From assembly GCA_937902895.1 (NCBI GenBank), contig CALELF010000144.1, forward strand, positions 1 through 62,698: a stretch of DNA of 62,698 nucleotides, written 5' to 3'. This stretch comes from an uncultured Synergistaceae bacterium. Its GTDB lineage: Bacteria > Synergistota > Synergistia > Synergistales > Synergistaceae. This document shows, in pieces, positions 1 to 62,698 of this stretch (position 1 is its first letter; each line of letters begins with the position of its first letter). The notes beneath the pieces are model-generated. The model saw only the letters and a list, made by a program, of their open reading frames with translations. It had not been told where the DNA came from and made no database searches. The position numbers and the translations under genes are program-made.

Positions 1-67
1 AGAGAGTATAGATGATGTTGAAGCTAAGATTGAAACTATGATGAATGAAATTAAAAGAAAGAAAAAA

Positions 68-105
68 GCCGTTTTGAAAAATAATTTCAAAACGACTTTT
101 TCTTT
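68..105 (-). terminator. Rho-independent hairpin (reads as a terminator on both strands) downstream of the amidase gene
   Basis: Stem CGTTTTGAAA (70-79) pairs with TTTCAAAACG (85-94) around a 5-nt loop. An A-run lies on the left and a T-run on the right. It starts about 30 nt past the amidase stop codon. Confidence 0.55.
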
Positions 106-127
106 TATTTCAGAAAAATTTTATTTG

Positions 128-1729
128 CTATTTGCGTGTAAAGGTTGGGAAACGGTCGTCCTTATAAAGCTGTGGCAAAATTTTTGAAAGTCCCATTGCG
201 ACACGGAATGCGTCTAGATCTTGATACACATTTCCTATGACCTGAACTCCTATTGGAATATTCTTGCTAGATAATGAAACGGGCGTTGCCACTATTGGGT
301 AGGCAAAAAGCAAATTCCAAGGGAAGGTCATAAAGACCTGGCCACCAAATGCAGGAATTCCATTTATGAGAGCTGCCTTTTCGGGAGTAGCTTCATAATC
401 TGCTGGCACAAATGGTGTTGAAAAAACTGGCGTGATGAGAGCAATACAGCCTTCTGAAAAAACACGTTCTTGAACTTCATTGTGCAACTCTTTGGTAAGT
501 GCTTCTGCATTTGCAAGCTGAATAGAGCCAGGCTCGTCTGTGTTTTTGTAAAAACCATTTAAGACATTAGTAACATAGGAACACAGCTTGTCCTCATTGC
601 CCGCAATAGCCCCAAACATTGACCCTATACCACTCGCCAAAAGAGCCTTACCATAGGTTTCGTATGTGTCACATGTCCAACTGAGTTTTACCTCAATAAC
701 CTCTGCTCCTGCTTTCTTCAAAGCTTCTACAACCTTATCAAGGGCTTCTCTTTCTTCTTTGTCAATTCCACCGCTAACCCAGTGGTCAAAGTAATCAACA
801 GCAATTTTTACTCCCTTTAAGTCTTCATATTCTTTTGGATATTCCAACTTTGGACTAATTGCCCCCATGTCTCTCGTAGATGGACCGGTGATGATATTTT
901 GAACTAGGATTAAATCCTCTATTGTCCTTGCCTGTGCGCCTATTGTGCAATACTGTGTAAAGCCAGCCTGTGCCACACGTCCAAATGGGGAACGGAAGCC
1001 ATAGACACCACACATTGAGGACGGAATACGAATGGAACCACCCATATCGCTACCGGTTGACAAGGTGCAAAAACCACCGGCAAGGGCAGCACAGGAGCCA
1101 CCAGATGAACCGCCAACACCATAATTTTCATTCCAAGGATTTCTCGTTACGCCGTAAAGACGCGACCAAGTCATAATGCTAACCCAAAATTCTGGAACTG
1201 TTGTCTGAAAAACGAATATTGCACCTGCATCGCGGAGTTTTTCTATCATTGGGTCGTCCATTCTTGCTGGCTCTGCATTAGCACAAACTAATGACCCAGC
1301 ATCTACAACCCAACCCCTTACAGCATTGTCATCTTTTACAGCGATAGTAACACCTTCCAGAGGACGAGCAGTGCCTTCCTTGTAGCGTTTTTCTGCTTCC
1401 TTTGCCTGCTCTAGAGCTTCCTCGTAATTTTCAAAGGTTATGGCGTTTACCTTGCCATTGAAATTAAGGTAATCTGGAGCTTCTTTCTTGCCTGAAGCAA
1501 CCTTTCCATTATACTCTTTTATCATTTCAAGCTGTGCTTTTAACACGTCCACAGGCGAGAGCTCTCCGCTCTTGAATTTCTCAATCTGCTCTGTTGCAGA
1601 CATATAGGCAAGGTCTTTCACGCTGTTTGATACACCCCCAAAGGGATTGAAATAAAGCAGACCAAAAAAGACAATTAAGAAAACGATAATCGCAAAAACA
1701 GTGCTTTTTGAAAACTTTGGAAATTTCAT
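128..1729 (-). CDS. Amidase-signature family amidase with an N-terminal membrane anchor
   Basis: 533-aa ORF. The amidase signature is present: IAVKDD (Lys), GGSSGGS (cis-Ser) and GSDMGGSIRIPS (nucleophile Ser). The N-terminus KSTVFAIIVFLIVFFGLLYF is a single TM or signal anchor. A GGAGGAG RBS lies just upstream of the ATG. Confidence 0.85.
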   Translation of the reverse strand: MKFPKFSKSTVFAIIVFLIVFFGLLYFNPFGGVSNSVKDLAYMSATEQIEKFKSGELSPVDVLKAQLEMIKEYNGKVASGKKEAPDYLNFNGKVNAITFENYEEALEQAKEAEKRYKEGTARPLEGVTIAVKDDNAVRGWVVDAGSLVCANAEPARMDDPMIEKLRDAGAIFVFQTTVPEFWVSIMTWSRLYGVTRNPWNENYGVGGSSGGSCAALAGGFCTLSTGSDMGGSIRIPSSMCGVYGFRSPFGRVAQAGFTQYCTIGAQARTIEDLILVQNIITGPSTRDMGAISPKLEYPKEYEDLKGVKIAVDYFDHWVSGGIDKEEREALDKVVEALKKAGAEVIEVKLSWTCDTYETYGKALLASGIGSMFGAIAGNEDKLCSYVTNVLNGFYKNTDEPGSIQLANAEALTKELHNEVQERVFSEGCIALITPVFSTPFVPADYEATPEKAALINGIPAFGGQVFMTFPWNLLFAYPIVATPVSLSSKNIPIGVQVIGNVYQDLDAFRVAMGLSKILPQLYKDDRFPTFTRK

Positions 1730-1790
1730 TTTTTACTCCTCCTTGATTTGTTTTTTAGACAAGTAAATCCGTCGCAAAAATGCAAGATAC

Positions 1791-1826
1791 AAAAAAGTCG
1801 TTTTGAAAAACAATTCAAAACGACTT
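1791..1826 (-). terminator. Rho-independent terminator of the upstream membrane-protein gene
   Basis: Stem GTCGTTTTGAA (1797-1807) pairs with TTCAAAACGAC (1814-1824). On the - strand it is followed by TTTTTT. It is nearly identical in sequence to the hairpin at 68-96. Confidence 0.6.
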
Positions 1827-1845
1827 AATTTCTGTTTAACAAATT

Positions 1846-2334
1846 TTATTTAAGCAAATTCACCAAGATTGTAGCAAGGAACGTGATTGCCTGCAAGCCA
1901 ATAAAGACAGACACAGACAACTTTGCAGCCAAGGCAAAGGCCACGTTACCACCCGCAGCTTCATACTTTGTCGCAGAACGCCACACACCAAAAAGGCACA
2001 TTGCATTGTAAATGATAAGGACAAAATTCAAAAGCTGACCAAGGTATGTTGAAATTGCTGAAATGATAGGCACAACAATGAAGAAGCCAACTATTGAAAT
2101 CAGTGCCCAATAAACCCAAAATGTAACGCCAAGATCCAAATCACCGCGAAGCATTTCGCCAAAACGACCTGGCTGTTTGACAAACTCAAACGTCTTTTTT
2201 GCTTCCGCTGTTGCTTTTCCCTTTACATCTTCAAATTTCTGTTTTGTTTCATCATTGAAGATCTTACCAAAAAAGCCCCTCTTTTTATCTCCTGACTGCT
2301 GCTCTGGTGAAAAGTTTGTTTCCTGCTGATCCAT
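1846..2334 (-). CDS. Hypothetical integral membrane protein (soluble Lys/Glu-rich N-terminus plus 3-4 TM helices)
   Basis: I moved the start to ATG 2334 (MDQQETNF), which has an AGGAGA RBS 8-9 nt upstream at 2343-2348. The ORF-track start at 2418 has no RBS. Hydrophobic segments include VTFWVYWALISIVGFFIVVPIISAI, LNFVLIIYNAMCLFGVW and LSVSVFIGLQAITFLATILV. Confidence 0.6.
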   Translation of the reverse strand: MDQQETNFSPEQQSGDKKRGFFGKIFNDETKQKFEDVKGKATAEAKKTFEFVKQPGRFGEMLRGDLDLGVTFWVYWALISIVGFFIVVPIISAISTYLGQLLNFVLIIYNAMCLFGVWRSATKYEAAGGNVAFALAAKLSVSVFIGLQAITFLATILVNLLK

Positions 2335-2497
2335 GGTGATACTCTCCTTATTTAGTAATTTATTACGCCTGAATTGCGTGGCAATTATTGTAGCATAGAT
2401 GAAAAAAAATGCAAACATTTTTTTTCAAATTTTTAAAAAAAATACATATTTGTGTTAAACTTATTCAAGAAAAGTTTTGATACATGAGGTAATTTGA

Positions 2498-2977
2498 ATG
2501 ACTGACCCAGTTAAGAAGGTGCAAACGCACCTTAACAGCACTTCCTGCTCGTCAAAGATTATACACACGGAAGAAACAATCTTTACCGTTACAGACGCAT
2601 CTCGTGCAGTAAGTGCACCAGAAGAAGAAATCTTAAAAAGCATAATCCTACGCATTGACCACGGAGCAAGCCATGCACTTGCCCTCATGAGTGGCGTAAA
2701 CAGGGTTGATACAAAAAAAGTGCGTCATGCACTCGGAGCAAAACACGCCTCTTTTGAAAGTGGGGAAGTGTGCGAAACGTTGTTTGGCTTCAAACCCGGT
2801 GGCGTGCCACCAGTTGGTTATGACGAGCCAATCACAGCACTGCTTGACTCTGATCTTTGGAAATACGACACAGTTTGGGCAGCTGCTGGGACAGACCACG
2901 ATTTTTTCCCAATTTCGCCAGACGAGCTACTGCGCATAACTAACGGTCAAAAAGCAGACATTGCAAAGGAACAATAG
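2498..2977 (+). CDS. YbaK/EbsC-type aminoacyl-tRNA editing (deacylase) domain protein
   Basis: 159 aa. The layout is typical of the family: KSIILR...HALALMSG..RVD.KK....GAK...FESGEVCETLFGFKPGGVPPVG. A GAGG RBS lies 8 nt upstream of the ATG. Confidence 0.7.
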   Translation: MTDPVKKVQTHLNSTSCSSKIIHTEETIFTVTDASRAVSAPEEEILKSIILRIDHGASHALALMSGVNRVDTKKVRHALGAKHASFESGEVCETLFGFKPGGVPPVGYDEPITALLDSDLWKYDTVWAAAGTDHDFFPISPDELLRITNGQKADIAKEQ

Positions 2978-2996
2978 TTAAAGGAGGACTTATAAA

Positions 2997-3611
2997 ATGA
3001 ATGAGAAGGCTATGTTTAAAATTTCTTATGGGCTCTTTGTCTTGACAGCACAGGAAAATAACATCGATAACGGCTGCATTGTTAATACTGTGGGACAGGT
3101 GACAAACACACCAAACAGAATTTCTGTCACGGTGAACAAGCAAAACCATACACATGATATGATTTCTCGCACCGGTGTCTTTAACGTGTCCATTTTGGCA
3201 GAGGATTCAAAATTTGACACCTTCAAACATTTTGGCTTCCAAAGCGGTAAAGATGTCAAAAAATTTGAAGGGCAAATCCCTGTCACCTTTGCACGCTCGG
3301 GAAATGGACTTTGCTACATTTTGGACGGATGCAATTCATACATTTCTGCTCGTGTGATATCCTCAACAGACCTTGGCACACACACAATGTTCATAGCAGA
3401 TGTGACAGACTGCGAAATTTTGACAGAAACACCATCTGTAACCTACAACTTTTACCAATCACACATCAAACCAGCACCGACACCACAAAAGAAAAAAGGC
3501 TTTGTCTGCACAATTTGTGGCTACATATACGAGGGAGACACCTTACCAAGCGACTTTATATGCCCTTGGTGCAAACATCCGGCAAGTGACTTTATCCCAA
3601 TTGAAAATTGA
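2997..3611 (+). CDS. Flavin reductase-like domain fused to a C-terminal rubredoxin (high-molecular-weight rubredoxin type)
   Basis: The C-terminus FVCTICGYIYEGDTLPSDFICPWCKHP carries the rubredoxin CxxCG...CPxC motif. The N-terminal ~150 aa (ISYGLFVLTA....NGCIVNTVGQVT..P..ISV.VNK.N.THD) look like the flavin-reductase fold. A strong AAAGGAGGA RBS is present. Confidence 0.8.
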   Translation: MNEKAMFKISYGLFVLTAQENNIDNGCIVNTVGQVTNTPNRISVTVNKQNHTHDMISRTGVFNVSILAEDSKFDTFKHFGFQSGKDVKKFEGQIPVTFARSGNGLCYILDGCNSYISARVISSTDLGTHTMFIADVTDCEILTETPSVTYNFYQSHIKPAPTPQKKKGFVCTICGYIYEGDTLPSDFICPWCKHPASDFIPIEN

Positions 3612-3624
3612 AAGCTAAAAAGGT

Positions 3625-3665
3625 AAAAGGCAAGCAGTGAAATTTACACTGCTTGCCTTTTGTTT
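3625..3665. terminator. Bidirectional terminator between convergent genes
   Basis: A perfect 15-bp stem AAAAGGCAAGCAGTG (3625-3639) pairs with CACTGCTTGCCTTTT (3647-3661) around a 7-nt loop. It has A-runs and T-runs on both sides. Confidence 0.8.
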
Positions 3666-3675
3666 TGTTAAAATT

Positions 3676-4395
3676 TTAGTGGGTTGGTGCGTCGTCAAGG
3701 AAGAGCATGTGACAGCCCCCCATTTGCCAATATAAACATTTTTCATGTGCACAGGGGATACAGCGAATCGGCTTTGTTTTATGTGCCTTTTCACCCAAAA
3801 AGAAGAAGGCGCATTTTGTCTTTGCAGGGTTCAAAAAACAACTCTCATTTGCAGAAACTCCTAATATATCCCCTGCACCGGTAATTTCTAAAACTCGTGG
3901 CACAAATTTCAAGGGGAAAACCTTAAGCCCAGGGTAATATTCTGCACAAACAAAACGAGACGCCCCACGAGAATGAGCAGAAAGCCAATCAATAAGATTG
4001 TGTCTTATGTTACGTAGGGCAACGGAGCCTGCTACATCAAGCATAAGGCCAGCAGTAAGTTGACCACTTTCCATAAGGCTTGCCACACTTTTTTCAAGTG
4101 CGTCTCCTATTGTCCAAACTACGGCATAAACCTTTTGTGCTCCACAAAATAATTCGTCTTTAAGGTTAAAACCAAACTCCGCAATTTCTGCTTTGCTTAA
4201 TTGCTTTGCAACAACACGAGGCACAAAAAATTTATTTTTTCCGCCTGCTTCCCAGTTTTTTTTGAAGGCAGAATAATCCCCTTGCCTTGATGAAATTTGA
4301 CTTGCATAAAATTCATCAAGCGAAGTTAAGTTCGCCTCGCAGGGGAGTAAGACTTTTTTCTTTTTGTTTTTCAAAGTCCAATAGGTTAATTCCAT
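3676..4395 (-). CDS. Vitamin-B12-dependent methionine synthase activation-domain-like protein (tentative)
   Basis: I moved the start to ATG 4395 (MELTYW), which has an AAGGAG RBS at 4401-4406. The middle region (GLMLDVAGSVALRNI...) resembles the MetH reactivation-domain family that often sits next to RACo-type activators. The C-terminus has a Cys cluster, CIPCAHEKCLYWQMGGCH. The call rests on memory and context only. Confidence 0.45.
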   Translation of the reverse strand: MELTYWTLKNKKKKVLLPCEANLTSLDEFYASQISSRQGDYSAFKKNWEAGGKNKFFVPRVVAKQLSKAEIAEFGFNLKDELFCGAQKVYAVVWTIGDALEKSVASLMESGQLTAGLMLDVAGSVALRNIRHNLIDWLSAHSRGASRFVCAEYYPGLKVFPLKFVPRVLEITGAGDILGVSANESCFLNPAKTKCAFFFLGEKAHKTKPIRCIPCAHEKCLYWQMGGCHMLFLDDAPTH

Positions 4396-4423
4396 ATTTG
4401 CTCCTTCATATCCCAATTGTTAG

Positions 4424-5995
4424 TTAAAAATCAAGAGAATTTATAAAATCAGTCTTAAAATCTGCTTCATTTGCCAAATTTATTGTTGTCACTTTTTGTG
4501 ACAGGTCCGTTGCCCGTGCCAAGAAATCATCTTCAAAAAGAGCCTTTATTGCACCCAACAAGGAAGTGTTTTTCGCACTTATCACTTCTGAATTGCATGA
4601 AGGTAAAAGCCCAATTTTTCTTGCGTTTTTGATATTTATAAAATTGCCAAACGCACCGGCTAAATAAATTTTGTTTAATGACTCTTCCCTTTTGGCTGTT
4701 CTTTTTAAGAGAATTTTTGTCCCCGCCTTTATTGAAGCTATCACAAGTTGAAGGGAGCGAATGTCTTTTTGAGTAATACAAACTTTTTCTTCTTCGGCTA
4801 ATGTGACTTGCAAAACTCCATCTTCATTGCGGTAAACCAAGGGGTTATCCTCATTCAAACTGCCATTTAGCAGCATGATACCATTTTCAAGAAAAACCGC
4901 AAGGCAATCTATCATGCCAGAGCCACAAAGCCCAATAGCCTTTTTGTCACCAATAGTGTTGCTAACAAGGCGATTGTTCTCAAAAGACACAGAACAAATT
5001 GCACCTTCAACAGCCCTCACACCCTGTGAAATTTCTGCTCCCTCAAAGGCTGGACCGGCAGCAGTTGAAGTGGCAAAAATTTGCCCCTCTGCCAACAATG
5101 CCATTTCGTTATTTGTGCCAAGGTCAATAAAGAGAGCAGTTTCATTTTTGTCTTTGCAATCAAAATCAAGTGCAGTTAAGCCAGATGTAATATCTCCGCC
5201 AACAAAGGCAGATATGTTTGGCACAAGGTAAATTAGTGCATTGGCAAATAATAAACCGATTTCTTTCGCATGAACGGGAGAATGACACAAAAACGAGGGC
5301 TTATAGGGGGGGCTTCCCATTGAAGAGGGAGAACACCCAACAAATATGTGTTGCATGACGGTATTGCCACTCACAACAATTTTTGTTATGTCCTCTTTTG
5401 TTTTGTCATTTTGACACAGAATGCCTGTTATAGATTCATAAAGTGAATTATGCAAAAGGCGTTGCATTTTCCGAAGGCTTGCCACATCATTTGTGACAGA
5501 AGCAATGCGTGACATAACGTCACTTCCAAACGAAGCTTGTGGATTAGCAAAAGAAACACACCCTATTAGTTTTTCATCTGCCATATCAAAAACAGTGGCA
5601 ACAACACTGGTCGTTCCAAGATCAACTACCACACCAAGCCCAAAAGCATTTTTGCTGTTTTCTTTGACTCTAAACGGCAAAACATCATCAAGTATTTTGA
5701 TTTTATTTTCACTGAATGAATTTTCAATCACAAGATCACTTTGCGCTCTTGCCATACATGCTAGGCGAAATCCTGCTTTTAGCTCTTGTTCACTCAAAAA
5801 TTGTTTTTCTGTTTGTGTAACGTCTGACACAGAGCCTTGCAATATTTTTACTCGACAGGCTCCACACACACCAGCACCACCACAATGACTGGCAAGACAA
5901 ATTCCATTTTCATCTACCACACTCTTTATGGTAGTGTCATAATCTGCTGAAACAATCTTATTTTCTTTTACAAAATTTAACGTGAGCTTTTGCAA
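4424..5995 (-). CDS. RACo-like corrinoid activation protein (2Fe-2S ferredoxin domain plus ASKHA/DUF4445 ATPase)
   Basis: The N-terminal plant-type ferredoxin motif is CGGAGVCGACRV. An ASKHA-like phosphate loop follows (GLGVVVDLGTTSVVATVFD, later FIDLGTNNEMAL). I propose a TTG start at 5995 with GGAG 6 nt upstream. The ORF-track start at 6052 would put the N-terminus inside the pdxK terminator hairpin. Confidence 0.75.
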   Translation of the reverse strand: MQKLTLNFVKENKIVSADYDTTIKSVVDENGICLASHCGGAGVCGACRVKILQGSVSDVTQTEKQFLSEQELKAGFRLACMARAQSDLVIENSFSENKIKILDDVLPFRVKENSKNAFGLGVVVDLGTTSVVATVFDMADEKLIGCVSFANPQASFGSDVMSRIASVTNDVASLRKMQRLLHNSLYESITGILCQNDKTKEDITKIVVSGNTVMQHIFVGCSPSSMGSPPYKPSFLCHSPVHAKEIGLLFANALIYLVPNISAFVGGDITSGLTALDFDCKDKNETALFIDLGTNNEMALLAEGQIFATSTAAGPAFEGAEISQGVRAVEGAICSVSFENNRLVSNTIGDKKAIGLCGSGMIDCLAVFLENGIMLLNGSLNEDNPLVYRNEDGVLQVTLAEEEKVCITQKDIRSLQLVIASIKAGTKILLKRTAKREESLNKIYLAGAFGNFINIKNARKIGLLPSCNSEVISAKNTSLLGAIKALFEDDFLARATDLSQKVTTINLANEADFKTDFINSLDF

Positions 5996-6035
5996 TTTTT
6001 TCTCCAATTTATATAACAAAATAGCTGGGATAAAC

Positions 6036-6072
6036 AAAAAGCCACAAAGCATCTATTGCCTGTGGCTTTTTT
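6036..6072 (-). terminator. Rho-independent terminator of pdxK
   Basis: GCCACA (6041-6046) pairs with TGTGGC (6061-6066), flanked by AAAAA and TTTTTT. On the - strand the hairpin is followed by a T-run immediately after the pdxK stop. Confidence 0.6.
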
Positions 6073-6073
6073 A

Positions 6074-6904
6074 TTATTTAAGGTTTTCTATCAAATAAGG
6101 CAGAGCCTCTTCAAAGTTGACGCCATAATCACGACGAGCCTCATCATCCCTCGTATATTTCATAGATAGATATGTAAAGTCTGTTGCCATCTTTAAAGCC
6201 TCAAAATCACTCTTGCCACGAAGTGCTGCACCCACAGCAACGGAACTGAATATGTCACCTGTGCCGTGGTAAGCAAAGGGAAGCTTTGAGCCATAGTAAT
6301 TAGAAAATTCTTTTGATTCTGCATCATACATATAAAAGCCTATTTCGTCCTTTGCAAAGCCTATGCCAGTCAAGACAGATTTCTTAACTCCAAGCTCAGA
6401 CAAACGGATAAGAAGATGTTTTATATAATCTTCGTTATAACTCTCTTTGTATTCTTCATGGAGCATAAAACAGGCTTCTGTAATATTTGGAAGCACCATA
6501 TAGGCACCACGACACATTTCACGTGTCATATCCGCATACTCTTGATCAAAACCTGTATATAACTTGCCATAGTCACCCATTGCAGGGTCGATAAAAATTT
6601 GTGTGCCACGCTTTGCCTGTGATTCAATAAAGCTCACAGTCTGCTTCACCAAGTTTTGTGAACCTAGGTAACCAGTATAGACTGCATCAAAGTCAAGTGA
6701 CAACTTGCTCCACATATTAACTATTGGAGAATACTCACTTGTTAAATCACAAAATGTAAAATCTGAAAAGGCGGTATGGTTTGACAATAGTGCCGTGGGG
6801 AGCGCTGCACACTCCACACCACAAGCAGAAATAATCGGCAATGCAACAGTCAAAGAGCAACGCCCAACACAAGAAAAATCCTGAATTGTTATTAAACGTT
6901 TCAT
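6074..6904 (-). CDS. pdxK: Pyridoxal/pyridoxamine kinase
   Basis: 276 aa. The N-terminus MKRLITIQDFSCVGRCSLTVALPIISACGVE..ALPTALLSNHT and the GYLGS and DP.MGD motifs are typical of the ribokinase-fold PdxK/PdxY family. Confidence 0.8.
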   Translation of the reverse strand: MKRLITIQDFSCVGRCSLTVALPIISACGVECAALPTALLSNHTAFSDFTFCDLTSEYSPIVNMWSKLSLDFDAVYTGYLGSQNLVKQTVSFIESQAKRGTQIFIDPAMGDYGKLYTGFDQEYADMTREMCRGAYMVLPNITEACFMLHEEYKESYNEDYIKHLLIRLSELGVKKSVLTGIGFAKDEIGFYMYDAESKEFSNYYGSKLPFAYHGTGDIFSSVAVGAALRGKSDFEALKMATDFTYLSMKYTRDDEARRDYGVNFEEALPYLIENLK

Positions 6905-6922
6905 TCTTTTGCCTCTAACTTT

Positions 6923-7366
6923 TTATTTTGTTTCCTGTCCTTCAATTATTTTTTGCAAATCTTTCAGTGTGTAATGTTTGCCACTGTTCATTCCTGGACA
7001 ACGAGAAGCATAAAAATTCCATTCTTCTTCGTCATAAAGCATTGATTTCCAAAATGGAAACTCTCTGCACTGACTTGGTCTTACAGGATAAATGGAGCAA
7101 CGATCGTTTTTCAAAAAGACGCAATCGTAATTTTGTTCACTTGGCAGTTCCTTTATGCTCCACTTTCCCTTGACATAACGCAAATATAATTTTTCCAGTT
7201 CTTCTATTGTAATGCCAAGATGACCTGCCATTGCTAGCTTTTCATCTTCTGAAAGCCAGATGAAACCAGTCTCGCCCCCGCAACATTTTCCACACATTTT
7301 ACAGGTGAAATAAACACCGTCATTACACCAAAAACAATTTGTTTTTTTGTTATCTTTTTTATCCAT
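6923..7366 (-). CDS. YkgJ-family (UPF0153) cysteine-cluster protein
   Basis: The motif is CKMCGKCCGGETG (CxxCxxCC), followed later by C..L...RC.IY..RP..CR.FP. The start ATG 7366-7364 overlaps the mreB stop as TAATG, so the two are translationally coupled. The longer ORF-track N-terminus overlaps mreB. Confidence 0.7.
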   Translation of the reverse strand: MDKKDNKKTNCFWCNDGVYFTCKMCGKCCGGETGFIWLSEDEKLAMAGHLGITIEELEKLYLRYVKGKWSIKELPSEQNYDCVFLKNDRCSIYPVRPSQCREFPFWKSMLYDEEEWNFYASRCPGMNSGKHYTLKDLQKIIEGQETK

Positions 7367-8409
7367 TAATACTTCATGTAGTTTGAAGAATTTCCAGAGA
7401 AAACTGTGCCACACCTTGAGAAGAAATCGAGTGATTCAAGAACCTTACCCGTTCCCTTTGCAACACAATCGATTGCATCCTCTGCAACATAAGCAAAAAC
7501 GCCAGTTTCTCTTTTTATTCTCTCTGGCAAACCAGTTAAATATGCACCGCCACCAGTTAAAAGAATACCATTCTCCAAAATATCAGATGCAAGTTCTGGA
7601 GCCGTATTTTGAAACACCTGTTTTATCGCTTGTATAATTTGATTAACTGCATCATCAAGAGCTTCTAGAACATCTTCAGACGTAATAACTAGTTTTGTTG
7701 GAAGTCCGGAAATCGTGTCTCTACCACGAACTTCTTTTCTATCCGTATCAGGCTTGATTCCAGCTTCAACTGTAGCAATTTCTTTCTTAATTGCCTCGAT
7801 TGTTTGGTCACCAATCTCTGTATGATATTTTTTCTTAATATAACGAGCAATTTCTGAATCAAACTTATCTCCGGCAACTCGGAGGCTAGTACCCTCAACA
7901 ATGCCACCAAGAGAAATGACAGCAACGTCTGTCGTGCCACCACCTATGTCAACTACCATACTACCAACTGGCTCAGCCACAGGCAAGTCGGCACCTATTG
8001 CTGCTGCTAACGGTTCTTCAATTAAATAAGCTTCTCCTGCACCAGCAGCAACAGCTGCTTCTAACGCAGCACGGCGCTCAACATCTGTTGCACCAGACGG
8101 AACGCCAATTACAAGGCGGTGACGAGAAAATCTCTCAAAGCCTTTTAGCACCCTCTTCATAAAATAAGAAAGCATTGCTCTAGTCATAGTATAGTTTGCA
8201 ATAACTCCATCACGAAGTGGTCTGACTGCTGTAATACTGCCAGGAGTTCTTCCTATCGTTATTTTTGCCTCTGCACCAACTGCAATAATTTTTTTGTTAC
8301 TTTGATTAACGGCAACAACTGAAGGCTCACGCAAAACAATCCCCTTGCCCTTCATATAAACAAGAACCACAGCAGTTCCTAGGTCTATTCCAATATCTCT
8401 ATTAAACAT
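7366..8409 (-). CDS. mreB: Rod-shape-determining actin homologue MreB
   Basis: The sequence is unmistakable: DIGIDLGTA...V.EPSVVA, GVPSGAT.VERRA, VVDIGGGTTDVAVISLGGIV and ILLTGGGA.L.GL. Confidence 0.95.
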   Translation of the reverse strand: MFNRDIGIDLGTAVVLVYMKGKGIVLREPSVVAVNQSNKKIIAVGAEAKITIGRTPGSITAVRPLRDGVIANYTMTRAMLSYFMKRVLKGFERFSRHRLVIGVPSGATDVERRAALEAAVAAGAGEAYLIEEPLAAAIGADLPVAEPVGSMVVDIGGGTTDVAVISLGGIVEGTSLRVAGDKFDSEIARYIKKKYHTEIGDQTIEAIKKEIATVEAGIKPDTDRKEVRGRDTISGLPTKLVITSEDVLEALDDAVNQIIQAIKQVFQNTAPELASDILENGILLTGGGAYLTGLPERIKRETGVFAYVAEDAIDCVAKGTGKVLESLDFFSRCGTVFSGNSSNYMKY

Positions 8410-8458
8410 ATTAACAATCCCCTTGCTAAAAAATTTATTCCTTTTATAAAAACTTACG

Positions 8459-9208
8459 TTAACCGAGGCTCATGCCCCCATCAACCGTAATCACTTGCCC
8501 CTGTATGTAGTTTGAGGCATCTTTTGCCAAGAAAGAAACAACATTTGCAACATCTTCTGGCGTGCCGGCTCTGCCATTTGGTATACGTTGGATACTCGCT
8601 TCTTTTATGGCATCTGGCAATGTGGCTGTCATATCTGTTGCAATAAATCCAGGAGCAACAACATTTGCCGTTATGCCACGACTTGCAACTTCTTTTGCCA
8701 AAGATTTGATGTAACCTATCACACCGGCCTTTGATGCCGCGTAATTTGCCTGTCCAGCATTGCCCATCATTCCAACAATGGAAGAAATTGCAATAACACG
8801 ACCAAAACGATTTTTCATCATATTACGAAGCACTGCTTTTGTTAAATAGAAAAGCGAGGACAAGTTCGTTTCTATTACATCATGCCAAGCTTCATCTTTC
8901 ATTCTCATTACCAGAGTATCACGGGTGATTCCTGCATTCGCGACCAATATATCAATAGTGCCACACTCTTGCTCTATGAGTGAAAACATTTTTGCAACTT
9001 CTGCCTCTTGTGACACATTGCACTTATAGGCACGTCCCTCTTGACCATTTGACTCAAGTTCCGCTAAAAGTTCCTTTGCCGCTGTCTCACTACTGGCAAA
9101 ATTCACAATGACAAGGTAGCCATCTGATGCAAATTTTTTTGCAATTCCACGCCCAATGCCTCTTGTCCCACCAGTAACCAGAGCAATTTTTTTGCCATCT
9201 TTTGTCAT
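8459..9208 (-). CDS. fabG: 3-oxoacyl-[ACP] reductase
   Basis: SDR motifs are present: VTGGTRGIGRGIA (TGxxxGxG), NAGI and YAASKAG (YxxxK). It abuts the fabD stop (TAAATG). Confidence 0.9.
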   Translation of the reverse strand: MTKDGKKIALVTGGTRGIGRGIAKKFASDGYLVIVNFASSETAAKELLAELESNGQEGRAYKCNVSQEAEVAKMFSLIEQECGTIDILVANAGITRDTLVMRMKDEAWHDVIETNLSSLFYLTKAVLRNMMKNRFGRVIAISSIVGMMGNAGQANYAASKAGVIGYIKSLAKEVASRGITANVVAPGFIATDMTATLPDAIKEASIQRIPNGRAGTPEDVANVVSFLAKDASNYIQGQVITVDGGMSLG

Positions 9209-15637: not shown

Positions 15638-18274
15638 TTAACCCATCATTTCTAAAAACACTTCTTGTGCCTTGGCAAATCCTTCCGCCAGTTTTGATGC
15701 GTCCTTTGCTCCGCCCTGTGCAGAAGTTGGTCTGCCACCGCCCTTGCCTCCCATAGCAAGTGCAGACTCTTTTAGGAGTCGTCCGGCGGAAGCCCCTGTC
15801 TTTGCCACTTCATCGGACGTTGCAGCGACAAGCACCACCGAGTTTTCAGCCTTTGACACACCTGCCAAAAAGACAAGGGAAGACGGGAATTTTTGACGGA
15901 TTCTATCGCTTATAACAAGCAACATAGCCGGTGAAATATCTTCAAACATCTCTGTTATGAGGTCAACGCCCTTTGCACTTTGAACAGGTTTAATCTTGCC
16001 CAATATATCGCCAAGCGCTGCCTTTATCTTGAGTTCTTTATTGTGATTTTCAAGCAGACGTTTTTCTTCAAGCATATCTGTTATTCTGTTGCAGAGGTCG
16101 TCCGTGTTTGTTCCAAGCATTGAAGTGGCAAAGGACATGATAGTAGCTGCGCGTTGTGCAAGAAGCTGTGCAGCCTTGCCACAAACTGCCGTAATACGCC
16201 TTACGCCACTTCCAATTCCCTCTTCTTTTATGATAGAAACAAGTCCAACTTCGCCAGTGCTTGTAACGTGGGTTCCGCCACAAAGTTCACAGGAATAGTC
16301 AAGCCCTGCTGTTACAACACGAACCGTATCGCCATATTTTTCGTCAAAGAGTGCACGTGCCTTTGTCTTCTTTGCATCTTCAAGGCTCATAATCTCTGTT
16401 GTAACTGGCTCAGCCTTTAACACATGCTCGTAAACTATCTGCTCAACCTCTGAAGCCTGTTCAGCGGTAAGAGGGGCAAAGTGGTTAAAGTCAAAACGTA
16501 AGAATGTTGGGGTAACAAGCGAGCCAGCTTGACGAACGTGTGGGCCAAGCACACGACTTAATGCTTCTTGCAAAAGGTGCGTCGCCGTGTGGTGACGGCG
16601 AATTTCCGCCCTACGTTCTACATATATGGAAGCTTTTACAACTTCTCCTACCTTGACTGTGCCATTTTTAACTGTGCTTTTGTGAACGCAAAGCCCAGCT
16701 GCGGGGTAGGTTGTGTTTGTCACTTCAATTTCAAATCCTTCTGCGGTGATTACGCCAGTGTCTCCCACTTGACCGCCTTTTTCTGCATAGAAAGGGGTCT
16801 TGTCAAGCACAATTTCGCATTCTCCCGTTGCTTCTTGAACAGTTTGTCCATCTTTTATGATAGCGATGACACGAGTTTCACATTCATTTTCTGTGTAACC
16901 CACAAAGTCTGTTACTTTTGTTTTGTCTGCTAGCTCAGTATAAACTGTTTTTGAAATCACGCCCTTTGTCTGCTTGCTTGAAGCACGAGCCCTTGCTCTC
17001 TGTTCTTCAAGGGCTGCAAGGAAGGCGTCTTTGTCTATTGATACATTATGTTCGTCGCAGATTTCCTCTGTCAATTCGTATGGGAAACCAAAGGTGTCAT
17101 AAAGTTCAAATGCCACACGACCATTAAGCACTTCTCCCTTAGCAAGTTTTGCGAGCTCTGCATCAAGCAATTCTGTGCCCTGTGCGAGGGTTTTGCCGAA
17201 ACGCTCTTCCTCAGTCGACAAGATTTGTTCAATTGTTGCTGAATGTTCAGTTAATTCTGTATAAATATCTCCAACAGAAGCACGAACAGAGGGTAAGAGT
17301 TTTGTCAAGAAAGGTTCTTCTATTCCTAATAATCTGCCAAAACGAACGGAACGACGAATTATACGGCGAAGCACATAGCCTTGACCGTCGTTTTGTGGCA
17401 AGATTCCGTCCGCTATCATAAAGGCAGCAGCTCTTGTATGGTCCGCAATGACCTTGACAGCCATATCTTTTTTCTTGTCCTCGCCATATTTAACATGAAC
17501 CAGTTTGCATGCTTCCTCCATAATTGGGCGGAAAAGGTCTGTCTCAAAATCGTTTGGCACGTTTTGGACGACGGAAGCAAGTCTTTCAAGCCCCATGCCT
17601 GTGTCTATATTTTTCTTGGGTAACGGTGTAAGGTTTCCATCTTTATCACGATTATATTGCATAAAAACAAGATTCCAAATTTCAAGGTATCTGTCACAAT
17701 CGCAACCAACTGTGCAAGTTGGTTTTCCGCAAGAGTATTCCTCTCCCTGGTCATAGATTATTTCAGAACAGGGGCCACAAGGTCCAACTGGCCCAGCTGC
17801 CCAAAAGTTGTCATCTTCGCCAAGGCGGAAAATGCGTTCCTTTGGCAAGCCAACGAGTTCGTGCCAAATGTTAAATGCCTCGTCATCGTCAAGATAAACC
17901 GTGGCATACAGCCTATTTGGATCAAGCCCAACCCATTCAGTCAGGAATTCCCAAGCCCAAGGGATAATTTCGTTCTTGAAGTAGTCCCCAAAGCTGAAAT
18001 TTCCAAGCATCTCAAAGAATGTGTGGTGCCTCGCTGTGCGTCCAACGTTTTCTATGTCGTTTGTGCGGACACACTTTTGAGCTGTGGTGGCTCTCGTCAC
18101 CTCTGGTGTTTTTAACCCAAGAAAATATGGCTTGAATGGCACCATACCGGCTATTGTAAAAAGTAGCGTTGGGTCGTCTGGAACAAGGGAAAAGCTCTTG
18201 TATCTCTTACAGCCCTTGCTCTCAAAAAATTTCAAAAATAATTCACGAAGCTCCTTGCCAGTTCTTTTTTGCAT
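15638..18274 (-). CDS. alaS: Alanine--tRNA ligase
   Basis: Class II AlaRS motifs are present (FFESKGC.....SLVP.DDPTLLFT.AGM, HHTFFEMLGNFSFGDYFK), as are the editing-domain HTATHLL and CGGTHV and a C-terminal DHHA1-like GGGRP. The start is set at ATG 18274 (MQKRTGKELR) with GGAG 8 nt upstream. Confidence 0.95.
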   Translation of the reverse strand: MQKRTGKELRELFLKFFESKGCKRYKSFSLVPDDPTLLFTIAGMVPFKPYFLGLKTPEVTRATTAQKCVRTNDIENVGRTARHHTFFEMLGNFSFGDYFKNEIIPWAWEFLTEWVGLDPNRLYATVYLDDDEAFNIWHELVGLPKERIFRLGEDDNFWAAGPVGPCGPCSEIIYDQGEEYSCGKPTCTVGCDCDRYLEIWNLVFMQYNRDKDGNLTPLPKKNIDTGMGLERLASVVQNVPNDFETDLFRPIMEEACKLVHVKYGEDKKKDMAVKVIADHTRAAAFMIADGILPQNDGQGYVLRRIIRRSVRFGRLLGIEEPFLTKLLPSVRASVGDIYTELTEHSATIEQILSTEEERFGKTLAQGTELLDAELAKLAKGEVLNGRVAFELYDTFGFPYELTEEICDEHNVSIDKDAFLAALEEQRARARASSKQTKGVISKTVYTELADKTKVTDFVGYTENECETRVIAIIKDGQTVQEATGECEIVLDKTPFYAEKGGQVGDTGVITAEGFEIEVTNTTYPAAGLCVHKSTVKNGTVKVGEVVKASIYVERRAEIRRHHTATHLLQEALSRVLGPHVRQAGSLVTPTFLRFDFNHFAPLTAEQASEVEQIVYEHVLKAEPVTTEIMSLEDAKKTKARALFDEKYGDTVRVVTAGLDYSCELCGGTHVTSTGEVGLVSIIKEEGIGSGVRRITAVCGKAAQLLAQRAATIMSFATSMLGTNTDDLCNRITDMLEEKRLLENHNKELKIKAALGDILGKIKPVQSAKGVDLITEMFEDISPAMLLVISDRIRQKFPSSLVFLAGVSKAENSVVLVAATSDEVAKTGASAGRLLKESALAMGGKGGGRPTSAQGGAKDASKLAEGFAKAQEVFLEMMG

Positions 18275-18353
18275 TTTACTGTCTCCGTTTCCTCTATGTA
18301 GTCTTTGCATATTTATCTAGTTTAGTGTCTGCGCATAGCACAAGCACCCCGAT

Positions 18354-18381
18354 ATTATAAAACTACTTTGTAAATTTACAA
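18354..18381 (-). promoter_or_regulatory. Putative sigma-70 promoter of alaS
   Basis: On the - strand: TTGTAA (18381-18376), a 16-nt spacer, then TATAAT (18359-18354), about 80 nt upstream of the alaS ATG. The -35 lies inside the perfect palindrome TTGTAAATTTACAA (18368-18381). Confidence 0.4.
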
Positions 18382-18434
18382 AATTTTTTGCAAAAAAAGC
18401 ACAATTTTGTTTCTGTCGGGCAATAATAAATTTT

Positions 18435-18454
18435 ATAGGTCAAAATAGGTCAAA
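18435..18454 (+). repeat. Perfect tandem 10-mer ATAGGTCAAA x2
   Basis: Read directly from the sequence. It lies in the long alaS / giant-gene intergenic region. Confidence 0.9.
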
Positions 18455-18898
18455 CGCTTTTTATTCTGCATTTATGTAATTTAGCAAGGTACGGGCACAT
18501 AAACACCCTTGATGTTACTAGCTTTCTTACTATATAAGAATTGTTATTTTATTTTACACCGCACGTAAGAAATGCAGGGAAGTTTTTGTGTTGGAAAAAT
18601 TACATAATATATAATTCCCCTTTTTCCTTTTGAGTTTTATTAAAGCATTTTTATATGCATAGGTTTACTTATATTATTCATACTTGAACCTATATTATGT
18701 AGAGCACATTTTCTCTAGCCGAGGTTCTTATATATAGAAGCAACAAACTATTCAAATTGTCCCAATTAGAGTGGAAAGCAAAATAGCCAATTATTAGTTT
18801 ACACATTGCTACGATTTACCCCCTCTTATAACGCCAAGCACCAATTTTAACAAAAACCATTGCAAGAACGTGTAAAAATGCATGTATAGATGTTAAAA

Positions 18899-18910
18899 CC
18901 CCCCCCCCCC
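18899..18910 (+). repeat. Homopolymeric C12 (G12 on the - strand) tract
   Basis: 12 consecutive C, read directly. It lies 579 nt upstream of the giant-gene ATG in non-coding DNA. Confidence 0.95.
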
Positions 18911-18979
18911 TCGTTAATAGGGGTAAAAACATTTTACAGGACAAATATACCTATGAGGCAAAAGTATAAGCTTATAGAG

Positions 18980-19000
18980 GCGTTGAGCGTTGAGCGTTGT
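18980..19000 (+). repeat. Heptamer tandem repeat GCGTTGA x ~3
   Basis: GCGTTGA GCGTTGA GCGTTGT, read directly. Confidence 0.9.
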
Positions 19001-19372
19001 GTGCGTTTTTTGTGTTGCTACGACTAGTTTTTATGCAAAGGCCTATCAAAAAATTTGTGTAACATTACATTTTATTGTTCGCAAATGTCTTTTATGTATT
19101 GCTTGCGTATGTTTTGTGCCTTTGGCACTTTTTCTGCTCAAAATTACGCACATAATCACCCTCCTCCGCCTTGAACAATTGTAATAAATATAAGTTGACA
19201 AGGTAAAACACTTTACAGGTTTAGGGTGAATATATTATGTAAGCAATACTGAAAAGAAGCCACACATTCAAAAACAAAAAAATGCGATAGAATATACGCT
19301 AAATACTTTATAAAAATAAATAAAATCCGCAAAAAACAAATTTTATGCAATTAAAATTTATAATAAAAAAGC

Positions 19373-19400
19373 TTGAAATTTGACAAAGTCTTGTTATAAT
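19373..19400 (+). promoter_or_regulatory. Putative strong sigma-70 promoter of the giant exoprotein gene (extended -10)
   Basis: TTGAAA (19373-19378), a 16-nt spacer, then TGT-TATAAT (19392-19400), 89 nt upstream of the ATG. An A/T-rich UP-like tract (TTTATAATAAAAAAGC) lies just upstream. Confidence 0.55.
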
Positions 19401-19488
19401 TCTCGTAACTTGTAATGCGTAGTATGCCCTACAAAGTGGGGCAACTTAAATTGCAAATAAATATATTACAGAAAGGTGTTGTTGGCTT

Positions 19489-19593
19489 ATGAAAAAGCAG
19501 CAGCGGATTGTTTCAAAGTTTAGGAGAGTGTTAAGCATTCTTTGTTTAATTGCGATGCTTTCACCAGATCCATTTGTTGTTCGTGCATGGGCA
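19489..19593 (+). other. Sec signal peptide of the giant protein (aa 1-35)
   Basis: The sequence MKKQQRIVSKFRRVLSILCLIAMLSPDPFVVRAWA|A has a long basic n-region, a hydrophobic core and an AxA-type site (AWA). There is no lipobox. Confidence 0.7.
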
Positions 19594-22500
19594 GCCACTC
19601 CGGCAGCTCCAGATGTAACGAATATCCAGATGGATACGAAGTTTGGTGGTAATACGGTAAAGGATACCGGAATGGCCCCCAAAAATAATCCAAATGGAAA
19701 AGTGCTTAATATAGAAGCACAACAGATTAAGGACAAAACCGGTGTTAACGTCTTTAAGCAATTTGACGTTAAGAAAGGCGATGTCGTTAATATGTTGTTC
19801 CAGAAAACGGGGTCGGATGGTGTTGTTAAATCAGCCGACACGCTCATTAATGTCATGAGAGGAGCGAAATTTAACATCGCTGGTGAAATCAATGCTCTAT
19901 ATAAGAAAGGACAGATTGGCGGCAATATGTTCTTTCTTAGTGACAAAGGCTTCGTCTTACAGCAAAGCGGTGTTATGAACGTTGGTTCCCTCTTTGTAAT
20001 GACGCCTTCGCGTAGTGCACTTGATGAATTCTTTTCTTATAGTGCAAACGGCATTAAAGGAACAACTTCAGAAGGTGTAGCTGGAGAGACAGGTGCATTA
20101 GAATGGGCCAAGTTGGCTAACTTCACAAAGAACCCAACAACCATTGCTTTAAACAGTTCTGGTACCATTACAATAAACGGAACGATCAATGCCTCTGCTG
20201 ATGTTCTTGCCAGAGCGGGACACGAGTTAGAAGTCAACGGTCTTATTAACGCTGGTAGCATTGTTGATTTTTCTAACCTTGTTCATATCCCTGATGATTT
20301 AAACCTTTCTGATAAAACACAACAGACTTCTGGTAAGGCTAGTGCGTTTGTTATAGGCGGTGACTCTGCCTATATTAGCGAGACAGTGGCGATACCAGGC
20401 ATGCCCAAAGAAACAACCTACTACTTTAAGACAACATCTGAAAATACAGAGATAAATTATAAGAGAACCTTAACAGCCAGTACGCTTTCCTCAGATGGAA
20501 AGACAATTACAAGAACATATACATGGACATCACCAGATGGAAAGGCGAGTTTCACCGAGCAAACACAAGTTGCTGTTGCAACCACCTCAAACCCAAATCC
20601 AAAAGAAAGCCATGTGAAATACGGCGGGACAGTGCCAAGTGGCTTTAACGCAAGTAACTATAAAGAGTCTTATGTGAGCGAGACAGTATCAAACTTCACA
20701 ACAGTTACTCCATCAACATCTGTCTTAATGTATTATACAGATGGTACTAATTGGTATGATCCAAGTGGCGCTGTATTAGCAGAAGAGCCAACCGGCAGAC
20801 AGGGTTATTCTGTTGTAACTGTTGCCAATAAGCAAACCAATTATTACACGCAAGATGGAACGTTTGTTGGTACAATTAAAAAAGAGTTAACAGGAACTGC
20901 TGACGGAAAGAATCAAACCATAAAAGACGTATGGACAACAGATAATGACGCGTATAAAAATGTGTCTGTAGTCAACTATACCCTAGACACTAAAAAAGAA
21001 ACCACAAGGGTTGATTTTGGAACAGGTGTTGACCTTGAGAAAACAAAAACAGTAATATATAAAGATAGCAAAGGAAATGACAAGTATTCACAGGTTGTAG
21101 TTACGGAAAAGAACGACGTTAGCAACGCGGTTTCCCTTGAGACCACAACTTGGGGTGATACGGGAGCTGTAACAAAAACAACAAGAAGTTATTCCTATGA
21201 AGCAGTCATAATAGATGGTGGTACTGTTAAACCAAAGAACACAGGTGCTGGAGTGTTGGATAACATTGTGGACACCTTTGTTTCTGGTTGGGGGGACGAA
21301 GAAGCACCTACTGCTTACATATATAGTAAGGGCAAATGGAAGGTCGAGCTTACAGGTGCTGAAGTCACAGATAATGACATACTTACGACGCTAAACGACT
21401 ATCGCACCAATCAAGAGAGTGTTTGGAGCGAAAAAATCAACGATGTTATATATTCTGTAACAGACGTTAACGGCACAGTATTTAATTATAACAAGACGAC
21501 TAATGAATTTTCTGTAGTTCAGACAACAGACGGAAAAGAAATAAAGACAGGAAGCTACGAGTATGTTGATTCATTGGGACAGAAGAAAACAGCAACAGTG
21601 CCAACCAGCACAAGTGCTCTTATTAACCTTGCTGGCAAAAATGTTACCTTTTCAGATTTAGTCCAGACAGCAGATACAAATCTCGGGACAAATCTTCCAA
21701 AGAAGCTTCTCGCAGCCCAGACAAATTCTGATGGTACATTAAAGAAAGATGGTGACAACAAGCCACAGCTGGTGAAATTTTCTGGCATACAGGGTAGTGG
21801 CAATATCACCTTGTCTGCTTATGCAAAAAATAATGTAAAGAATTACGACGAACCAGAAGCACCAGCAGAAGCAAAGTTGATTGAAAAACCATCAGACAAG
21901 ACAATAGGCGATGCTCCAGAAGCGCCAGAAAAGCCAACTGCCCCAGAAAAGCCAACAAATTCAGAAGGCGAAGAGCTCACAAAACCAGAGGATCCAAATG
22001 GTCAGCCTATGGTTGGTGGTGTGGAAAACCCAGGAGAGGAGCCACAGTTCACTCTTGAAGAGCCTCAAAAGCCAAAAGAATTTACCGGAAAGGCTCCAGA
22101 ACCATTCACCATGACCGAACCAACAAAACCAAGTGATAGTTATTATTATCAGCACTATGATGATTCTGAAGCAAAAGAAAGATATGAGAACTCAACAGCT
22201 TATAAAGATTATTTGTCTGAAAAACAAGCTTATGACACAGCTAAAAAGGCACACGATGAAGCTGTTATAGCTTATGATTCTGCTAAGTCAAAATATGAAG
22301 CAGATTTGAAGCAGTACGAGAAAGACAAAGAGGACTACGAAGCTACTCTCAATATGTATGCCTTCCTCCATGCAGAGTGGGTGGAACAAAAGGCTGCTTA
22401 TGATGAAGCAGTTAGTAAGCAAGACGAAAAGAATAAAGAAAATTACGTAAAAGATTGGAAAAATTACTATAAAGCACTAGATGAGTGGAATAATGGCGGA

Positions 22501-25500
22501 AAAGAAAAGGCTGAAGCAAAATATCAAAAAGACTACGAGGACTATGCTAAAAAGAAGGCAGAGTATGATGCAAAGGTAAAAGCTCTTGCTGATCAGCAAA
22601 AGAAATATACAAAAACCGCTACAGAAGGTCTTGTTTCCCAGTTGGTGGAAGAGGAAGTCAGAGTCCACAAAGTGGATGACAAGGACTTGAATGTAGTAGA
22701 TGCCAACGGTGACTACGTATATGAGAAAAACTCTGATGGCACTTATAAAGTAAAGGGTGACCCAACAGATACCACAACCTATTCCGGACAGTATACACAA
22801 CTTGTGGATTATTTACAGAACAGCAGAACCGATTTAACAATGGATGAGTCGGTTGACAAGAGTGCATACAAGAAACTTGTTGATGCCGGTCTTACGAAAA
22901 AGGCACAAGCGAACTTGACAGAGGATGTAACCCTCTATGTTGAAGCAAGGGTTGCCGGACTAGTTAGTAGTCAGTCTGACAAGATAGAATTAAAGACGAA
23001 GTCTGAAACGGTTTCTTACACCAATACTGTTGGTGCAGACGGCAGTGTAACCTTACAGGAAAACACAAAGACAGAGTCCTACTATGTATATAGTAAGGGC
23101 GGTAAATTCTACGACAAGAATGGCAAATCAGAGTATGCTGTAAAAAATGAAGATGGCAAGTTTATTCATAAGGAGACTGGTGAAGTCTTGCCAGACGATG
23201 CGGATGCATCTTTAAGAAAAATGAAAGATTACACAGCGGCAGATGAAGCCATACAACTTTCCAGAGATGAGATTGTTGGGGTTGTTATGACTGTCGGTAC
23301 CTATAAAGACGACGTCACTACGGAAGCAAACAAGATTAGAAAAGACAAAGAGCAGGCAGCAGAGATAGCCTTGAATGCAGTTAAGTCCTATGCACAAACC
23401 CAGGTTCAGAAAACGCTTGGCTCAATGTATGTTTCTAAAGATGGTACGAAGCTTTGCAATACGGCAGAAGAGGCTGGCGAAGGTGCTGTGAAGGCAGCAT
23501 CTGGCACAGGCAAGGATTTCAAATTATCAGATAATGCTATAAGCTACTATTATAACACTCTATATGAAAAGGATAAGGTTAGCTACACTAACAAGTATGT
23601 TGCTTGGCAGAACAAGCACCTTGCTTGGGAGAAGAAGACAGCAGCAGCTCTTTATAATAGTGTAGATAATTCTACCACCTTAAAAATTGGTGCAGATGCT
23701 GTTATCAAGGGCACAGGTGCTGTTAACATCAATGCCACAGCTGAGACAAATTCTCGCATGGCAACAAACTCTGCAGATTTAATAATTGCAGATAAGTACG
23801 AATATATTGGTACCGCTGAAGCAGGTAGAACCTATGAAATTACCTATGATGATACCAAGCTCACACTGACCTCTTATAAATTAAATGATGCAGGCGAAAG
23901 GGTAAATGTTACGACGGAAGATTTTACCTTCAACGAAGATGGAACCTTACCAGGAAGTGCAGCAAGCAAGATAGCAGCACATAAAGGTGCAACAATTTCA
24001 GGTGCAACGGTAAATATTACATCAGATGCAAAAGCAACAATTGAAGATGATGGTAAATTTGCCGGTGCTGCCAAGTTTGCCTATATCTTTGAGCAATACT
24101 TAAAGGGAAAGATAAACAGCTTCTCTACCGAGAAGATTACACAATTATTTAGTAATCTTCAACTTAGTGACACAGATTTTGACGCAGCAGCAACAGCTGA
24201 AGCGTTAATAGAACTTCATGATTTAAATCCTGAGCTTTCATTCTTAGAGCTTATTGATCTTGCTATTGATGGTAAGGTTACCGCAAAGGCAACAGGGCTT
24301 GAGGTAAAGATTAAGCGTCCTCTTCTTACTGGTACAGTGGCAACCGCATATAGATTGATAAAGGAAAAGGGTGCAAACCCTGCAAAATGGTCATTTAATG
24401 ACGTTAAGGCATTAATAAATAACGCTGCAAGTGAATTCCATAACTTGGCTGTCGTTGCAGATGCCATTTTGGCAGTACAGAATGTCTATGAGTCATATAA
24501 GGACTTTAAAGATCTGCTCAAGTCAGACATATCTAACCTAAAGAATGGTGCCGCAAATCTTCTCCACTTCTATAATAATCTTGGTCAGGAAGTTGATTTG
24601 ACGAAACAGGAGATAAAAGATCTCATCAACAGTTCCCCGGATAAAACTGCCCTTACAACCTATGGCTTCACGATTGAGCAACTGCAAAAAATGCTTAATT
24701 TTAAAGATTACGTTGACGAAAACGTTGAAAAATACAATAACCATCAGATGTCACAGACGGAGCTTGTTAGCCTTATACAGACTAATTATGACAGCTTAGC
24801 AAAAACTTTAGGTTTGCCGGTTTCTGGCAATTATATTGATTTGATTACAGGTACTCTTGATAAATTTAAGAAAAGCTACAACAATATTATCAAAGATGGT
24901 CAAAAATTTACTGACACAGATGCACTTTTAGAAGATCTAAAAACATTTGAGTCTAAGCTTGTTGGTATGGCTAGTAGCCTCTTGGCTGCTGGTGCAGCAA
25001 ATGCTACCAATGACATTATCGATGGTGTAGCTAAAGACACTATTGAGAAGTTGGCAGATAGGCTAGATATAGATGTTGATTTTGCTTTCATAGACAATAA
25101 GTCAACCTTGACAGTTGGTGAAGGTGCAAGCATCTCTGCCACGAAAAAGCCAAAATACGAAGATGTCCAAGATACAGAAGTGTATTTGGGCACAGAAACT
25201 GATGATCTAAAATACGAGCACAAGACAGTTTCTTGGGCATTTGACTTGATTGACCAGGTTGGCAAAGATGGCAAGTATGTCTATAACACGATTAAGGTTC
25301 CACAAAAACAACTTGACACAAGTGCAAGTGCAGCGGATCTTTTGTCTGCTCAGCTTGCTGCTGCAAATGGCACGCAGGTTTATTTAACAGCAGGACTCTT
25401 TGGCTATTTGACAGACGAGGAAGGCTACCTATTAGTAAAGGATGTTAATGGTAAAAATGTCAAGTTGAAGGATTCAGCTTCTCCAAACGGAATAAAGCTT

Positions 25501-28500
25501 GATACCTCATCTGCAGTAAACCTTGCAAACTCCTTAAAAGAAGCGTTGGTTAGTCACAAGGCAGCCATAGCAGAAGCATACTTAAAGTCTGGTTACTCCG
25601 GTGGACTTATCTCTCTTTCAAACTATTTGACAAATTCTGTTAAGAAGGCGTCAAATGGCTTGACTTACGCCACAGACAAAAATGGTAATTTTGTTAATAG
25701 CGCTGGTTCAGCAATAACGAATAAATACTATGTTGCCGGTGAACCGAATGGCGATGGCACCTTTAAGCTAGTTGAAGTGTCAGACTCTGCTGCTTCAGTT
25801 GCTGGCTATACATTAACAGCTGATATGCAGGTTACAGGATACCATAAGGTAGTTGCTCTTAAAGCAGAAACAAAAGATGGAAAGACTACCTATTCCCCTG
25901 TTTATGAAAAAGATGCAAAGGGCAATTTTGCAAACATTGTTGGTCAGGGTGTATTAGCAGAAAAAGTCTATCAGAAGATGGACGATGATGGTAAGGTTTA
26001 TTGGGCAAGATACTCCAATGTTTCAAACCTTGGTGCCGGTAACTTTAATGATGAAAAAATTACCTTCAAGACACAGGCAGACCTCGATAAATTGGTCTTC
26101 TTGAATCAGCTTGGTGCTGCTACTGGTGACGATGCTGTAAAATATATGAAGAGTAGTGCAGATTCATATACACCATTAGCAAACATAAAGGGCACTCTTG
26201 ATGCAGGAATAGACGCAATTGCTGGTTTGCTTGATAAACTTGTTGCTTCCATCAATGGATTAACAGGCACAGACTTTAATAGCCCAGCCAAGACCTGGAA
26301 TTCAAAATACATGGTTTATCAGGATAGTGGCACCACAGCTAATAATACGGCGTGGACAGTTGACCAATTGACTGGTGCTGCAAAAGATTCAAAAGGAAAT
26401 CCTGTCTATGTTCCTGTTATGAAAACTGTTGATATTTCAGGAAAGGGTTATGAAACAGAAGCAGAAAGAAAGGCAGTCTATGCAAACGGCGACAAGTACT
26501 ATAGCCTTGTTGGTACATATGATGTCCCTGCTGTAACATCTTCAAGTTTCCAGACACTTGGCAAGGTCTATACATCTTCTGGCAATGTTGCCAAGAATAC
26601 AAAGAAACTTGGTACAGATTACTATCTTGCTGACACTAAAGGCAACGTTGTCAGCTGTGCCACAAAGCTTGCAAAGGATTCAGAAGGCAAAGAAGCTCTC
26701 TACACAATGCAAGTTACTGTTCCATACATTGCAAAAGGAGAAGTGCCTGTCCTTGATGCAAGTGGCAAGGCAAAGACAGATGCAGACGGCAAGGCAATAA
26801 CACAAACAAGCTACTATTACATGGACGCAGAGGGTAACTATTTGAAGCCAACAACTACCTATTATAAGAAGGAAGTAAATGGCACCAAGGTTACTTGGAC
26901 CGAGTGTAATGAGGCTGACTATAAAAAGTTGTCCTCTGATAACGGTTGGGCTGTCCAGACATGGGCAAAAACAGATAAACAATATACAGACAATACGAAT
27001 TTTGCAAGTGCCTCAAATTCATTAACAACAACCATAAAGGTTGGAGACAAAGAAGTTGAAGCATTTATTGATAACCGTGACACCTCAAAGAGTGCAACTG
27101 GCCTTGAGCCATTGAAGGTTACTTTTAAAGCTTACACCACAGACGTGGATGGTAACTTCCTTAACAGTAGCGGTAAAATCACAACCTCTTCAAAGGAATA
27201 TACAGAAGCTGTCCTTCGCGAGGCAAAGGCAACAGTGAACATTGCTTCAAATGCAACCACAACGATTGTAATTGGTGCAGATGCAGGAGAAGCACGTTTT
27301 GACGCGGACAAGAAAGAGCCACTCACAGAAAAGACATCTGCTCTTCCTGCTGCATCTGTAAACATTGCTTCATCTTCAAACGAAGCTATTTTGAACATTA
27401 AAGATGGCGCAACGATAACCACAAAGGGTCAAGCAACAATTGGTGCAAATGCAACCAAGACAGTAAAGACCACTTCAAAGACAGGTTCTCCAAACATTGC
27501 CTTAAAGACACTTGTAAAGCAGAAAAATGGAGAAGCCCCAGAAGGTTTTGTTGAAGACTATGCTTTCCCAATTTATGGAACTACTTCAGTTAGTGGAGAT
27601 GAGCCAATAGCTTACGCTTGCTATGTTGATGCATCTGGTGAGGTTATTCCTATCAAGAAAATTACTAAGGACGGTAAGGAGTCTTATCAGTTAGTGCTTG
27701 ATTGGAGCAAAACCCAAGAAGTCGATGACGGTAAGGGTGGCACAAAGGAAGTCCACAACGAATATGCCGAAAAATTGAAGAAGCAGTATGTCACGGATGC
27801 CAAAAACAAGGCTCAAACCAAGTATATAAACGATGCTTTAGATAAATTTAAGAAAGATCCAAAGAACAAAGACAAGTATTCTGACAAATATTTGTCAACA
27901 CATCCTTCGCTTTGGAAGACAGAAGAGTATGGTTATACATCAGAGGGATTAAAGGCTGCAGTTGAGGCTGCTGCAAATAAGGCGACGGAAGCTTGGAATG
28001 AAGACAAAAAGGCGAAAGATACTGATAAGGTAGGTGTTCGTACAGCAGCCCTTACCATAACGGATCCAAAGAAAATTATTGATTATCTCTTCACATACGG
28101 TGTTAACGTGAATACAGACACTGCTTGGGCAGATATAGCCTTCAATATGACAACGGGTCACAATACAGCAGATGTCAATATTGGAGAGGCAAACATTAGC
28201 AGTCTGGGTCAGGCTGGTCTTTCAGTTGAAGCAAAAGCAACCGGTAATTACAAGGCCGCTGCTTCTGCAAACTTTGGCACAATGACAGCACTTGAGTCTG
28301 CTATAAACCTCATGTTTGATGATTCACAAAGTAATCTCAATGTTGCAGATGGTGCGAAGATAAGTTCTGAAAGTGGTAATCTTTTTGTTGGTGCAACTAC
28401 AAAGGTCAAGGGTAATGAAGTCACAACGTCAAGTGGTGACAGCACAAGCAATAAGCTTTCAGACGCTCAGTATGAATACTATACAAAGAAATTGTTAGAC

Positions 28501-31500
28501 CCGTATCTCACCCCAACTAAACAAGAAGAGTCAAAAACAAATGAGCCAAGTGCTGCATACAAGCTTGGTGAAAAGATTGGTGAAACAATTGGTGAATTTG
28601 GATCTAAACTTTTTGAGGTTGTTGAAGAGAAGCTAGATGACTTTGGCAATATGATGAAGAAAAACTTCTCATTTGGTGCTGCAGTTGGAGTTGTATCACA
28701 GGAATTCACATCACACATTACAATAGGTAATAATGCGCAGATAACCTCAAGCAAGGGTGGAGTTACCATTTCAGCAAAGACAGACAATGCTGACACTAAC
28801 TTCAAGACCACCGGGACAATGATTCAAGTCACAACTACTGAGAATGATACGCCAAAGACCGTGGCAATAGAAACAGCAGTCTTGGTCGGTAATGTTACCC
28901 AGGATGCAACCCTTGATATTGAAAAGGGTGCCACAGTTTCTGGTAAGAATGTTGCAATAAAAGCTGATGCACTCAAGGAATATACAAGAGTTGAGGACCT
29001 AATCCAAGGCATTAAGGATCAGCTCATGATTCTCTGGGGTACACTCCAGGATGATGTTAGCAAGACAGCTGTTGCAAAACTTATGACACGCGTAAATAAG
29101 TTAATAGAAAAGGGCAAATCAAAAGGTATGATGGGTGCTCTGTCAAGCTTGAACTACGGTGATGTGGAGACCGTAAAGAGCTGGTGGTTTGAATTTAGAG
29201 AGATAAACTTAGAGCTTTCTTCCCTCAAAGCATTTACAAACAACCACTTCGCCAATACAGTTAAAGCGATAGAGGATCTTGTTGACGAAGCCTTGAAGAT
29301 GACAGATCCTAATAACTATGCAAACTATAACGCACGCACAGTTGCAGGTTTGGCAAACAATAAAAACCAGTATGGCAAAGAGATAGAAGGCGCAGCAGCC
29401 TCTGTCAATATAACAGGTAGTGTGGTTGTGTCAAATGATAATGCAAGGGCAAAGGTGAACATAGGCAAAGACGACGGAGAAGGCACGGTTAACATATCAT
29501 CCACAAAGGGTACTACTACTATCGCAGCAAACGGCGCTGTCAATTCTGTCAATTTCCTTGGCAATGGACAGAGTATGTTTGAGGCAAATGAATCACAGGG
29601 TGTTGGTGCAGGAGCAAGCGTCAATGTTCAAGGTTCAGATGTTGTCGGTCGTGTTGAAATTGGCGAAGGCACTGTAATAAATTCAGCTTCAGACTTGAAG
29701 TTAGAGGCCACCGGCAATGAAATGTTAGTTGGTGCAGTATTCGGTGCTGGTAAATCAACTACAAAAACTACAACAAACAACAACAATAATAATAACAACA
29801 ATAATAACCAAGGTGACCAAGGTGGTCAGGGTGGTCAGCAGAGCACTTCTGAAATTCAGGGACTCTCTATCCAGGGCATGGTAAACGTTATGCACGGTAA
29901 CCGTGATGCAGAGGTGAATGTTGCGAAGAGCTCACAGCTAACTTCAACGACAGCTGGTGTTTCTGTGAACGCTGGTTCAACAGACTACATCACTGCTGCT
30001 TCTGGTGCTTTAGCACAGGGTGATGGTGGTAGCATTGGAGCCGGCGTAGCAGTAATTGATTACGACCTTAAGTCTTTGGTCAATTTTGCAGAAGACACAG
30101 TTGTTACTGCAAAAGGTAATACTTCCTTCACAACTTCACAGCAGGGTGCAATGAATACAATCGCTATTGCGGGTGCTGGTGCTCCAGATGCAGATGGCAA
30201 TGGTGCGTTGGATAAGCTCAAGGGTGGTACTGATTCAATGAAAAAGAAGGTAACTGATACCTTTGATAACCTCTTTGCTTCAGCTGATGAAAAAGCACTT
30301 AAGAAGAAAAGTGGAGAAGGTCAGACTGCTGCTCAAGAGCGCAATGAAGCTAACAGCGGAAGTTCAACAGATATCGGAGAAGGTCTTGAAGGCGCTGGTG
30401 ATTTGCAGAACCAGGGTACAGACAGTGCAAAGGAGAAAGCTAGTGCTTGGGCAGGAGCTGGTAGCATATCTATCAACCTCCTTACAACTGCTTCAAAGGT
30501 AGATATAGAGAAGGCAAAAATCACAGTAACAAACGGTGATGTAACAGTCAAGGCATCTGATAGCAACTTCATTGGAGCCTGGGCTGGTGGTGGTGCCATC
30601 AATGTAACAGGCAACACAAAGAACAATGTTGGTGTTGCTGGTGCTGTTGCCTTGAATATTATAGATAGAACTGTTGATGCAATTATCAGCCAATCTGCTA
30701 TAAATGGCGCTAATAATTTGCACATCAATGCACTTTCTGCTGGTGCAGCTGTTACAGCTGGTGTTGCTCTTACTGCAAACACGGGTGCAGATGGTACTGC
30801 TGCTGGAGTTGAAATCTCTGCAAACGTCAACAAGGTTGATTCCACAGTTAATGCAAAGGCAGATAGACTTACTGTTAATAAAGTTCTTGATGATCAGAAC
30901 ATAAATATCTACAGTGGTCCAGATACCAATTTAGATGTTATAGCACAGACGGTTGATACGCAGGTGACTGGTGGTATCACAGTTGGTGTCACAAGTGGCA
31001 AGGAAAAAGCCGTAGGTGTTGGTGTGGTATTCACAGGCACGTTCTTAAAGAACAATGCGGATGCAAGGGTCATTGGTGGTGACTATGCTAACATGGGTGA
31101 CTTTGTCGTAAAAAGTGCTATGGCACCAAAGCAGGTTGCCGCTGGTGTTGGAGTTGGTGTTGCCACATCAGGTGAAGGCCAGGCCGTCGCCGCAAATGGT
31201 GTTGTACTTGTAACTACAACACACAACAAAGGCAACGCTATAATCGAAGCTTATCATGAAGATGAAGATGATGAAGAAAAGGCAAAGATTACTGCTTCTG
31301 GCAAAGTGAAGGTTGACGCACGTGACTCAATTACAAATGAAGATACAAATGCTTCAACCATTCAAGCACAGAAGACCGACCGTTATCTCGAATCAGTAGG
31401 TGTTGATGCAGACGGTAGCAATATATTGATATCACAACAGAAAGGTGAGGAGCAGACAAGTGACGATGCCAACCTTGAGAATACAAAGAAAGAAGTTGGT

Positions 31501-34500
31501 GAAACTGGTTATGAATCTGCACTTTACCGCAAAGACGCAGCAGATACCACAAGAACAGCTCTTACTGTAAATGCTGGAGTTGTTGTAAGTGTTGCCAAAG
31601 GTTCTGGTGACAACAATAGTGGTGCTGGTGGTGTTGCAGTTGCAGTTAACGTTATGGATCAAAGCCAGACAGCGAAGATTTCTGGTGCAGAAATCAATAC
31701 AACAAGCCAAGTGAAGGCAGAGGCTGATACAAAGAGCAAGGTTGTCAATGTTGCTGCTGGTGCAGCTGCGGCTTCTGGTGGAGAAAATGCAACGGCAGTT
31801 GGTGGTTCTGTCATTGTTAACTCAATGGACAACAAGACAAACGCCACAATAGAAAAGAGCACCATTAAAGCTGGTGAACTTGCAGCCGTTGCTACAAACG
31901 ATGCAATTGACGTTAATGTCACAGGTCAGGTTTCTGTTGGCAAAAACTCCGCAGGACTTTCCTTCATATATAATCAGAACAGCAGCGCGGCAAATGCAAA
32001 GGTATCTGCTAACACAATTACCTTTACAGACCCAACAGGTTTGAGTAATTTGCCAAGCTCATTTGATTCATTAACAGTAAAGGCAGCAAATATGGCTGGT
32101 CTCTACTCTGTTGCTCTTCAGGGTTCTGGTTCGACAGGTGGCAATGTATCAGTTTCCGGTGTTGTAGCGGTTAACGTTGGGACGCAGGATGCAGAGGCTT
32201 CCTTAGAAGGCGAGGCTGAAAACAAAAAATCTGTCATCACAAATGTTGGTGACGTTAAGGTAACAGCAGATAACTCTTCAAAGGAATATGCAATTGCAGG
32301 TAATGCCGCTGTTGGTACATCAAAGGTAGCAGCAGGAGCTGGTGTGGCATATAATGACATCGGTGGTTCTGGCACAGGTGACGCAAAGCAGAAAGCAGTT
32401 GCAACCCTTAGCAATGTTAAGTTTACAAATCCAGTAGAAAACAGCTCAGTTGATGTTATTTCAAAGGATGACGGTAAGATTTTGGCAGTTGCAGCCGGTG
32501 TTTCTATAGCTGGTGTTAGTGAGACAAGCTCCGGACTTAACGTTGCAGCTCAAGGTTCAGCTGGTGTCGCCCTTGTGAACAAAGACACTGCATCTACAGT
32601 CAAGAATATAGAGTACGAAAATGATGATACTAACTTCCATATAGTATCAGAAAACAATTCTGACGAAAGAACAGCAGCTGTTGTTATTGCGGCAGCTACA
32701 GGTCTTAGTGGTGTGGCTGGTGGTGCTGCACTTGGTGTAAACCGCATAATTTCTAATACAACAGCACAGGTTATCGGTAGCACAATATCTGCAAAGAACC
32801 TTGAAACAAAGTCAACTGCCGATGCAGACATCTTAAATATTGCAATTGGTGCTGCGTATGCTGGAGGCAGTGCAGCAGTTGCCGGTTCCTTTGGCATAAA
32901 CCTGATTGAAGAAAATGTATATGCAAAGATCAATAACTCTACAATTAACGCACTTGGTAATGTTGCAGCAGTTTCACAAAGCGATGAACGTATCAGAAAC
33001 TTTGCTGGTGCAATCGCTCTGTCAGCTGGCGCAGCAGCAGTAGGTGCAAATGTTGCAGTTAACCAAATTAATGGTAAAACTGGGACAGAAGTAGACGGTA
33101 GCGTTGTTAACGCAGAAGGTGAAGATGAAGAATACGTTACACATGGCAAGATTGCCTATGGAGAGTTAGATGCTTCAGAAGGTCGTTCTGATGATGGTAT
33201 GTCTAGCTCTAAGGCACAGTCCGTTGAGAAATTCCAGATTAAGGACTTCGAACGCGGAGACGTTAAAAACAAAGGCTTTATTGCAGACTCTTCATCAACA
33301 CATGCAATTCAGGCAGTGTTGGTTACAGCCGGTGGTGCAGATTCAGCAGCAGTAGAACTTGGTACAGATGTTAACCTTGTGAAAGGTTACACAAAGACAC
33401 TTGTTCAAAATACCAACATTAATACAGATCCAACAAAGGCAGGTGCGGTAGCAATTAGAGCCACAGATTTCACAAATAGCTACTCATTCCTTGTGAACGC
33501 TGGTGCTGCTACCACTGCAGCAGTAGCAGGTGCAGGCTCTGGACATGCAATTTCAAGAGATGTTACTGCAAATCTCACTGGCACAAGTCTTAAGACAGTC
33601 AATGCAAAAGACTTTGAAATTGCCTCACTTGTAAATTCTGGCATTTCTTCATTCGGTCTTTCAATTGCCGTTGCTGGTTCAGTAGGTGTTGGTGCAGCTG
33701 CTTCAGTTGCAAAACTCACTGCAAATGTTGGAACGGGTATTGAAAATTATAATATCAATACAACTGGCGATGCGAAGGTTACTTCAAACCGCACAACAGC
33801 AATAGGACAGGGTGCAAACGCTGGTGGTGCTGGTGGTTCAGTAGGTGTAGGTGCTGCAGTAAGCGTTATAGTAGAAGATGGCACACAATATACTACAATA
33901 AAAGATTCTAACATTATTTCCGGTGGTGAACTCAAGGTTGCAGCAAGCAACACCACTAGAATATTTGAAGAAGTTGTTGGTGCAGGGCTTGCAGGCGCAG
34001 TTGGTGTAACTGGTGTCGTTGGTGTCAATAACTTTACTAATAGTGTTGATGTCAAAATAACAAGTTCTGTTCTTGAAGCAAAAGATGATGTAAATGTCAA
34101 TGCACGCAACAATGTCAAGATGGAGACCTATGGTGGTATGCTTGCCGGTGGTGTTACTGCTGGTGTTGGAGCAACAGTATTTGTAAACCACATCAATGCT
34201 AACACTAGAGTTGCGGCAGACGATTCAACAATCACTTCTACACTTGGGGATGTTCTCATTGATGCAACAGAAGCACGCACACTTAACGGTGTCGTTGTCG
34301 GTGCTGCAATTGCGGGTACAGCGGGCGTTAACTGCAATGTCTTCTACACAGCAATTGGTTCAACTGAAGTTGCCCAGACAACTTATGATGAGTATCAAGT
34401 TGTTTCCACTGACAGTGAGGACGAAAAGAAGCAGCAGGCGCAAGCAAATGCAGCTTTGGCAAAGTTAGAAGAAGCTGATGGCTCGGGTGAAAATAGTACT

Positions 34501-37500
34501 GCGAGTAGAGTAGCGACAGGTCAAGCGAATGCCAATACAGTTACGAACAAATCTTTCCAGGCAGCAGGATTTGTTCAGCAAAATAAAGATGGTTCATCCA
34601 AATCTGGTATGAGCAGCTCTGAAGCTGCTGCAATTGCAGGAGCTATCTCAACAGATGCGACAAAAACTGTTAAAACTACCACAACAACTAGCTCCTATGC
34701 ACAGCAGACATCCGTCTCATTGAATAGTTCAGTTGTAACATCAGCCAAAAAGAACGTAAAGGTTTCTACAACTTCGGATACAAATGTTGAGGCAAACACA
34801 GGTGGTGCCGCAGGTGCTGGAGTTGCTGGCGTTGGCATTTCAATAGACATCTTGGATGTAAGAGCCAATTCCATTATTGATATTAACAAGTCGGATGTCA
34901 TTGCTGCTGGCGATGTAGATATCAAGAACAATGTCACATCCTCAAAGGGCATTAACCTTAGAAATGTTCAGGGTACTGTTGGTGGTATCGCTGGTGTTGG
35001 CGTAACACTTGGCAAGCTTGACATTGCAAACAACCAGATGATAAACATCCATGAGGCGACTATAGCTTCATCAAAGCCAGCTTATTCAACAAAAACCTTG
35101 ACTGCAGAAGACATTACACGTCTCGGTAATTCTGGAGTTGCCACTGTTTATGCAAGAATGAGACGCTCAACAGATATGAATGGCTACATGATAAATGAAC
35201 AGGGTCAGCATCTTGATGCAGACGGTAATGTGACAACTGATTCTTCCAAGTATGTCAAGTCAGATACAGAATATGTCTTTGATTGCTTCGTTGATGCAAA
35301 TGGTTACAAAGTTGACTTTGAGGGTAACTATATCCTTGATAGTGATGGAAAACGCATAAATATTGCATCAGACTCAGCCACATACACAGAAGATGCTGCA
35401 GGCAACATCATCAATTCAGATAAATACATTGCCGGTAAGAGATATATAGACGCAAACGGCGAAGAAAAGATTCAACCACTTGAATTAGCTGATGGTCAGG
35501 GTTCTGGTATTGCCGACATGAGATATTACCTTGGTGAAGTTGCAGGTGCATTCGGTTATCAGTTTGACAAAGATTCAGATGGTAACACAGTTGCATACCT
35601 CACAAATGCAAACGGTATCTATGTTGATAAGAATGGTGCTCCAATAGAGGCATACGAAAAGTATATGCCTGTTTATAACACCGATGCAACAAGTGAAGAT
35701 TATGGTAAAATAACGGGCTACAACCAAATAAGCTACGACGAAACACTCAAGAAAAATGTTCTTACACCTATTACCGTAGCACAGTACGAAGTAATATTAG
35801 CAGAGGGAGCTGCTGCACGAGTTAAGTACAGAGAGCTCGAGCACTCCGGTGGTAGTGTCACTGTGGCTTCCAACGACACAACAAAGGCGGAACTTAATGT
35901 TGACGCAGTTGCTGGTGGATTTGTTGGAATAGGTTCTACCTTCGCAGTTTTGACAAAGGCTTCAAATAGCAGTATTAACATTTCTGGCAACACTGTAATG
36001 TCAGCAGATGGTGACATTGATGTCAGAGCAGAAAACAATAGCTCTGCAAAATCCAACTTTATTGGTGGTGCAGGTGGTGCAGTTGCAGGAAGCGTTGGTC
36101 TTGCATTCTTAAAAGATACTTCCAACACGGAAGTGGAGATCATGCAGAATAATCAGCGTGCTGCCAATGATCCAAAGCTACCATTCTTAAAGGGTAATTC
36201 TAATGAAAATAGTGTCACAGCCTTGACAGCACTTGGCAATTTGAACATCGTAGCTTCAAACAACCCACACAACAGTGTTCGTGCAATATCTGTTGCAGGT
36301 GGTGCAATAGCAGGTATTGTTGTTACAGCCTTCAACTTCAACACTTTGGGTTCAACAATAAAGGCGGATAACTACAACACAATTGCTGGTAATAAAGTCA
36401 ATGTTAATGCAACAGTTGGTGACGCTTCCGGCAATGACTACACATCAAAAGTGTTTGTTGTAGCAGCAGCAGGTGGTGCAATAGCTGTTGGTGTGAACGT
36501 TGCCTTGGCAAACACAAAGAGTAATGTAAGTGTGGACCTTGGAAATACAGACTTTAGATTATATCAAGGTCTTGTTGATACAGATGTAACGTTATCTGCT
36601 CAAAACTATGCATTGCAAGACATGTCTATTACCTCTGTCACCGGTGGTGCAATTGCAAGCGGTTCAAACATTGTTATTGCAAGAAACACAGGTACAGTGA
36701 AAGCTTCTCTTGGTGATGGTAGTGCTGAACAGAGCAGTGATCCACTCGGTGCCACCCGTGCAACAAACCTTACAGTTGCAGCAGGAAATAATGCACAAAA
36801 TAAAATCAATGCATCTGGTAATTCAGGCGGTTATATTGCAGTTTCGCCATTTGCAGCTTTTGTAAGTGCAAAGTTGGAGGGTGATACAGAAATTGACCTC
36901 AAGGGCAAGATAGATGTAGATAATAATTTGAATGTTGATAAGACCTCTCTCTACACATCTAACATTAAGGCATGGACACTTGCGGTAGGAAAGTTTGCTG
37001 GTGCAGGTGCGTTTGCCTTTAACACGATAAACGCAGACCAGGGTGCAAATAGTGGTGTCAATGTTCTCGGCAACATTACAGCCAAGAATGCCAACATTAC
37101 TTCCACAAACTCTTTCAGCGTCAACAGAGCAAAGGGCTATGAACAAACAGCTTCCGGCTTGATTCTTACATACGGTTTGGGAATTGGTGGTTTGGCTTCT
37201 GCTATAACAGCAAGAAGTAACTCTGATGTCAATTTCAAAGCTGGTTCTTCACTCACAACAGATGGCAATCAGACAATCATTGCTAGAACCCTTGGTGATA
37301 TAAATAACGATACAAACGGTGATGCTACAGGTCTTATTGCAGCTTCCGCCTCAGTATCAAAGGCAAATGTTAAGTTTGATCAGGGTGTTAATATTGAGCA
37401 AGGTGCAAGTTTGAAAGACAAGCATATTGCTTCAGATGAGAGTGACTTAAGCCACCTCACAATCACAGCATATAATGATACAAATCTTTCAAACTATGCT

Positions 37501-40500
37501 TACTCTGCATCTTATGGTGGTGTAGCACTCAGCATTTCAACATCACTCAATGATGTAAAGAGAAACAACAAGGTTAACATTGCTGGTAGTGTCTTTACAT
37601 ACGGTGATGCAAAAATCTATACAGGTTTGGATACAACAGCACACTTGCAGAACTTCAAGGCTGACATGAGAGCAATTGCCGCTGCAGAAGCTATCATAGG
37701 TATTCCTGTTCCTGTTTCCAACAGAACATTTACCTTCAGCAACCTTGTTAATATTACAGGCACTGGTTCTGTCTTGGCAGGTCAGGATATTAATATTACC
37801 ACAACAGATGGTCTTGAATCAGTTTACTACGATGCAACAGCAAAGACCCTCTACGGCGGCGGACAAACCGCTAAATTGGTTGGTAACGTCCATGGTGACG
37901 ATGTCGCACAGTATAAGGGTAAGACTTCAACAAACGAAGTGACAGTTGATGGTATTGTTAAGACTGGTCTCATCAAGAGCCTTGATATTACAATTGCAGA
38001 TGATGCCAATGGCGGTAAATTGTTAGACGGTTACAGCTACGATCAAGCCGGTACAAATAACGGTGGTTATAAGCTTTCAATTGTGGCTAAGACAACAGAC
38101 GAAAATGGCAGTGATTTATTGTTGGATGAAGAAGGTTATGTTTTAGACAGCGAAGGACATAGAACAGATAAACAAGTTGATAATGCTTTAATTAATGAAA
38201 TCAAAAATAACTCGCAGTACTATGAATACAAGTATGCAGAGTCACTCTACTCACGTTATACTGAGATAAATAGCGCTTTGGCTTCAACCACACTTACAAA
38301 AGCAGAGAGACTTGCATTACAGGCAGAGCGTGATAGCCTTGTCGCAAAGTTAACTCCATTCTGCAACACGAATACAGATGGAACATTAGAACTCGTTGCA
38401 GAGTCAAGCATTCCAGCCTTCAAGCTTGCAGACTTCCAGATTTCAAATGGTAGTGTCTATATCACAACAGATAAGATTAAGGGTAGCAATGGTGGCACCG
38501 GTAAGATTATGTCTGTCGCAACAGAAGACATTAATATCACCGATTCATCTAATGCATATCTAGTGATAGGTAACATTGGTATCCTTGGTAACGCTGGTCA
38601 TGTCTATGTAAGAGATGCAGAAATGAGAAAAGTTTACAAGAATTACAATGATACCAATGCAGCTCTTACAACAGCTAACGGCAAAATTAGCAATGTAGCT
38701 ATGTATGCTTCTATTTCTAATAATAGCGTGCCAGATTTAACAATAACAAAGAATTATACTGGCGAAGTGTCAAAACAAGTGTACTTTGCAAAACAAGATG
38801 TATCACAAGATGATCCAACAGTATCAGGATCTGAAAAAGAGTATACGGTAAAGCACGCTTTTGCACCAACCCTTCATGTAGCCGGACGTATTTCTAACAT
38901 GTCAGGCAATGTAACACTTGACAATTCAGGTAGTGCAGGTGCTGGTGAAGTTAAGGTTGCCGCAATTGGCGAACTTGGTTATGACGAAGCGGTGATATCT
39001 TCACTCAAGACATCTATAATTGCAAAGAACGTTGAAATTGGTTATTCAGCAGGAACATACAATGTTGCTGGTGATCCAAGAATGGCTTCCGGTGTTCAGG
39101 ATTTATGGCACACAGGTGACTACTCTATAAACAACTTCATTGGCGAAGGTCAAGGCTATAAATTTGGTGATAAGAAGACCTATACAGCACAAACTTCTAA
39201 ATCTACTACATCAGATACTACATCAGGTATCATGGCATTAGAATCCGTTAGAATTTCTTCCGAAGTTATCAACGTAAACGGAAGAATCCAGAGTGGTATC
39301 AATAGACACACTGCAACAATTGATTCCGTTAAGGAAAATGGCAACATAGTTACCTTTGCCTTCACCCCAGTTGATACAAAAGCAAATGTTTCTTATGATA
39401 AGGCAAACGCCGCCAACTTAGCAGCAGAAGAGTTACAGAAAAAATATAATGATGCTAACGGTGAAAAGGGCACAACCTATAAATTCTCTTCATACAAGAG
39501 TGGCGATAAATATTACATCAAGGCTGAAGCAGTAATTGACACTTCTGTTGCATCGAACTCCTCCGAAGGTTATGTAATTAACCAGGGTGGTTTGAAGAAC
39601 AATGGCTCGTCTTATGTTAATGAAATTCAGCTCTACTACGACAAGGCAACAAAGTCTGTGAAGATGCAAGACATAGCAAGCAAGGGTGGCGAGGTTACAC
39701 TTATTGGTAACATTGTTTCAACTGGAAATGGCGAAATAGTTGTTGCTTCCGGTGCTGCAACAATTGATGTTACAAATGACACGAACTACACCTTGAAAGC
39801 AGGTGAAATTGACAACCAGGGTGGTTATGGTAAGATTTCTCTCACAGACGCACAGCAGAATGTAAAGACACAGCTTTACTACAGTGATGGAAACAACATT
39901 GCCTATGGTACAGTTGTGAAACTTGGCGGAAATGTAGATACACATGGTGTTAAATCCGATAAGTTGCTCTTAGCAATAGAGGATGGAGCGGTAACTCGTG
40001 GTACCACAAATGATGTTAAGGATTACATAACCTTTACTTCAGAGAATGGCAAGATTACCTCAGCAAACTTCTTGCCAGAAAAGAATTCTGCACTTTCTTG
40101 GTCTGATTCAAGAGTAACAGACTTCTCTGTTGCAGAAACCGAATATAAGCGTAAAAAGTGGGTATTTGGTTGGAGAGACAAGAGTGGTTGGGAATATCAG
40201 TATACAACCTCAAAGAGAACTGACGCTGGTGATAGCAACACCCCAACAGATCCATCAAAGTTGGAAGATTTAACCCTAACAAAACGTGACTTTGGTGATA
40301 AAGACTTTGCTGCTGATGTTTCTTCAGAAGCTACAAGCTCTACAAAAGATAGTGGTTCATACACACCAGGCACAGACGGTTACAAACTTGGTAAGAAAGA
40401 AGAACCCGGTTGGTCAAAAGGTTGGGCAACACGTCGCACATACAGAAGAGACCTTGTCTATTCAACAAGGCGTGAGTATGATGTTACCTACACCTTGAAG

Positions 40501-43500
40501 GCAGATTCTTCAATTAAGCTTTCATCACTTGGTAACTATAACCTTGCTGCTGAAAAGAACAAAGGACTTTCTGCTAACATGATTAGCTTGAAGTCTGGTG
40601 GTAACATTGAATTAACTGGTAACATCACTTCAGCTGGTGATGCTAAATTTAAGGCAGATGCCACAGGAAGCATTACTCAATCTAATGGTAGGACACTTGT
40701 CGGACAGGATATAGACCTTAATGCTTCCACAGGTAGCATAGGTACAGTTACAGACGATACCTACGAAGGCTCAAAGGCTGGTGCAATTTCAATTGTTTCA
40801 AATGACACCCACTATACACTTGATGCGGATAACAATAAAGTTGCAGATGGTGTTGTTGATTTGAAGGCAAAGGCTTCCAGTGATTTGAATGTTGATGTCC
40901 GTAACGGTTCTGTATCGAAGGATGTTTATGCAATTGACTATGAAACTGGTAACATTTATCTCGATGTGGCTGCAACGAAAGATGCAACCTTGACAGCAGC
41001 TGCCAACCTCAAGTTGGATAACGTTACAGCAGGTGAAAGAGCCGTAATTACAGCTGAGAAGGATATCAAGGGAACTAATGCATTTAAGACCCAATTAGGA
41101 AAAGATGAGACTGCGAAGGCAGACCTCACAGCCAGAAGAATCAATGTAGCATCTGAAGATGGTTCAATTAAGCTTAATGTTAATGCCGGACAGGAAATTA
41201 CAAACTCTGGTGCCAGCTCACTCTCCGCAAGCCTTAATGCACAGGCTGACGGTAATGTTGAGTTACGTCAGGTGTCTGGCAACATGAGACTCGGCACAGT
41301 TTATTCCGAGAATGGCAATGTAACGCTTCGTGCAGAAGATACAGATGCGGGTCTTATCGTTGATGTATTGCCATCAACGGCAACAGTTTATGATTCAGCA
41401 GCTGAAGATTCCGTCAAAAAGTGGCAGGATACTGGTTTGCTCGGTAGTGATGACATAATCTTGCCAGGTGGAAAGGCAAAAGCTTCCTTGAAAGACAGAA
41501 TGGATGCTTACGAAGCTGGTACTGTAACAGCAGAAGAGGCAGGCCTCACAGCTTATGAAAAGAAGCTTATTGATGATAAACTGGCATTTATAGCTGACAG
41601 AACAAACGAATATAACGAGTATATTGCAGCTTTGAATGCACATGAAGGTAAGGTTAAGTCTTACGAAGCAAACATAGAGCTCAAGTTTAATAGCTACAAG
41701 GCTGCAGAAGCTGATTATCAAGCCAAACATGCTGCTTGGGTAGCTGCCGGTGGCACTGGTGATGAGCCACAGAGATCAGAAAGCCTTAAAGCACTTAAAG
41801 CTCAATTTACAAAAGCAGGAACAACAGATCAAGTTTATGCAGATGCAGATGCATACATTGCAGACAATCCATACAAAGACACAGTCCTTGAGAGCTATCA
41901 GTATTCAAGGGCACAGAAGCTTGATGCAAATGGCAACTTGCTCTACACAAAGGGTGGCGAAGAGTATTACATCAAGGAAACAAATAACTTCACACTTACA
42001 TTTACAAAGACTGCAGGAACGGGTGATGATTCTTATACTTCATTCGGTGACTTGAACGGTGCAGTTACAACCTTGAATGAAAACGCTCCTGAAGGCACAT
42101 CTTATAGATTGGTCAGAGTTGGTTATGCAGACAACAAGGATATCTATGAGATTGAACAAGCACAAGTTGTAGAAGTTGATGGCAAGAGCACAACACAGAG
42201 AACATCATACGCAACCTACAACTTTAGTAGAGAGATGGGTACATCTACACAAACAGTTTACAAAGCTGACGGAACAGAAGCTTCAGACGTTTCTGCAGCT
42301 GACTTGACACCTACCTACGTGTATAAATCACGCTTTGAGCAAATTGATAACGTTGCAGCAGATGGAACCGTTACATTGAAGTCTGTGAACCTTATTAAGG
42401 ATGCAAAAGGTAATATTACAGGAACAAGTCTTTATAAGAATGCCCAAGCTTACTACAACGCAGGAGAAAATGGTGCAGCCTTAGCAAAGCTTTCCGCAAC
42501 ACCAAATTATAAAGCTACAAAAGACAAGTTGCTCTACGCAGTTGAGGATTCTATCATTCACAAGAAGGCTGGTCAGTCAAGCGATATCGAAGTAAAGCAG
42601 GCTAATGTTTCTGCAAAGAATATTGACATTAGAGCAAAAGGTATCGGTTATGCTAATGTTGACGCAAGAGTCATTGAAGTTACAGATGATACGAAGTCTG
42701 ATGATCTAAAGCTTCTTGCAAACACACCTTCAGTTGACGTTGTTGCAGAGGTTACATACGGTTATCAGCTTGACGAAAACGGTAACAAGATTTCAAGAGA
42801 AAACTTGTCAAATTCAACTACAGGTGAGCAATTCTCAAAACTGTCTGCTTCTGAAAAAGCTGACATTGATGCTTATAATCAGACGTTAGCAGAAGCAGGT
42901 CTTGAGGCAATAGACTATGAGAATTATTTAGTTACCCAAGACATAACCAAGTTCTATGTTGCAGGTAAACGCACACTTGGTTTGAATTTGGTAGATCAAA
43001 CGAATGGCAAAATTACCATAGAAGCTACAGGGTCAAAAGCAGGTAAAAACGCAAAAGAAGCAGGTGCTGCAGGTGACGTGTTCATTGCATCACGTGATCT
43101 TGATGCTACAACAACAGCAGGCGAAGCACTTTACTTCGATAAAGTGAACGCGACAGATGCTGTCCGCATCTTGGGTAAGAATGGTGTTTATGCAAAAGAT
43201 GGTGCTATCTTCACAGCTAATTCCTTCTACATTGAAGGCGGACAGGGTGGCATCGGTGGAGCAGGTAATGCATTGGCATTAAACTTCATAGGTTCAAATA
43301 ATACACGCTATGCTTACCTCAATGCAGCAAGCGACATCTTCGTAAAGAACGCAACAATAGACAAATCCGACTTTGTGTTGTTAGGTGTGGCTACAAACGG
43401 TAGCTTTGACATAGATGCCTGTGGCACAAGAGTTGTGATGACAGACACAGTAAATAATACGGCTTTAAGAAAATCTGTTTTGAGATACTTCGATGAATCA

Positions 43501-46500
43501 GATATTGAGGGTGTCAATTTCTTGAATAGCTATGACTACATAGCTGCCAACACAATCACCATAGGTAACTACACTGGCATTGGTAATGGTAAGGGTATGG
43601 CGAATGCACTTCGTGTTTCCATTAACCCAGGCAATACAAATCATCAGAATATCTTGAATTTTGGTACCGCTTCTATGTCAAACAATTCTGGTAACATTTA
43701 TGTCTATGGTATGGGTAATACAACAGACACCTTGAGACTCGCAGATGTTAAATACACTGCAAGCGGAAAGACTCAGAACATTAGTCTTGAGTCACAAGGC
43801 AATATCGAGCTTAAGGGTGAAATAGCTAAAGTTAAGAACCTTGAGCTTGAGGCGAAGTCCAATGTGAAGTTTGCTGGTCATACATCAATAAAGACAGACC
43901 TTGAGAATCTAACTGTTAAGGCTCTTAACGGAGGCATCGCAGACGATTTTGATACTGTCGGAACAGGTGCTGATTCAATTTACGTCACACCTGCGATCTA
44001 CGCAAAGAATGTAACGCTTGAAGCAAGAAATGGAGCTATAGCTCTTGGTGCACGTAATATTGATCCAAATGTCAATGATGAGTTTGTATATGGCGATTAC
44101 AAGTGGGGCAACACAAAGATTGCTGCAAAGGGTGATGTAAGAATTCATGCAAATGCCTATGATGCAAACGGCGTGAATATCACAGCAATTGATAAGTTTA
44201 GTGATCTTGACCCAACAAAGATCTTCACTGGCAACCTCAGCTTCTCAACCAACACAAATATGTCAATCAAGGACATCAAATCCGCTGCTAACCTTACAGC
44301 TACCATAAAAGCAACACAGACGCTTGATGAAAATGGCAAGCCAACGATAGTTGACAAGTATAATGAATTTGGTCAGAAAGACGGTTTTGTCTATGAAACA
44401 AAAAAGACGACCGGTGCAAGCATGTCCATTGACAATGTGTTGATTGGTAGCGAAAATGCTAAAAATGGCACCATGAAGGTCTTGGTGGAAAACAAGGCAG
44501 AAGATGCTACAGTTTCTGTTAAAAATGCAGGTGGATACAAGCTTCACTTAAGAACAGACGCAAAAGGAACAAAGGCTGATATTAATTATGACGCTTCTAA
44601 GTTTGTGGTTGACGACATTGAAGCCTACGGCTTTGTTGAAATGTTGATTGAATTGTTTGGTGCCACCCCAGACTTTAACCTCAGCACCTTGGCAGCAGAA
44701 TACTTAACAATCAGATCAAATGTCGATGGTCTAAAATTAGGCTTAACTAACGGAAATGGCACAAATCAAGTGAGAACATTGCGTTCATTGATAATTGACG
44801 CTTGGGGCGAGGCAAGTGAAATAGCATTAGCTGATGTCCTTGCAACAGAATTCATCCAGGTCAATACTCATAACACAACTGGCTCACGCGTTACCCTTGG
44901 TAATGTCAAGGTTGCCGGCACACCAAAACCAGGTTATGAGAGCGATCCAGTTGTTGGTGGAATAGAAGCAATAGCGGAATCCTTGGTAATGTCTGGCGAC
45001 ATAATTGCTTCTGACTACATCAAGACATCTTCACAAGCTTTGTTAGCATCAGGTGCAACGCTGCAGGCTGGTGATGGCGGAATCGATCTTAAGGTTGCAA
45101 CACAAAAATCCGGCGTGATTCCTGGCACTAGCGCTTTAGTTGATGCAGATGGCAAGATCTATGACAATAGACGCAACCAAATTGGTGAATTTACTGCTAT
45201 TGCTGGAAAGTCACTCACATACGGTGATGCGATCTTTGAGAATGTAACGATTGATTCTGCTGATAAGCTTGCTGTTAACGCAAAGGGCGACATTAGTGTG
45301 ACAAATGATGAGGAAGGTACGGTGTCTGCTGTTAAAAATGCTACATTTACAGCAGGTGATAATGCAACCTTCAACAATGTGTCACTTACATCAACAGCAG
45401 GTGCATCAACAGTTACAGCAAGTGCAGGAAAGGCAAGCTTTGACAATACGTCACTTACATCAGCAGGTGCAATGACAGTCAAAGCTGGTACAGATGCAAC
45501 CTTCAACAATACGTCACTCGATTCAGGCGATAAGCTAACAGTTGATGCAACGAAAGACATTAGTGTAATAGGCAATTCTAATGTGGTATCTCTTAATGAT
45601 GCTACATTTAATGCTGGCAAGGGTGGTAATATCCAGTTTAACTCAACATTCAATTTTGGTAAAGACGACTATACCGCAGACCTCTATATGAAGGCTGGTC
45701 ATAGCATCACAACAACTGAGAACTTGGAGTTCAAAGGTGAGTTGTCACAGATTCTTACAGATGCAGCAACAGATGATCAGGCAATTTCTAACGCGGAATC
45801 TATCCGAGTTGCAAAACTTACACAGACTTCTAACGGTGGCACTATTACTAATAACAGTCAAGTCCGAGCGACCAATGGTGATATTATTCAAAAAATTGCT
45901 AAGAATGGCGTTATTGACAACAAAAGTCTTGTATATGCTGAAAAAGGTAGTATTACACAGAATGCAAATAGCATCAAAAACAATAATTCCTCTTCAGTTG
46001 ATGACAGTTTGGCACTCTTTGCAAAGAAGAACATCACTCAGACTACCAATGGCAATGGTGAAATTATCAATAACGGTATGACTATTGCACGTGAAGGCAA
46101 CATTACCCAGACAGTCAATGGTGATGGTGTGATTTATAACAAGAGCCACGTTTTGGCTGGAAGGGGATCTGCAGACACATTATTTGTTGCTTCTGGCGAC
46201 ATTAGACAGACCATCAAGGGTGACGGTAACATCATTCATGGCACTGGTGCTTCAACAGAAGTTGACAAGTCTAGCGAAAAAGTTATTTTTAACGAAGATG
46301 GTTCAGTTAATACGTTAGCTACGGTTGTTTTACTTGCCTTGAACGGATCTGACGACAATAACAACAATAACAATAATAACAATAATAACAATGGTGGCTC
46401 TAATAAGGATATTAGTGGCAAAACCGCACAACTTGGATTGCGACTTAATGGAGACGGTACACTTAATAAGGTTCTTACCATTATTGGATTAGCTGGTAAA

Positions 46501-49173
46501 GATAAAGATTCAGATGATAATGATATAGTTTATTGTACTATAGCGGACCTAGGTGTCGTCAGTGACATGCTGAAGATAAAAGATGGTGCCCTTAACGTGG
46601 AAGAAACATTTAGCAATATACTTGCTCATTCTGGTTTAGGAGCAGGATCTGCTGATCCTAATGAAGCTCTCAAACAATGGATTGAGGGTGGTAAAGGCAT
46701 AAAACCAAGTGATGACTTCCTTGATATAATTGCCCTCACATACGATAGCAATGGCGCTGTTGTTGGCTTTAATAAGACACTTACTGTCTCCAATATGCTT
46801 AATAAGGCATTTATGGAAGCACCAAAAGCAAAGGATATACCTGAAGTTGTGATAGTTGATGGCAAGATTGATATAGACCAAACCCTTAAGGCAGTTCTCC
46901 GAGCAACGCTTAATGATAACAAACAAGCTATTATGGAGGGACTTAAGAGAAATAATGGAAAATATCTTGCAAGCACTGCTACTGACATTGATGACGACGC
47001 CCTTGAGAAAATAATGGATAAGGCATTTGCCATAGATTACCACGGTAACGTCATGGCAAAGAACATCTACCAGACAGTTGAGGGTGGAAGTATTGCTAGT
47101 ATGGATGCAGATGGCAACCTTGTCTTAAATGCCTCTGAGAATACTGAAGGTCTTAAGAAGCTAAACGCACTTGAGAACTGGAAGAACAGATTAGTTGCAG
47201 ATGAGAACATTGAGTTGTATGTTGGCAAGGGCGACTTGATCATCGATTCTGAAGTCAACGCTGGCAAGAAACTCTTTGCAAAAGCTGCTGATGGTGACCT
47301 CCATGTCAAGTGGTACATCCAGGCCCACAACGAAAACAATGATGCGATGGTTGAGCTTGAAACTGGTGGCAACGGTGACATTGAAATCGACTGGAACGGT
47401 GCTGATTTACAGACAAAACTCAGCATTGACATGGACACAGAAGCCGCAACAAAATCATTGCAGCAGATACAGAATATCTTGACCGGTGATATGCTTGATA
47501 AAGATTCTAAGTCAATATTGTACACAAAACTCAGCGAAGTATTAGCAGTTCTCTACTTTGCTAAAAAGTCAACATCTACTCAGCAAGCTGCAGTTCGTGG
47601 TGTAACAGGTAATAGCCGTAGTGACTTCTGGAGTGCACTTGAAGGTACAATGGATAATGATTCTTCCTTGGCTACCTTGAAAACTGTATTTGGTAAGTTA
47701 AAGAATGGAGAATCTATAACATCAGACGAAAAACAGAAGTATCAGACAATTGTTGCTGATATAATGGCAAGTTGGGACGATATCAAGACCCCTGCACAAG
47801 AACTCTTAGCAACACTTAAGGGGAAAGAAGGTACCACATCAGCTCTTGGAGATGACCTCTTTGCCGTTGACAAGAGTAACCATGCAGACTACAGCTACGC
47901 AATCATTGCAGACAAACTCCAGCTTACAGTTGGTGGCGAGTCTAATGATCCAAGCGACAAGAAGATAAAGATTGACGGTGACATCCTTGTTTATGACTAC
48001 TATGGTGTTGCAGCAAGACAGACAGTTTCAAACTTTGTTGACCAGATGAATGGTGCAGATGACGTAGCATTTAATCTTTCACTCAAGGGAGCTAAGAAAA
48101 AAGATGGCACCTTTGGCAGAATGGAATCCTATGACATGTATAACCTACGTTCAAGACTGCATGTTGACTTCGACGAAGTTGTACAGCATGATGGTTGGAA
48201 GAACGCTTATGGTTACAACAGCTCCTACATTGGCAACACGAAACTAAATAATGCTTCTGTCTATATTGACCCAGCTACTGGAATGCAGTATGAACTCAAT
48301 GCAGACAGATTTGCAGAAAACCACGAGGGTGCAATCAGATCACGTCACGCTGGATTCAATATAGTTGATTTTGCAATAGAGAGAACCAACTTTAACCTTG
48401 AAACCTTGGCAGATCACATTGAGCTCGAAGGGCTTTCTGTTGGAACAGACATGTTCATAGCTTTGGCAGATGAATATGACATTGGTGGCTTAAGAGGTAA
48501 CGACAGATTCTTTAACGTCGCAGTTATCTACGGTGACACGTGGACTGGTCTCATTCCAGAGAGATTCCGCCACAATGGTGTTAATGCATACTTTATAGAC
48601 AGAGACCACAGTGTGACTCATACCTTGAAAATCTACAGAGAAGGTAACTTGTTTGTAACAGACATGGTTGCAATGGATAAAACACCAGGTGCTGTCATAC
48701 GTGACCTTAATGGCAAAGAAGTTCGCACCGCTCTTGAAATTGCTGCTATGAACGATAGCACCATCAGAGCAACTGTCAGCGATAAACTTAACGCATCAAA
48801 GAAATTTGATTCTGAAAAAGAATTAAATAAGAAAGATTCTGCAATTACCACAACAGATGAGTTGGTGATAGTTGATGGTGTTAAGGTCAAGCCATTGAAG
48901 GAAGAGCAATACATTAGCACTGTTAATGTTGAAGGTCTTGGCGTTATCTTGTCAAAGGATGCGGATATTACGATTGAAATCGACGGTAAGATAGTTGAAC
49001 TTACTCCAGAACAAGCAGCAGAAAAGAGAGTAAGAAAGACAAATGGTGAAGGAAACATTGAAGCAAATTCCGAAGAAAATGCTTCCAATGTCCTTGGCAA
49101 CAGCAAGAGATGGGACGCAAATCTCTTAAAGCCAGCCAAAAATTCAATTACCGGACGTTTGATCACTCGTTAA
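19489..49173 (+). CDS. Giant secreted filamentous-haemagglutinin / leukotoxin-LktA-like exoprotein (TpsA type), 9,894 aa
   Basis: The ORF runs for 9,894 codons without interruption. ATG 19489 has a GAAAGGTG RBS 10 nt upstream. There is a Sec signal peptide. Residues ~80-190 (GVNVFKQFDVKKGDVVNMLFQ ... TLINVMRGAKFNIAGEINA ... IGGNMFFLSDKGFVLQQSGVMNVGSLFV) align by eye with the FhaB TPS domain (INWQSFNIG..ATVNF / LNRV.GG..S.I.G.L.ANG.VFLINPNG..FG.GA.V.VG.L). A hairpin terminator starts 15 nt after the TAA. Confidence 0.9.
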   Translation: MKKQQRIVSKFRRVLSILCLIAMLSPDPFVVRAWAATPAAPDVTNIQMDTKFGGNTVKDTGMAPKNNPNGKVLNIEAQQIKDKTGVNVFKQFDVKKGDVVNMLFQKTGSDGVVKSADTLINVMRGAKFNIAGEINALYKKGQIGGNMFFLSDKGFVLQQSGVMNVGSLFVMTPSRSALDEFFSYSANGIKGTTSEGVAGETGALEWAKLANFTKNPTTIALNSSGTITINGTINASADVLARAGHELEVNGLINAGSIVDFSNLVHIPDDLNLSDKTQQTSGKASAFVIGGDSAYISETVAIPGMPKETTYYFKTTSENTEINYKRTLTASTLSSDGKTITRTYTWTSPDGKASFTEQTQVAVATTSNPNPKESHVKYGGTVPSGFNASNYKESYVSETVSNFTTVTPSTSVLMYYTDGTNWYDPSGAVLAEEPTGRQGYSVVTVANKQTNYYTQDGTFVGTIKKELTGTADGKNQTIKDVWTTDNDAYKNVSVVNYTLDTKKETTRVDFGTGVDLEKTKTVIYKDSKGNDKYSQVVVTEKNDVSNAVSLETTTWGDTGAVTKTTRSYSYEAVIIDGGTVKPKNTGAGVLDNIVDTFVSGWGDEEAPTAYIYSKGKWKVELTGAEVTDNDILTTLNDYRTNQESVWSEKINDVIYSVTDVNGTVFNYNKTTNEFSVVQTTDGKEIKTGSYEYVDSLGQKKTATVPTSTSALINLAGKNVTFSDLVQTADTNLGTNLPKKLLAAQTNSDGTLKKDGDNKPQLVKFSGIQGSGNITLSAYAKNNVKNYDEPEAPAEAKLIEKPSDKTIGDAPEAPEKPTAPEKPTNSEGEELTKPEDPNGQPMVGGVENPGEEPQFTLEEPQKPKEFTGKAPEPFTMTEPTKPSDSYYYQHYDDSEAKERYENSTAYKDYLSEKQAYDTAKKAHDEAVIAYDSAKSKYEADLKQYEKDKEDYEATLNMYAFLHAEWVEQKAAYDEAVSKQDEKNKENYVKDWKNYYKALDEWNNGGKEKAEAKYQKDYEDYAKKKAEYDAKVKALADQQKKYTKTATEGLVSQLVEEEVRVHKVDDKDLNVVDANGDYVYEKNSDGTYKVKGDPTDTTTYSGQYTQLVDYLQNSRTDLTMDESVDKSAYKKLVDAGLTKKAQANLTEDVTLYVEARVAGLVSSQSDKIELKTKSETVSYTNTVGADGSVTLQENTKTESYYVYSKGGKFYDKNGKSEYAVKNEDGKFIHKETGEVLPDDADASLRKMKDYTAADEAIQLSRDEIVGVVMTVGTYKDDVTTEANKIRKDKEQAAEIALNAVKSYAQTQVQKTLGSMYVSKDGTKLCNTAEEAGEGAVKAASGTGKDFKLSDNAISYYYNTLYEKDKVSYTNKYVAWQNKHLAWEKKTAAALYNSVDNSTTLKIGADAVIKGTGAVNINATAETNSRMATNSADLIIADKYEYIGTAEAGRTYEITYDDTKLTLTSYKLNDAGERVNVTTEDFTFNEDGTLPGSAASKIAAHKGATISGATVNITSDAKATIEDDGKFAGAAKFAYIFEQYLKGKINSFSTEKITQLFSNLQLSDTDFDAAATAEALIELHDLNPELSFLELIDLAIDGKVTAKATGLEVKIKRPLLTGTVATAYRLIKEKGANPAKWSFNDVKALINNAASEFHNLAVVADAILAVQNVYESYKDFKDLLKSDISNLKNGAANLLHFYNNLGQEVDLTKQEIKDLINSSPDKTALTTYGFTIEQLQKMLNFKDYVDENVEKYNNHQMSQTELVSLIQTNYDSLAKTLGLPVSGNYIDLITGTLDKFKKSYNNIIKDGQKFTDTDALLEDLKTFESKLVGMASSLLAAGAANATNDIIDGVAKDTIEKLADRLDIDVDFAFIDNKSTLTVGEGASISATKKPKYEDVQDTEVYLGTETDDLKYEHKTVSWAFDLIDQVGKDGKYVYNTIKVPQKQLDTSASAADLLSAQLAAANGTQVYLTAGLFGYLTDEEGYLLVKDVNGKNVKLKDSASPNGIKLDTSSAVNLANSLKEALVSHKAAIAEAYLKSGYSGGLISLSNYLTNSVKKASNGLTYATDKNGNFVNSAGSAITNKYYVAGEPNGDGTFKLVEVSDSAASVAGYTLTADMQVTGYHKVVALKAETKDGKTTYSPVYEKDAKGNFANIVGQGVLAEKVYQKMDDDGKVYWARYSNVSNLGAGNFNDEKITFKTQADLDKLVFLNQLGAATGDDAVKYMKSSADSYTPLANIKGTLDAGIDAIAGLLDKLVASINGLTGTDFNSPAKTWNSKYMVYQDSGTTANNTAWTVDQLTGAAKDSKGNPVYVPVMKTVDISGKGYETEAERKAVYANGDKYYSLVGTYDVPAVTSSSFQTLGKVYTSSGNVAKNTKKLGTDYYLADTKGNVVSCATKLAKDSEGKEALYTMQVTVPYIAKGEVPVLDASGKAKTDADGKAITQTSYYYMDAEGNYLKPTTTYYKKEVNGTKVTWTECNEADYKKLSSDNGWAVQTWAKTDKQYTDNTNFASASNSLTTTIKVGDKEVEAFIDNRDTSKSATGLEPLKVTFKAYTTDVDGNFLNSSGKITTSSKEYTEAVLREAKATVNIASNATTTIVIGADAGEARFDADKKEPLTEKTSALPAASVNIASSSNEAILNIKDGATITTKGQATIGANATKTVKTTSKTGSPNIALKTLVKQKNGEAPEGFVEDYAFPIYGTTSVSGDEPIAYACYVDASGEVIPIKKITKDGKESYQLVLDWSKTQEVDDGKGGTKEVHNEYAEKLKKQYVTDAKNKAQTKYINDALDKFKKDPKNKDKYSDKYLSTHPSLWKTEEYGYTSEGLKAAVEAAANKATEAWNEDKKAKDTDKVGVRTAALTITDPKKIIDYLFTYGVNVNTDTAWADIAFNMTTGHNTADVNIGEANISSLGQAGLSVEAKATGNYKAAASANFGTMTALESAINLMFDDSQSNLNVADGAKISSESGNLFVGATTKVKGNEVTTSSGDSTSNKLSDAQYEYYTKKLLDPYLTPTKQEESKTNEPSAAYKLGEKIGETIGEFGSKLFEVVEEKLDDFGNMMKKNFSFGAAVGVVSQEFTSHITIGNNAQITSSKGGVTISAKTDNADTNFKTTGTMIQVTTTENDTPKTVAIETAVLVGNVTQDATLDIEKGATVSGKNVAIKADALKEYTRVEDLIQGIKDQLMILWGTLQDDVSKTAVAKLMTRVNKLIEKGKSKGMMGALSSLNYGDVETVKSWWFEFREINLELSSLKAFTNNHFANTVKAIEDLVDEALKMTDPNNYANYNARTVAGLANNKNQYGKEIEGAAASVNITGSVVVSNDNARAKVNIGKDDGEGTVNISSTKGTTTIAANGAVNSVNFLGNGQSMFEANESQGVGAGASVNVQGSDVVGRVEIGEGTVINSASDLKLEATGNEMLVGAVFGAGKSTTKTTTNNNNNNNNNNNQGDQGGQGGQQSTSEIQGLSIQGMVNVMHGNRDAEVNVAKSSQLTSTTAGVSVNAGSTDYITAASGALAQGDGGSIGAGVAVIDYDLKSLVNFAEDTVVTAKGNTSFTTSQQGAMNTIAIAGAGAPDADGNGALDKLKGGTDSMKKKVTDTFDNLFASADEKALKKKSGEGQTAAQERNEANSGSSTDIGEGLEGAGDLQNQGTDSAKEKASAWAGAGSISINLLTTASKVDIEKAKITVTNGDVTVKASDSNFIGAWAGGGAINVTGNTKNNVGVAGAVALNIIDRTVDAIISQSAINGANNLHINALSAGAAVTAGVALTANTGADGTAAGVEISANVNKVDSTVNAKADRLTVNKVLDDQNINIYSGPDTNLDVIAQTVDTQVTGGITVGVTSGKEKAVGVGVVFTGTFLKNNADARVIGGDYANMGDFVVKSAMAPKQVAAGVGVGVATSGEGQAVAANGVVLVTTTHNKGNAIIEAYHEDEDDEEKAKITASGKVKVDARDSITNEDTNASTIQAQKTDRYLESVGVDADGSNILISQQKGEEQTSDDANLENTKKEVGETGYESALYRKDAADTTRTALTVNAGVVVSVAKGSGDNNSGAGGVAVAVNVMDQSQTAKISGAEINTTSQVKAEADTKSKVVNVAAGAAAASGGENATAVGGSVIVNSMDNKTNATIEKSTIKAGELAAVATNDAIDVNVTGQVSVGKNSAGLSFIYNQNSSAANAKVSANTITFTDPTGLSNLPSSFDSLTVKAANMAGLYSVALQGSGSTGGNVSVSGVVAVNVGTQDAEASLEGEAENKKSVITNVGDVKVTADNSSKEYAIAGNAAVGTSKVAAGAGVAYNDIGGSGTGDAKQKAVATLSNVKFTNPVENSSVDVISKDDGKILAVAAGVSIAGVSETSSGLNVAAQGSAGVALVNKDTASTVKNIEYENDDTNFHIVSENNSDERTAAVVIAAATGLSGVAGGAALGVNRIISNTTAQVIGSTISAKNLETKSTADADILNIAIGAAYAGGSAAVAGSFGINLIEENVYAKINNSTINALGNVAAVSQSDERIRNFAGAIALSAGAAAVGANVAVNQINGKTGTEVDGSVVNAEGEDEEYVTHGKIAYGELDASEGRSDDGMSSSKAQSVEKFQIKDFERGDVKNKGFIADSSSTHAIQAVLVTAGGADSAAVELGTDVNLVKGYTKTLVQNTNINTDPTKAGAVAIRATDFTNSYSFLVNAGAATTAAVAGAGSGHAISRDVTANLTGTSLKTVNAKDFEIASLVNSGISSFGLSIAVAGSVGVGAAASVAKLTANVGTGIENYNINTTGDAKVTSNRTTAIGQGANAGGAGGSVGVGAAVSVIVEDGTQYTTIKDSNIISGGELKVAASNTTRIFEEVVGAGLAGAVGVTGVVGVNNFTNSVDVKITSSVLEAKDDVNVNARNNVKMETYGGMLAGGVTAGVGATVFVNHINANTRVAADDSTITSTLGDVLIDATEARTLNGVVVGAAIAGTAGVNCNVFYTAIGSTEVAQTTYDEYQVVSTDSEDEKKQQAQANAALAKLEEADGSGENSTASRVATGQANANTVTNKSFQAAGFVQQNKDGSSKSGMSSSEAAAIAGAISTDATKTVKTTTTTSSYAQQTSVSLNSSVVTSAKKNVKVSTTSDTNVEANTGGAAGAGVAGVGISIDILDVRANSIIDINKSDVIAAGDVDIKNNVTSSKGINLRNVQGTVGGIAGVGVTLGKLDIANNQMINIHEATIASSKPAYSTKTLTAEDITRLGNSGVATVYARMRRSTDMNGYMINEQGQHLDADGNVTTDSSKYVKSDTEYVFDCFVDANGYKVDFEGNYILDSDGKRINIASDSATYTEDAAGNIINSDKYIAGKRYIDANGEEKIQPLELADGQGSGIADMRYYLGEVAGAFGYQFDKDSDGNTVAYLTNANGIYVDKNGAPIEAYEKYMPVYNTDATSEDYGKITGYNQISYDETLKKNVLTPITVAQYEVILAEGAAARVKYRELEHSGGSVTVASNDTTKAELNVDAVAGGFVGIGSTFAVLTKASNSSINISGNTVMSADGDIDVRAENNSSAKSNFIGGAGGAVAGSVGLAFLKDTSNTEVEIMQNNQRAANDPKLPFLKGNSNENSVTALTALGNLNIVASNNPHNSVRAISVAGGAIAGIVVTAFNFNTLGSTIKADNYNTIAGNKVNVNATVGDASGNDYTSKVFVVAAAGGAIAVGVNVALANTKSNVSVDLGNTDFRLYQGLVDTDVTLSAQNYALQDMSITSVTGGAIASGSNIVIARNTGTVKASLGDGSAEQSSDPLGATRATNLTVAAGNNAQNKINASGNSGGYIAVSPFAAFVSAKLEGDTEIDLKGKIDVDNNLNVDKTSLYTSNIKAWTLAVGKFAGAGAFAFNTINADQGANSGVNVLGNITAKNANITSTNSFSVNRAKGYEQTASGLILTYGLGIGGLASAITARSNSDVNFKAGSSLTTDGNQTIIARTLGDINNDTNGDATGLIAASASVSKANVKFDQGVNIEQGASLKDKHIASDESDLSHLTITAYNDTNLSNYAYSASYGGVALSISTSLNDVKRNNKVNIAGSVFTYGDAKIYTGLDTTAHLQNFKADMRAIAAAEAIIGIPVPVSNRTFTFSNLVNITGTGSVLAGQDINITTTDGLESVYYDATAKTLYGGGQTAKLVGNVHGDDVAQYKGKTSTNEVTVDGIVKTGLIKSLDITIADDANGGKLLDGYSYDQAGTNNGGYKLSIVAKTTDENGSDLLLDEEGYVLDSEGHRTDKQVDNALINEIKNNSQYYEYKYAESLYSRYTEINSALASTTLTKAERLALQAERDSLVAKLTPFCNTNTDGTLELVAESSIPAFKLADFQISNGSVYITTDKIKGSNGGTGKIMSVATEDINITDSSNAYLVIGNIGILGNAGHVYVRDAEMRKVYKNYNDTNAALTTANGKISNVAMYASISNNSVPDLTITKNYTGEVSKQVYFAKQDVSQDDPTVSGSEKEYTVKHAFAPTLHVAGRISNMSGNVTLDNSGSAGAGEVKVAAIGELGYDEAVISSLKTSIIAKNVEIGYSAGTYNVAGDPRMASGVQDLWHTGDYSINNFIGEGQGYKFGDKKTYTAQTSKSTTSDTTSGIMALESVRISSEVINVNGRIQSGINRHTATIDSVKENGNIVTFAFTPVDTKANVSYDKANAANLAAEELQKKYNDANGEKGTTYKFSSYKSGDKYYIKAEAVIDTSVASNSSEGYVINQGGLKNNGSSYVNEIQLYYDKATKSVKMQDIASKGGEVTLIGNIVSTGNGEIVVASGAATIDVTNDTNYTLKAGEIDNQGGYGKISLTDAQQNVKTQLYYSDGNNIAYGTVVKLGGNVDTHGVKSDKLLLAIEDGAVTRGTTNDVKDYITFTSENGKITSANFLPEKNSALSWSDSRVTDFSVAETEYKRKKWVFGWRDKSGWEYQYTTSKRTDAGDSNTPTDPSKLEDLTLTKRDFGDKDFAADVSSEATSSTKDSGSYTPGTDGYKLGKKEEPGWSKGWATRRTYRRDLVYSTRREYDVTYTLKADSSIKLSSLGNYNLAAEKNKGLSANMISLKSGGNIELTGNITSAGDAKFKADATGSITQSNGRTLVGQDIDLNASTGSIGTVTDDTYEGSKAGAISIVSNDTHYTLDADNNKVADGVVDLKAKASSDLNVDVRNGSVSKDVYAIDYETGNIYLDVAATKDATLTAAANLKLDNVTAGERAVITAEKDIKGTNAFKTQLGKDETAKADLTARRINVASEDGSIKLNVNAGQEITNSGASSLSASLNAQADGNVELRQVSGNMRLGTVYSENGNVTLRAEDTDAGLIVDVLPSTATVYDSAAEDSVKKWQDTGLLGSDDIILPGGKAKASLKDRMDAYEAGTVTAEEAGLTAYEKKLIDDKLAFIADRTNEYNEYIAALNAHEGKVKSYEANIELKFNSYKAAEADYQAKHAAWVAAGGTGDEPQRSESLKALKAQFTKAGTTDQVYADADAYIADNPYKDTVLESYQYSRAQKLDANGNLLYTKGGEEYYIKETNNFTLTFTKTAGTGDDSYTSFGDLNGAVTTLNENAPEGTSYRLVRVGYADNKDIYEIEQAQVVEVDGKSTTQRTSYATYNFSREMGTSTQTVYKADGTEASDVSAADLTPTYVYKSRFEQIDNVAADGTVTLKSVNLIKDAKGNITGTSLYKNAQAYYNAGENGAALAKLSATPNYKATKDKLLYAVEDSIIHKKAGQSSDIEVKQANVSAKNIDIRAKGIGYANVDARVIEVTDDTKSDDLKLLANTPSVDVVAEVTYGYQLDENGNKISRENLSNSTTGEQFSKLSASEKADIDAYNQTLAEAGLEAIDYENYLVTQDITKFYVAGKRTLGLNLVDQTNGKITIEATGSKAGKNAKEAGAAGDVFIASRDLDATTTAGEALYFDKVNATDAVRILGKNGVYAKDGAIFTANSFYIEGGQGGIGGAGNALALNFIGSNNTRYAYLNAASDIFVKNATIDKSDFVLLGVATNGSFDIDACGTRVVMTDTVNNTALRKSVLRYFDESDIEGVNFLNSYDYIAANTITIGNYTGIGNGKGMANALRVSINPGNTNHQNILNFGTASMSNNSGNIYVYGMGNTTDTLRLADVKYTASGKTQNISLESQGNIELKGEIAKVKNLELEAKSNVKFAGHTSIKTDLENLTVKALNGGIADDFDTVGTGADSIYVTPAIYAKNVTLEARNGAIALGARNIDPNVNDEFVYGDYKWGNTKIAAKGDVRIHANAYDANGVNITAIDKFSDLDPTKIFTGNLSFSTNTNMSIKDIKSAANLTATIKATQTLDENGKPTIVDKYNEFGQKDGFVYETKKTTGASMSIDNVLIGSENAKNGTMKVLVENKAEDATVSVKNAGGYKLHLRTDAKGTKADINYDASKFVVDDIEAYGFVEMLIELFGATPDFNLSTLAAEYLTIRSNVDGLKLGLTNGNGTNQVRTLRSLIIDAWGEASEIALADVLATEFIQVNTHNTTGSRVTLGNVKVAGTPKPGYESDPVVGGIEAIAESLVMSGDIIASDYIKTSSQALLASGATLQAGDGGIDLKVATQKSGVIPGTSALVDADGKIYDNRRNQIGEFTAIAGKSLTYGDAIFENVTIDSADKLAVNAKGDISVTNDEEGTVSAVKNATFTAGDNATFNNVSLTSTAGASTVTASAGKASFDNTSLTSAGAMTVKAGTDATFNNTSLDSGDKLTVDATKDISVIGNSNVVSLNDATFNAGKGGNIQFNSTFNFGKDDYTADLYMKAGHSITTTENLEFKGELSQILTDAATDDQAISNAESIRVAKLTQTSNGGTITNNSQVRATNGDIIQKIAKNGVIDNKSLVYAEKGSITQNANSIKNNNSSSVDDSLALFAKKNITQTTNGNGEIINNGMTIAREGNITQTVNGDGVIYNKSHVLAGRGSADTLFVASGDIRQTIKGDGNIIHGTGASTEVDKSSEKVIFNEDGSVNTLATVVLLALNGSDDNNNNNNNNNNNNGGSNKDISGKTAQLGLRLNGDGTLNKVLTIIGLAGKDKDSDDNDIVYCTIADLGVVSDMLKIKDGALNVEETFSNILAHSGLGAGSADPNEALKQWIEGGKGIKPSDDFLDIIALTYDSNGAVVGFNKTLTVSNMLNKAFMEAPKAKDIPEVVIVDGKIDIDQTLKAVLRATLNDNKQAIMEGLKRNNGKYLASTATDIDDDALEKIMDKAFAIDYHGNVMAKNIYQTVEGGSIASMDADGNLVLNASENTEGLKKLNALENWKNRLVADENIELYVGKGDLIIDSEVNAGKKLFAKAADGDLHVKWYIQAHNENNDAMVELETGGNGDIEIDWNGADLQTKLSIDMDTEAATKSLQQIQNILTGDMLDKDSKSILYTKLSEVLAVLYFAKKSTSTQQAAVRGVTGNSRSDFWSALEGTMDNDSSLATLKTVFGKLKNGESITSDEKQKYQTIVADIMASWDDIKTPAQELLATLKGKEGTTSALGDDLFAVDKSNHADYSYAIIADKLQLTVGGESNDPSDKKIKIDGDILVYDYYGVAARQTVSNFVDQMNGADDVAFNLSLKGAKKKDGTFGRMESYDMYNLRSRLHVDFDEVVQHDGWKNAYGYNSSYIGNTKLNNASVYIDPATGMQYELNADRFAENHEGAIRSRHAGFNIVDFAIERTNFNLETLADHIELEGLSVGTDMFIALADEYDIGGLRGNDRFFNVAVIYGDTWTGLIPERFRHNGVNAYFIDRDHSVTHTLKIYREGNLFVTDMVAMDKTPGAVIRDLNGKEVRTALEIAAMNDSTIRATVSDKLNASKKFDSEKELNKKDSAITTTDELVIVDGVKVKPLKEEQYISTVNVEGLGVILSKDADITIEIDGKIVELTPEQAAEKRVRKTNGEGNIEANSEENASNVLGNSKRWDANLLKPAKNSITGRLITR
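19594..20300 (+). other. TPS (haemagglutination-activity) secretion-domain-like region (aa ~36-270)
   Basis: See the by-eye alignment under the CDS. The canonical NPNG/NPNL motifs are replaced (FFLSDKGFV). Confidence 0.6.
21850..22137 (+). other. Pro/Glu/Lys-rich linker (aa 788-883)
   Basis: EPEAPAEAKLIEKPSDKTIGDAPEAPEKPTAPEKPTNSEGEELTKPEDPNGQP...EEPQKPKEFTGKAPEPFTMTEPTKPSD. Confidence 0.85.
22138..22608 (+). other. Tyr/Lys/Glu/Ala-rich helical region resembling the antigen I/II A-repeats (aa 884-1040)
   Basis: The region contains ...AYDSAKSKYEADLKQYEKDKEDYEATL...QKAAYDEAVSKQDEKNKENY...AEAKYQKDYEDYAKKKAEYDAKVKALADQQKKY. Compare, from memory, the S. mutans SpaP A-repeats: KAAYEAAVAANNAKN, LKQYEADL, AEYETKLAQYQ. 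Confidence 0.5.
29390..37630 (+). repeat. Gly/Ala/Val-rich degenerate beta-helix repeat core (aa ~3300-6050), with insertions
   Basis: There are dozens of degenerate units of the form G.(A/G)(A/V)GV(A/G)V.VN....N.T.A.I..S.I.A.G.V.V.A, for example AGGVAVAVNVMDQSQTAKISGAEINTTSQVKAEA, AVGGSVIVNSMDNKTNATIEKSTIKAGELAAVA and GAAVSVIVEDGTQYTTIKDSNIISGGELKVAA. Confidence 0.75.
29776..29808 (+). repeat. Poly-Asn tract N11 (aa 3430-3440), followed by QGDQGGQGGQQ
   Basis: Codons are AAC AAC AAC AAT AAT AAT AAC AAC AAT AAT AAC, read directly. Confidence 0.95.
41551..41820 (+). other. Second antigen I/II A-repeat-like helical segment (aa ~7355-7444)
   Basis: AYEKKLIDDKLAFIADRTNEYNEYIAALNAHEGKVKSYEANIELKFNSYKAAEADYQAKHAAWVAAGG. 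It contains the heptapeptide EADYQAK found in SpaP A-repeats, as I recall them. Confidence 0.45.
45240..45660 (+). repeat. Tandem units of about 20 aa / 60 nt (FHA-type beta-helix rungs)
   Basis: The protein reads AGDNATFNNVSLTSTAGASTVTAS / AGKASFDNTSLTSAGAMTVK / AGTDATFNNTSLDSGDKLTVDA / ...DATFNAGKGG. The DNA motif GCAACCTTCAACAAT recurs at 45364 and 45496. Confidence 0.75.
46357..46392 (+). repeat. Poly-Asn tract N12 (aa 8957-8968)
   Basis: Codons are AAT AAC AAC AAT AAC AAT AAT AAC AAT AAT AAC AAT, flanked by GSDD and GGSNKD. Confidence 0.95.
47990..49170 (+). other. Non-repetitive C-terminal region (about 390 aa) of unknown function
   Basis: The composition switches to a globular mix of aromatic, charged and His residues (DYYGVAARQTVSNFVDQMNG ... 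HDGWKNAYGYNSSYIGN ... RFAENHEGAIRSRHAGFNIVDFAIERTNF ... FRHNGVNAYFIDRDHSVTHTLKIYREGNLFVTDMVAMD). The protein ends ...SITGRLITR. Confidence 0.5.
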
Positions 49174-49187
49174 TCCTGTAAACAAAA

Positions 49188-49221
49188 ATAGACGGACACT
49201 TATGTGTCCGTCTATTTTTTG
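49188..49221 (+). terminator. Rho-independent terminator of the giant gene
   Basis: A perfect 12-bp stem ATAGACGGACAC (49188-49199) pairs with GTGTCCGTCTAT (49204-49215) around the loop TTAT, followed by TTTTT. Confidence 0.85.
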
Positions 49222-49240
49222 TCTATTCAAAATTCAAATA

Positions 49241-49285
49241 AAAGCGAGTAGCTACAAGATATTTTCTCGTAGCTACTCGCTTTTT
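49241..49285 (-). terminator. Terminator of the class IV aminotransferase gene
   Basis: GCGAGTAGCTAC (49244-49255) pairs with GTAGCTACTCGC (49269-49280) around a 13-nt loop. It has A-runs and T-runs on both sides. Confidence 0.7.
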
Positions 49286-49295
49286 AATTCAGCTC

Positions 49296-50141
49296 TTAAA
49301 GGGAAGCTAATTCTCTTTCCACTAGTTCATGGAATTTTTGTTGCAGGAAAAGTGTCAGTTTGCCAGGCTTTCCACCGCTCAAGAGTGTGTCATTTATCTT
49401 GACAATTGGCATTATCTCCTTGCCACTTCCTGCAAAGAATGCTTCCTCTGCCTCTGCAATTTCTGAAACTAATGGGCATCTGAGCTCAACTTCTATATTG
49501 TTTTCTTCTGCAACTTGAAGCACAACAGCTCTGCTAATGCTTTCAAGCACTCTGGTTAATGGGGCTGTGATAAGGCGCCCATTCTTTACCATAAAGAAGG
49601 TTGAAATAAGCCCCTCTGTAATCTCTGTTCCGTTTTCTACATAGATGCTCTCGTCACAGTCTGGTGCAGATGCTAGCGCATGAAAGCCAACGGAATAGCA
49701 GGTAGTCTTTATCTGTGGCAAGGGTCTTCCGCCCTTGACCAAGACTGTGGTAAAACCCTTTGCGCGGTCAGCATCATCGTGAAATTTGTGTGGTTCAAAT
49801 AATATGCAGAACCTCGGGGCAGGAAAATGCCCCTTGTTATTTATGTCCCCACCCGTAACGCTTGTCTTTATGTAGCCGTTAAAGCCACGAGAGGCGTCGC
49901 TTGCCAAAAACTCACGAGCTTTTTGACGGACAGTATCAATAATTCCAAAGTTTTCCTGTTTGATGTTTAGGTATTTGCAGGAATATTCAAGGCGCTTTAT
50001 GTGGTCATCAAAGCGAAAGGGACGTCCATCATATATCCTCATGCTGTCAAAAGCAGCAATTCCACGCTCTATTGCCATGTCGCTTAATGGTAATTTACAT
50101 TCTTCAAACTGACGAAAATCTCCATCGTAATAACAAAGCAT
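49296..50141 (-). CDS. Class IV (branched-chain / D-amino-acid / ADC-lyase type) aminotransferase
   Basis: 281 aa. The family-typical N-terminus is ...FEECKLPLSDMAIERGIAAFDSMRIYDGRPFRFDDHIKRL, and later there is TFFMVKNGRLITAPL...VLESISR. Substrate specificity cannot be called. Confidence 0.7.
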   Translation of the reverse strand: MLCYYDGDFRQFEECKLPLSDMAIERGIAAFDSMRIYDGRPFRFDDHIKRLEYSCKYLNIKQENFGIIDTVRQKAREFLASDASRGFNGYIKTSVTGGDINNKGHFPAPRFCILFEPHKFHDDADRAKGFTTVLVKGGRPLPQIKTTCYSVGFHALASAPDCDESIYVENGTEITEGLISTFFMVKNGRLITAPLTRVLESISRAVVLQVAEENNIEVELRCPLVSEIAEAEEAFFAGSGKEIMPIVKINDTLLSGGKPGKLTLFLQQKFHELVERELASL

Positions 50142-50383
50142 TTGTGTATTCTCCTCTATACGCCAAATTTTCGTTATTCTACCACCAATGAAGCGAAATT
50201 GCTACAAAAACTTTTTGCTCTCACTGAAAGCAATTTTTAAGAATTTAGCCCTTACAAATGTTGCCAACCAATCGCACTACGCCCCTTTGGGGCTTGTGCT
50301 CTTGGGGCAGTCCTTGCACAGCTGTTTTCTATTATTTGCATCGTCGCTTTGCTCCTTGCAAATAATGAAGCCCAGCCGAAGCA

Positions 50384-50540
50384 CCAAGCCGTTGGCTTGG
50401 TTAACATAAGCAGAATGTAGAGCAAAGCTCTACATTCTTAACATAAAAAATAATTTTTATGTCAGTCAAGGCGGAGCAAAGCGGAGACTTGACGACTTTA
50501 TGTTAGCGAGGCAAAGCTGAGCGCTTATGGCTAAAAAAAT
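50384..50540 (+). repeat. Intact copy (B) of the composite palindromic intergenic repeat; empty site for both mobile elements
   Basis: In order, the copy reads:
- CCAAGCC-GTT-GGCTTGG, then TTAACATAAG
- the 12-bp hairpin AGAATGTAGAGC-AAA-GCTCTACATTCT
- ACATAAAAA-ATAA-TTTTTATGT
- GTCAAG...CTTGAC, then CTTTATGTTAG
- GCGCTTATGGCTAAAAAAATT. Confidence 0.8.
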
Positions 50541-50617
50541 TAAAAACGGATTTTCGTGTATTGTACTTTAATTTCCTTGTTTTTTATGGTAAAAAGCGTT
50601 ATTTTTATGTATTAAGC

Positions 50618-50645
50618 TTGATTTTTTTCGTTTTTTGACTATAAT
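50618..50645 (+). promoter_or_regulatory. Putative sigma-70 promoter of pnp
   Basis: TTGATT (50618-50623), a 16-nt spacer, then TATAAT (50640-50645), 40 nt upstream of the ATG. Confidence 0.4.
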
Positions 50646-50684
50646 CTGCAATTGTGAATTAAGGATATCAAAGGAGAAAAGAAG

Positions 50685-52961
50685 ATGAAACAAGTATTTG
50701 AACTTGACTTGTATGGCAAGAAGATGTCATTTGAAGTCGGCCGTGTTGCAAAGCAAGCAAATGCAGCAACCTTGGCAAGCCATGGGAATACCACTGTGCT
50801 TGTTACCTCTGTTTTGGCAGACAAACCACGCGAGGGGCTGGACTTTTTCCCACTTCTTGTTGACTACGAAGAAAAATATTATTCCGCTGGCAAGGTGCCA
50901 GGCGGTTTCTTAAAGAGAGAGGGTAAGGCGACAGAGGCTGCCATTCTGTCTGGCAGAATGGTTGACCGTTCTATCAGGTCTCTTTTCCCAGAGTGGATGA
51001 GAAATGATGTTCATGTTGTGGCAACAGTTATGTCTGTTGACCAGATTAACCCATCAAGCATCTTGGCGATAAATGCTGCCTCTTTTGCCTTGGCAATTTC
51101 AAATATTCCATGGGACGGTCCAATAGGCGCCGTCCGCATTGGTTGCCTTGACGGACAGCTTGTGGTAAATCCAGACGAGGCAGACATGCCACGTAGCACT
51201 CTTGACCTTACAGTTGCAGGGCACAAGGGTGGAGTTACCATGGTTGAAGCAGGAGCCAAAGAAGTAAGCGAAGAGCTCCTTGTTGATGCAATGGAGCTTG
51301 CAAACGAGGCCATCAGACAGATAGTTGAGTTTATTGAGAGAGTTCGTGCAGAAATTGGTAAACCAAAGGCAGAGCTTCCCTTGCCAGAAGTTATAGCAGA
51401 AATAGACAGCTGGATGGAAGAAAACCTCGGCTCTGAAATCTATGCGGCAGTCGCGATAAACCAAAAGCAACCACGTGCAGTGGCAATTGCTGAGGCGCAG
51501 GAAAAAGCTGTTGCACACTTTGCCGAGAGCCACCCAGACAGCGCAACCTATATTTCCACAAAAATGGAAGAAATGGTGAAACGCTCCGTGCGTAAGCTTC
51601 TCCTTGTTGACAGGGTTCGTGCAGACGGCAGAGCACAGGACGAAATTCGTCCAATTACATGTGAAGTTGACATCTTGCCGACAGTGCATGGAAGTGCGCT
51701 CTTTACAAGAGGCGAAACACAGTCGCTAGGCGTTACAACACTTGGCATGATAGGTGTTGATGATCAAATTCTTGATGGCTTAAAGCTTAATGAGCCAACA
51801 AAGAGATTTTTCCTTCACTATAACTTCCCACCATACTCTGTTGGAGAAGTTCGTCCAATGAGAGGACCAGGAAGAAGAGAAATTGGCCACGGCGCCTTGG
51901 CAGAAAGAGCATTGAGAGCCGTAATGCCAAGCGAAGAGGAATTTCCATACGTTGTGCGTCAGGTTTCTGACATTCTTGAGTCAAATGGTTCTTCCTCTAT
52001 GGCTTCAATTTGTAGTGGCACCCTTGCAATGATGGCTGCCGGTGTTCCTATTAAAAAGCCCGTTGCAGGTATCGCAATGGGACTTATTGCAGAGGACGGA
52101 CAGGTCTGCATCTTGACAGACATTCAAGGCCTTGAAGATCACTATGGTGATATGGACTTTAAGGTTGCCGGAACGCGCGACGGTGTTACAGCACTTCAGA
52201 TGGATAACAAGGCTGGTGGAATTACAAGAGAGATTTTGACACAGGCTCTTGCACAGGCAAAGAAGGGGCGTTATGAAATTCTTGATAAGATAGAAGCTTG
52301 TATCCCTGCTCCTAGACCAGAGCTTTCACCACTTGCACCAAAAATTACTGTGATAGAAGTTCCACAGGACAAGATTAGAGACGTCATTGGCAGTGGCGGT
52401 AAGACAATCAAAAATATCGTTGCAGAAACAGGCGCAAAGGTTGATATAGACGATAGTGGCAAGGTGACAATAGGTGCCTTGAATCAGGAAATTGCAGACA
52501 AGGCAATTGCCATGATAAAAGAAATTATCAAGGAGCCAGAGGTTGGTGAAATCTACGTTGGCACAGTTGTCCGTATGCTTTCCTTCGGTGCATTTATTGA
52601 GCTTTTCTCCGGACACGATGGTATGATGCACATTAGCGACCTTTCTACATACAGAGTTCCAAGCCTTGAAGAATCACTTTCAATTGGCGACAAGGTGCTT
52701 GTTGAAGTCAAGGAAATTGACGATATGGGCAGAGTTAACCTCACAAGACGTGGTCTTATTGAAAGATGGGACGAGCTTGCATCAAACCCAGACTTTGCAG
52801 AAGCAGTTGCGGTAGAACGTGAAAGAGAAGCACGTTACGCAGAGTTTAAGGATTCTGACAGAAAACCGGAAAGACAGGATAGACCAAGAAGAGATTTCCA
52901 CGATAGAGAGGACAGTCCTCGTCACCATACAATCCGCCGTTTTGAAAGAAAAAAGCAATAA
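50685..52961 (+). CDS. pnp: Polyribonucleotide nucleotidyltransferase (PNPase) with an Arg/Asp/Glu-rich C-terminal tail
   Basis: It has two RNase PH domains (FPLLVDYEEK.YSAGK.PGGF.KREG and RADGR....RPI..EV....HGSALFTRGETQ), then a KH domain (IGSGGKTIK.I...TGAKVDI) and an S1 domain (G.VVRM..FGAFIEL..G.DGM.HIS). An AAGGAG RBS is present. Confidence 0.95.
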   Translation: MKQVFELDLYGKKMSFEVGRVAKQANAATLASHGNTTVLVTSVLADKPREGLDFFPLLVDYEEKYYSAGKVPGGFLKREGKATEAAILSGRMVDRSIRSLFPEWMRNDVHVVATVMSVDQINPSSILAINAASFALAISNIPWDGPIGAVRIGCLDGQLVVNPDEADMPRSTLDLTVAGHKGGVTMVEAGAKEVSEELLVDAMELANEAIRQIVEFIERVRAEIGKPKAELPLPEVIAEIDSWMEENLGSEIYAAVAINQKQPRAVAIAEAQEKAVAHFAESHPDSATYISTKMEEMVKRSVRKLLLVDRVRADGRAQDEIRPITCEVDILPTVHGSALFTRGETQSLGVTTLGMIGVDDQILDGLKLNEPTKRFFLHYNFPPYSVGEVRPMRGPGRREIGHGALAERALRAVMPSEEEFPYVVRQVSDILESNGSSSMASICSGTLAMMAAGVPIKKPVAGIAMGLIAEDGQVCILTDIQGLEDHYGDMDFKVAGTRDGVTALQMDNKAGGITREILTQALAQAKKGRYEILDKIEACIPAPRPELSPLAPKITVIEVPQDKIRDVIGSGGKTIKNIVAETGAKVDIDDSGKVTIGALNQEIADKAIAMIKEIIKEPEVGEIYVGTVVRMLSFGAFIELFSGHDGMMHISDLSTYRVPSLEESLSIGDKVLVEVKEIDDMGRVNLTRRGLIERWDELASNPDFAEAVAVEREREARYAEFKDSDRKPERQDRPRRDFHDREDSPRHHTIRRFERKKQ

Positions 52962-53013
52962 ACGATGTTTTCTTTCTTTTTCTGCTTGCAAGAAATGTAA
53001 ATATAATATATAA

Positions 53014-53046
53014 TTTGGCTAGCGTTTTTCGCTAGCCAAATTTTTA
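53014..53046 (+). terminator. Rho-independent terminator of pnp
   Basis: TTTGGCTAGCG (53014-53024) pairs with CGCTAGCCAAA (53030-53040) around the loop TTTTT, followed by TTTTTA. Confidence 0.8.
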
Positions 53047-53082
53047 TGTTGTAAAAAATCTAAAGAAAGAGTGTGATTTATT

Positions 53083-53916
53083 ATGTTTGATGCACAAGCC
53101 TATGAAGCAGAAATTAACCAAGCGGTGGACTATATTAAGTCCCGCACAGACAGACGCCCAGAAGTAATGGTTATTTTGGGTTCTTTTGCCGGCCCAGTTG
53201 CCGATGCACTTGAAGACCCAATTACAATTCCATATTCAGAAATTCCAAATTGGCCACGTTCAACAGTTGTTGGTCACGCCGGCAACCTTTTAATCGGTAA
53301 GCTCGGTGGCAAAATGGCAGCAGTCCTTCAAGGACGTGTTCACTGCTATGAAGGCTACCCAATGACAAAGGTTACCTTCTCAACAAGAGTTATGTCACGT
53401 CTTGGTGCAAAGATGCTCTGCGTTACAAATGCAGCAGGTTGCCTTGCTCCTGGTATCAACCCAGGTGACGTTGTGCTCGTTACAGACCACATCAATATGC
53501 TTCCAAACCCACTAATTGGACCAAACCTTGACAGCTTTGGCGTTCGCTTCCCAGATATGAGCACAGCATATAATCCTGCACTTCTTGAAACTGCAAGAGG
53601 TGTTGCACGTGACTTGAACATTGACTTGAAAGAGGGAGTTTACCTCGCGCTCACAGGTCCATCATTTGAGACCCCTGCAGAAATTCGCATGGCACGCCTC
53701 CTTGGTGCATCAATGGGCGGTATGTCAACAGTTCCAGAAGTTATTGTTGCAAACCACTGTGGCATGAAGGTTCTTTGCTTCTCATGTGCATCAAATTACA
53801 GCGCTGGTATTTCAAAAGTCGCCTTGTCGCACCAGGAAGTGGCAGACACAATGGCGATTGCTTCAAAGAACCTCACAACGCTCGTGTTGAAGTCAGTTGA
53901 GAGAGCTCAACTTTAA
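53083..53916 (+). CDS. punA: Purine nucleoside phosphorylase, trimeric PNP/PunA type (paralogue 1)
   Basis: Motifs align by eye with human/bacterial PNP: ILGSFAG, VVGHAG, QGRVHCYEGY, GPSFETPAEIRMARLLGASMGGMSTVPEVIVANHCG and the SCASN Asn. Confidence 0.85.
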   Translation: MFDAQAYEAEINQAVDYIKSRTDRRPEVMVILGSFAGPVADALEDPITIPYSEIPNWPRSTVVGHAGNLLIGKLGGKMAAVLQGRVHCYEGYPMTKVTFSTRVMSRLGAKMLCVTNAAGCLAPGINPGDVVLVTDHINMLPNPLIGPNLDSFGVRFPDMSTAYNPALLETARGVARDLNIDLKEGVYLALTGPSFETPAEIRMARLLGASMGGMSTVPEVIVANHCGMKVLCFSCASNYSAGISKVALSHQEVADTMAIASKNLTTLVLKSVERAQL

Positions 53917-53994
53917 TAAATTTTGATATAGAAACAAACAAAAGATGCCCATCCTCTTCGGTTTGGGCTTCTTTTGATGAAAGAGAGAATTATT

Positions 53995-54834
53995 ATGTTT
54001 GACGCAAAGGCTTATGAAGCAGAAATTGATCAAGCAGTGGACTACATTAAGTCCCGCACAGACAGACGTCCGGAAGTGATGGTTATCTTGGGTTCCTATG
54101 CCGGCCCTGTTGCTGATGCAGTTGATGACCCAATTATAATTCCATACTCAGAAATTCCAAATTGGCCACGTTCAACAGTTCCCGGTCACGCCGGTAACCT
54201 CTTAATCGGCAAACTTGGTGGCAAGATGGCGGCGGTTCTTCAAGGACGTGTCCACTATTATGAAGGTTATCCAATGACAAAGGTTACCTTCTCAACAAGA
54301 GTTATGTCACGACTTGGCGCAAAGATGCTCTGTGTTACAAATACCGCTGGGTGCCTTGCCCCTGGTGTCAATTCCGGTGACATAGTTCTTGTTACGGACC
54401 ACATCAATATGTTGCCAAACCCGTTAATTGGACCAAACCTTGATAGCTTTGGTGTCCGTTTTCCAGATATGAGCACGGCATATAATCCGGAACTTCTTAA
54501 TGTTGCAAGAAGCGTTGCACGTGACTTGAACATTGACTTAAAAGAGGGAGCATACATAGCATGTTCTGGACCGTCTTTTGAAAAGGAGTCCCCTGCCCAA
54601 ATTCGTATTTTTAGCTTTCTTGGTGCAGCAGTGAGTGGCATGTCAACCGTTCCAGAGGTTATTGTAGCCAATCACTGCGGAATGAAAGTTCTCTGCTTCT
54701 CCTGTGCTACGAATCTTTGCTCAGGCGTTTCGCTAGTTGCTCTTTCACACGAAGAAGTGGCAGAAGCAATGACAGTTGCTTCCAAAGAGCTAACATTGCT
54801 CGTCTTAAATTCTGTTGCAAGAGCAAAAATATAA
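53995..54834 (+). CDS. Purine nucleoside phosphorylase paralogue 2 (diverged C-terminal half)
   Basis: The start is set at ATG 53995 (MFDAKAYEAE), colinear with paralogue 1. The first ~190 aa are about 90% identical to paralogue 1. The active-site block is altered to GPSFEKESPAQIRIFSFLGAAVSGMSTVPE. Confidence 0.8.
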   Translation: MFDAKAYEAEIDQAVDYIKSRTDRRPEVMVILGSYAGPVADAVDDPIIIPYSEIPNWPRSTVPGHAGNLLIGKLGGKMAAVLQGRVHYYEGYPMTKVTFSTRVMSRLGAKMLCVTNTAGCLAPGVNSGDIVLVTDHINMLPNPLIGPNLDSFGVRFPDMSTAYNPELLNVARSVARDLNIDLKEGAYIACSGPSFEKESPAQIRIFSFLGAAVSGMSTVPEVIVANHCGMKVLCFSCATNLCSGVSLVALSHEEVAEAMTVASKELTLLVLNSVARAKI

Positions 54835-54850
54835 TAAAATCTTAAAAACA

Positions 54851-54878
54851 AAAGCACCCTTGTTTGGGTGCTTTTTTA
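54851..54878 (+). terminator. Rho-independent terminator after the PNP pair
   Basis: AAAGCACCC pairs with GGGTGCTTT around the loop TTGTT, followed by TTTTTAATTTTTT. Confidence 0.75.
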
Positions 54879-54894
54879 ATTTTTTAATAGCATA

Positions 54895-54930
54895 AAAAAA
54901 GAGCTCAAACACCAGTTTGAACTCTTTTTT
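54895..54930 (-). terminator. Terminator of the rpsU-yqeY operon
   Basis: GAGCTCAAAC (54901-54910) pairs with GTTTGAACTC (54915-54924) with one mismatch. It is flanked by A7 and T6, and on the - strand a T-run follows the hairpin. Confidence 0.65.
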
Positions 54931-54934
54931 GTTT

Positions 54935-55393
54935 TTACAATTTTGAAAGATAAGAGGAAACCGCGCCTCTCACTGCACCGCCGTCAGCTTGCCCCTTCAC
55001 TTTCGCCATGACGGCACCCATAAGGCGCCCCATGTCTTTTTGTGAAGCTGCCCCGACTTCTTGAGCAGTTTGAGCCACTATTTCTTCTATCTTTTCTTGT
55101 GAGAGCTGTGCAGGAAGATATGCTTCTAGCACCTTCGCTTCTGCAAGTTCTCTCTCAGCTCTGTCCTGTGCTTTGCCTTTGAGATACATCTCTGCGGCTT
55201 CTTTTCTCTGTTTTATCAGTCTGCGGACAAGAGTTAAGATTTCGTCATCCGTCAGCTCGTAGTCTTTGTTATGCTCTGCAACAACAAGTTGCATAGAGGA
55301 CTTTAACATACGTAGGACGGAAAGACTAAGCTCGTTTTTACTCTTCATTGCAGCGACTAGATCGCTAGCAATGCGTGTGGCAAGGGCAGTCAT
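54935..55393 (-). CDS. yqeY: GatB/YqeY domain protein
   Basis: 152 aa. The sequence is typical: L...I..DL..AMK.K....LSVLRMLKS......AE......LTDDEILTLV.R.IKQRKEAAE.Y.KG...DRAE.E..E..VLE.YLP.QLS. Its ATG overlaps the rpsU stop as TAATG. Confidence 0.85.
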   Translation of the reverse strand: MTALATRIASDLVAAMKSKNELSLSVLRMLKSSMQLVVAEHNKDYELTDDEILTLVRRLIKQRKEAAEMYLKGKAQDRAERELAEAKVLEAYLPAQLSQEKIEEIVAQTAQEVGAASQKDMGRLMGAVMAKVKGQADGGAVRGAVSSYLSKL

Positions 55394-55581
55394 TAGTAGT
55401 CTTTCCTTCTGCCCTTGTTACGAGCCAATTCTGCCTTCTTACGTTTTTTGACTTCGCTTGGTTTTTCATAGACCTCGTGTTTCTTTGCTTCACGAAGGGT
55501 GCCAACCTTGCGGACTTCTCTTTTGAAACGTTTAAGGGCGTCTTCTATTGACTCATTTTCACGTCTTACTATTGTGGACAT
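55393..55581 (-). CDS. rpsU: 30S ribosomal protein S21
   Basis: [49 protein letters not shown].... The start is set at the second ATG (55581), with a GGGGGG RBS 8 nt upstream. Confidence 0.9.
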
Positions 55582-55708
55582 TAACATTCCCCCCCTTCAA
55601 AGGTTAGGGCAATTTATCATATAAAAATACAAAAATTGCTTCTTTTCGAGCACATATTATCCAATATTTTAGCATTTTTGTCAAGCATAGATACTTGATT
55701 TTGCACTA

Positions 55709-55746
55709 TAAAAAAGGCGGATTCTGCTTTGCAGAGCCCGCCTTTA
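55709..55746 (-). terminator. Terminator of the efflux operon
   Basis: AAGGCGG (55714-55720) pairs with CCGCCTT (55738-55744), with an inner stem CTGC/GCAG. On the - strand it is followed by TTTTTT. Confidence 0.7.
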
Positions 55747-55769
55747 TACTAGATTTTTTTAATAATTTT

Positions 55770-57062
55770 TTATTTATATTCGCCCATTGCCTTTTTCAAG
55801 GTTACGGCTGCATATTTGCTATCATAAAGAGATTTTATCACATTTGTTTGTGCTTCTGCATATCCCTCTATTGCATCGGACAACTCAAGATAATCGCAAG
55901 CGCCGGCCTTGTAGCGTATCTTTGACAGGGTAAGAGCATCCTTTGCAAAGCGCTCTTGTTCACGTGAAGCCGTAACAGCTTCACCTGACTGCTCAAGAGC
56001 AACCCAAGCAGTGCGGACTTCAAGAGCGACATCATTTTTTGCTTTTGCGAGACCTGATTTTGCTGCTTCTAATTGTGCTTTTGCAACGCGTGATTCATTG
56101 AGGGTCTTTGCGCCATCAAGAAATGGGAAGGTGAGATTTGCTCCAATTCTCCAACCATCGTTGCCCTCTAACTTTGCTCCATTTTCAGCAAACAACTTAC
56201 CACTTGTGTCCAAGCCCCCAGTGAGGCTAAGCTCTGGCATTTGGCCTTTTCTTTTTAGTTGTAAGTTGGCTTCCGCACTAGCAAGATTAAATTCCTGTGC
56301 CTTGATTTCTTGTCTATTTTCCATTGCAGTGGAAACGGCGGACTCCATGTCAATTTTCCATTCTTCAAATTCAAGTGCATCCGTAGCAGCAGTTACATCA
56401 AGGAGAGGATCTCCAATTGCAGCCGCAAGGGTTGTCTGATTTTTTCTTTCATTTGTTGTGGCAGAGACAAGTCCAAGCTTTGCCTTAGCTACATCTGCTT
56501 CCGCTTTAGTAACATCTATCTTTGCTTTTGAGCCGACCTTAAAGAAATTCCTAGCAAGACCCAATCTGTCGTTTTGATTATCATAACGAGTTTTTGCCAC
56601 ATCTTTTTCTCTTGTAGCTTTATTCAAGTTATAGTAAGCATCACGAACCTTTGCAATCAATTGGTTTTTGGCTTCTTCATAATCTCTTTGAGCTGCTAAA
56701 GCATTTTTAGCTGCCACAGAGAGTTGCAAATGGGATTTGCCACCGTCGAAAATAAGTTGCTGTGCAGAAATCCCAAGCCTAGAAGCGCCTGCTGAATACT
56801 TATTTTGCTCATTCAAAGCATTGGTGTCAATGCTATTTGAATATTTGAAGGAAGCGGTGCCGTCCAGTCTAAATCTGCGAGCAACTCCTGCTACGCCTTT
56901 TTCTGCTTCGGCTGTTTCCATCTGTGCCTTTGCCTGTTGCAATTCTGGGTTGATATTGAGGGCACGTGATATGCACTCTTCAAGAGTTAAAGACTCTGCC
57001 CAAGATGCACAGGGTAAAAGCACCAAGGCTAAAACTAACATAATTATGCTAAATTTTTTCAT
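55770..57062 (-). CDS. TolC-family outer-membrane efflux protein
   Basis: The signal peptide is MKKFSIIMLVLALVLLPCASWA. The body has two-fold repeated coiled-coil/OEP architecture (LTLEECISRAL..NPEL..A.......A...V....). A GGAG RBS is present. Confidence 0.85.
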   Translation of the reverse strand: MKKFSIIMLVLALVLLPCASWAESLTLEECISRALNINPELQQAKAQMETAEAEKGVAGVARRFRLDGTASFKYSNSIDTNALNEQNKYSAGASRLGISAQQLIFDGGKSHLQLSVAAKNALAAQRDYEEAKNQLIAKVRDAYYNLNKATREKDVAKTRYDNQNDRLGLARNFFKVGSKAKIDVTKAEADVAKAKLGLVSATTNERKNQTTLAAAIGDPLLDVTAATDALEFEEWKIDMESAVSTAMENRQEIKAQEFNLASAEANLQLKRKGQMPELSLTGGLDTSGKLFAENGAKLEGNDGWRIGANLTFPFLDGAKTLNESRVAKAQLEAAKSGLAKAKNDVALEVRTAWVALEQSGEAVTASREQERFAKDALTLSKIRYKAGACDYLELSDAIEGYAEAQTNVIKSLYDSKYAAVTLKKAMGEYK

Positions 57063-57110
57063 GTTCTTCTCCTATCCTATATATATAATGCCGCAAGTGC
57101 CTGTTAAGGT

Positions 57111-58232
57111 TTAGCCACCTGCAACGGATTTCCTAAATCTAACTAGCACGTAGCCCAAGAGCACTGCAGAAAGCCCGGCTAGAGGCAAGAAATACTTCCA
57201 CACTACAGTAATTCCAGCACCGCGGAAGATTATTGCCTGCGCAGCTAAAACAAATTGTGTGGTGGGGAAACAAATTGCAAGATGCTGGATAATTTTTGGC
57301 ATACTTTCTATAGGTGAATTAGCACCAGATAGTGTAAGAAGTGGAATTATTGCAAGAATCATAAGAATTCCAAACTGAGGCATATCTTTTGCAATTGTTG
57401 CAAGGAAGATGCCGATTGATGTTGATGCAATAAGGTGAATTGCAACGCCAACCATAAATAGCGCTAAGGAGCCGTTTATTGGTATCTCCAAGGCACTCGA
57501 AATTACGACCGTTACTGCAAAAAAAGTGGTAATAAGAACGATGAGAGCCATAGACCAAATTTTTGACGCCATAATTTCAAAGGAAGTGATAGGCATAACA
57601 AGCAAATGCTCCATTGTACCCTTTTCCCTTTCGTTTATGATGGCGGATCCACAAAGAATAACAGCTAAAAGAGTGATGCTATTTACAATTTCCATGACGG
57701 CATCATACCATTTTTGTGTTAGATTTTGATTAAAGCATCGTCTAATTACTAATTTTACAAGAGAGTCGCCAGTCTTTGGGTATTCGTTAAAGAATTCGTA
57801 TATAGCGTTAGCTGTGATTGTTTGTGCATAACCAGTTCCATTAAATGCCTGCCCAATTCTTGTTGCATCTGTGTTTAGCTGAATTCTAGAAGTGCGATGT
57901 CCCATAAGGTCTCTTTGATAATTATATGGAATAACCATAACGAAGGTAAAATCACCAGCATCAAGCTTCTTATCCATGGAAGTCCATGTTATATCTTTTG
58001 CCGGTATAAAGACAGGTTGCGTCAAATAGTCTGTTATGCGAAAAGAAAGTTGGGAATTGTCTTCGTTGACAATAGCTATATTCGCATCTTGAACACCTTC
58101 AATACTACTGTTCGCTATGTCATAAATGTTAAAAGTAAAAAGATAGAGAATCAGCACTATCAACATTGTTTGACGAAGAACGCTCTTTGTTTCTTTGATA
58201 CCAAGTTGAAGTATATTTGTAAATGTCTGCAT
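57111..58232 (-). CDS. ABC-2-type transporter permease (YhhJ-like)
   Basis: 373 aa. It has one N-terminal TM, a large periplasmic loop and a C-terminal six-TM ABC-2 block (LLVMPITSFEIMASKIW...). An AAGGAG RBS is present. Confidence 0.8.
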   Translation of the reverse strand: MQTFTNILQLGIKETKSVLRQTMLIVLILYLFTFNIYDIANSSIEGVQDANIAIVNEDNSQLSFRITDYLTQPVFIPAKDITWTSMDKKLDAGDFTFVMVIPYNYQRDLMGHRTSRIQLNTDATRIGQAFNGTGYAQTITANAIYEFFNEYPKTGDSLVKLVIRRCFNQNLTQKWYDAVMEIVNSITLLAVILCGSAIINEREKGTMEHLLVMPITSFEIMASKIWSMALIVLITTFFAVTVVISSALEIPINGSLALFMVGVAIHLIASTSIGIFLATIAKDMPQFGILMILAIIPLLTLSGANSPIESMPKIIQHLAICFPTTQFVLAAQAIIFRGAGITVVWKYFLPLAGLSAVLLGYVLVRFRKSVAGG

Positions 58233-58249
58233 TTTTTCTCTTCTCCTTG

Positions 58250-61030
58250 TTATTTCTCTTGCTTATGTAAGAGAGAGACAGCTAATGTTATAAGCACCGG
58301 TTGTGCAAGAAGCATTGGCAAGAAATAAGATTTAACATCCCAAAATGATAAGGCCTTACTAAAGAGCCCTCGAGAAATGAGAATCATATAGGTAGTGGGA
58401 TAAACCATTCCTATAAATTTTGCAGTTCCCTTCAAGGAGCTAACTGGGTTGACAAGACCACAATACTTGATAGAAATCGTTTGAGTTATGATTGTAGTCA
58501 ATAGTATAACTGCTATTTGACTCTTTGTAAGGGCGGATACCACCAACCCAATGCCTGTTGTCGCAAAGCAATAGATAATGAGTGCTATAAGTAACGTAAC
58601 AAGGCTTCCCTTCAAGGGCACCTTAAATAAATATACAATAGTAAGGCAAAGCACAATAGAGCTCAAGAAAGAAAGCACAACATAAGGAATTTGTTTGCCA
58701 ATGACAAATTCAAGACGGCTCAAAGGTGTAACGTATAAATTAACAATTGAGCCCATTTCCTTTTCACGCACGATAGAAAGAGCGGAAAGAATTGCCGGTA
58801 TCATGAGAAGCAAGAGAGGCAACATAGCTGGACCAAAGGCATCAAGGCTTCGGACAGACTGGTTATATCTATATCTAATGCTTACGTCAGCTTGATCGTC
58901 TGTCTTAAACATTGCCTTACTGTCATATAGATGCTCAACCCATAGTTGATTCATCATGCCGATATATCCTTCTATTGTTGAAGCACGAGATGGCATGGCT
59001 CCGTCAAGCCAAACAGCAATTTCTGGTGGGTCTGCAATGCCAGATGCTGTTCGTTCAACCTTTGATCCAAATTCTGCAGGAATTTCAACAACAACCGCAG
59101 TATCACCAGATTTTAATCGTTCTTCCATTTCTTGATAGTCGTGTAACGGTGGTTGCATACGGAAATAACGTGAACCAGACAGATTTAAAGTGTAATCACG
59201 AGAAAGTAGCGAATTATCCCAGTCAAGCACGGAAACATTCAAATTATCTACATCAAATGACATTCCGTATGACGTGACAATCATAAGAATGAGAGAACCA
59301 AAAACCGCAAGTGTAAGGCGTATAGGGTCGCGCGAAATTTCTAAGCTCTCCTTCGTTATGCAAGCAAGCAATCTGCGAAGGTTAAAGCACTTGAAGAAGG
59401 TAAATCTTTCAAGCCATGATATTTTCTTTTTCTCTTCTTTTTCAGTCTCGTATGAAAATTCGTCTTCTTTTGCTGAATCTGGGTCAGCGTCTTGAATGCA
59501 CTTGATAAAGGCTTCTTCCAAGGTGTCTGTTCCCATTTTTTTGACAATTTCATCTGGAGCATCACAGATAAGTGATTTACCTGCATGCATAAGAGAAATT
59601 CTGTCACAACGTGCAGCTTCATTCATAAAGTGTGTTGTGACAAATATTGTAGTTTTATCATTACGAGAAAGGTCTATTATCAGTTCCCAGAAAGAGTCCC
59701 TCATTATTGGATCAACACCACTGGTTGGCTCGTCAAGAATGAGGATTTTTGGACTATGAACAACAGCAGCAGCAAGTGACAGACGTTGTTTTATACCCAT
59801 TGGTAGTCCTTCTGTCATAGAATCTTCTATTTCTTTTAGGCTAAAGCGTTCCATTATAGTATTTACGCTTTTTTCTGCTTGCTCCGGATTTAAGCGGTAA
59901 AGCCTAGCACAAAGCATAAGATTTTCTTTGACAGTTAAGTCATTGTAGAGAGAGAAGTTTTGTGTCATATAGCCAAGCTCAAGGCGAGATGCCATATCGT
60001 TTGGATTTAAGATTTTGCCAAAGATTCTAGATTCGCCCTCAGTAACTGCAAGAAGTCCTGTCAACATTCTCATAGTCGTGGATTTTCCACAGCCATTAGA
60101 GCCGAGGAAGCCAAATATTTCGCCACGCGGAATTGTAAAGTTCACATGGTCAACAGCGGTAAAGTCGCCAAAGCGCTTGGTAAGATTCTTAGCTTCTATT
60201 GCAATTTCATTTGCTGTGGATTTATCCATTGGGGGGACAACAACTTCTTTGTGTCCCGTTCTTGCTTCTTCTGGCAAAAGTTGAATAAAGGCAGCATCAA
60301 GGTTGTCACAATTTGTGCGAGCCAAGATTTCGTTAAGTGTTCCGGTTGCCAAAATTTTTCCGTCATTCATTGCCACTATCCAGTCAAAGCGAGATGCTTC
60401 GTCCATGTATGCAGTGGCAACAATAACGGTCATATTTGGTAATTTGACTCGGATATTATCAATAAGATCCCAAAATTGTCTTCTTGCTAAGGGGTCAACA
60501 CCGGTTGTTGGTTCGTCCAAAACAAGAATATCTGGATCTCTGATGAGAGAACAACAAAGCCCGAGTTTTTGTTTCATACCACCGGAGAGTTTGCCAGCGG
60601 GTCTGTCCAAAAACTTGTAAAGACCGGTGCTTTTTGTTAAGTGTTCAATTTTTTTGGTTGTTTCTTCGTATGTATAGCCAAAGAGACCAGCAAAGAAACG
60701 CATATTTTCTTCAACGGTCAAGGTGAAGTATAGGTTCTTACCTAGCCCCTGTGGCATGTATGCAATATTAGGGCAGATTTTGTCACGGTGTGCTTTGTCT
60801 CTCATATCACCACCCATAACGGTTAGGTTTCCGCCTTCTTGGAGTGCATGAGCACCAGTAACGAGAGAAAGAAGAGTTGACTTTCCCACACCGTCCGGTC
60901 CTATTAAACAAATCATCTTTCCTGTGGGAAAATCAAGCGAGACATCATCTAATGCTTGAACCTTACCGTAGAAAAGAGAAATGTGCTCTATTTTTATTAG
61001 AGCATTATTCTTTTCGGCTTTTTCAGTCAT
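58250..61030 (-). CDS. Fused ABC transporter: two ATPase domains plus an ABC-2 permease domain (RbbA/YhiH-like)
   Basis: Walker A motifs are GPDGVGKST and GSNGCGKST. ABC signatures are LSGGMKQK and LPMGIKQR. Walker B motifs are ILVLDEPT and ILILDEPT. A C-terminal multi-TM domain follows. Confidence 0.85.
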   Translation of the reverse strand: MTEKAEKNNALIKIEHISLFYGKVQALDDVSLDFPTGKMICLIGPDGVGKSTLLSLVTGAHALQEGGNLTVMGGDMRDKAHRDKICPNIAYMPQGLGKNLYFTLTVEENMRFFAGLFGYTYEETTKKIEHLTKSTGLYKFLDRPAGKLSGGMKQKLGLCCSLIRDPDILVLDEPTTGVDPLARRQFWDLIDNIRVKLPNMTVIVATAYMDEASRFDWIVAMNDGKILATGTLNEILARTNCDNLDAAFIQLLPEEARTGHKEVVVPPMDKSTANEIAIEAKNLTKRFGDFTAVDHVNFTIPRGEIFGFLGSNGCGKSTTMRMLTGLLAVTEGESRIFGKILNPNDMASRLELGYMTQNFSLYNDLTVKENLMLCARLYRLNPEQAEKSVNTIMERFSLKEIEDSMTEGLPMGIKQRLSLAAAVVHSPKILILDEPTSGVDPIMRDSFWELIIDLSRNDKTTIFVTTHFMNEAARCDRISLMHAGKSLICDAPDEIVKKMGTDTLEEAFIKCIQDADPDSAKEDEFSYETEKEEKKKISWLERFTFFKCFNLRRLLACITKESLEISRDPIRLTLAVFGSLILMIVTSYGMSFDVDNLNVSVLDWDNSLLSRDYTLNLSGSRYFRMQPPLHDYQEMEERLKSGDTAVVVEIPAEFGSKVERTASGIADPPEIAVWLDGAMPSRASTIEGYIGMMNQLWVEHLYDSKAMFKTDDQADVSIRYRYNQSVRSLDAFGPAMLPLLLLMIPAILSALSIVREKEMGSIVNLYVTPLSRLEFVIGKQIPYVVLSFLSSIVLCLTIVYLFKVPLKGSLVTLLIALIIYCFATTGIGLVVSALTKSQIAVILLTTIITQTISIKYCGLVNPVSSLKGTAKFIGMVYPTTYMILISRGLFSKALSFWDVKSYFLPMLLAQPVLITLAVSLLHKQEK

Positions 61031-61043
61031 TGGTTAAAAGCCT

Positions 61044-62093
61044 TTATTTCTTTGCGTTTTCAGCTTTCAAGAATTCTGGCCAAGGCTGGTTTTCATCAAA
61101 CTTTACCCATGCTACACCTGGGACACCAGCCTTTAACTCTGGATTGGCAGCTACAACACTAGGATCAACCTTTGCCTTTATGCGGAACATTAACTTTGAT
61201 CTCTCGTCCTTTGTTTCAACTGTTTTTGGTGTGAATTGTGCGACAGTTGCAACAAAAGAAATCCTTGCAGGAATTGGGTGGTCACGGTCAGAATCCATTA
61301 CAATAAGGGCTTCTGCTCCGAGCTTAATACGTCCGGCTGCATATTCAGAGACATAGAATGTCATATAGACATCGTCCAAATCCCACATACTAAAAACTCT
61401 GCCACCTTCGGAAACGACTTCACCTTCCCTTGCGACTCTGTATTGAATTCTGCCGTTTCTTGGTGCATATAGAGTTTCTTCTTTCAATTTTGAAGCTAGA
61501 ACTGCTGCATGTGCTTTTGCAGCTTGTGCCTCTGCCTGTGACTGTGCTAAGGTTGCCATTGCAAGGCGAACGTTCTCTTTTGATGATGCAAAGGTGGAAC
61601 GTGCAGCTTTGTATCTTGCAGCGTCATCATCATAAGTTTGTTTTGAGATAGCACCAGATTTTACAAGTTCGCGAGATCTATTGTAGCGGCTCTCGCTTGC
61701 GGCAAAATCTGCCTGAGATGATAAGACATCACATTTTGCAACATTAATTGCCTGTAATTTAACCTGCACATCGTTGGCAGCACTTGCAGCTTTCATTACT
61801 GCTTCGTTATATTCAGCCTGCATTGTTTCTGTCTTCATCTTCGCAACTGCTTGACCTGCCGTGACGACATCGCCCTCATTGACATAGAGTTTCTCAATGC
61901 GCTCTGTAAATTTTGCATTGATGGAAACTTCCGTTGCCTCAAGACGACCGTTACCAGATGCATAAAGGGTTGTGTCGTAATGTGTTTCACTCACCTTGTG
62001 TGATTGGTAGTAGGCATAACCAGCGTAGATAACGAGAAACACAATTAAAATTTTGACGATTAAGCCTTTTTTCATAGTTTTTTCGCATATCAA
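61044..62093 (-). CDS. HlyD-family membrane fusion protein (periplasmic adaptor)
   Basis: It has an N-terminal TM (GLIVKILIVFLVIYAGYAYY), a lipoyl/barrel-sandwich segment (V.EGD.V.AGQ..A.M), a long coiled coil and a C-terminal beta-barrel. The start is either TTG 62093 (AAGGAGGA 13 nt upstream) or ATG 62075. Confidence 0.85.
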   Translation of the reverse strand: MICEKTMKKGLIVKILIVFLVIYAGYAYYQSHKVSETHYDTTLYASGNGRLEATEVSINAKFTERIEKLYVNEGDVVTAGQAVAKMKTETMQAEYNEAVMKAASAANDVQVKLQAINVAKCDVLSSQADFAASESRYNRSRELVKSGAISKQTYDDDAARYKAARSTFASSKENVRLAMATLAQSQAEAQAAKAHAAVLASKLKEETLYAPRNGRIQYRVAREGEVVSEGGRVFSMWDLDDVYMTFYVSEYAAGRIKLGAEALIVMDSDRDHPIPARISFVATVAQFTPKTVETKDERSKLMFRIKAKVDPSVVAANPELKAGVPGVAWVKFDENQPWPEFLKAENAKK

Positions 62094-62140
62094 TATAGAT
62101 ATGCTTCCTCCTTACAACAATATTTTTACATATGAGTTGT

Positions 62141-62168
62141 ATTCTATCTAAAAATGCAATTTTGTCAA
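62141..62168 (-). promoter_or_regulatory. Putative sigma-70 promoter of the efflux operon
   Basis: On the - strand: TTGACA (62168-62163), a 16-nt spacer, then TAGAAT (62146-62141). Confidence 0.4.
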
Positions 62169-62298
62169 TATATATAATGGCGACTTACAGGGCAACCGTA
62201 TGAAAAATTTTGGTTCTTCACGGAAATGTATAAGTTTGTCAATACAATCAGCTACGAAGATCAATTCACGAAATCAATCTTCAAAAAAAGAATAGCAT

Positions 62299-62336
62299 GA
62301 AACGAGAGGGCAGACCATAGACTGCCCTCTCGTTTC
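62299..62336 (-). terminator. Hairpin downstream of the coiled-coil ORF
   Basis: A perfect 15-bp stem GAAACGAGAGGGCAG pairs with CTGCCCTCTCGTTTC around the 8-nt loop ACCATAGA. On the - strand a T7 run follows after a 10-nt gap. Confidence 0.6.
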
Positions 62337-62364
62337 TTAGTTTCGTTGTTTCATTAAATTTGCG

Positions 62365-62682
62365 TTATTTCTTCAGTTCATCATATTTCTTCATCAATTC
62401 AAGAATAAGTCTTTTATTTTTTGCATTTTCCTTTTTTTGTCTTTCATTGTCTTTTCTAATCTCTTCGTTTGCCTTTTCAATAGCAACATATTTTTGTTTA
62501 ATTTCGTTGTTCTCTTGCCTTATTACATTGTTCTCCTGTTCCAGTTTCGCCACTTGTTGTTGAAAGGCTTGTAGCTGTTGGGTAAGCATTTCCTGCATCT
62601 GCTCTTTTTCCAAGGTTGCGTTTTTGGTTTTCCTTGAGTTACTCTTGCCGAGCGAGAAGGCAAAACCGGCTCTGCCCATCAC
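62365..62682 (-). CDS. Hypothetical coiled-coil protein (may extend beyond the window edge)
   Basis: The sequence is heptad-rich in Gln/Glu/Lys/Asn (LTQQLQAFQQQVAKLEQENNVIRQENNEIKQKYVAIEKANEEIRKDNERQKKENAKNKRLILELMKKYDELKK). I recognise no family. The start is 16 nt from the window end, so the true N-terminus is uncertain. Confidence 0.4.
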   Translation of the reverse strand: MMGRAGFAFSLGKSNSRKTKNATLEKEQMQEMLTQQLQAFQQQVAKLEQENNVIRQENNEIKQKYVAIEKANEEIRKDNERQKKENAKNKRLILELMKKYDELKK

Positions 62683-62698
62683 ATCTGCTCCCTGTGTC

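Follow-up and report, generated by a model that had tools for sequence, protein, structure and literature searches.

LktA, the leukotoxin of Fusobacterium necrophorum, is 3,241 aa long and combines a signal peptide and a secretion domain with a Gly/Ala/Val-rich repeat core. It diverges much faster than its neighbours: among F. necrophorum clades, LktB, LktA and LktC differ by 1%, 30% and 5%, respectively (PMC11350119). The classical TpsA proteins of two-partner secretion (i.e. FhaB/FHA, HMW1, ShlA and CdiA) follow one logic, namely a Sec signal, an N-terminal TPS domain and a long beta-rich passenger, with coils of ~19–20 residues and a reviewed size range of 100–650 kDa (PMC5422565). Extreme length is also found in the 'giant genes' of Omnitrophota (>10,000 aa), whose products carry transmembrane and SecA-like domains and which lie beside T2SS-like loci (bioRxiv 10.1101/2023.11.21.568195). 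We found no account of type V secretion in Synergistota in the literature searched, and the system of this phylum appears to be uncharacterised.

Here we analysed a 62,698-nt stretch of Synergistaceae DNA (hereafter the window) that carries one giant ORF. Its product is likely to be an LktA-family passenger of type Vb (two-partner) secretion that forms a surface fibre or adhesin. It resembles LktA in its signal peptide, secretion domain and Gly/Ala/Val-rich repeat core, and in diverging much faster than neighbouring genes. By contrast, it is about three times as long, its gene has no lktB (TpsB) or lktC neighbours, and it carries two large additions: ~3,000 aa of Synergistaceae-specific sequence that separate the secretion domain from the core, and ~3,800 aa behind the core for which hardly any relatives were detected. 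Whereas the hosts of the LktA family elsewhere are Fusobacteriota or Negativicutes, the host phylum here is Synergistota. The protein shares the logic of the classical TpsA proteins but differs from them in having coils of ~53 residues, in missing the Pfam TPS, Fil_haemagg (PF05594) and Fil_haemagg_2 (PF13332) models, in having no linked TpsB and in its mass of 1.05 MDa; its size had been singled out in a first-pass annotation of this DNA, and rightly so. With the Omnitrophota giants it has in common the extreme length, the near lack of domain annotation and a proposed surface or attachment role, but it is a Sec/TPS-type passenger and, at 9,894 aa, falls just under their 10,000-aa threshold.

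The giant gene and its genomic setting

The frame opens with ATG and runs for 9,894 codons to a lone terminal stop (19489..49173, + strand), so that one gene takes up 29,685 of the window's 62,698 nt (47%), as first reported. Its product has a mass of 1.047 MDa and a chemistry compatible with secretion (pI 4.9, only 10 Cys). The control signals proposed earlier were all recovered. A sigma-70-type promoter with an extended -10 element (TTGAAA-16-TG-TATAAT, 11/12 match) lies at 19373..19400 (+), followed by a 5' leader (19401..19488, +) in which sequence reading places the ribosome-binding site AAAGGTG 10 nt before the ATG. Downstream, an intrinsic terminator at 49184..49219 (+) consists of a 16-pair stem, a 4-nt loop and a T-run. 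Rfam gave no match in the 1.18-kb region upstream of the ORF.

The gene upstream is alaS, on the opposite strand, and the next gene downstream is a convergent aminotransferase gene (49296-50141, -) with its own terminator. Because a locus from a metagenome-assembled genome (L002) has the same upstream alaS, with 93% protein identity, the source is a Synergistaceae bacterium. The intergenic region of L002 is 77% identical to that of the window at the nucleotide level; its promoter is the same except for one spacer base, and its 5' leader is nearly invariant. Recent horizontal acquisition of the giant gene was considered and rejected: the flanks have the same GC content and the locus shows synteny with L002.

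Divergence is far greater within the giant protein itself. Its L002 ortholog has 78% identity over aa 1-200 and then mostly 26–56%; for the part past the secretion domain, values of 41–59% were also obtained. Diversifying pressure seems to act on the exposed parts. Great length is routine among related genes: in 33 of the 40 related loci the frame stays open beyond 3,500 aa.

Secretion signals, repeat core and lineage-specific regions

The N-terminal Sec signal proposed by the first-pass annotation fits on inspection of the n-, h- and c-regions: aa 1-35 (19489..19593, +; MKKQQRIVSKFRRVLSILCLIAMLSPDPFVVRAWA|AT) have a basic n-region, a hydrophobic core and a probable cleavage site AWA|AT, and this arrangement is conserved in the window and in the orthologs L001, L002 and L003. 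Residues ~55-300 (19651..20388, +) are best read as a divergent TPS domain of the LktA 'FxxPxG' type. The LktA-family N-terminal model NF012204 matches aa 74-244 with 106–110 bits against a cut-off of 60 (106.3 bits with a 990-aa tile, 110.2 bits with the 320-aa N-terminus), while the general model TIGR01901 gives 16.7–19.2 bits, below its cut-off of 29.1. Among 22 aligned relatives of this domain, NF012204 matches all 22, TIGR01901 matches 20 (best E-value 3.8e-12) and Pfam TPS (PF05860) matches nine (best E-value 2.5e-15). An exhaustive phmmer scan of 1.84 billion representatives returned 389 matches at E<=1e-3, the best 150 of which are all confined to the TPS part; they are mostly short metagenomic fragments, the longest of 1,637 aa, and are silent on full family lengths. 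A word-indexed homolog search with the N-terminus found one fragment. The family profile A1 found no solved TPS-domain structure among PDB sequences, only one spurious match to a de novo design, and an AlphaFold2 model of the domain, built on a two-sequence alignment only, had a pLDDT of 29.

In 19 of the 40 related loci, the gene directly upstream lies on the same strand and encodes a POTRA_2+ShlB protein of 549–585 aa. No directly upstream TpsB was found in the remaining 21, where ten candidate upstream ORFs encode unrelated proteins; unlinked TpsB partners are therefore common among related loci. The window belongs with the latter: no TpsB was found in its 62.7 kb, tblastn included, nor within 10 kb upstream of the homologs in L002 and L003 or 2.5 kb upstream of that in L001. 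The lktB-lktA-lktC operon layout was likewise not found at this locus, where alaS and the aminotransferase gene are the neighbours.

The core (aa ~3301-6100; 29389..37788, +) is Gly/Ala/Val-rich and built of diverged repeats of ~47–53 residues, in agreement with the ~2,700-aa core first described. NF012206, the model of the LktA 53-residue tandem repeat (LktA_tand_53), matches nine stretches in aa 3961-4950 (138.6 bits, cut-off 50) and more weakly aa 2971-3960 (25.7 bits). An in-house profile finds 15 significant copies of the repeat; the internal repeats are 20–29% identical to each other, and Negativicutes relatives match aa 4000-4700. We modelled aa 4734-4940 (33688..34308, +) with AlphaFold2 from an alignment of nine internal paralogs. 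The five models ranged in pLDDT from 35 to 85; the core model (mean pLDDT 84.7, pTM 0.74) is all-beta with a 53-residue period, each ~53 residues forming a 20-residue strand, a 4-residue strand and a second 20-residue strand. Foldseek gave no meaningful match to it (TM <=0.17 against PDB and <=0.33 against BFVD), and the weak list is almost entirely of parallel beta-solenoids (i.e. FapC, CsgA, SufBD, Ag43, ice-binding proteins and pectate lyases). As modelled, the core is a predicted beta-helical or beta-solenoid passenger of imperfect repeats, and we infer a parallel-solenoid topology for it.

Pfam told less. Ten tiles of the giant protein gave nothing at E<=0.01; relaxing the threshold to E<=10 on five of the ten, including the N-terminal, core and rung tiles, yielded noise and no TPS or Fil_haemagg match, and the L002 and L003 orthologs had no Pfam match either, Fil_haemagg and Fil_haemagg_2 included. 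The first-pass annotation had staked its reading on a TPS- or FHA-family HMM match to the N-terminus or core. Its three suggested Pfam models (PF05860, PF05594 and PF13332) are all negative on the giant protein, whereas NF012204 and NF012206 match above their cut-offs; with relatives encoded directly downstream of ShlB/FhaC-type TpsB genes, the TPS-like, LktA-like part of that reading stands. The description of the core as FHA-like 20-residue rungs does not, since the coils have ~53 residues. Nor does the notion of an undescribed system, given that the protein scores above the curated NCBI family cut-offs and that related frames are commonly so long. Judged by its profile matches, the giant protein is an oversized member of a known curated NCBI family, unusual in its size and in how much of its sequence goes unrecognised.

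Between the TPS domain and the core lies a succession of compositionally distinct regions, in line with the mosaic structure first proposed. Residues 301-786 (20389..21846, +) form a Thr/Tyr/Lys-rich insert, as had been noticed, defined by composition (18% Thr and 6% Tyr in aa 301-600). The insert drew no match when the 1.84 billion representatives were scanned exhaustively, and tiles over aa 301-700 had no tile-level match to any fetched locus. Full-length tblastn shows L003 to be collinear over it at 39% identity, and the L001 homolog is without it, so relatives seem to be detectable only in the closest orthologs.

Two adjoining segments follow, matching the Pro-rich linker and Tyr/Lys/Glu/Ala helices of the earlier description. 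The first is rich in Pro, Glu and Lys (aa 787-881, 19 Pro; 21847..22131, +). The second, a predicted helix of Tyr, Lys, Glu and Ala (aa 882-1040; 22132..22608, +), has no Pro and 22 Tyr in heptad register, mostly 7 or 14 residues apart. The stalk of streptococcal antigen I/II pairs an alpha-helical A region with a polyproline-II P region. The arrangement here is similar in that a Pro-rich segment adjoins a Tyr-periodic helix and in that their lengths co-vary at a fixed ratio in three orthologs: the Tyr segment is 1.67 times as long as the Pro segment in the window, 1.58 times in L002 and 1.61 times in L003, although absolute lengths differ almost two-fold. It differs in that the segments are contiguous, with no head domain between them, in its ratio of ~1.6 rather than ~2.1, and in having no sequence similarity to any PDB chain; the pairing is only putative here.

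The non-repetitive region of aa 1041-3300 (22609..29388, +) is conserved only in Synergistaceae-type orthologs. It is collinear with L002 and L003 at 43–44% identity and, against 38 other family loci, has a single tile match (L012, aa ~3001-3200). It has no Pfam, NCBIfam or PHROGs match, and a three-ortholog profile found none among PDB sequences. Bar that one match, relatives of residues ~600-3700 seem to occur only in Synergistaceae-type loci. The first of the two poly-Asn tracts, both of which had been noted before, has 11 Asn (aa 3430-3440; 29776..29808, +) and looks like a variable low-complexity loop: its site is Gly/Ser- or Ser/Gln-rich in L002 and L003, and its flanks are conserved.

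Beyond the core, aa 6101-8500 (37789..44988, +) are largely non-repetitive and unannotated, with no Pfam, NCBIfam, PHROGs or PDB match; matches to other family loci are weak and scattered, confined to aa ~6200-6400 and ~6600-6900. Short-period, rung-like repeats of 21–23 aa occupy aa ~8501-8956 (44989..46356, +) and coincide with the DNA repeats D5 and D8 (spacings of 63–69 and 132 nt), which give the 21–23-aa repeats around aa 8620-8700; within this region aa 8618-8790 match aa 8523-8719, and no FHA-family HMM matches the repeats. After the second poly-Asn tract (12 Asn, aa 8957-8968; 46357..46392, +) comes an orphan C-terminal region (aa 8969-9894; 46393..49170, +) in which Asp, Leu and Lys are most abundant. 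A word-indexed search of 5.8 billion proteins found no homolog of its last 894 residues (aa 9001-9894), which upholds the earlier description of a unique C-terminus; no exact-peptide relative was found in JGI metagenomes, in one of two metagenome scans that both returned no relatives. The region has no Pfam, NCBIfam, PHROGs or PDB match and no VENN-type or RTX motif. For the whole protein, PDB sequence searches returned nothing real and PHROGs nothing.

Secretion model and alternative readings

We infer the secretion route in the source organism, the surface location and the adhesin function, the last by analogy. The 1.05-MDa chain would be exported unfolded by Sec, which fits the near absence of Cys (10 in 9,894 aa). 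A ShlB/FhaC-type TpsB barrel, its gene lying elsewhere in the genome, would recognise the divergent TPS domain through its POTRA domains, and the chain would then thread through the outer membrane and fold progressively outside the cell. The product would be a very long, acidic surface fibre in three parts: (i) ~3,000 aa of N-proximal, lineage-specific and non-repetitive sequence, with the Pro-rich segment paired with the Tyr-heptad helix; (ii) a beta-solenoid-like core of ~2,800 aa of 53-residue coils; and (iii) a distal ~3,800 aa that evolves fast or is orphan. By analogy with known passengers, adhesion, aggregation or interaction with host surfaces would be its most likely role.

The Synergistaceae proteins might instead constitute a structurally new class of type Vb passengers, defined jointly by the solenoid, the N-proximal module and the distal part, a possible but rather doubtful reading. 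The core may be a flat, wide beta-solenoid of 53-residue coils without counterpart among solved structures; the lineage-only module of ~3,000 aa may contain a self-pairing stalk of Pro segment and Tyr-heptad helix; the ~900-aa orphan C-terminal region of the ~3,800-aa distal part may have an activity of its own; and secretion could proceed through an unlinked, even non-canonical, outer-membrane transporter. It is unlikely that the protein is a secreted cytotoxin acting like the F. necrophorum leukotoxin rather than an adhesin: both NCBIfam LktA-family models match, and LktA, the only experimentally characterised member, is described as an exotoxin that induces leukocyte apoptosis (PMC11350119), but non-Synergistaceae members share no more than the first ~300 aa and the core repeats, lineage-specific or orphan sequence makes up ~70% of the protein, no lktB or lktC lies nearby, and NCBI's own name for the family is 'filamentous adhesin'. 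Quite improbable is a CdiA-like polymorphic toxin that delivers a C-terminal toxin domain on contact into neighbouring bacteria. The order of TPS domain, long filament and C-terminus without a detected relative would suit it, as would the fast divergence of the part visible in orthologs, and Negativicutes and Fusobacteria are known to have T5SS-linked polymorphic toxins (PMC3482391). Against it, the protein has no VENN, ELYN, LYVN or NEALV motif (a lone VDNN at aa 5810 is far from the C-terminus), and neither Pfam nor NCBIfam shows a toxin domain in it; an immunity gene downstream is absent, because the stop is followed directly by the terminator and the convergent aminotransferase gene, and the window holds no orphan cassettes elsewhere. 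The genes for a TolC-like OEP, an HlyD-family adaptor and ABC proteins at 55.8–62.1 kb, 6.6 kb downstream, could point to a type I secreted (RTX-like) giant adhesin. However, there are housekeeping genes between the two loci, the ABC proteins are ABC-2-type permeases and not T1SS ABC_membrane/C39 exporters, and the protein has no GGxGxD repeats; its N-terminal signal peptide and TPS domain effectively refute this reading, which has practically no chance of being correct.

The length itself might be an artefact of assembly, with at least two large genes fused in frame, or the gene might be a silent relic. Independent collinear support reaches only aa ~3,735, because L002 is cut by its contig end and the comparison with L003 covered the first part of the gene, which starts near position 116,806 of the 183-kb contig JAUNHV010000004.1. 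Broken relatives do occur (an in-frame TAG interrupts L001, and L012 is in pieces), and the collection searched for encoding contigs has no record of the window's exact alaS protein. Such an origin is nevertheless highly improbable: neither chance nor a relic could keep a frame of nearly 10,000 codons open at 41% GC, the gene shows uniform GC content and skew along its length, the promoter and leader are conserved, and there is no second internal signal peptide or TPS domain. The longest direct repeats in its DNA are of 30–46 nt with 60–81% identity, and tandem arrays are limited to the two Asn tracts and a pair of short ones (36 and 47 nt). Since no long or near-identical repeats are present that could seed a false join, repeat-driven misassembly is unlikely, and the giant ORF is real and intact.

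Implications for type Vb secretion and the LktA family

Bacteria commonly have giant, repetitive surface proteins, and a type Vb passenger of this kind is an interesting extreme of a curated family rather than a new principle. If secreted as proposed, it would nonetheless be a single-chain substrate of >1 MDa for a pathway with one outer-membrane barrel and no ATP; because 1.05 MDa is well beyond the reviewed range, the protein would test how large a type Vb substrate can be. Two of its parts, the 53-residue-coil core and the Pro/Tyr-helix module, are concrete candidates for structure determination. The locus extends the reach of the LktA family to Synergistota, a little-studied phylum of gut bacteria and anaerobes that have an outer membrane, and offers a test case of diversifying evolution, in which a conserved secretion 'handle' is carried by a passenger that diverges far faster than alaS.

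Gene integrity and family assignment of the giant protein

The giant gene (19489–49173, forward strand) fills 47% of the window with a single frame of 9,894 sense codons, as the first-pass annotation had claimed; it starts with ATG and its only stop is the terminal one. The expression signals that it described around this frame were all located: an extended −10 promoter at 19373–19400 (i.e. TTGAAA and TATAAT 16 nt apart, extended by TG; match 11 of 12), the ribosome-binding site (RBS) AAAGGTG 10 nt 5′ of the ATG and a GC-rich terminator hairpin with a T-run at 49184–49219. The predicted product is acidic (1.047 MDa, pI 4.9), with only 10 Cys residues and Asn tracts at aa 3430–3440 and aa 8957–8968, and every compositional module previously listed for it is present.

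Repeat-driven misassembly of the giant gene is unlikely because the direct DNA repeats of the window are short and diverged (longest 30–46 nt, 60–81% identity), tandem arrays are few (the Asn tracts and two short ones of 36 and 47 nt, no others) and internal protein repeats are only 20–29% identical; the gene contains no long or near-identical DNA repeats. It is also improbable that the gene is a chimeric assembly past aa ~3,735, since the frame is unbroken, composition is uniform along the gene and repeats are lacking.

Pfam scanning of the protein as ten ~990-aa tiles gave no match in any tile at E ≤ 0.01, and noise only in the five tiles rescanned at E ≤ 10; the models proposed earlier as checks (i.e. 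PF05860, PF05594 and PF13332) are thus negative. Two NCBIfam models score above their curated cut-offs: NF012204 (the N-terminal FxxPxG domain of the 'leukotoxin LktA family filamentous adhesin') at aa 74–244 (106–110 bits, cut-off 60) and NF012206 (the LktA 53-residue tandem repeat) in nine stretches of aa 3961–4950 (138.6 bits, cut-off 50). The classical model TIGR01901 reaches 16.7–19.2 bits, under its cut-off of 29.1. Searched exhaustively by phmmer with aa 1–780, a set of 1.84 billion representative proteins gave 389 matches at E ≤ 1e-3; all of the 150 matches listed cover aa ~55–300 only. Twenty-two N-terminal regions from these matches align with common motifs (N-x-F..F, N-L-V-N, I-G-G-N-x-F-F-L-S-x-x-G and G-S-L..T-P) and are recognized by NF012204 (22/22), TIGR01901 (20/22) and the Pfam two-partner secretion (TPS) model (9/22). 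This points to a true TPS domain of a diverged branch, within which the window copy is an outlier.

The giant protein belongs to the LktA family and is probably a type Vb giant exoprotein of a Synergistaceae bacterium; the first-pass reading was right in outline. It is not the undescribed system suggested at that time, because the curated cut-offs of an existing family are passed and genes of that family are routinely very long. Its unusual points are its size (1.05 MDa, versus 100–650 kDa for TpsA passengers in a TPS review; PMC5422565), its host phylum (no literature was found on such proteins in Synergistota), the roughly 70% of its length without any annotation or distant homolog, and a core (aa ~3301–6100) of putative 53-residue coils that has no structural match.

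Transporter genes and gene neighbourhood

When each GTDB species was scanned through one genome, 40 related loci emerged. In 19 of these, the gene immediately upstream, on the same strand, codes for a 549–585-aa protein, and two representatives contain POTRA_2 and ShlB/FhaC domains, i.e. they are TpsB transporters. These adjoining genes tie the N-terminal domain family to type Vb secretion. The other 21 loci showed no TpsB-like gene upstream, and ten candidate upstream ORFs in them encode unrelated proteins. TpsB is also absent from the window, and tblastn with the 19 TpsB proteins gave no match in the window or the closest homolog loci. Because no linked TpsB was found in 21 of 40 loci or in the window, a transporter encoded elsewhere would be common in the family and is plausible for the window organism. 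In 33 of 40 loci the frame is uninterrupted for >3,500 aa and continues past the end of the sequence fetched, which suggests that genes >10 kb are normal for the LktA-type family.

A histidine kinase gene (MASE11/HisKA_3/HATPase_c) takes the usual place of TpsB upstream of the family gene in several loci that are from Riflebacteria or uncultured (L013, 3811–4767; L019, 394–1746; L026, 7476–8825; L029, 991–2337), recalling that a sensor-type regulatory role has been proposed for LktC (PMC11350119).

The window flanks of the giant gene include alaS (15638–18310, reverse strand), a class IV aminotransferase gene (49296–50141, reverse strand) and pnp. Just past alaS lie an IS110-family transposase gene (12157–13422, reverse strand) and a group II intron (Rfam RF02001 at 13795–13967, with an RT/maturase ORF at 14232–15530). 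The syntenic related locus L002 holds mutS and mutL in this position, which suggests that mobile elements or rearrangement at window 12157–15530 border the giant-gene locus. Two neighbouring PNP_UDP_1 phosphorylase paralogs (277 and 286 aa) are encoded at 53083–54834. An efflux-type cluster at 55770–62093 (reverse strand; an OEP/TolC-like protein, an ABC-2 permease, a fused ABC ATPase–ABC-2 protein and an HlyD-family adaptor) probably serves as an export pump and has no relation to the giant protein.

Divergence among related loci

The two loci closest to the window are Synergistaceae MAGs. In L002, alaS has the same position and orientation as in the window (93% protein identity), and the 1.18 kb that separate alaS from the giant gene (18311–19488) retain 77% nucleotide identity from end to end, a high value for non-coding DNA; promoter, leader and RBS hardly differ. 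This intergenic region has no Rfam matches, and a 12-C homopolymer within it (18899–18910) is not kept in L002. Nucleotide similarity breaks down ~830 nt into the giant gene, and protein identity is 78% at aa 1–200 and mostly 26–56% from there to the end of the L002 contig at aa 3,691. Another related locus, L003, is collinear to aa 3,735 with 38–45% identity and has no synteny with the window. The closest database homolog, L001 (Logan SRR27361835, 2548–6276), leaps from aa ~278 to aa ~1375 and is without the window modules at aa ~280–1375; it has an in-frame TAG at 3772–3774 and could be a shorter variant, a pseudogene or the result of a sequencing error.

We mapped tiles of the giant protein against all fetched loci, which reach ~3,500 aa into each relative. 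Matches occur in all loci for aa 1–300, in no locus at tile level for aa 301–700, in Synergistaceae-type loci for aa ~600–3700 (the sole exception being one tile match to the related locus L012 near aa 3000–3200), in Negativicutes relatives for aa 4000–4800 and sporadically for aa 5900–6900. No locus matches aa 6900–9894, which is weak evidence given that the fetched loci extend just ~3,500 aa into the relatives. The C-terminal 894 aa have no homologs among 5.8 billion proteins, and two scans of JGI metagenomes found no close relatives. The pattern is that of a conserved secretion handle with a fast-diverging passenger. It parallels Fusobacterium necrophorum, in which the difference between clades is 1% for LktB, 30% for LktA and 5% for LktC (PMC11350119).

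Both poly-Asn tracts (window 29776–29808 and 46357–46392) flank the beta-rich part of the protein (aa ~3300–8950). The first is part of a variable low-complexity loop and not a conserved motif, because the sequence at this site, between conserved flanks, is rich in Gly/Ser in L002 and in Ser/Gln in L003.

Putative stalk, core and possible function

A Pro/Glu/Lys-rich segment (aa 787–881, 19 Pro) is directly followed by a Pro-free segment (aa 882–1040; both in window 21847–22608) with Tyr spacing of mostly 7 or 14. This Pro-rich plus Tyr-heptad module is also found in L002 (aa 706–940; 91 + 144 aa) and L003 (aa 751–891; 54 + 87 aa). The Tyr- to Pro-segment length ratio is constant (1.67, 1.58 and 1.61 in the window, L002 and L003, respectively) while absolute lengths vary almost two-fold, which suggests that the Pro-rich segment and the Tyr-heptad helix pair into a stalk. 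Streptococcal antigen I/II has an alpha-helix/PPII stalk, to which the putative paired module is possibly similar; no sequence similarity between the two was found.

It is rather unlikely that the giant protein is an LktA-like cytotoxin; it has only the secretion handle and the core in common with the characterised toxin. A CdiA-like toxin is disfavoured by the absence of a pre-toxin motif, toxin domain, immunity gene and orphan cassette. A T1SS/RTX adhesin is excluded because the N-terminus has a signal and a TPS domain, RTX repeats are absent and the exporter encoded nearby is of the ABC-2 type.

For the LktA-family exoprotein, AlphaFold2 modelling of the TPS domain from a two-sequence alignment gave a pLDDT of only 29. 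For the core, aa 4734–4940 were aligned with nine diverged paralogous segments of the giant protein itself; the best model has a mean pLDDT of 84.7 and a pTM of 0.74 (the five models span 35 to 85). This model is all-beta and repeats strictly every ~53 residues, with each period consisting of a ~20-residue strand, a 4-residue strand and a second ~20-residue strand. Foldseek found no real match (TM ≤ 0.17 against PDB, ≤ 0.33 against BFVD), and the weak PDB list consists nearly entirely of parallel beta-solenoids (e.g. FapC and CsgA amyloids, SufB/D, Ag43, ice-binding proteins and pectate lyases). We infer from the model that the core may form a solenoid, wide and flat, in which every 53 residues make one coil, in contrast to the ~19–20-residue coils of FHA. 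If so, the 2,800-aa core would be only ~25 nm long, and the total reach of the giant protein would be set by the parts outside the core model.
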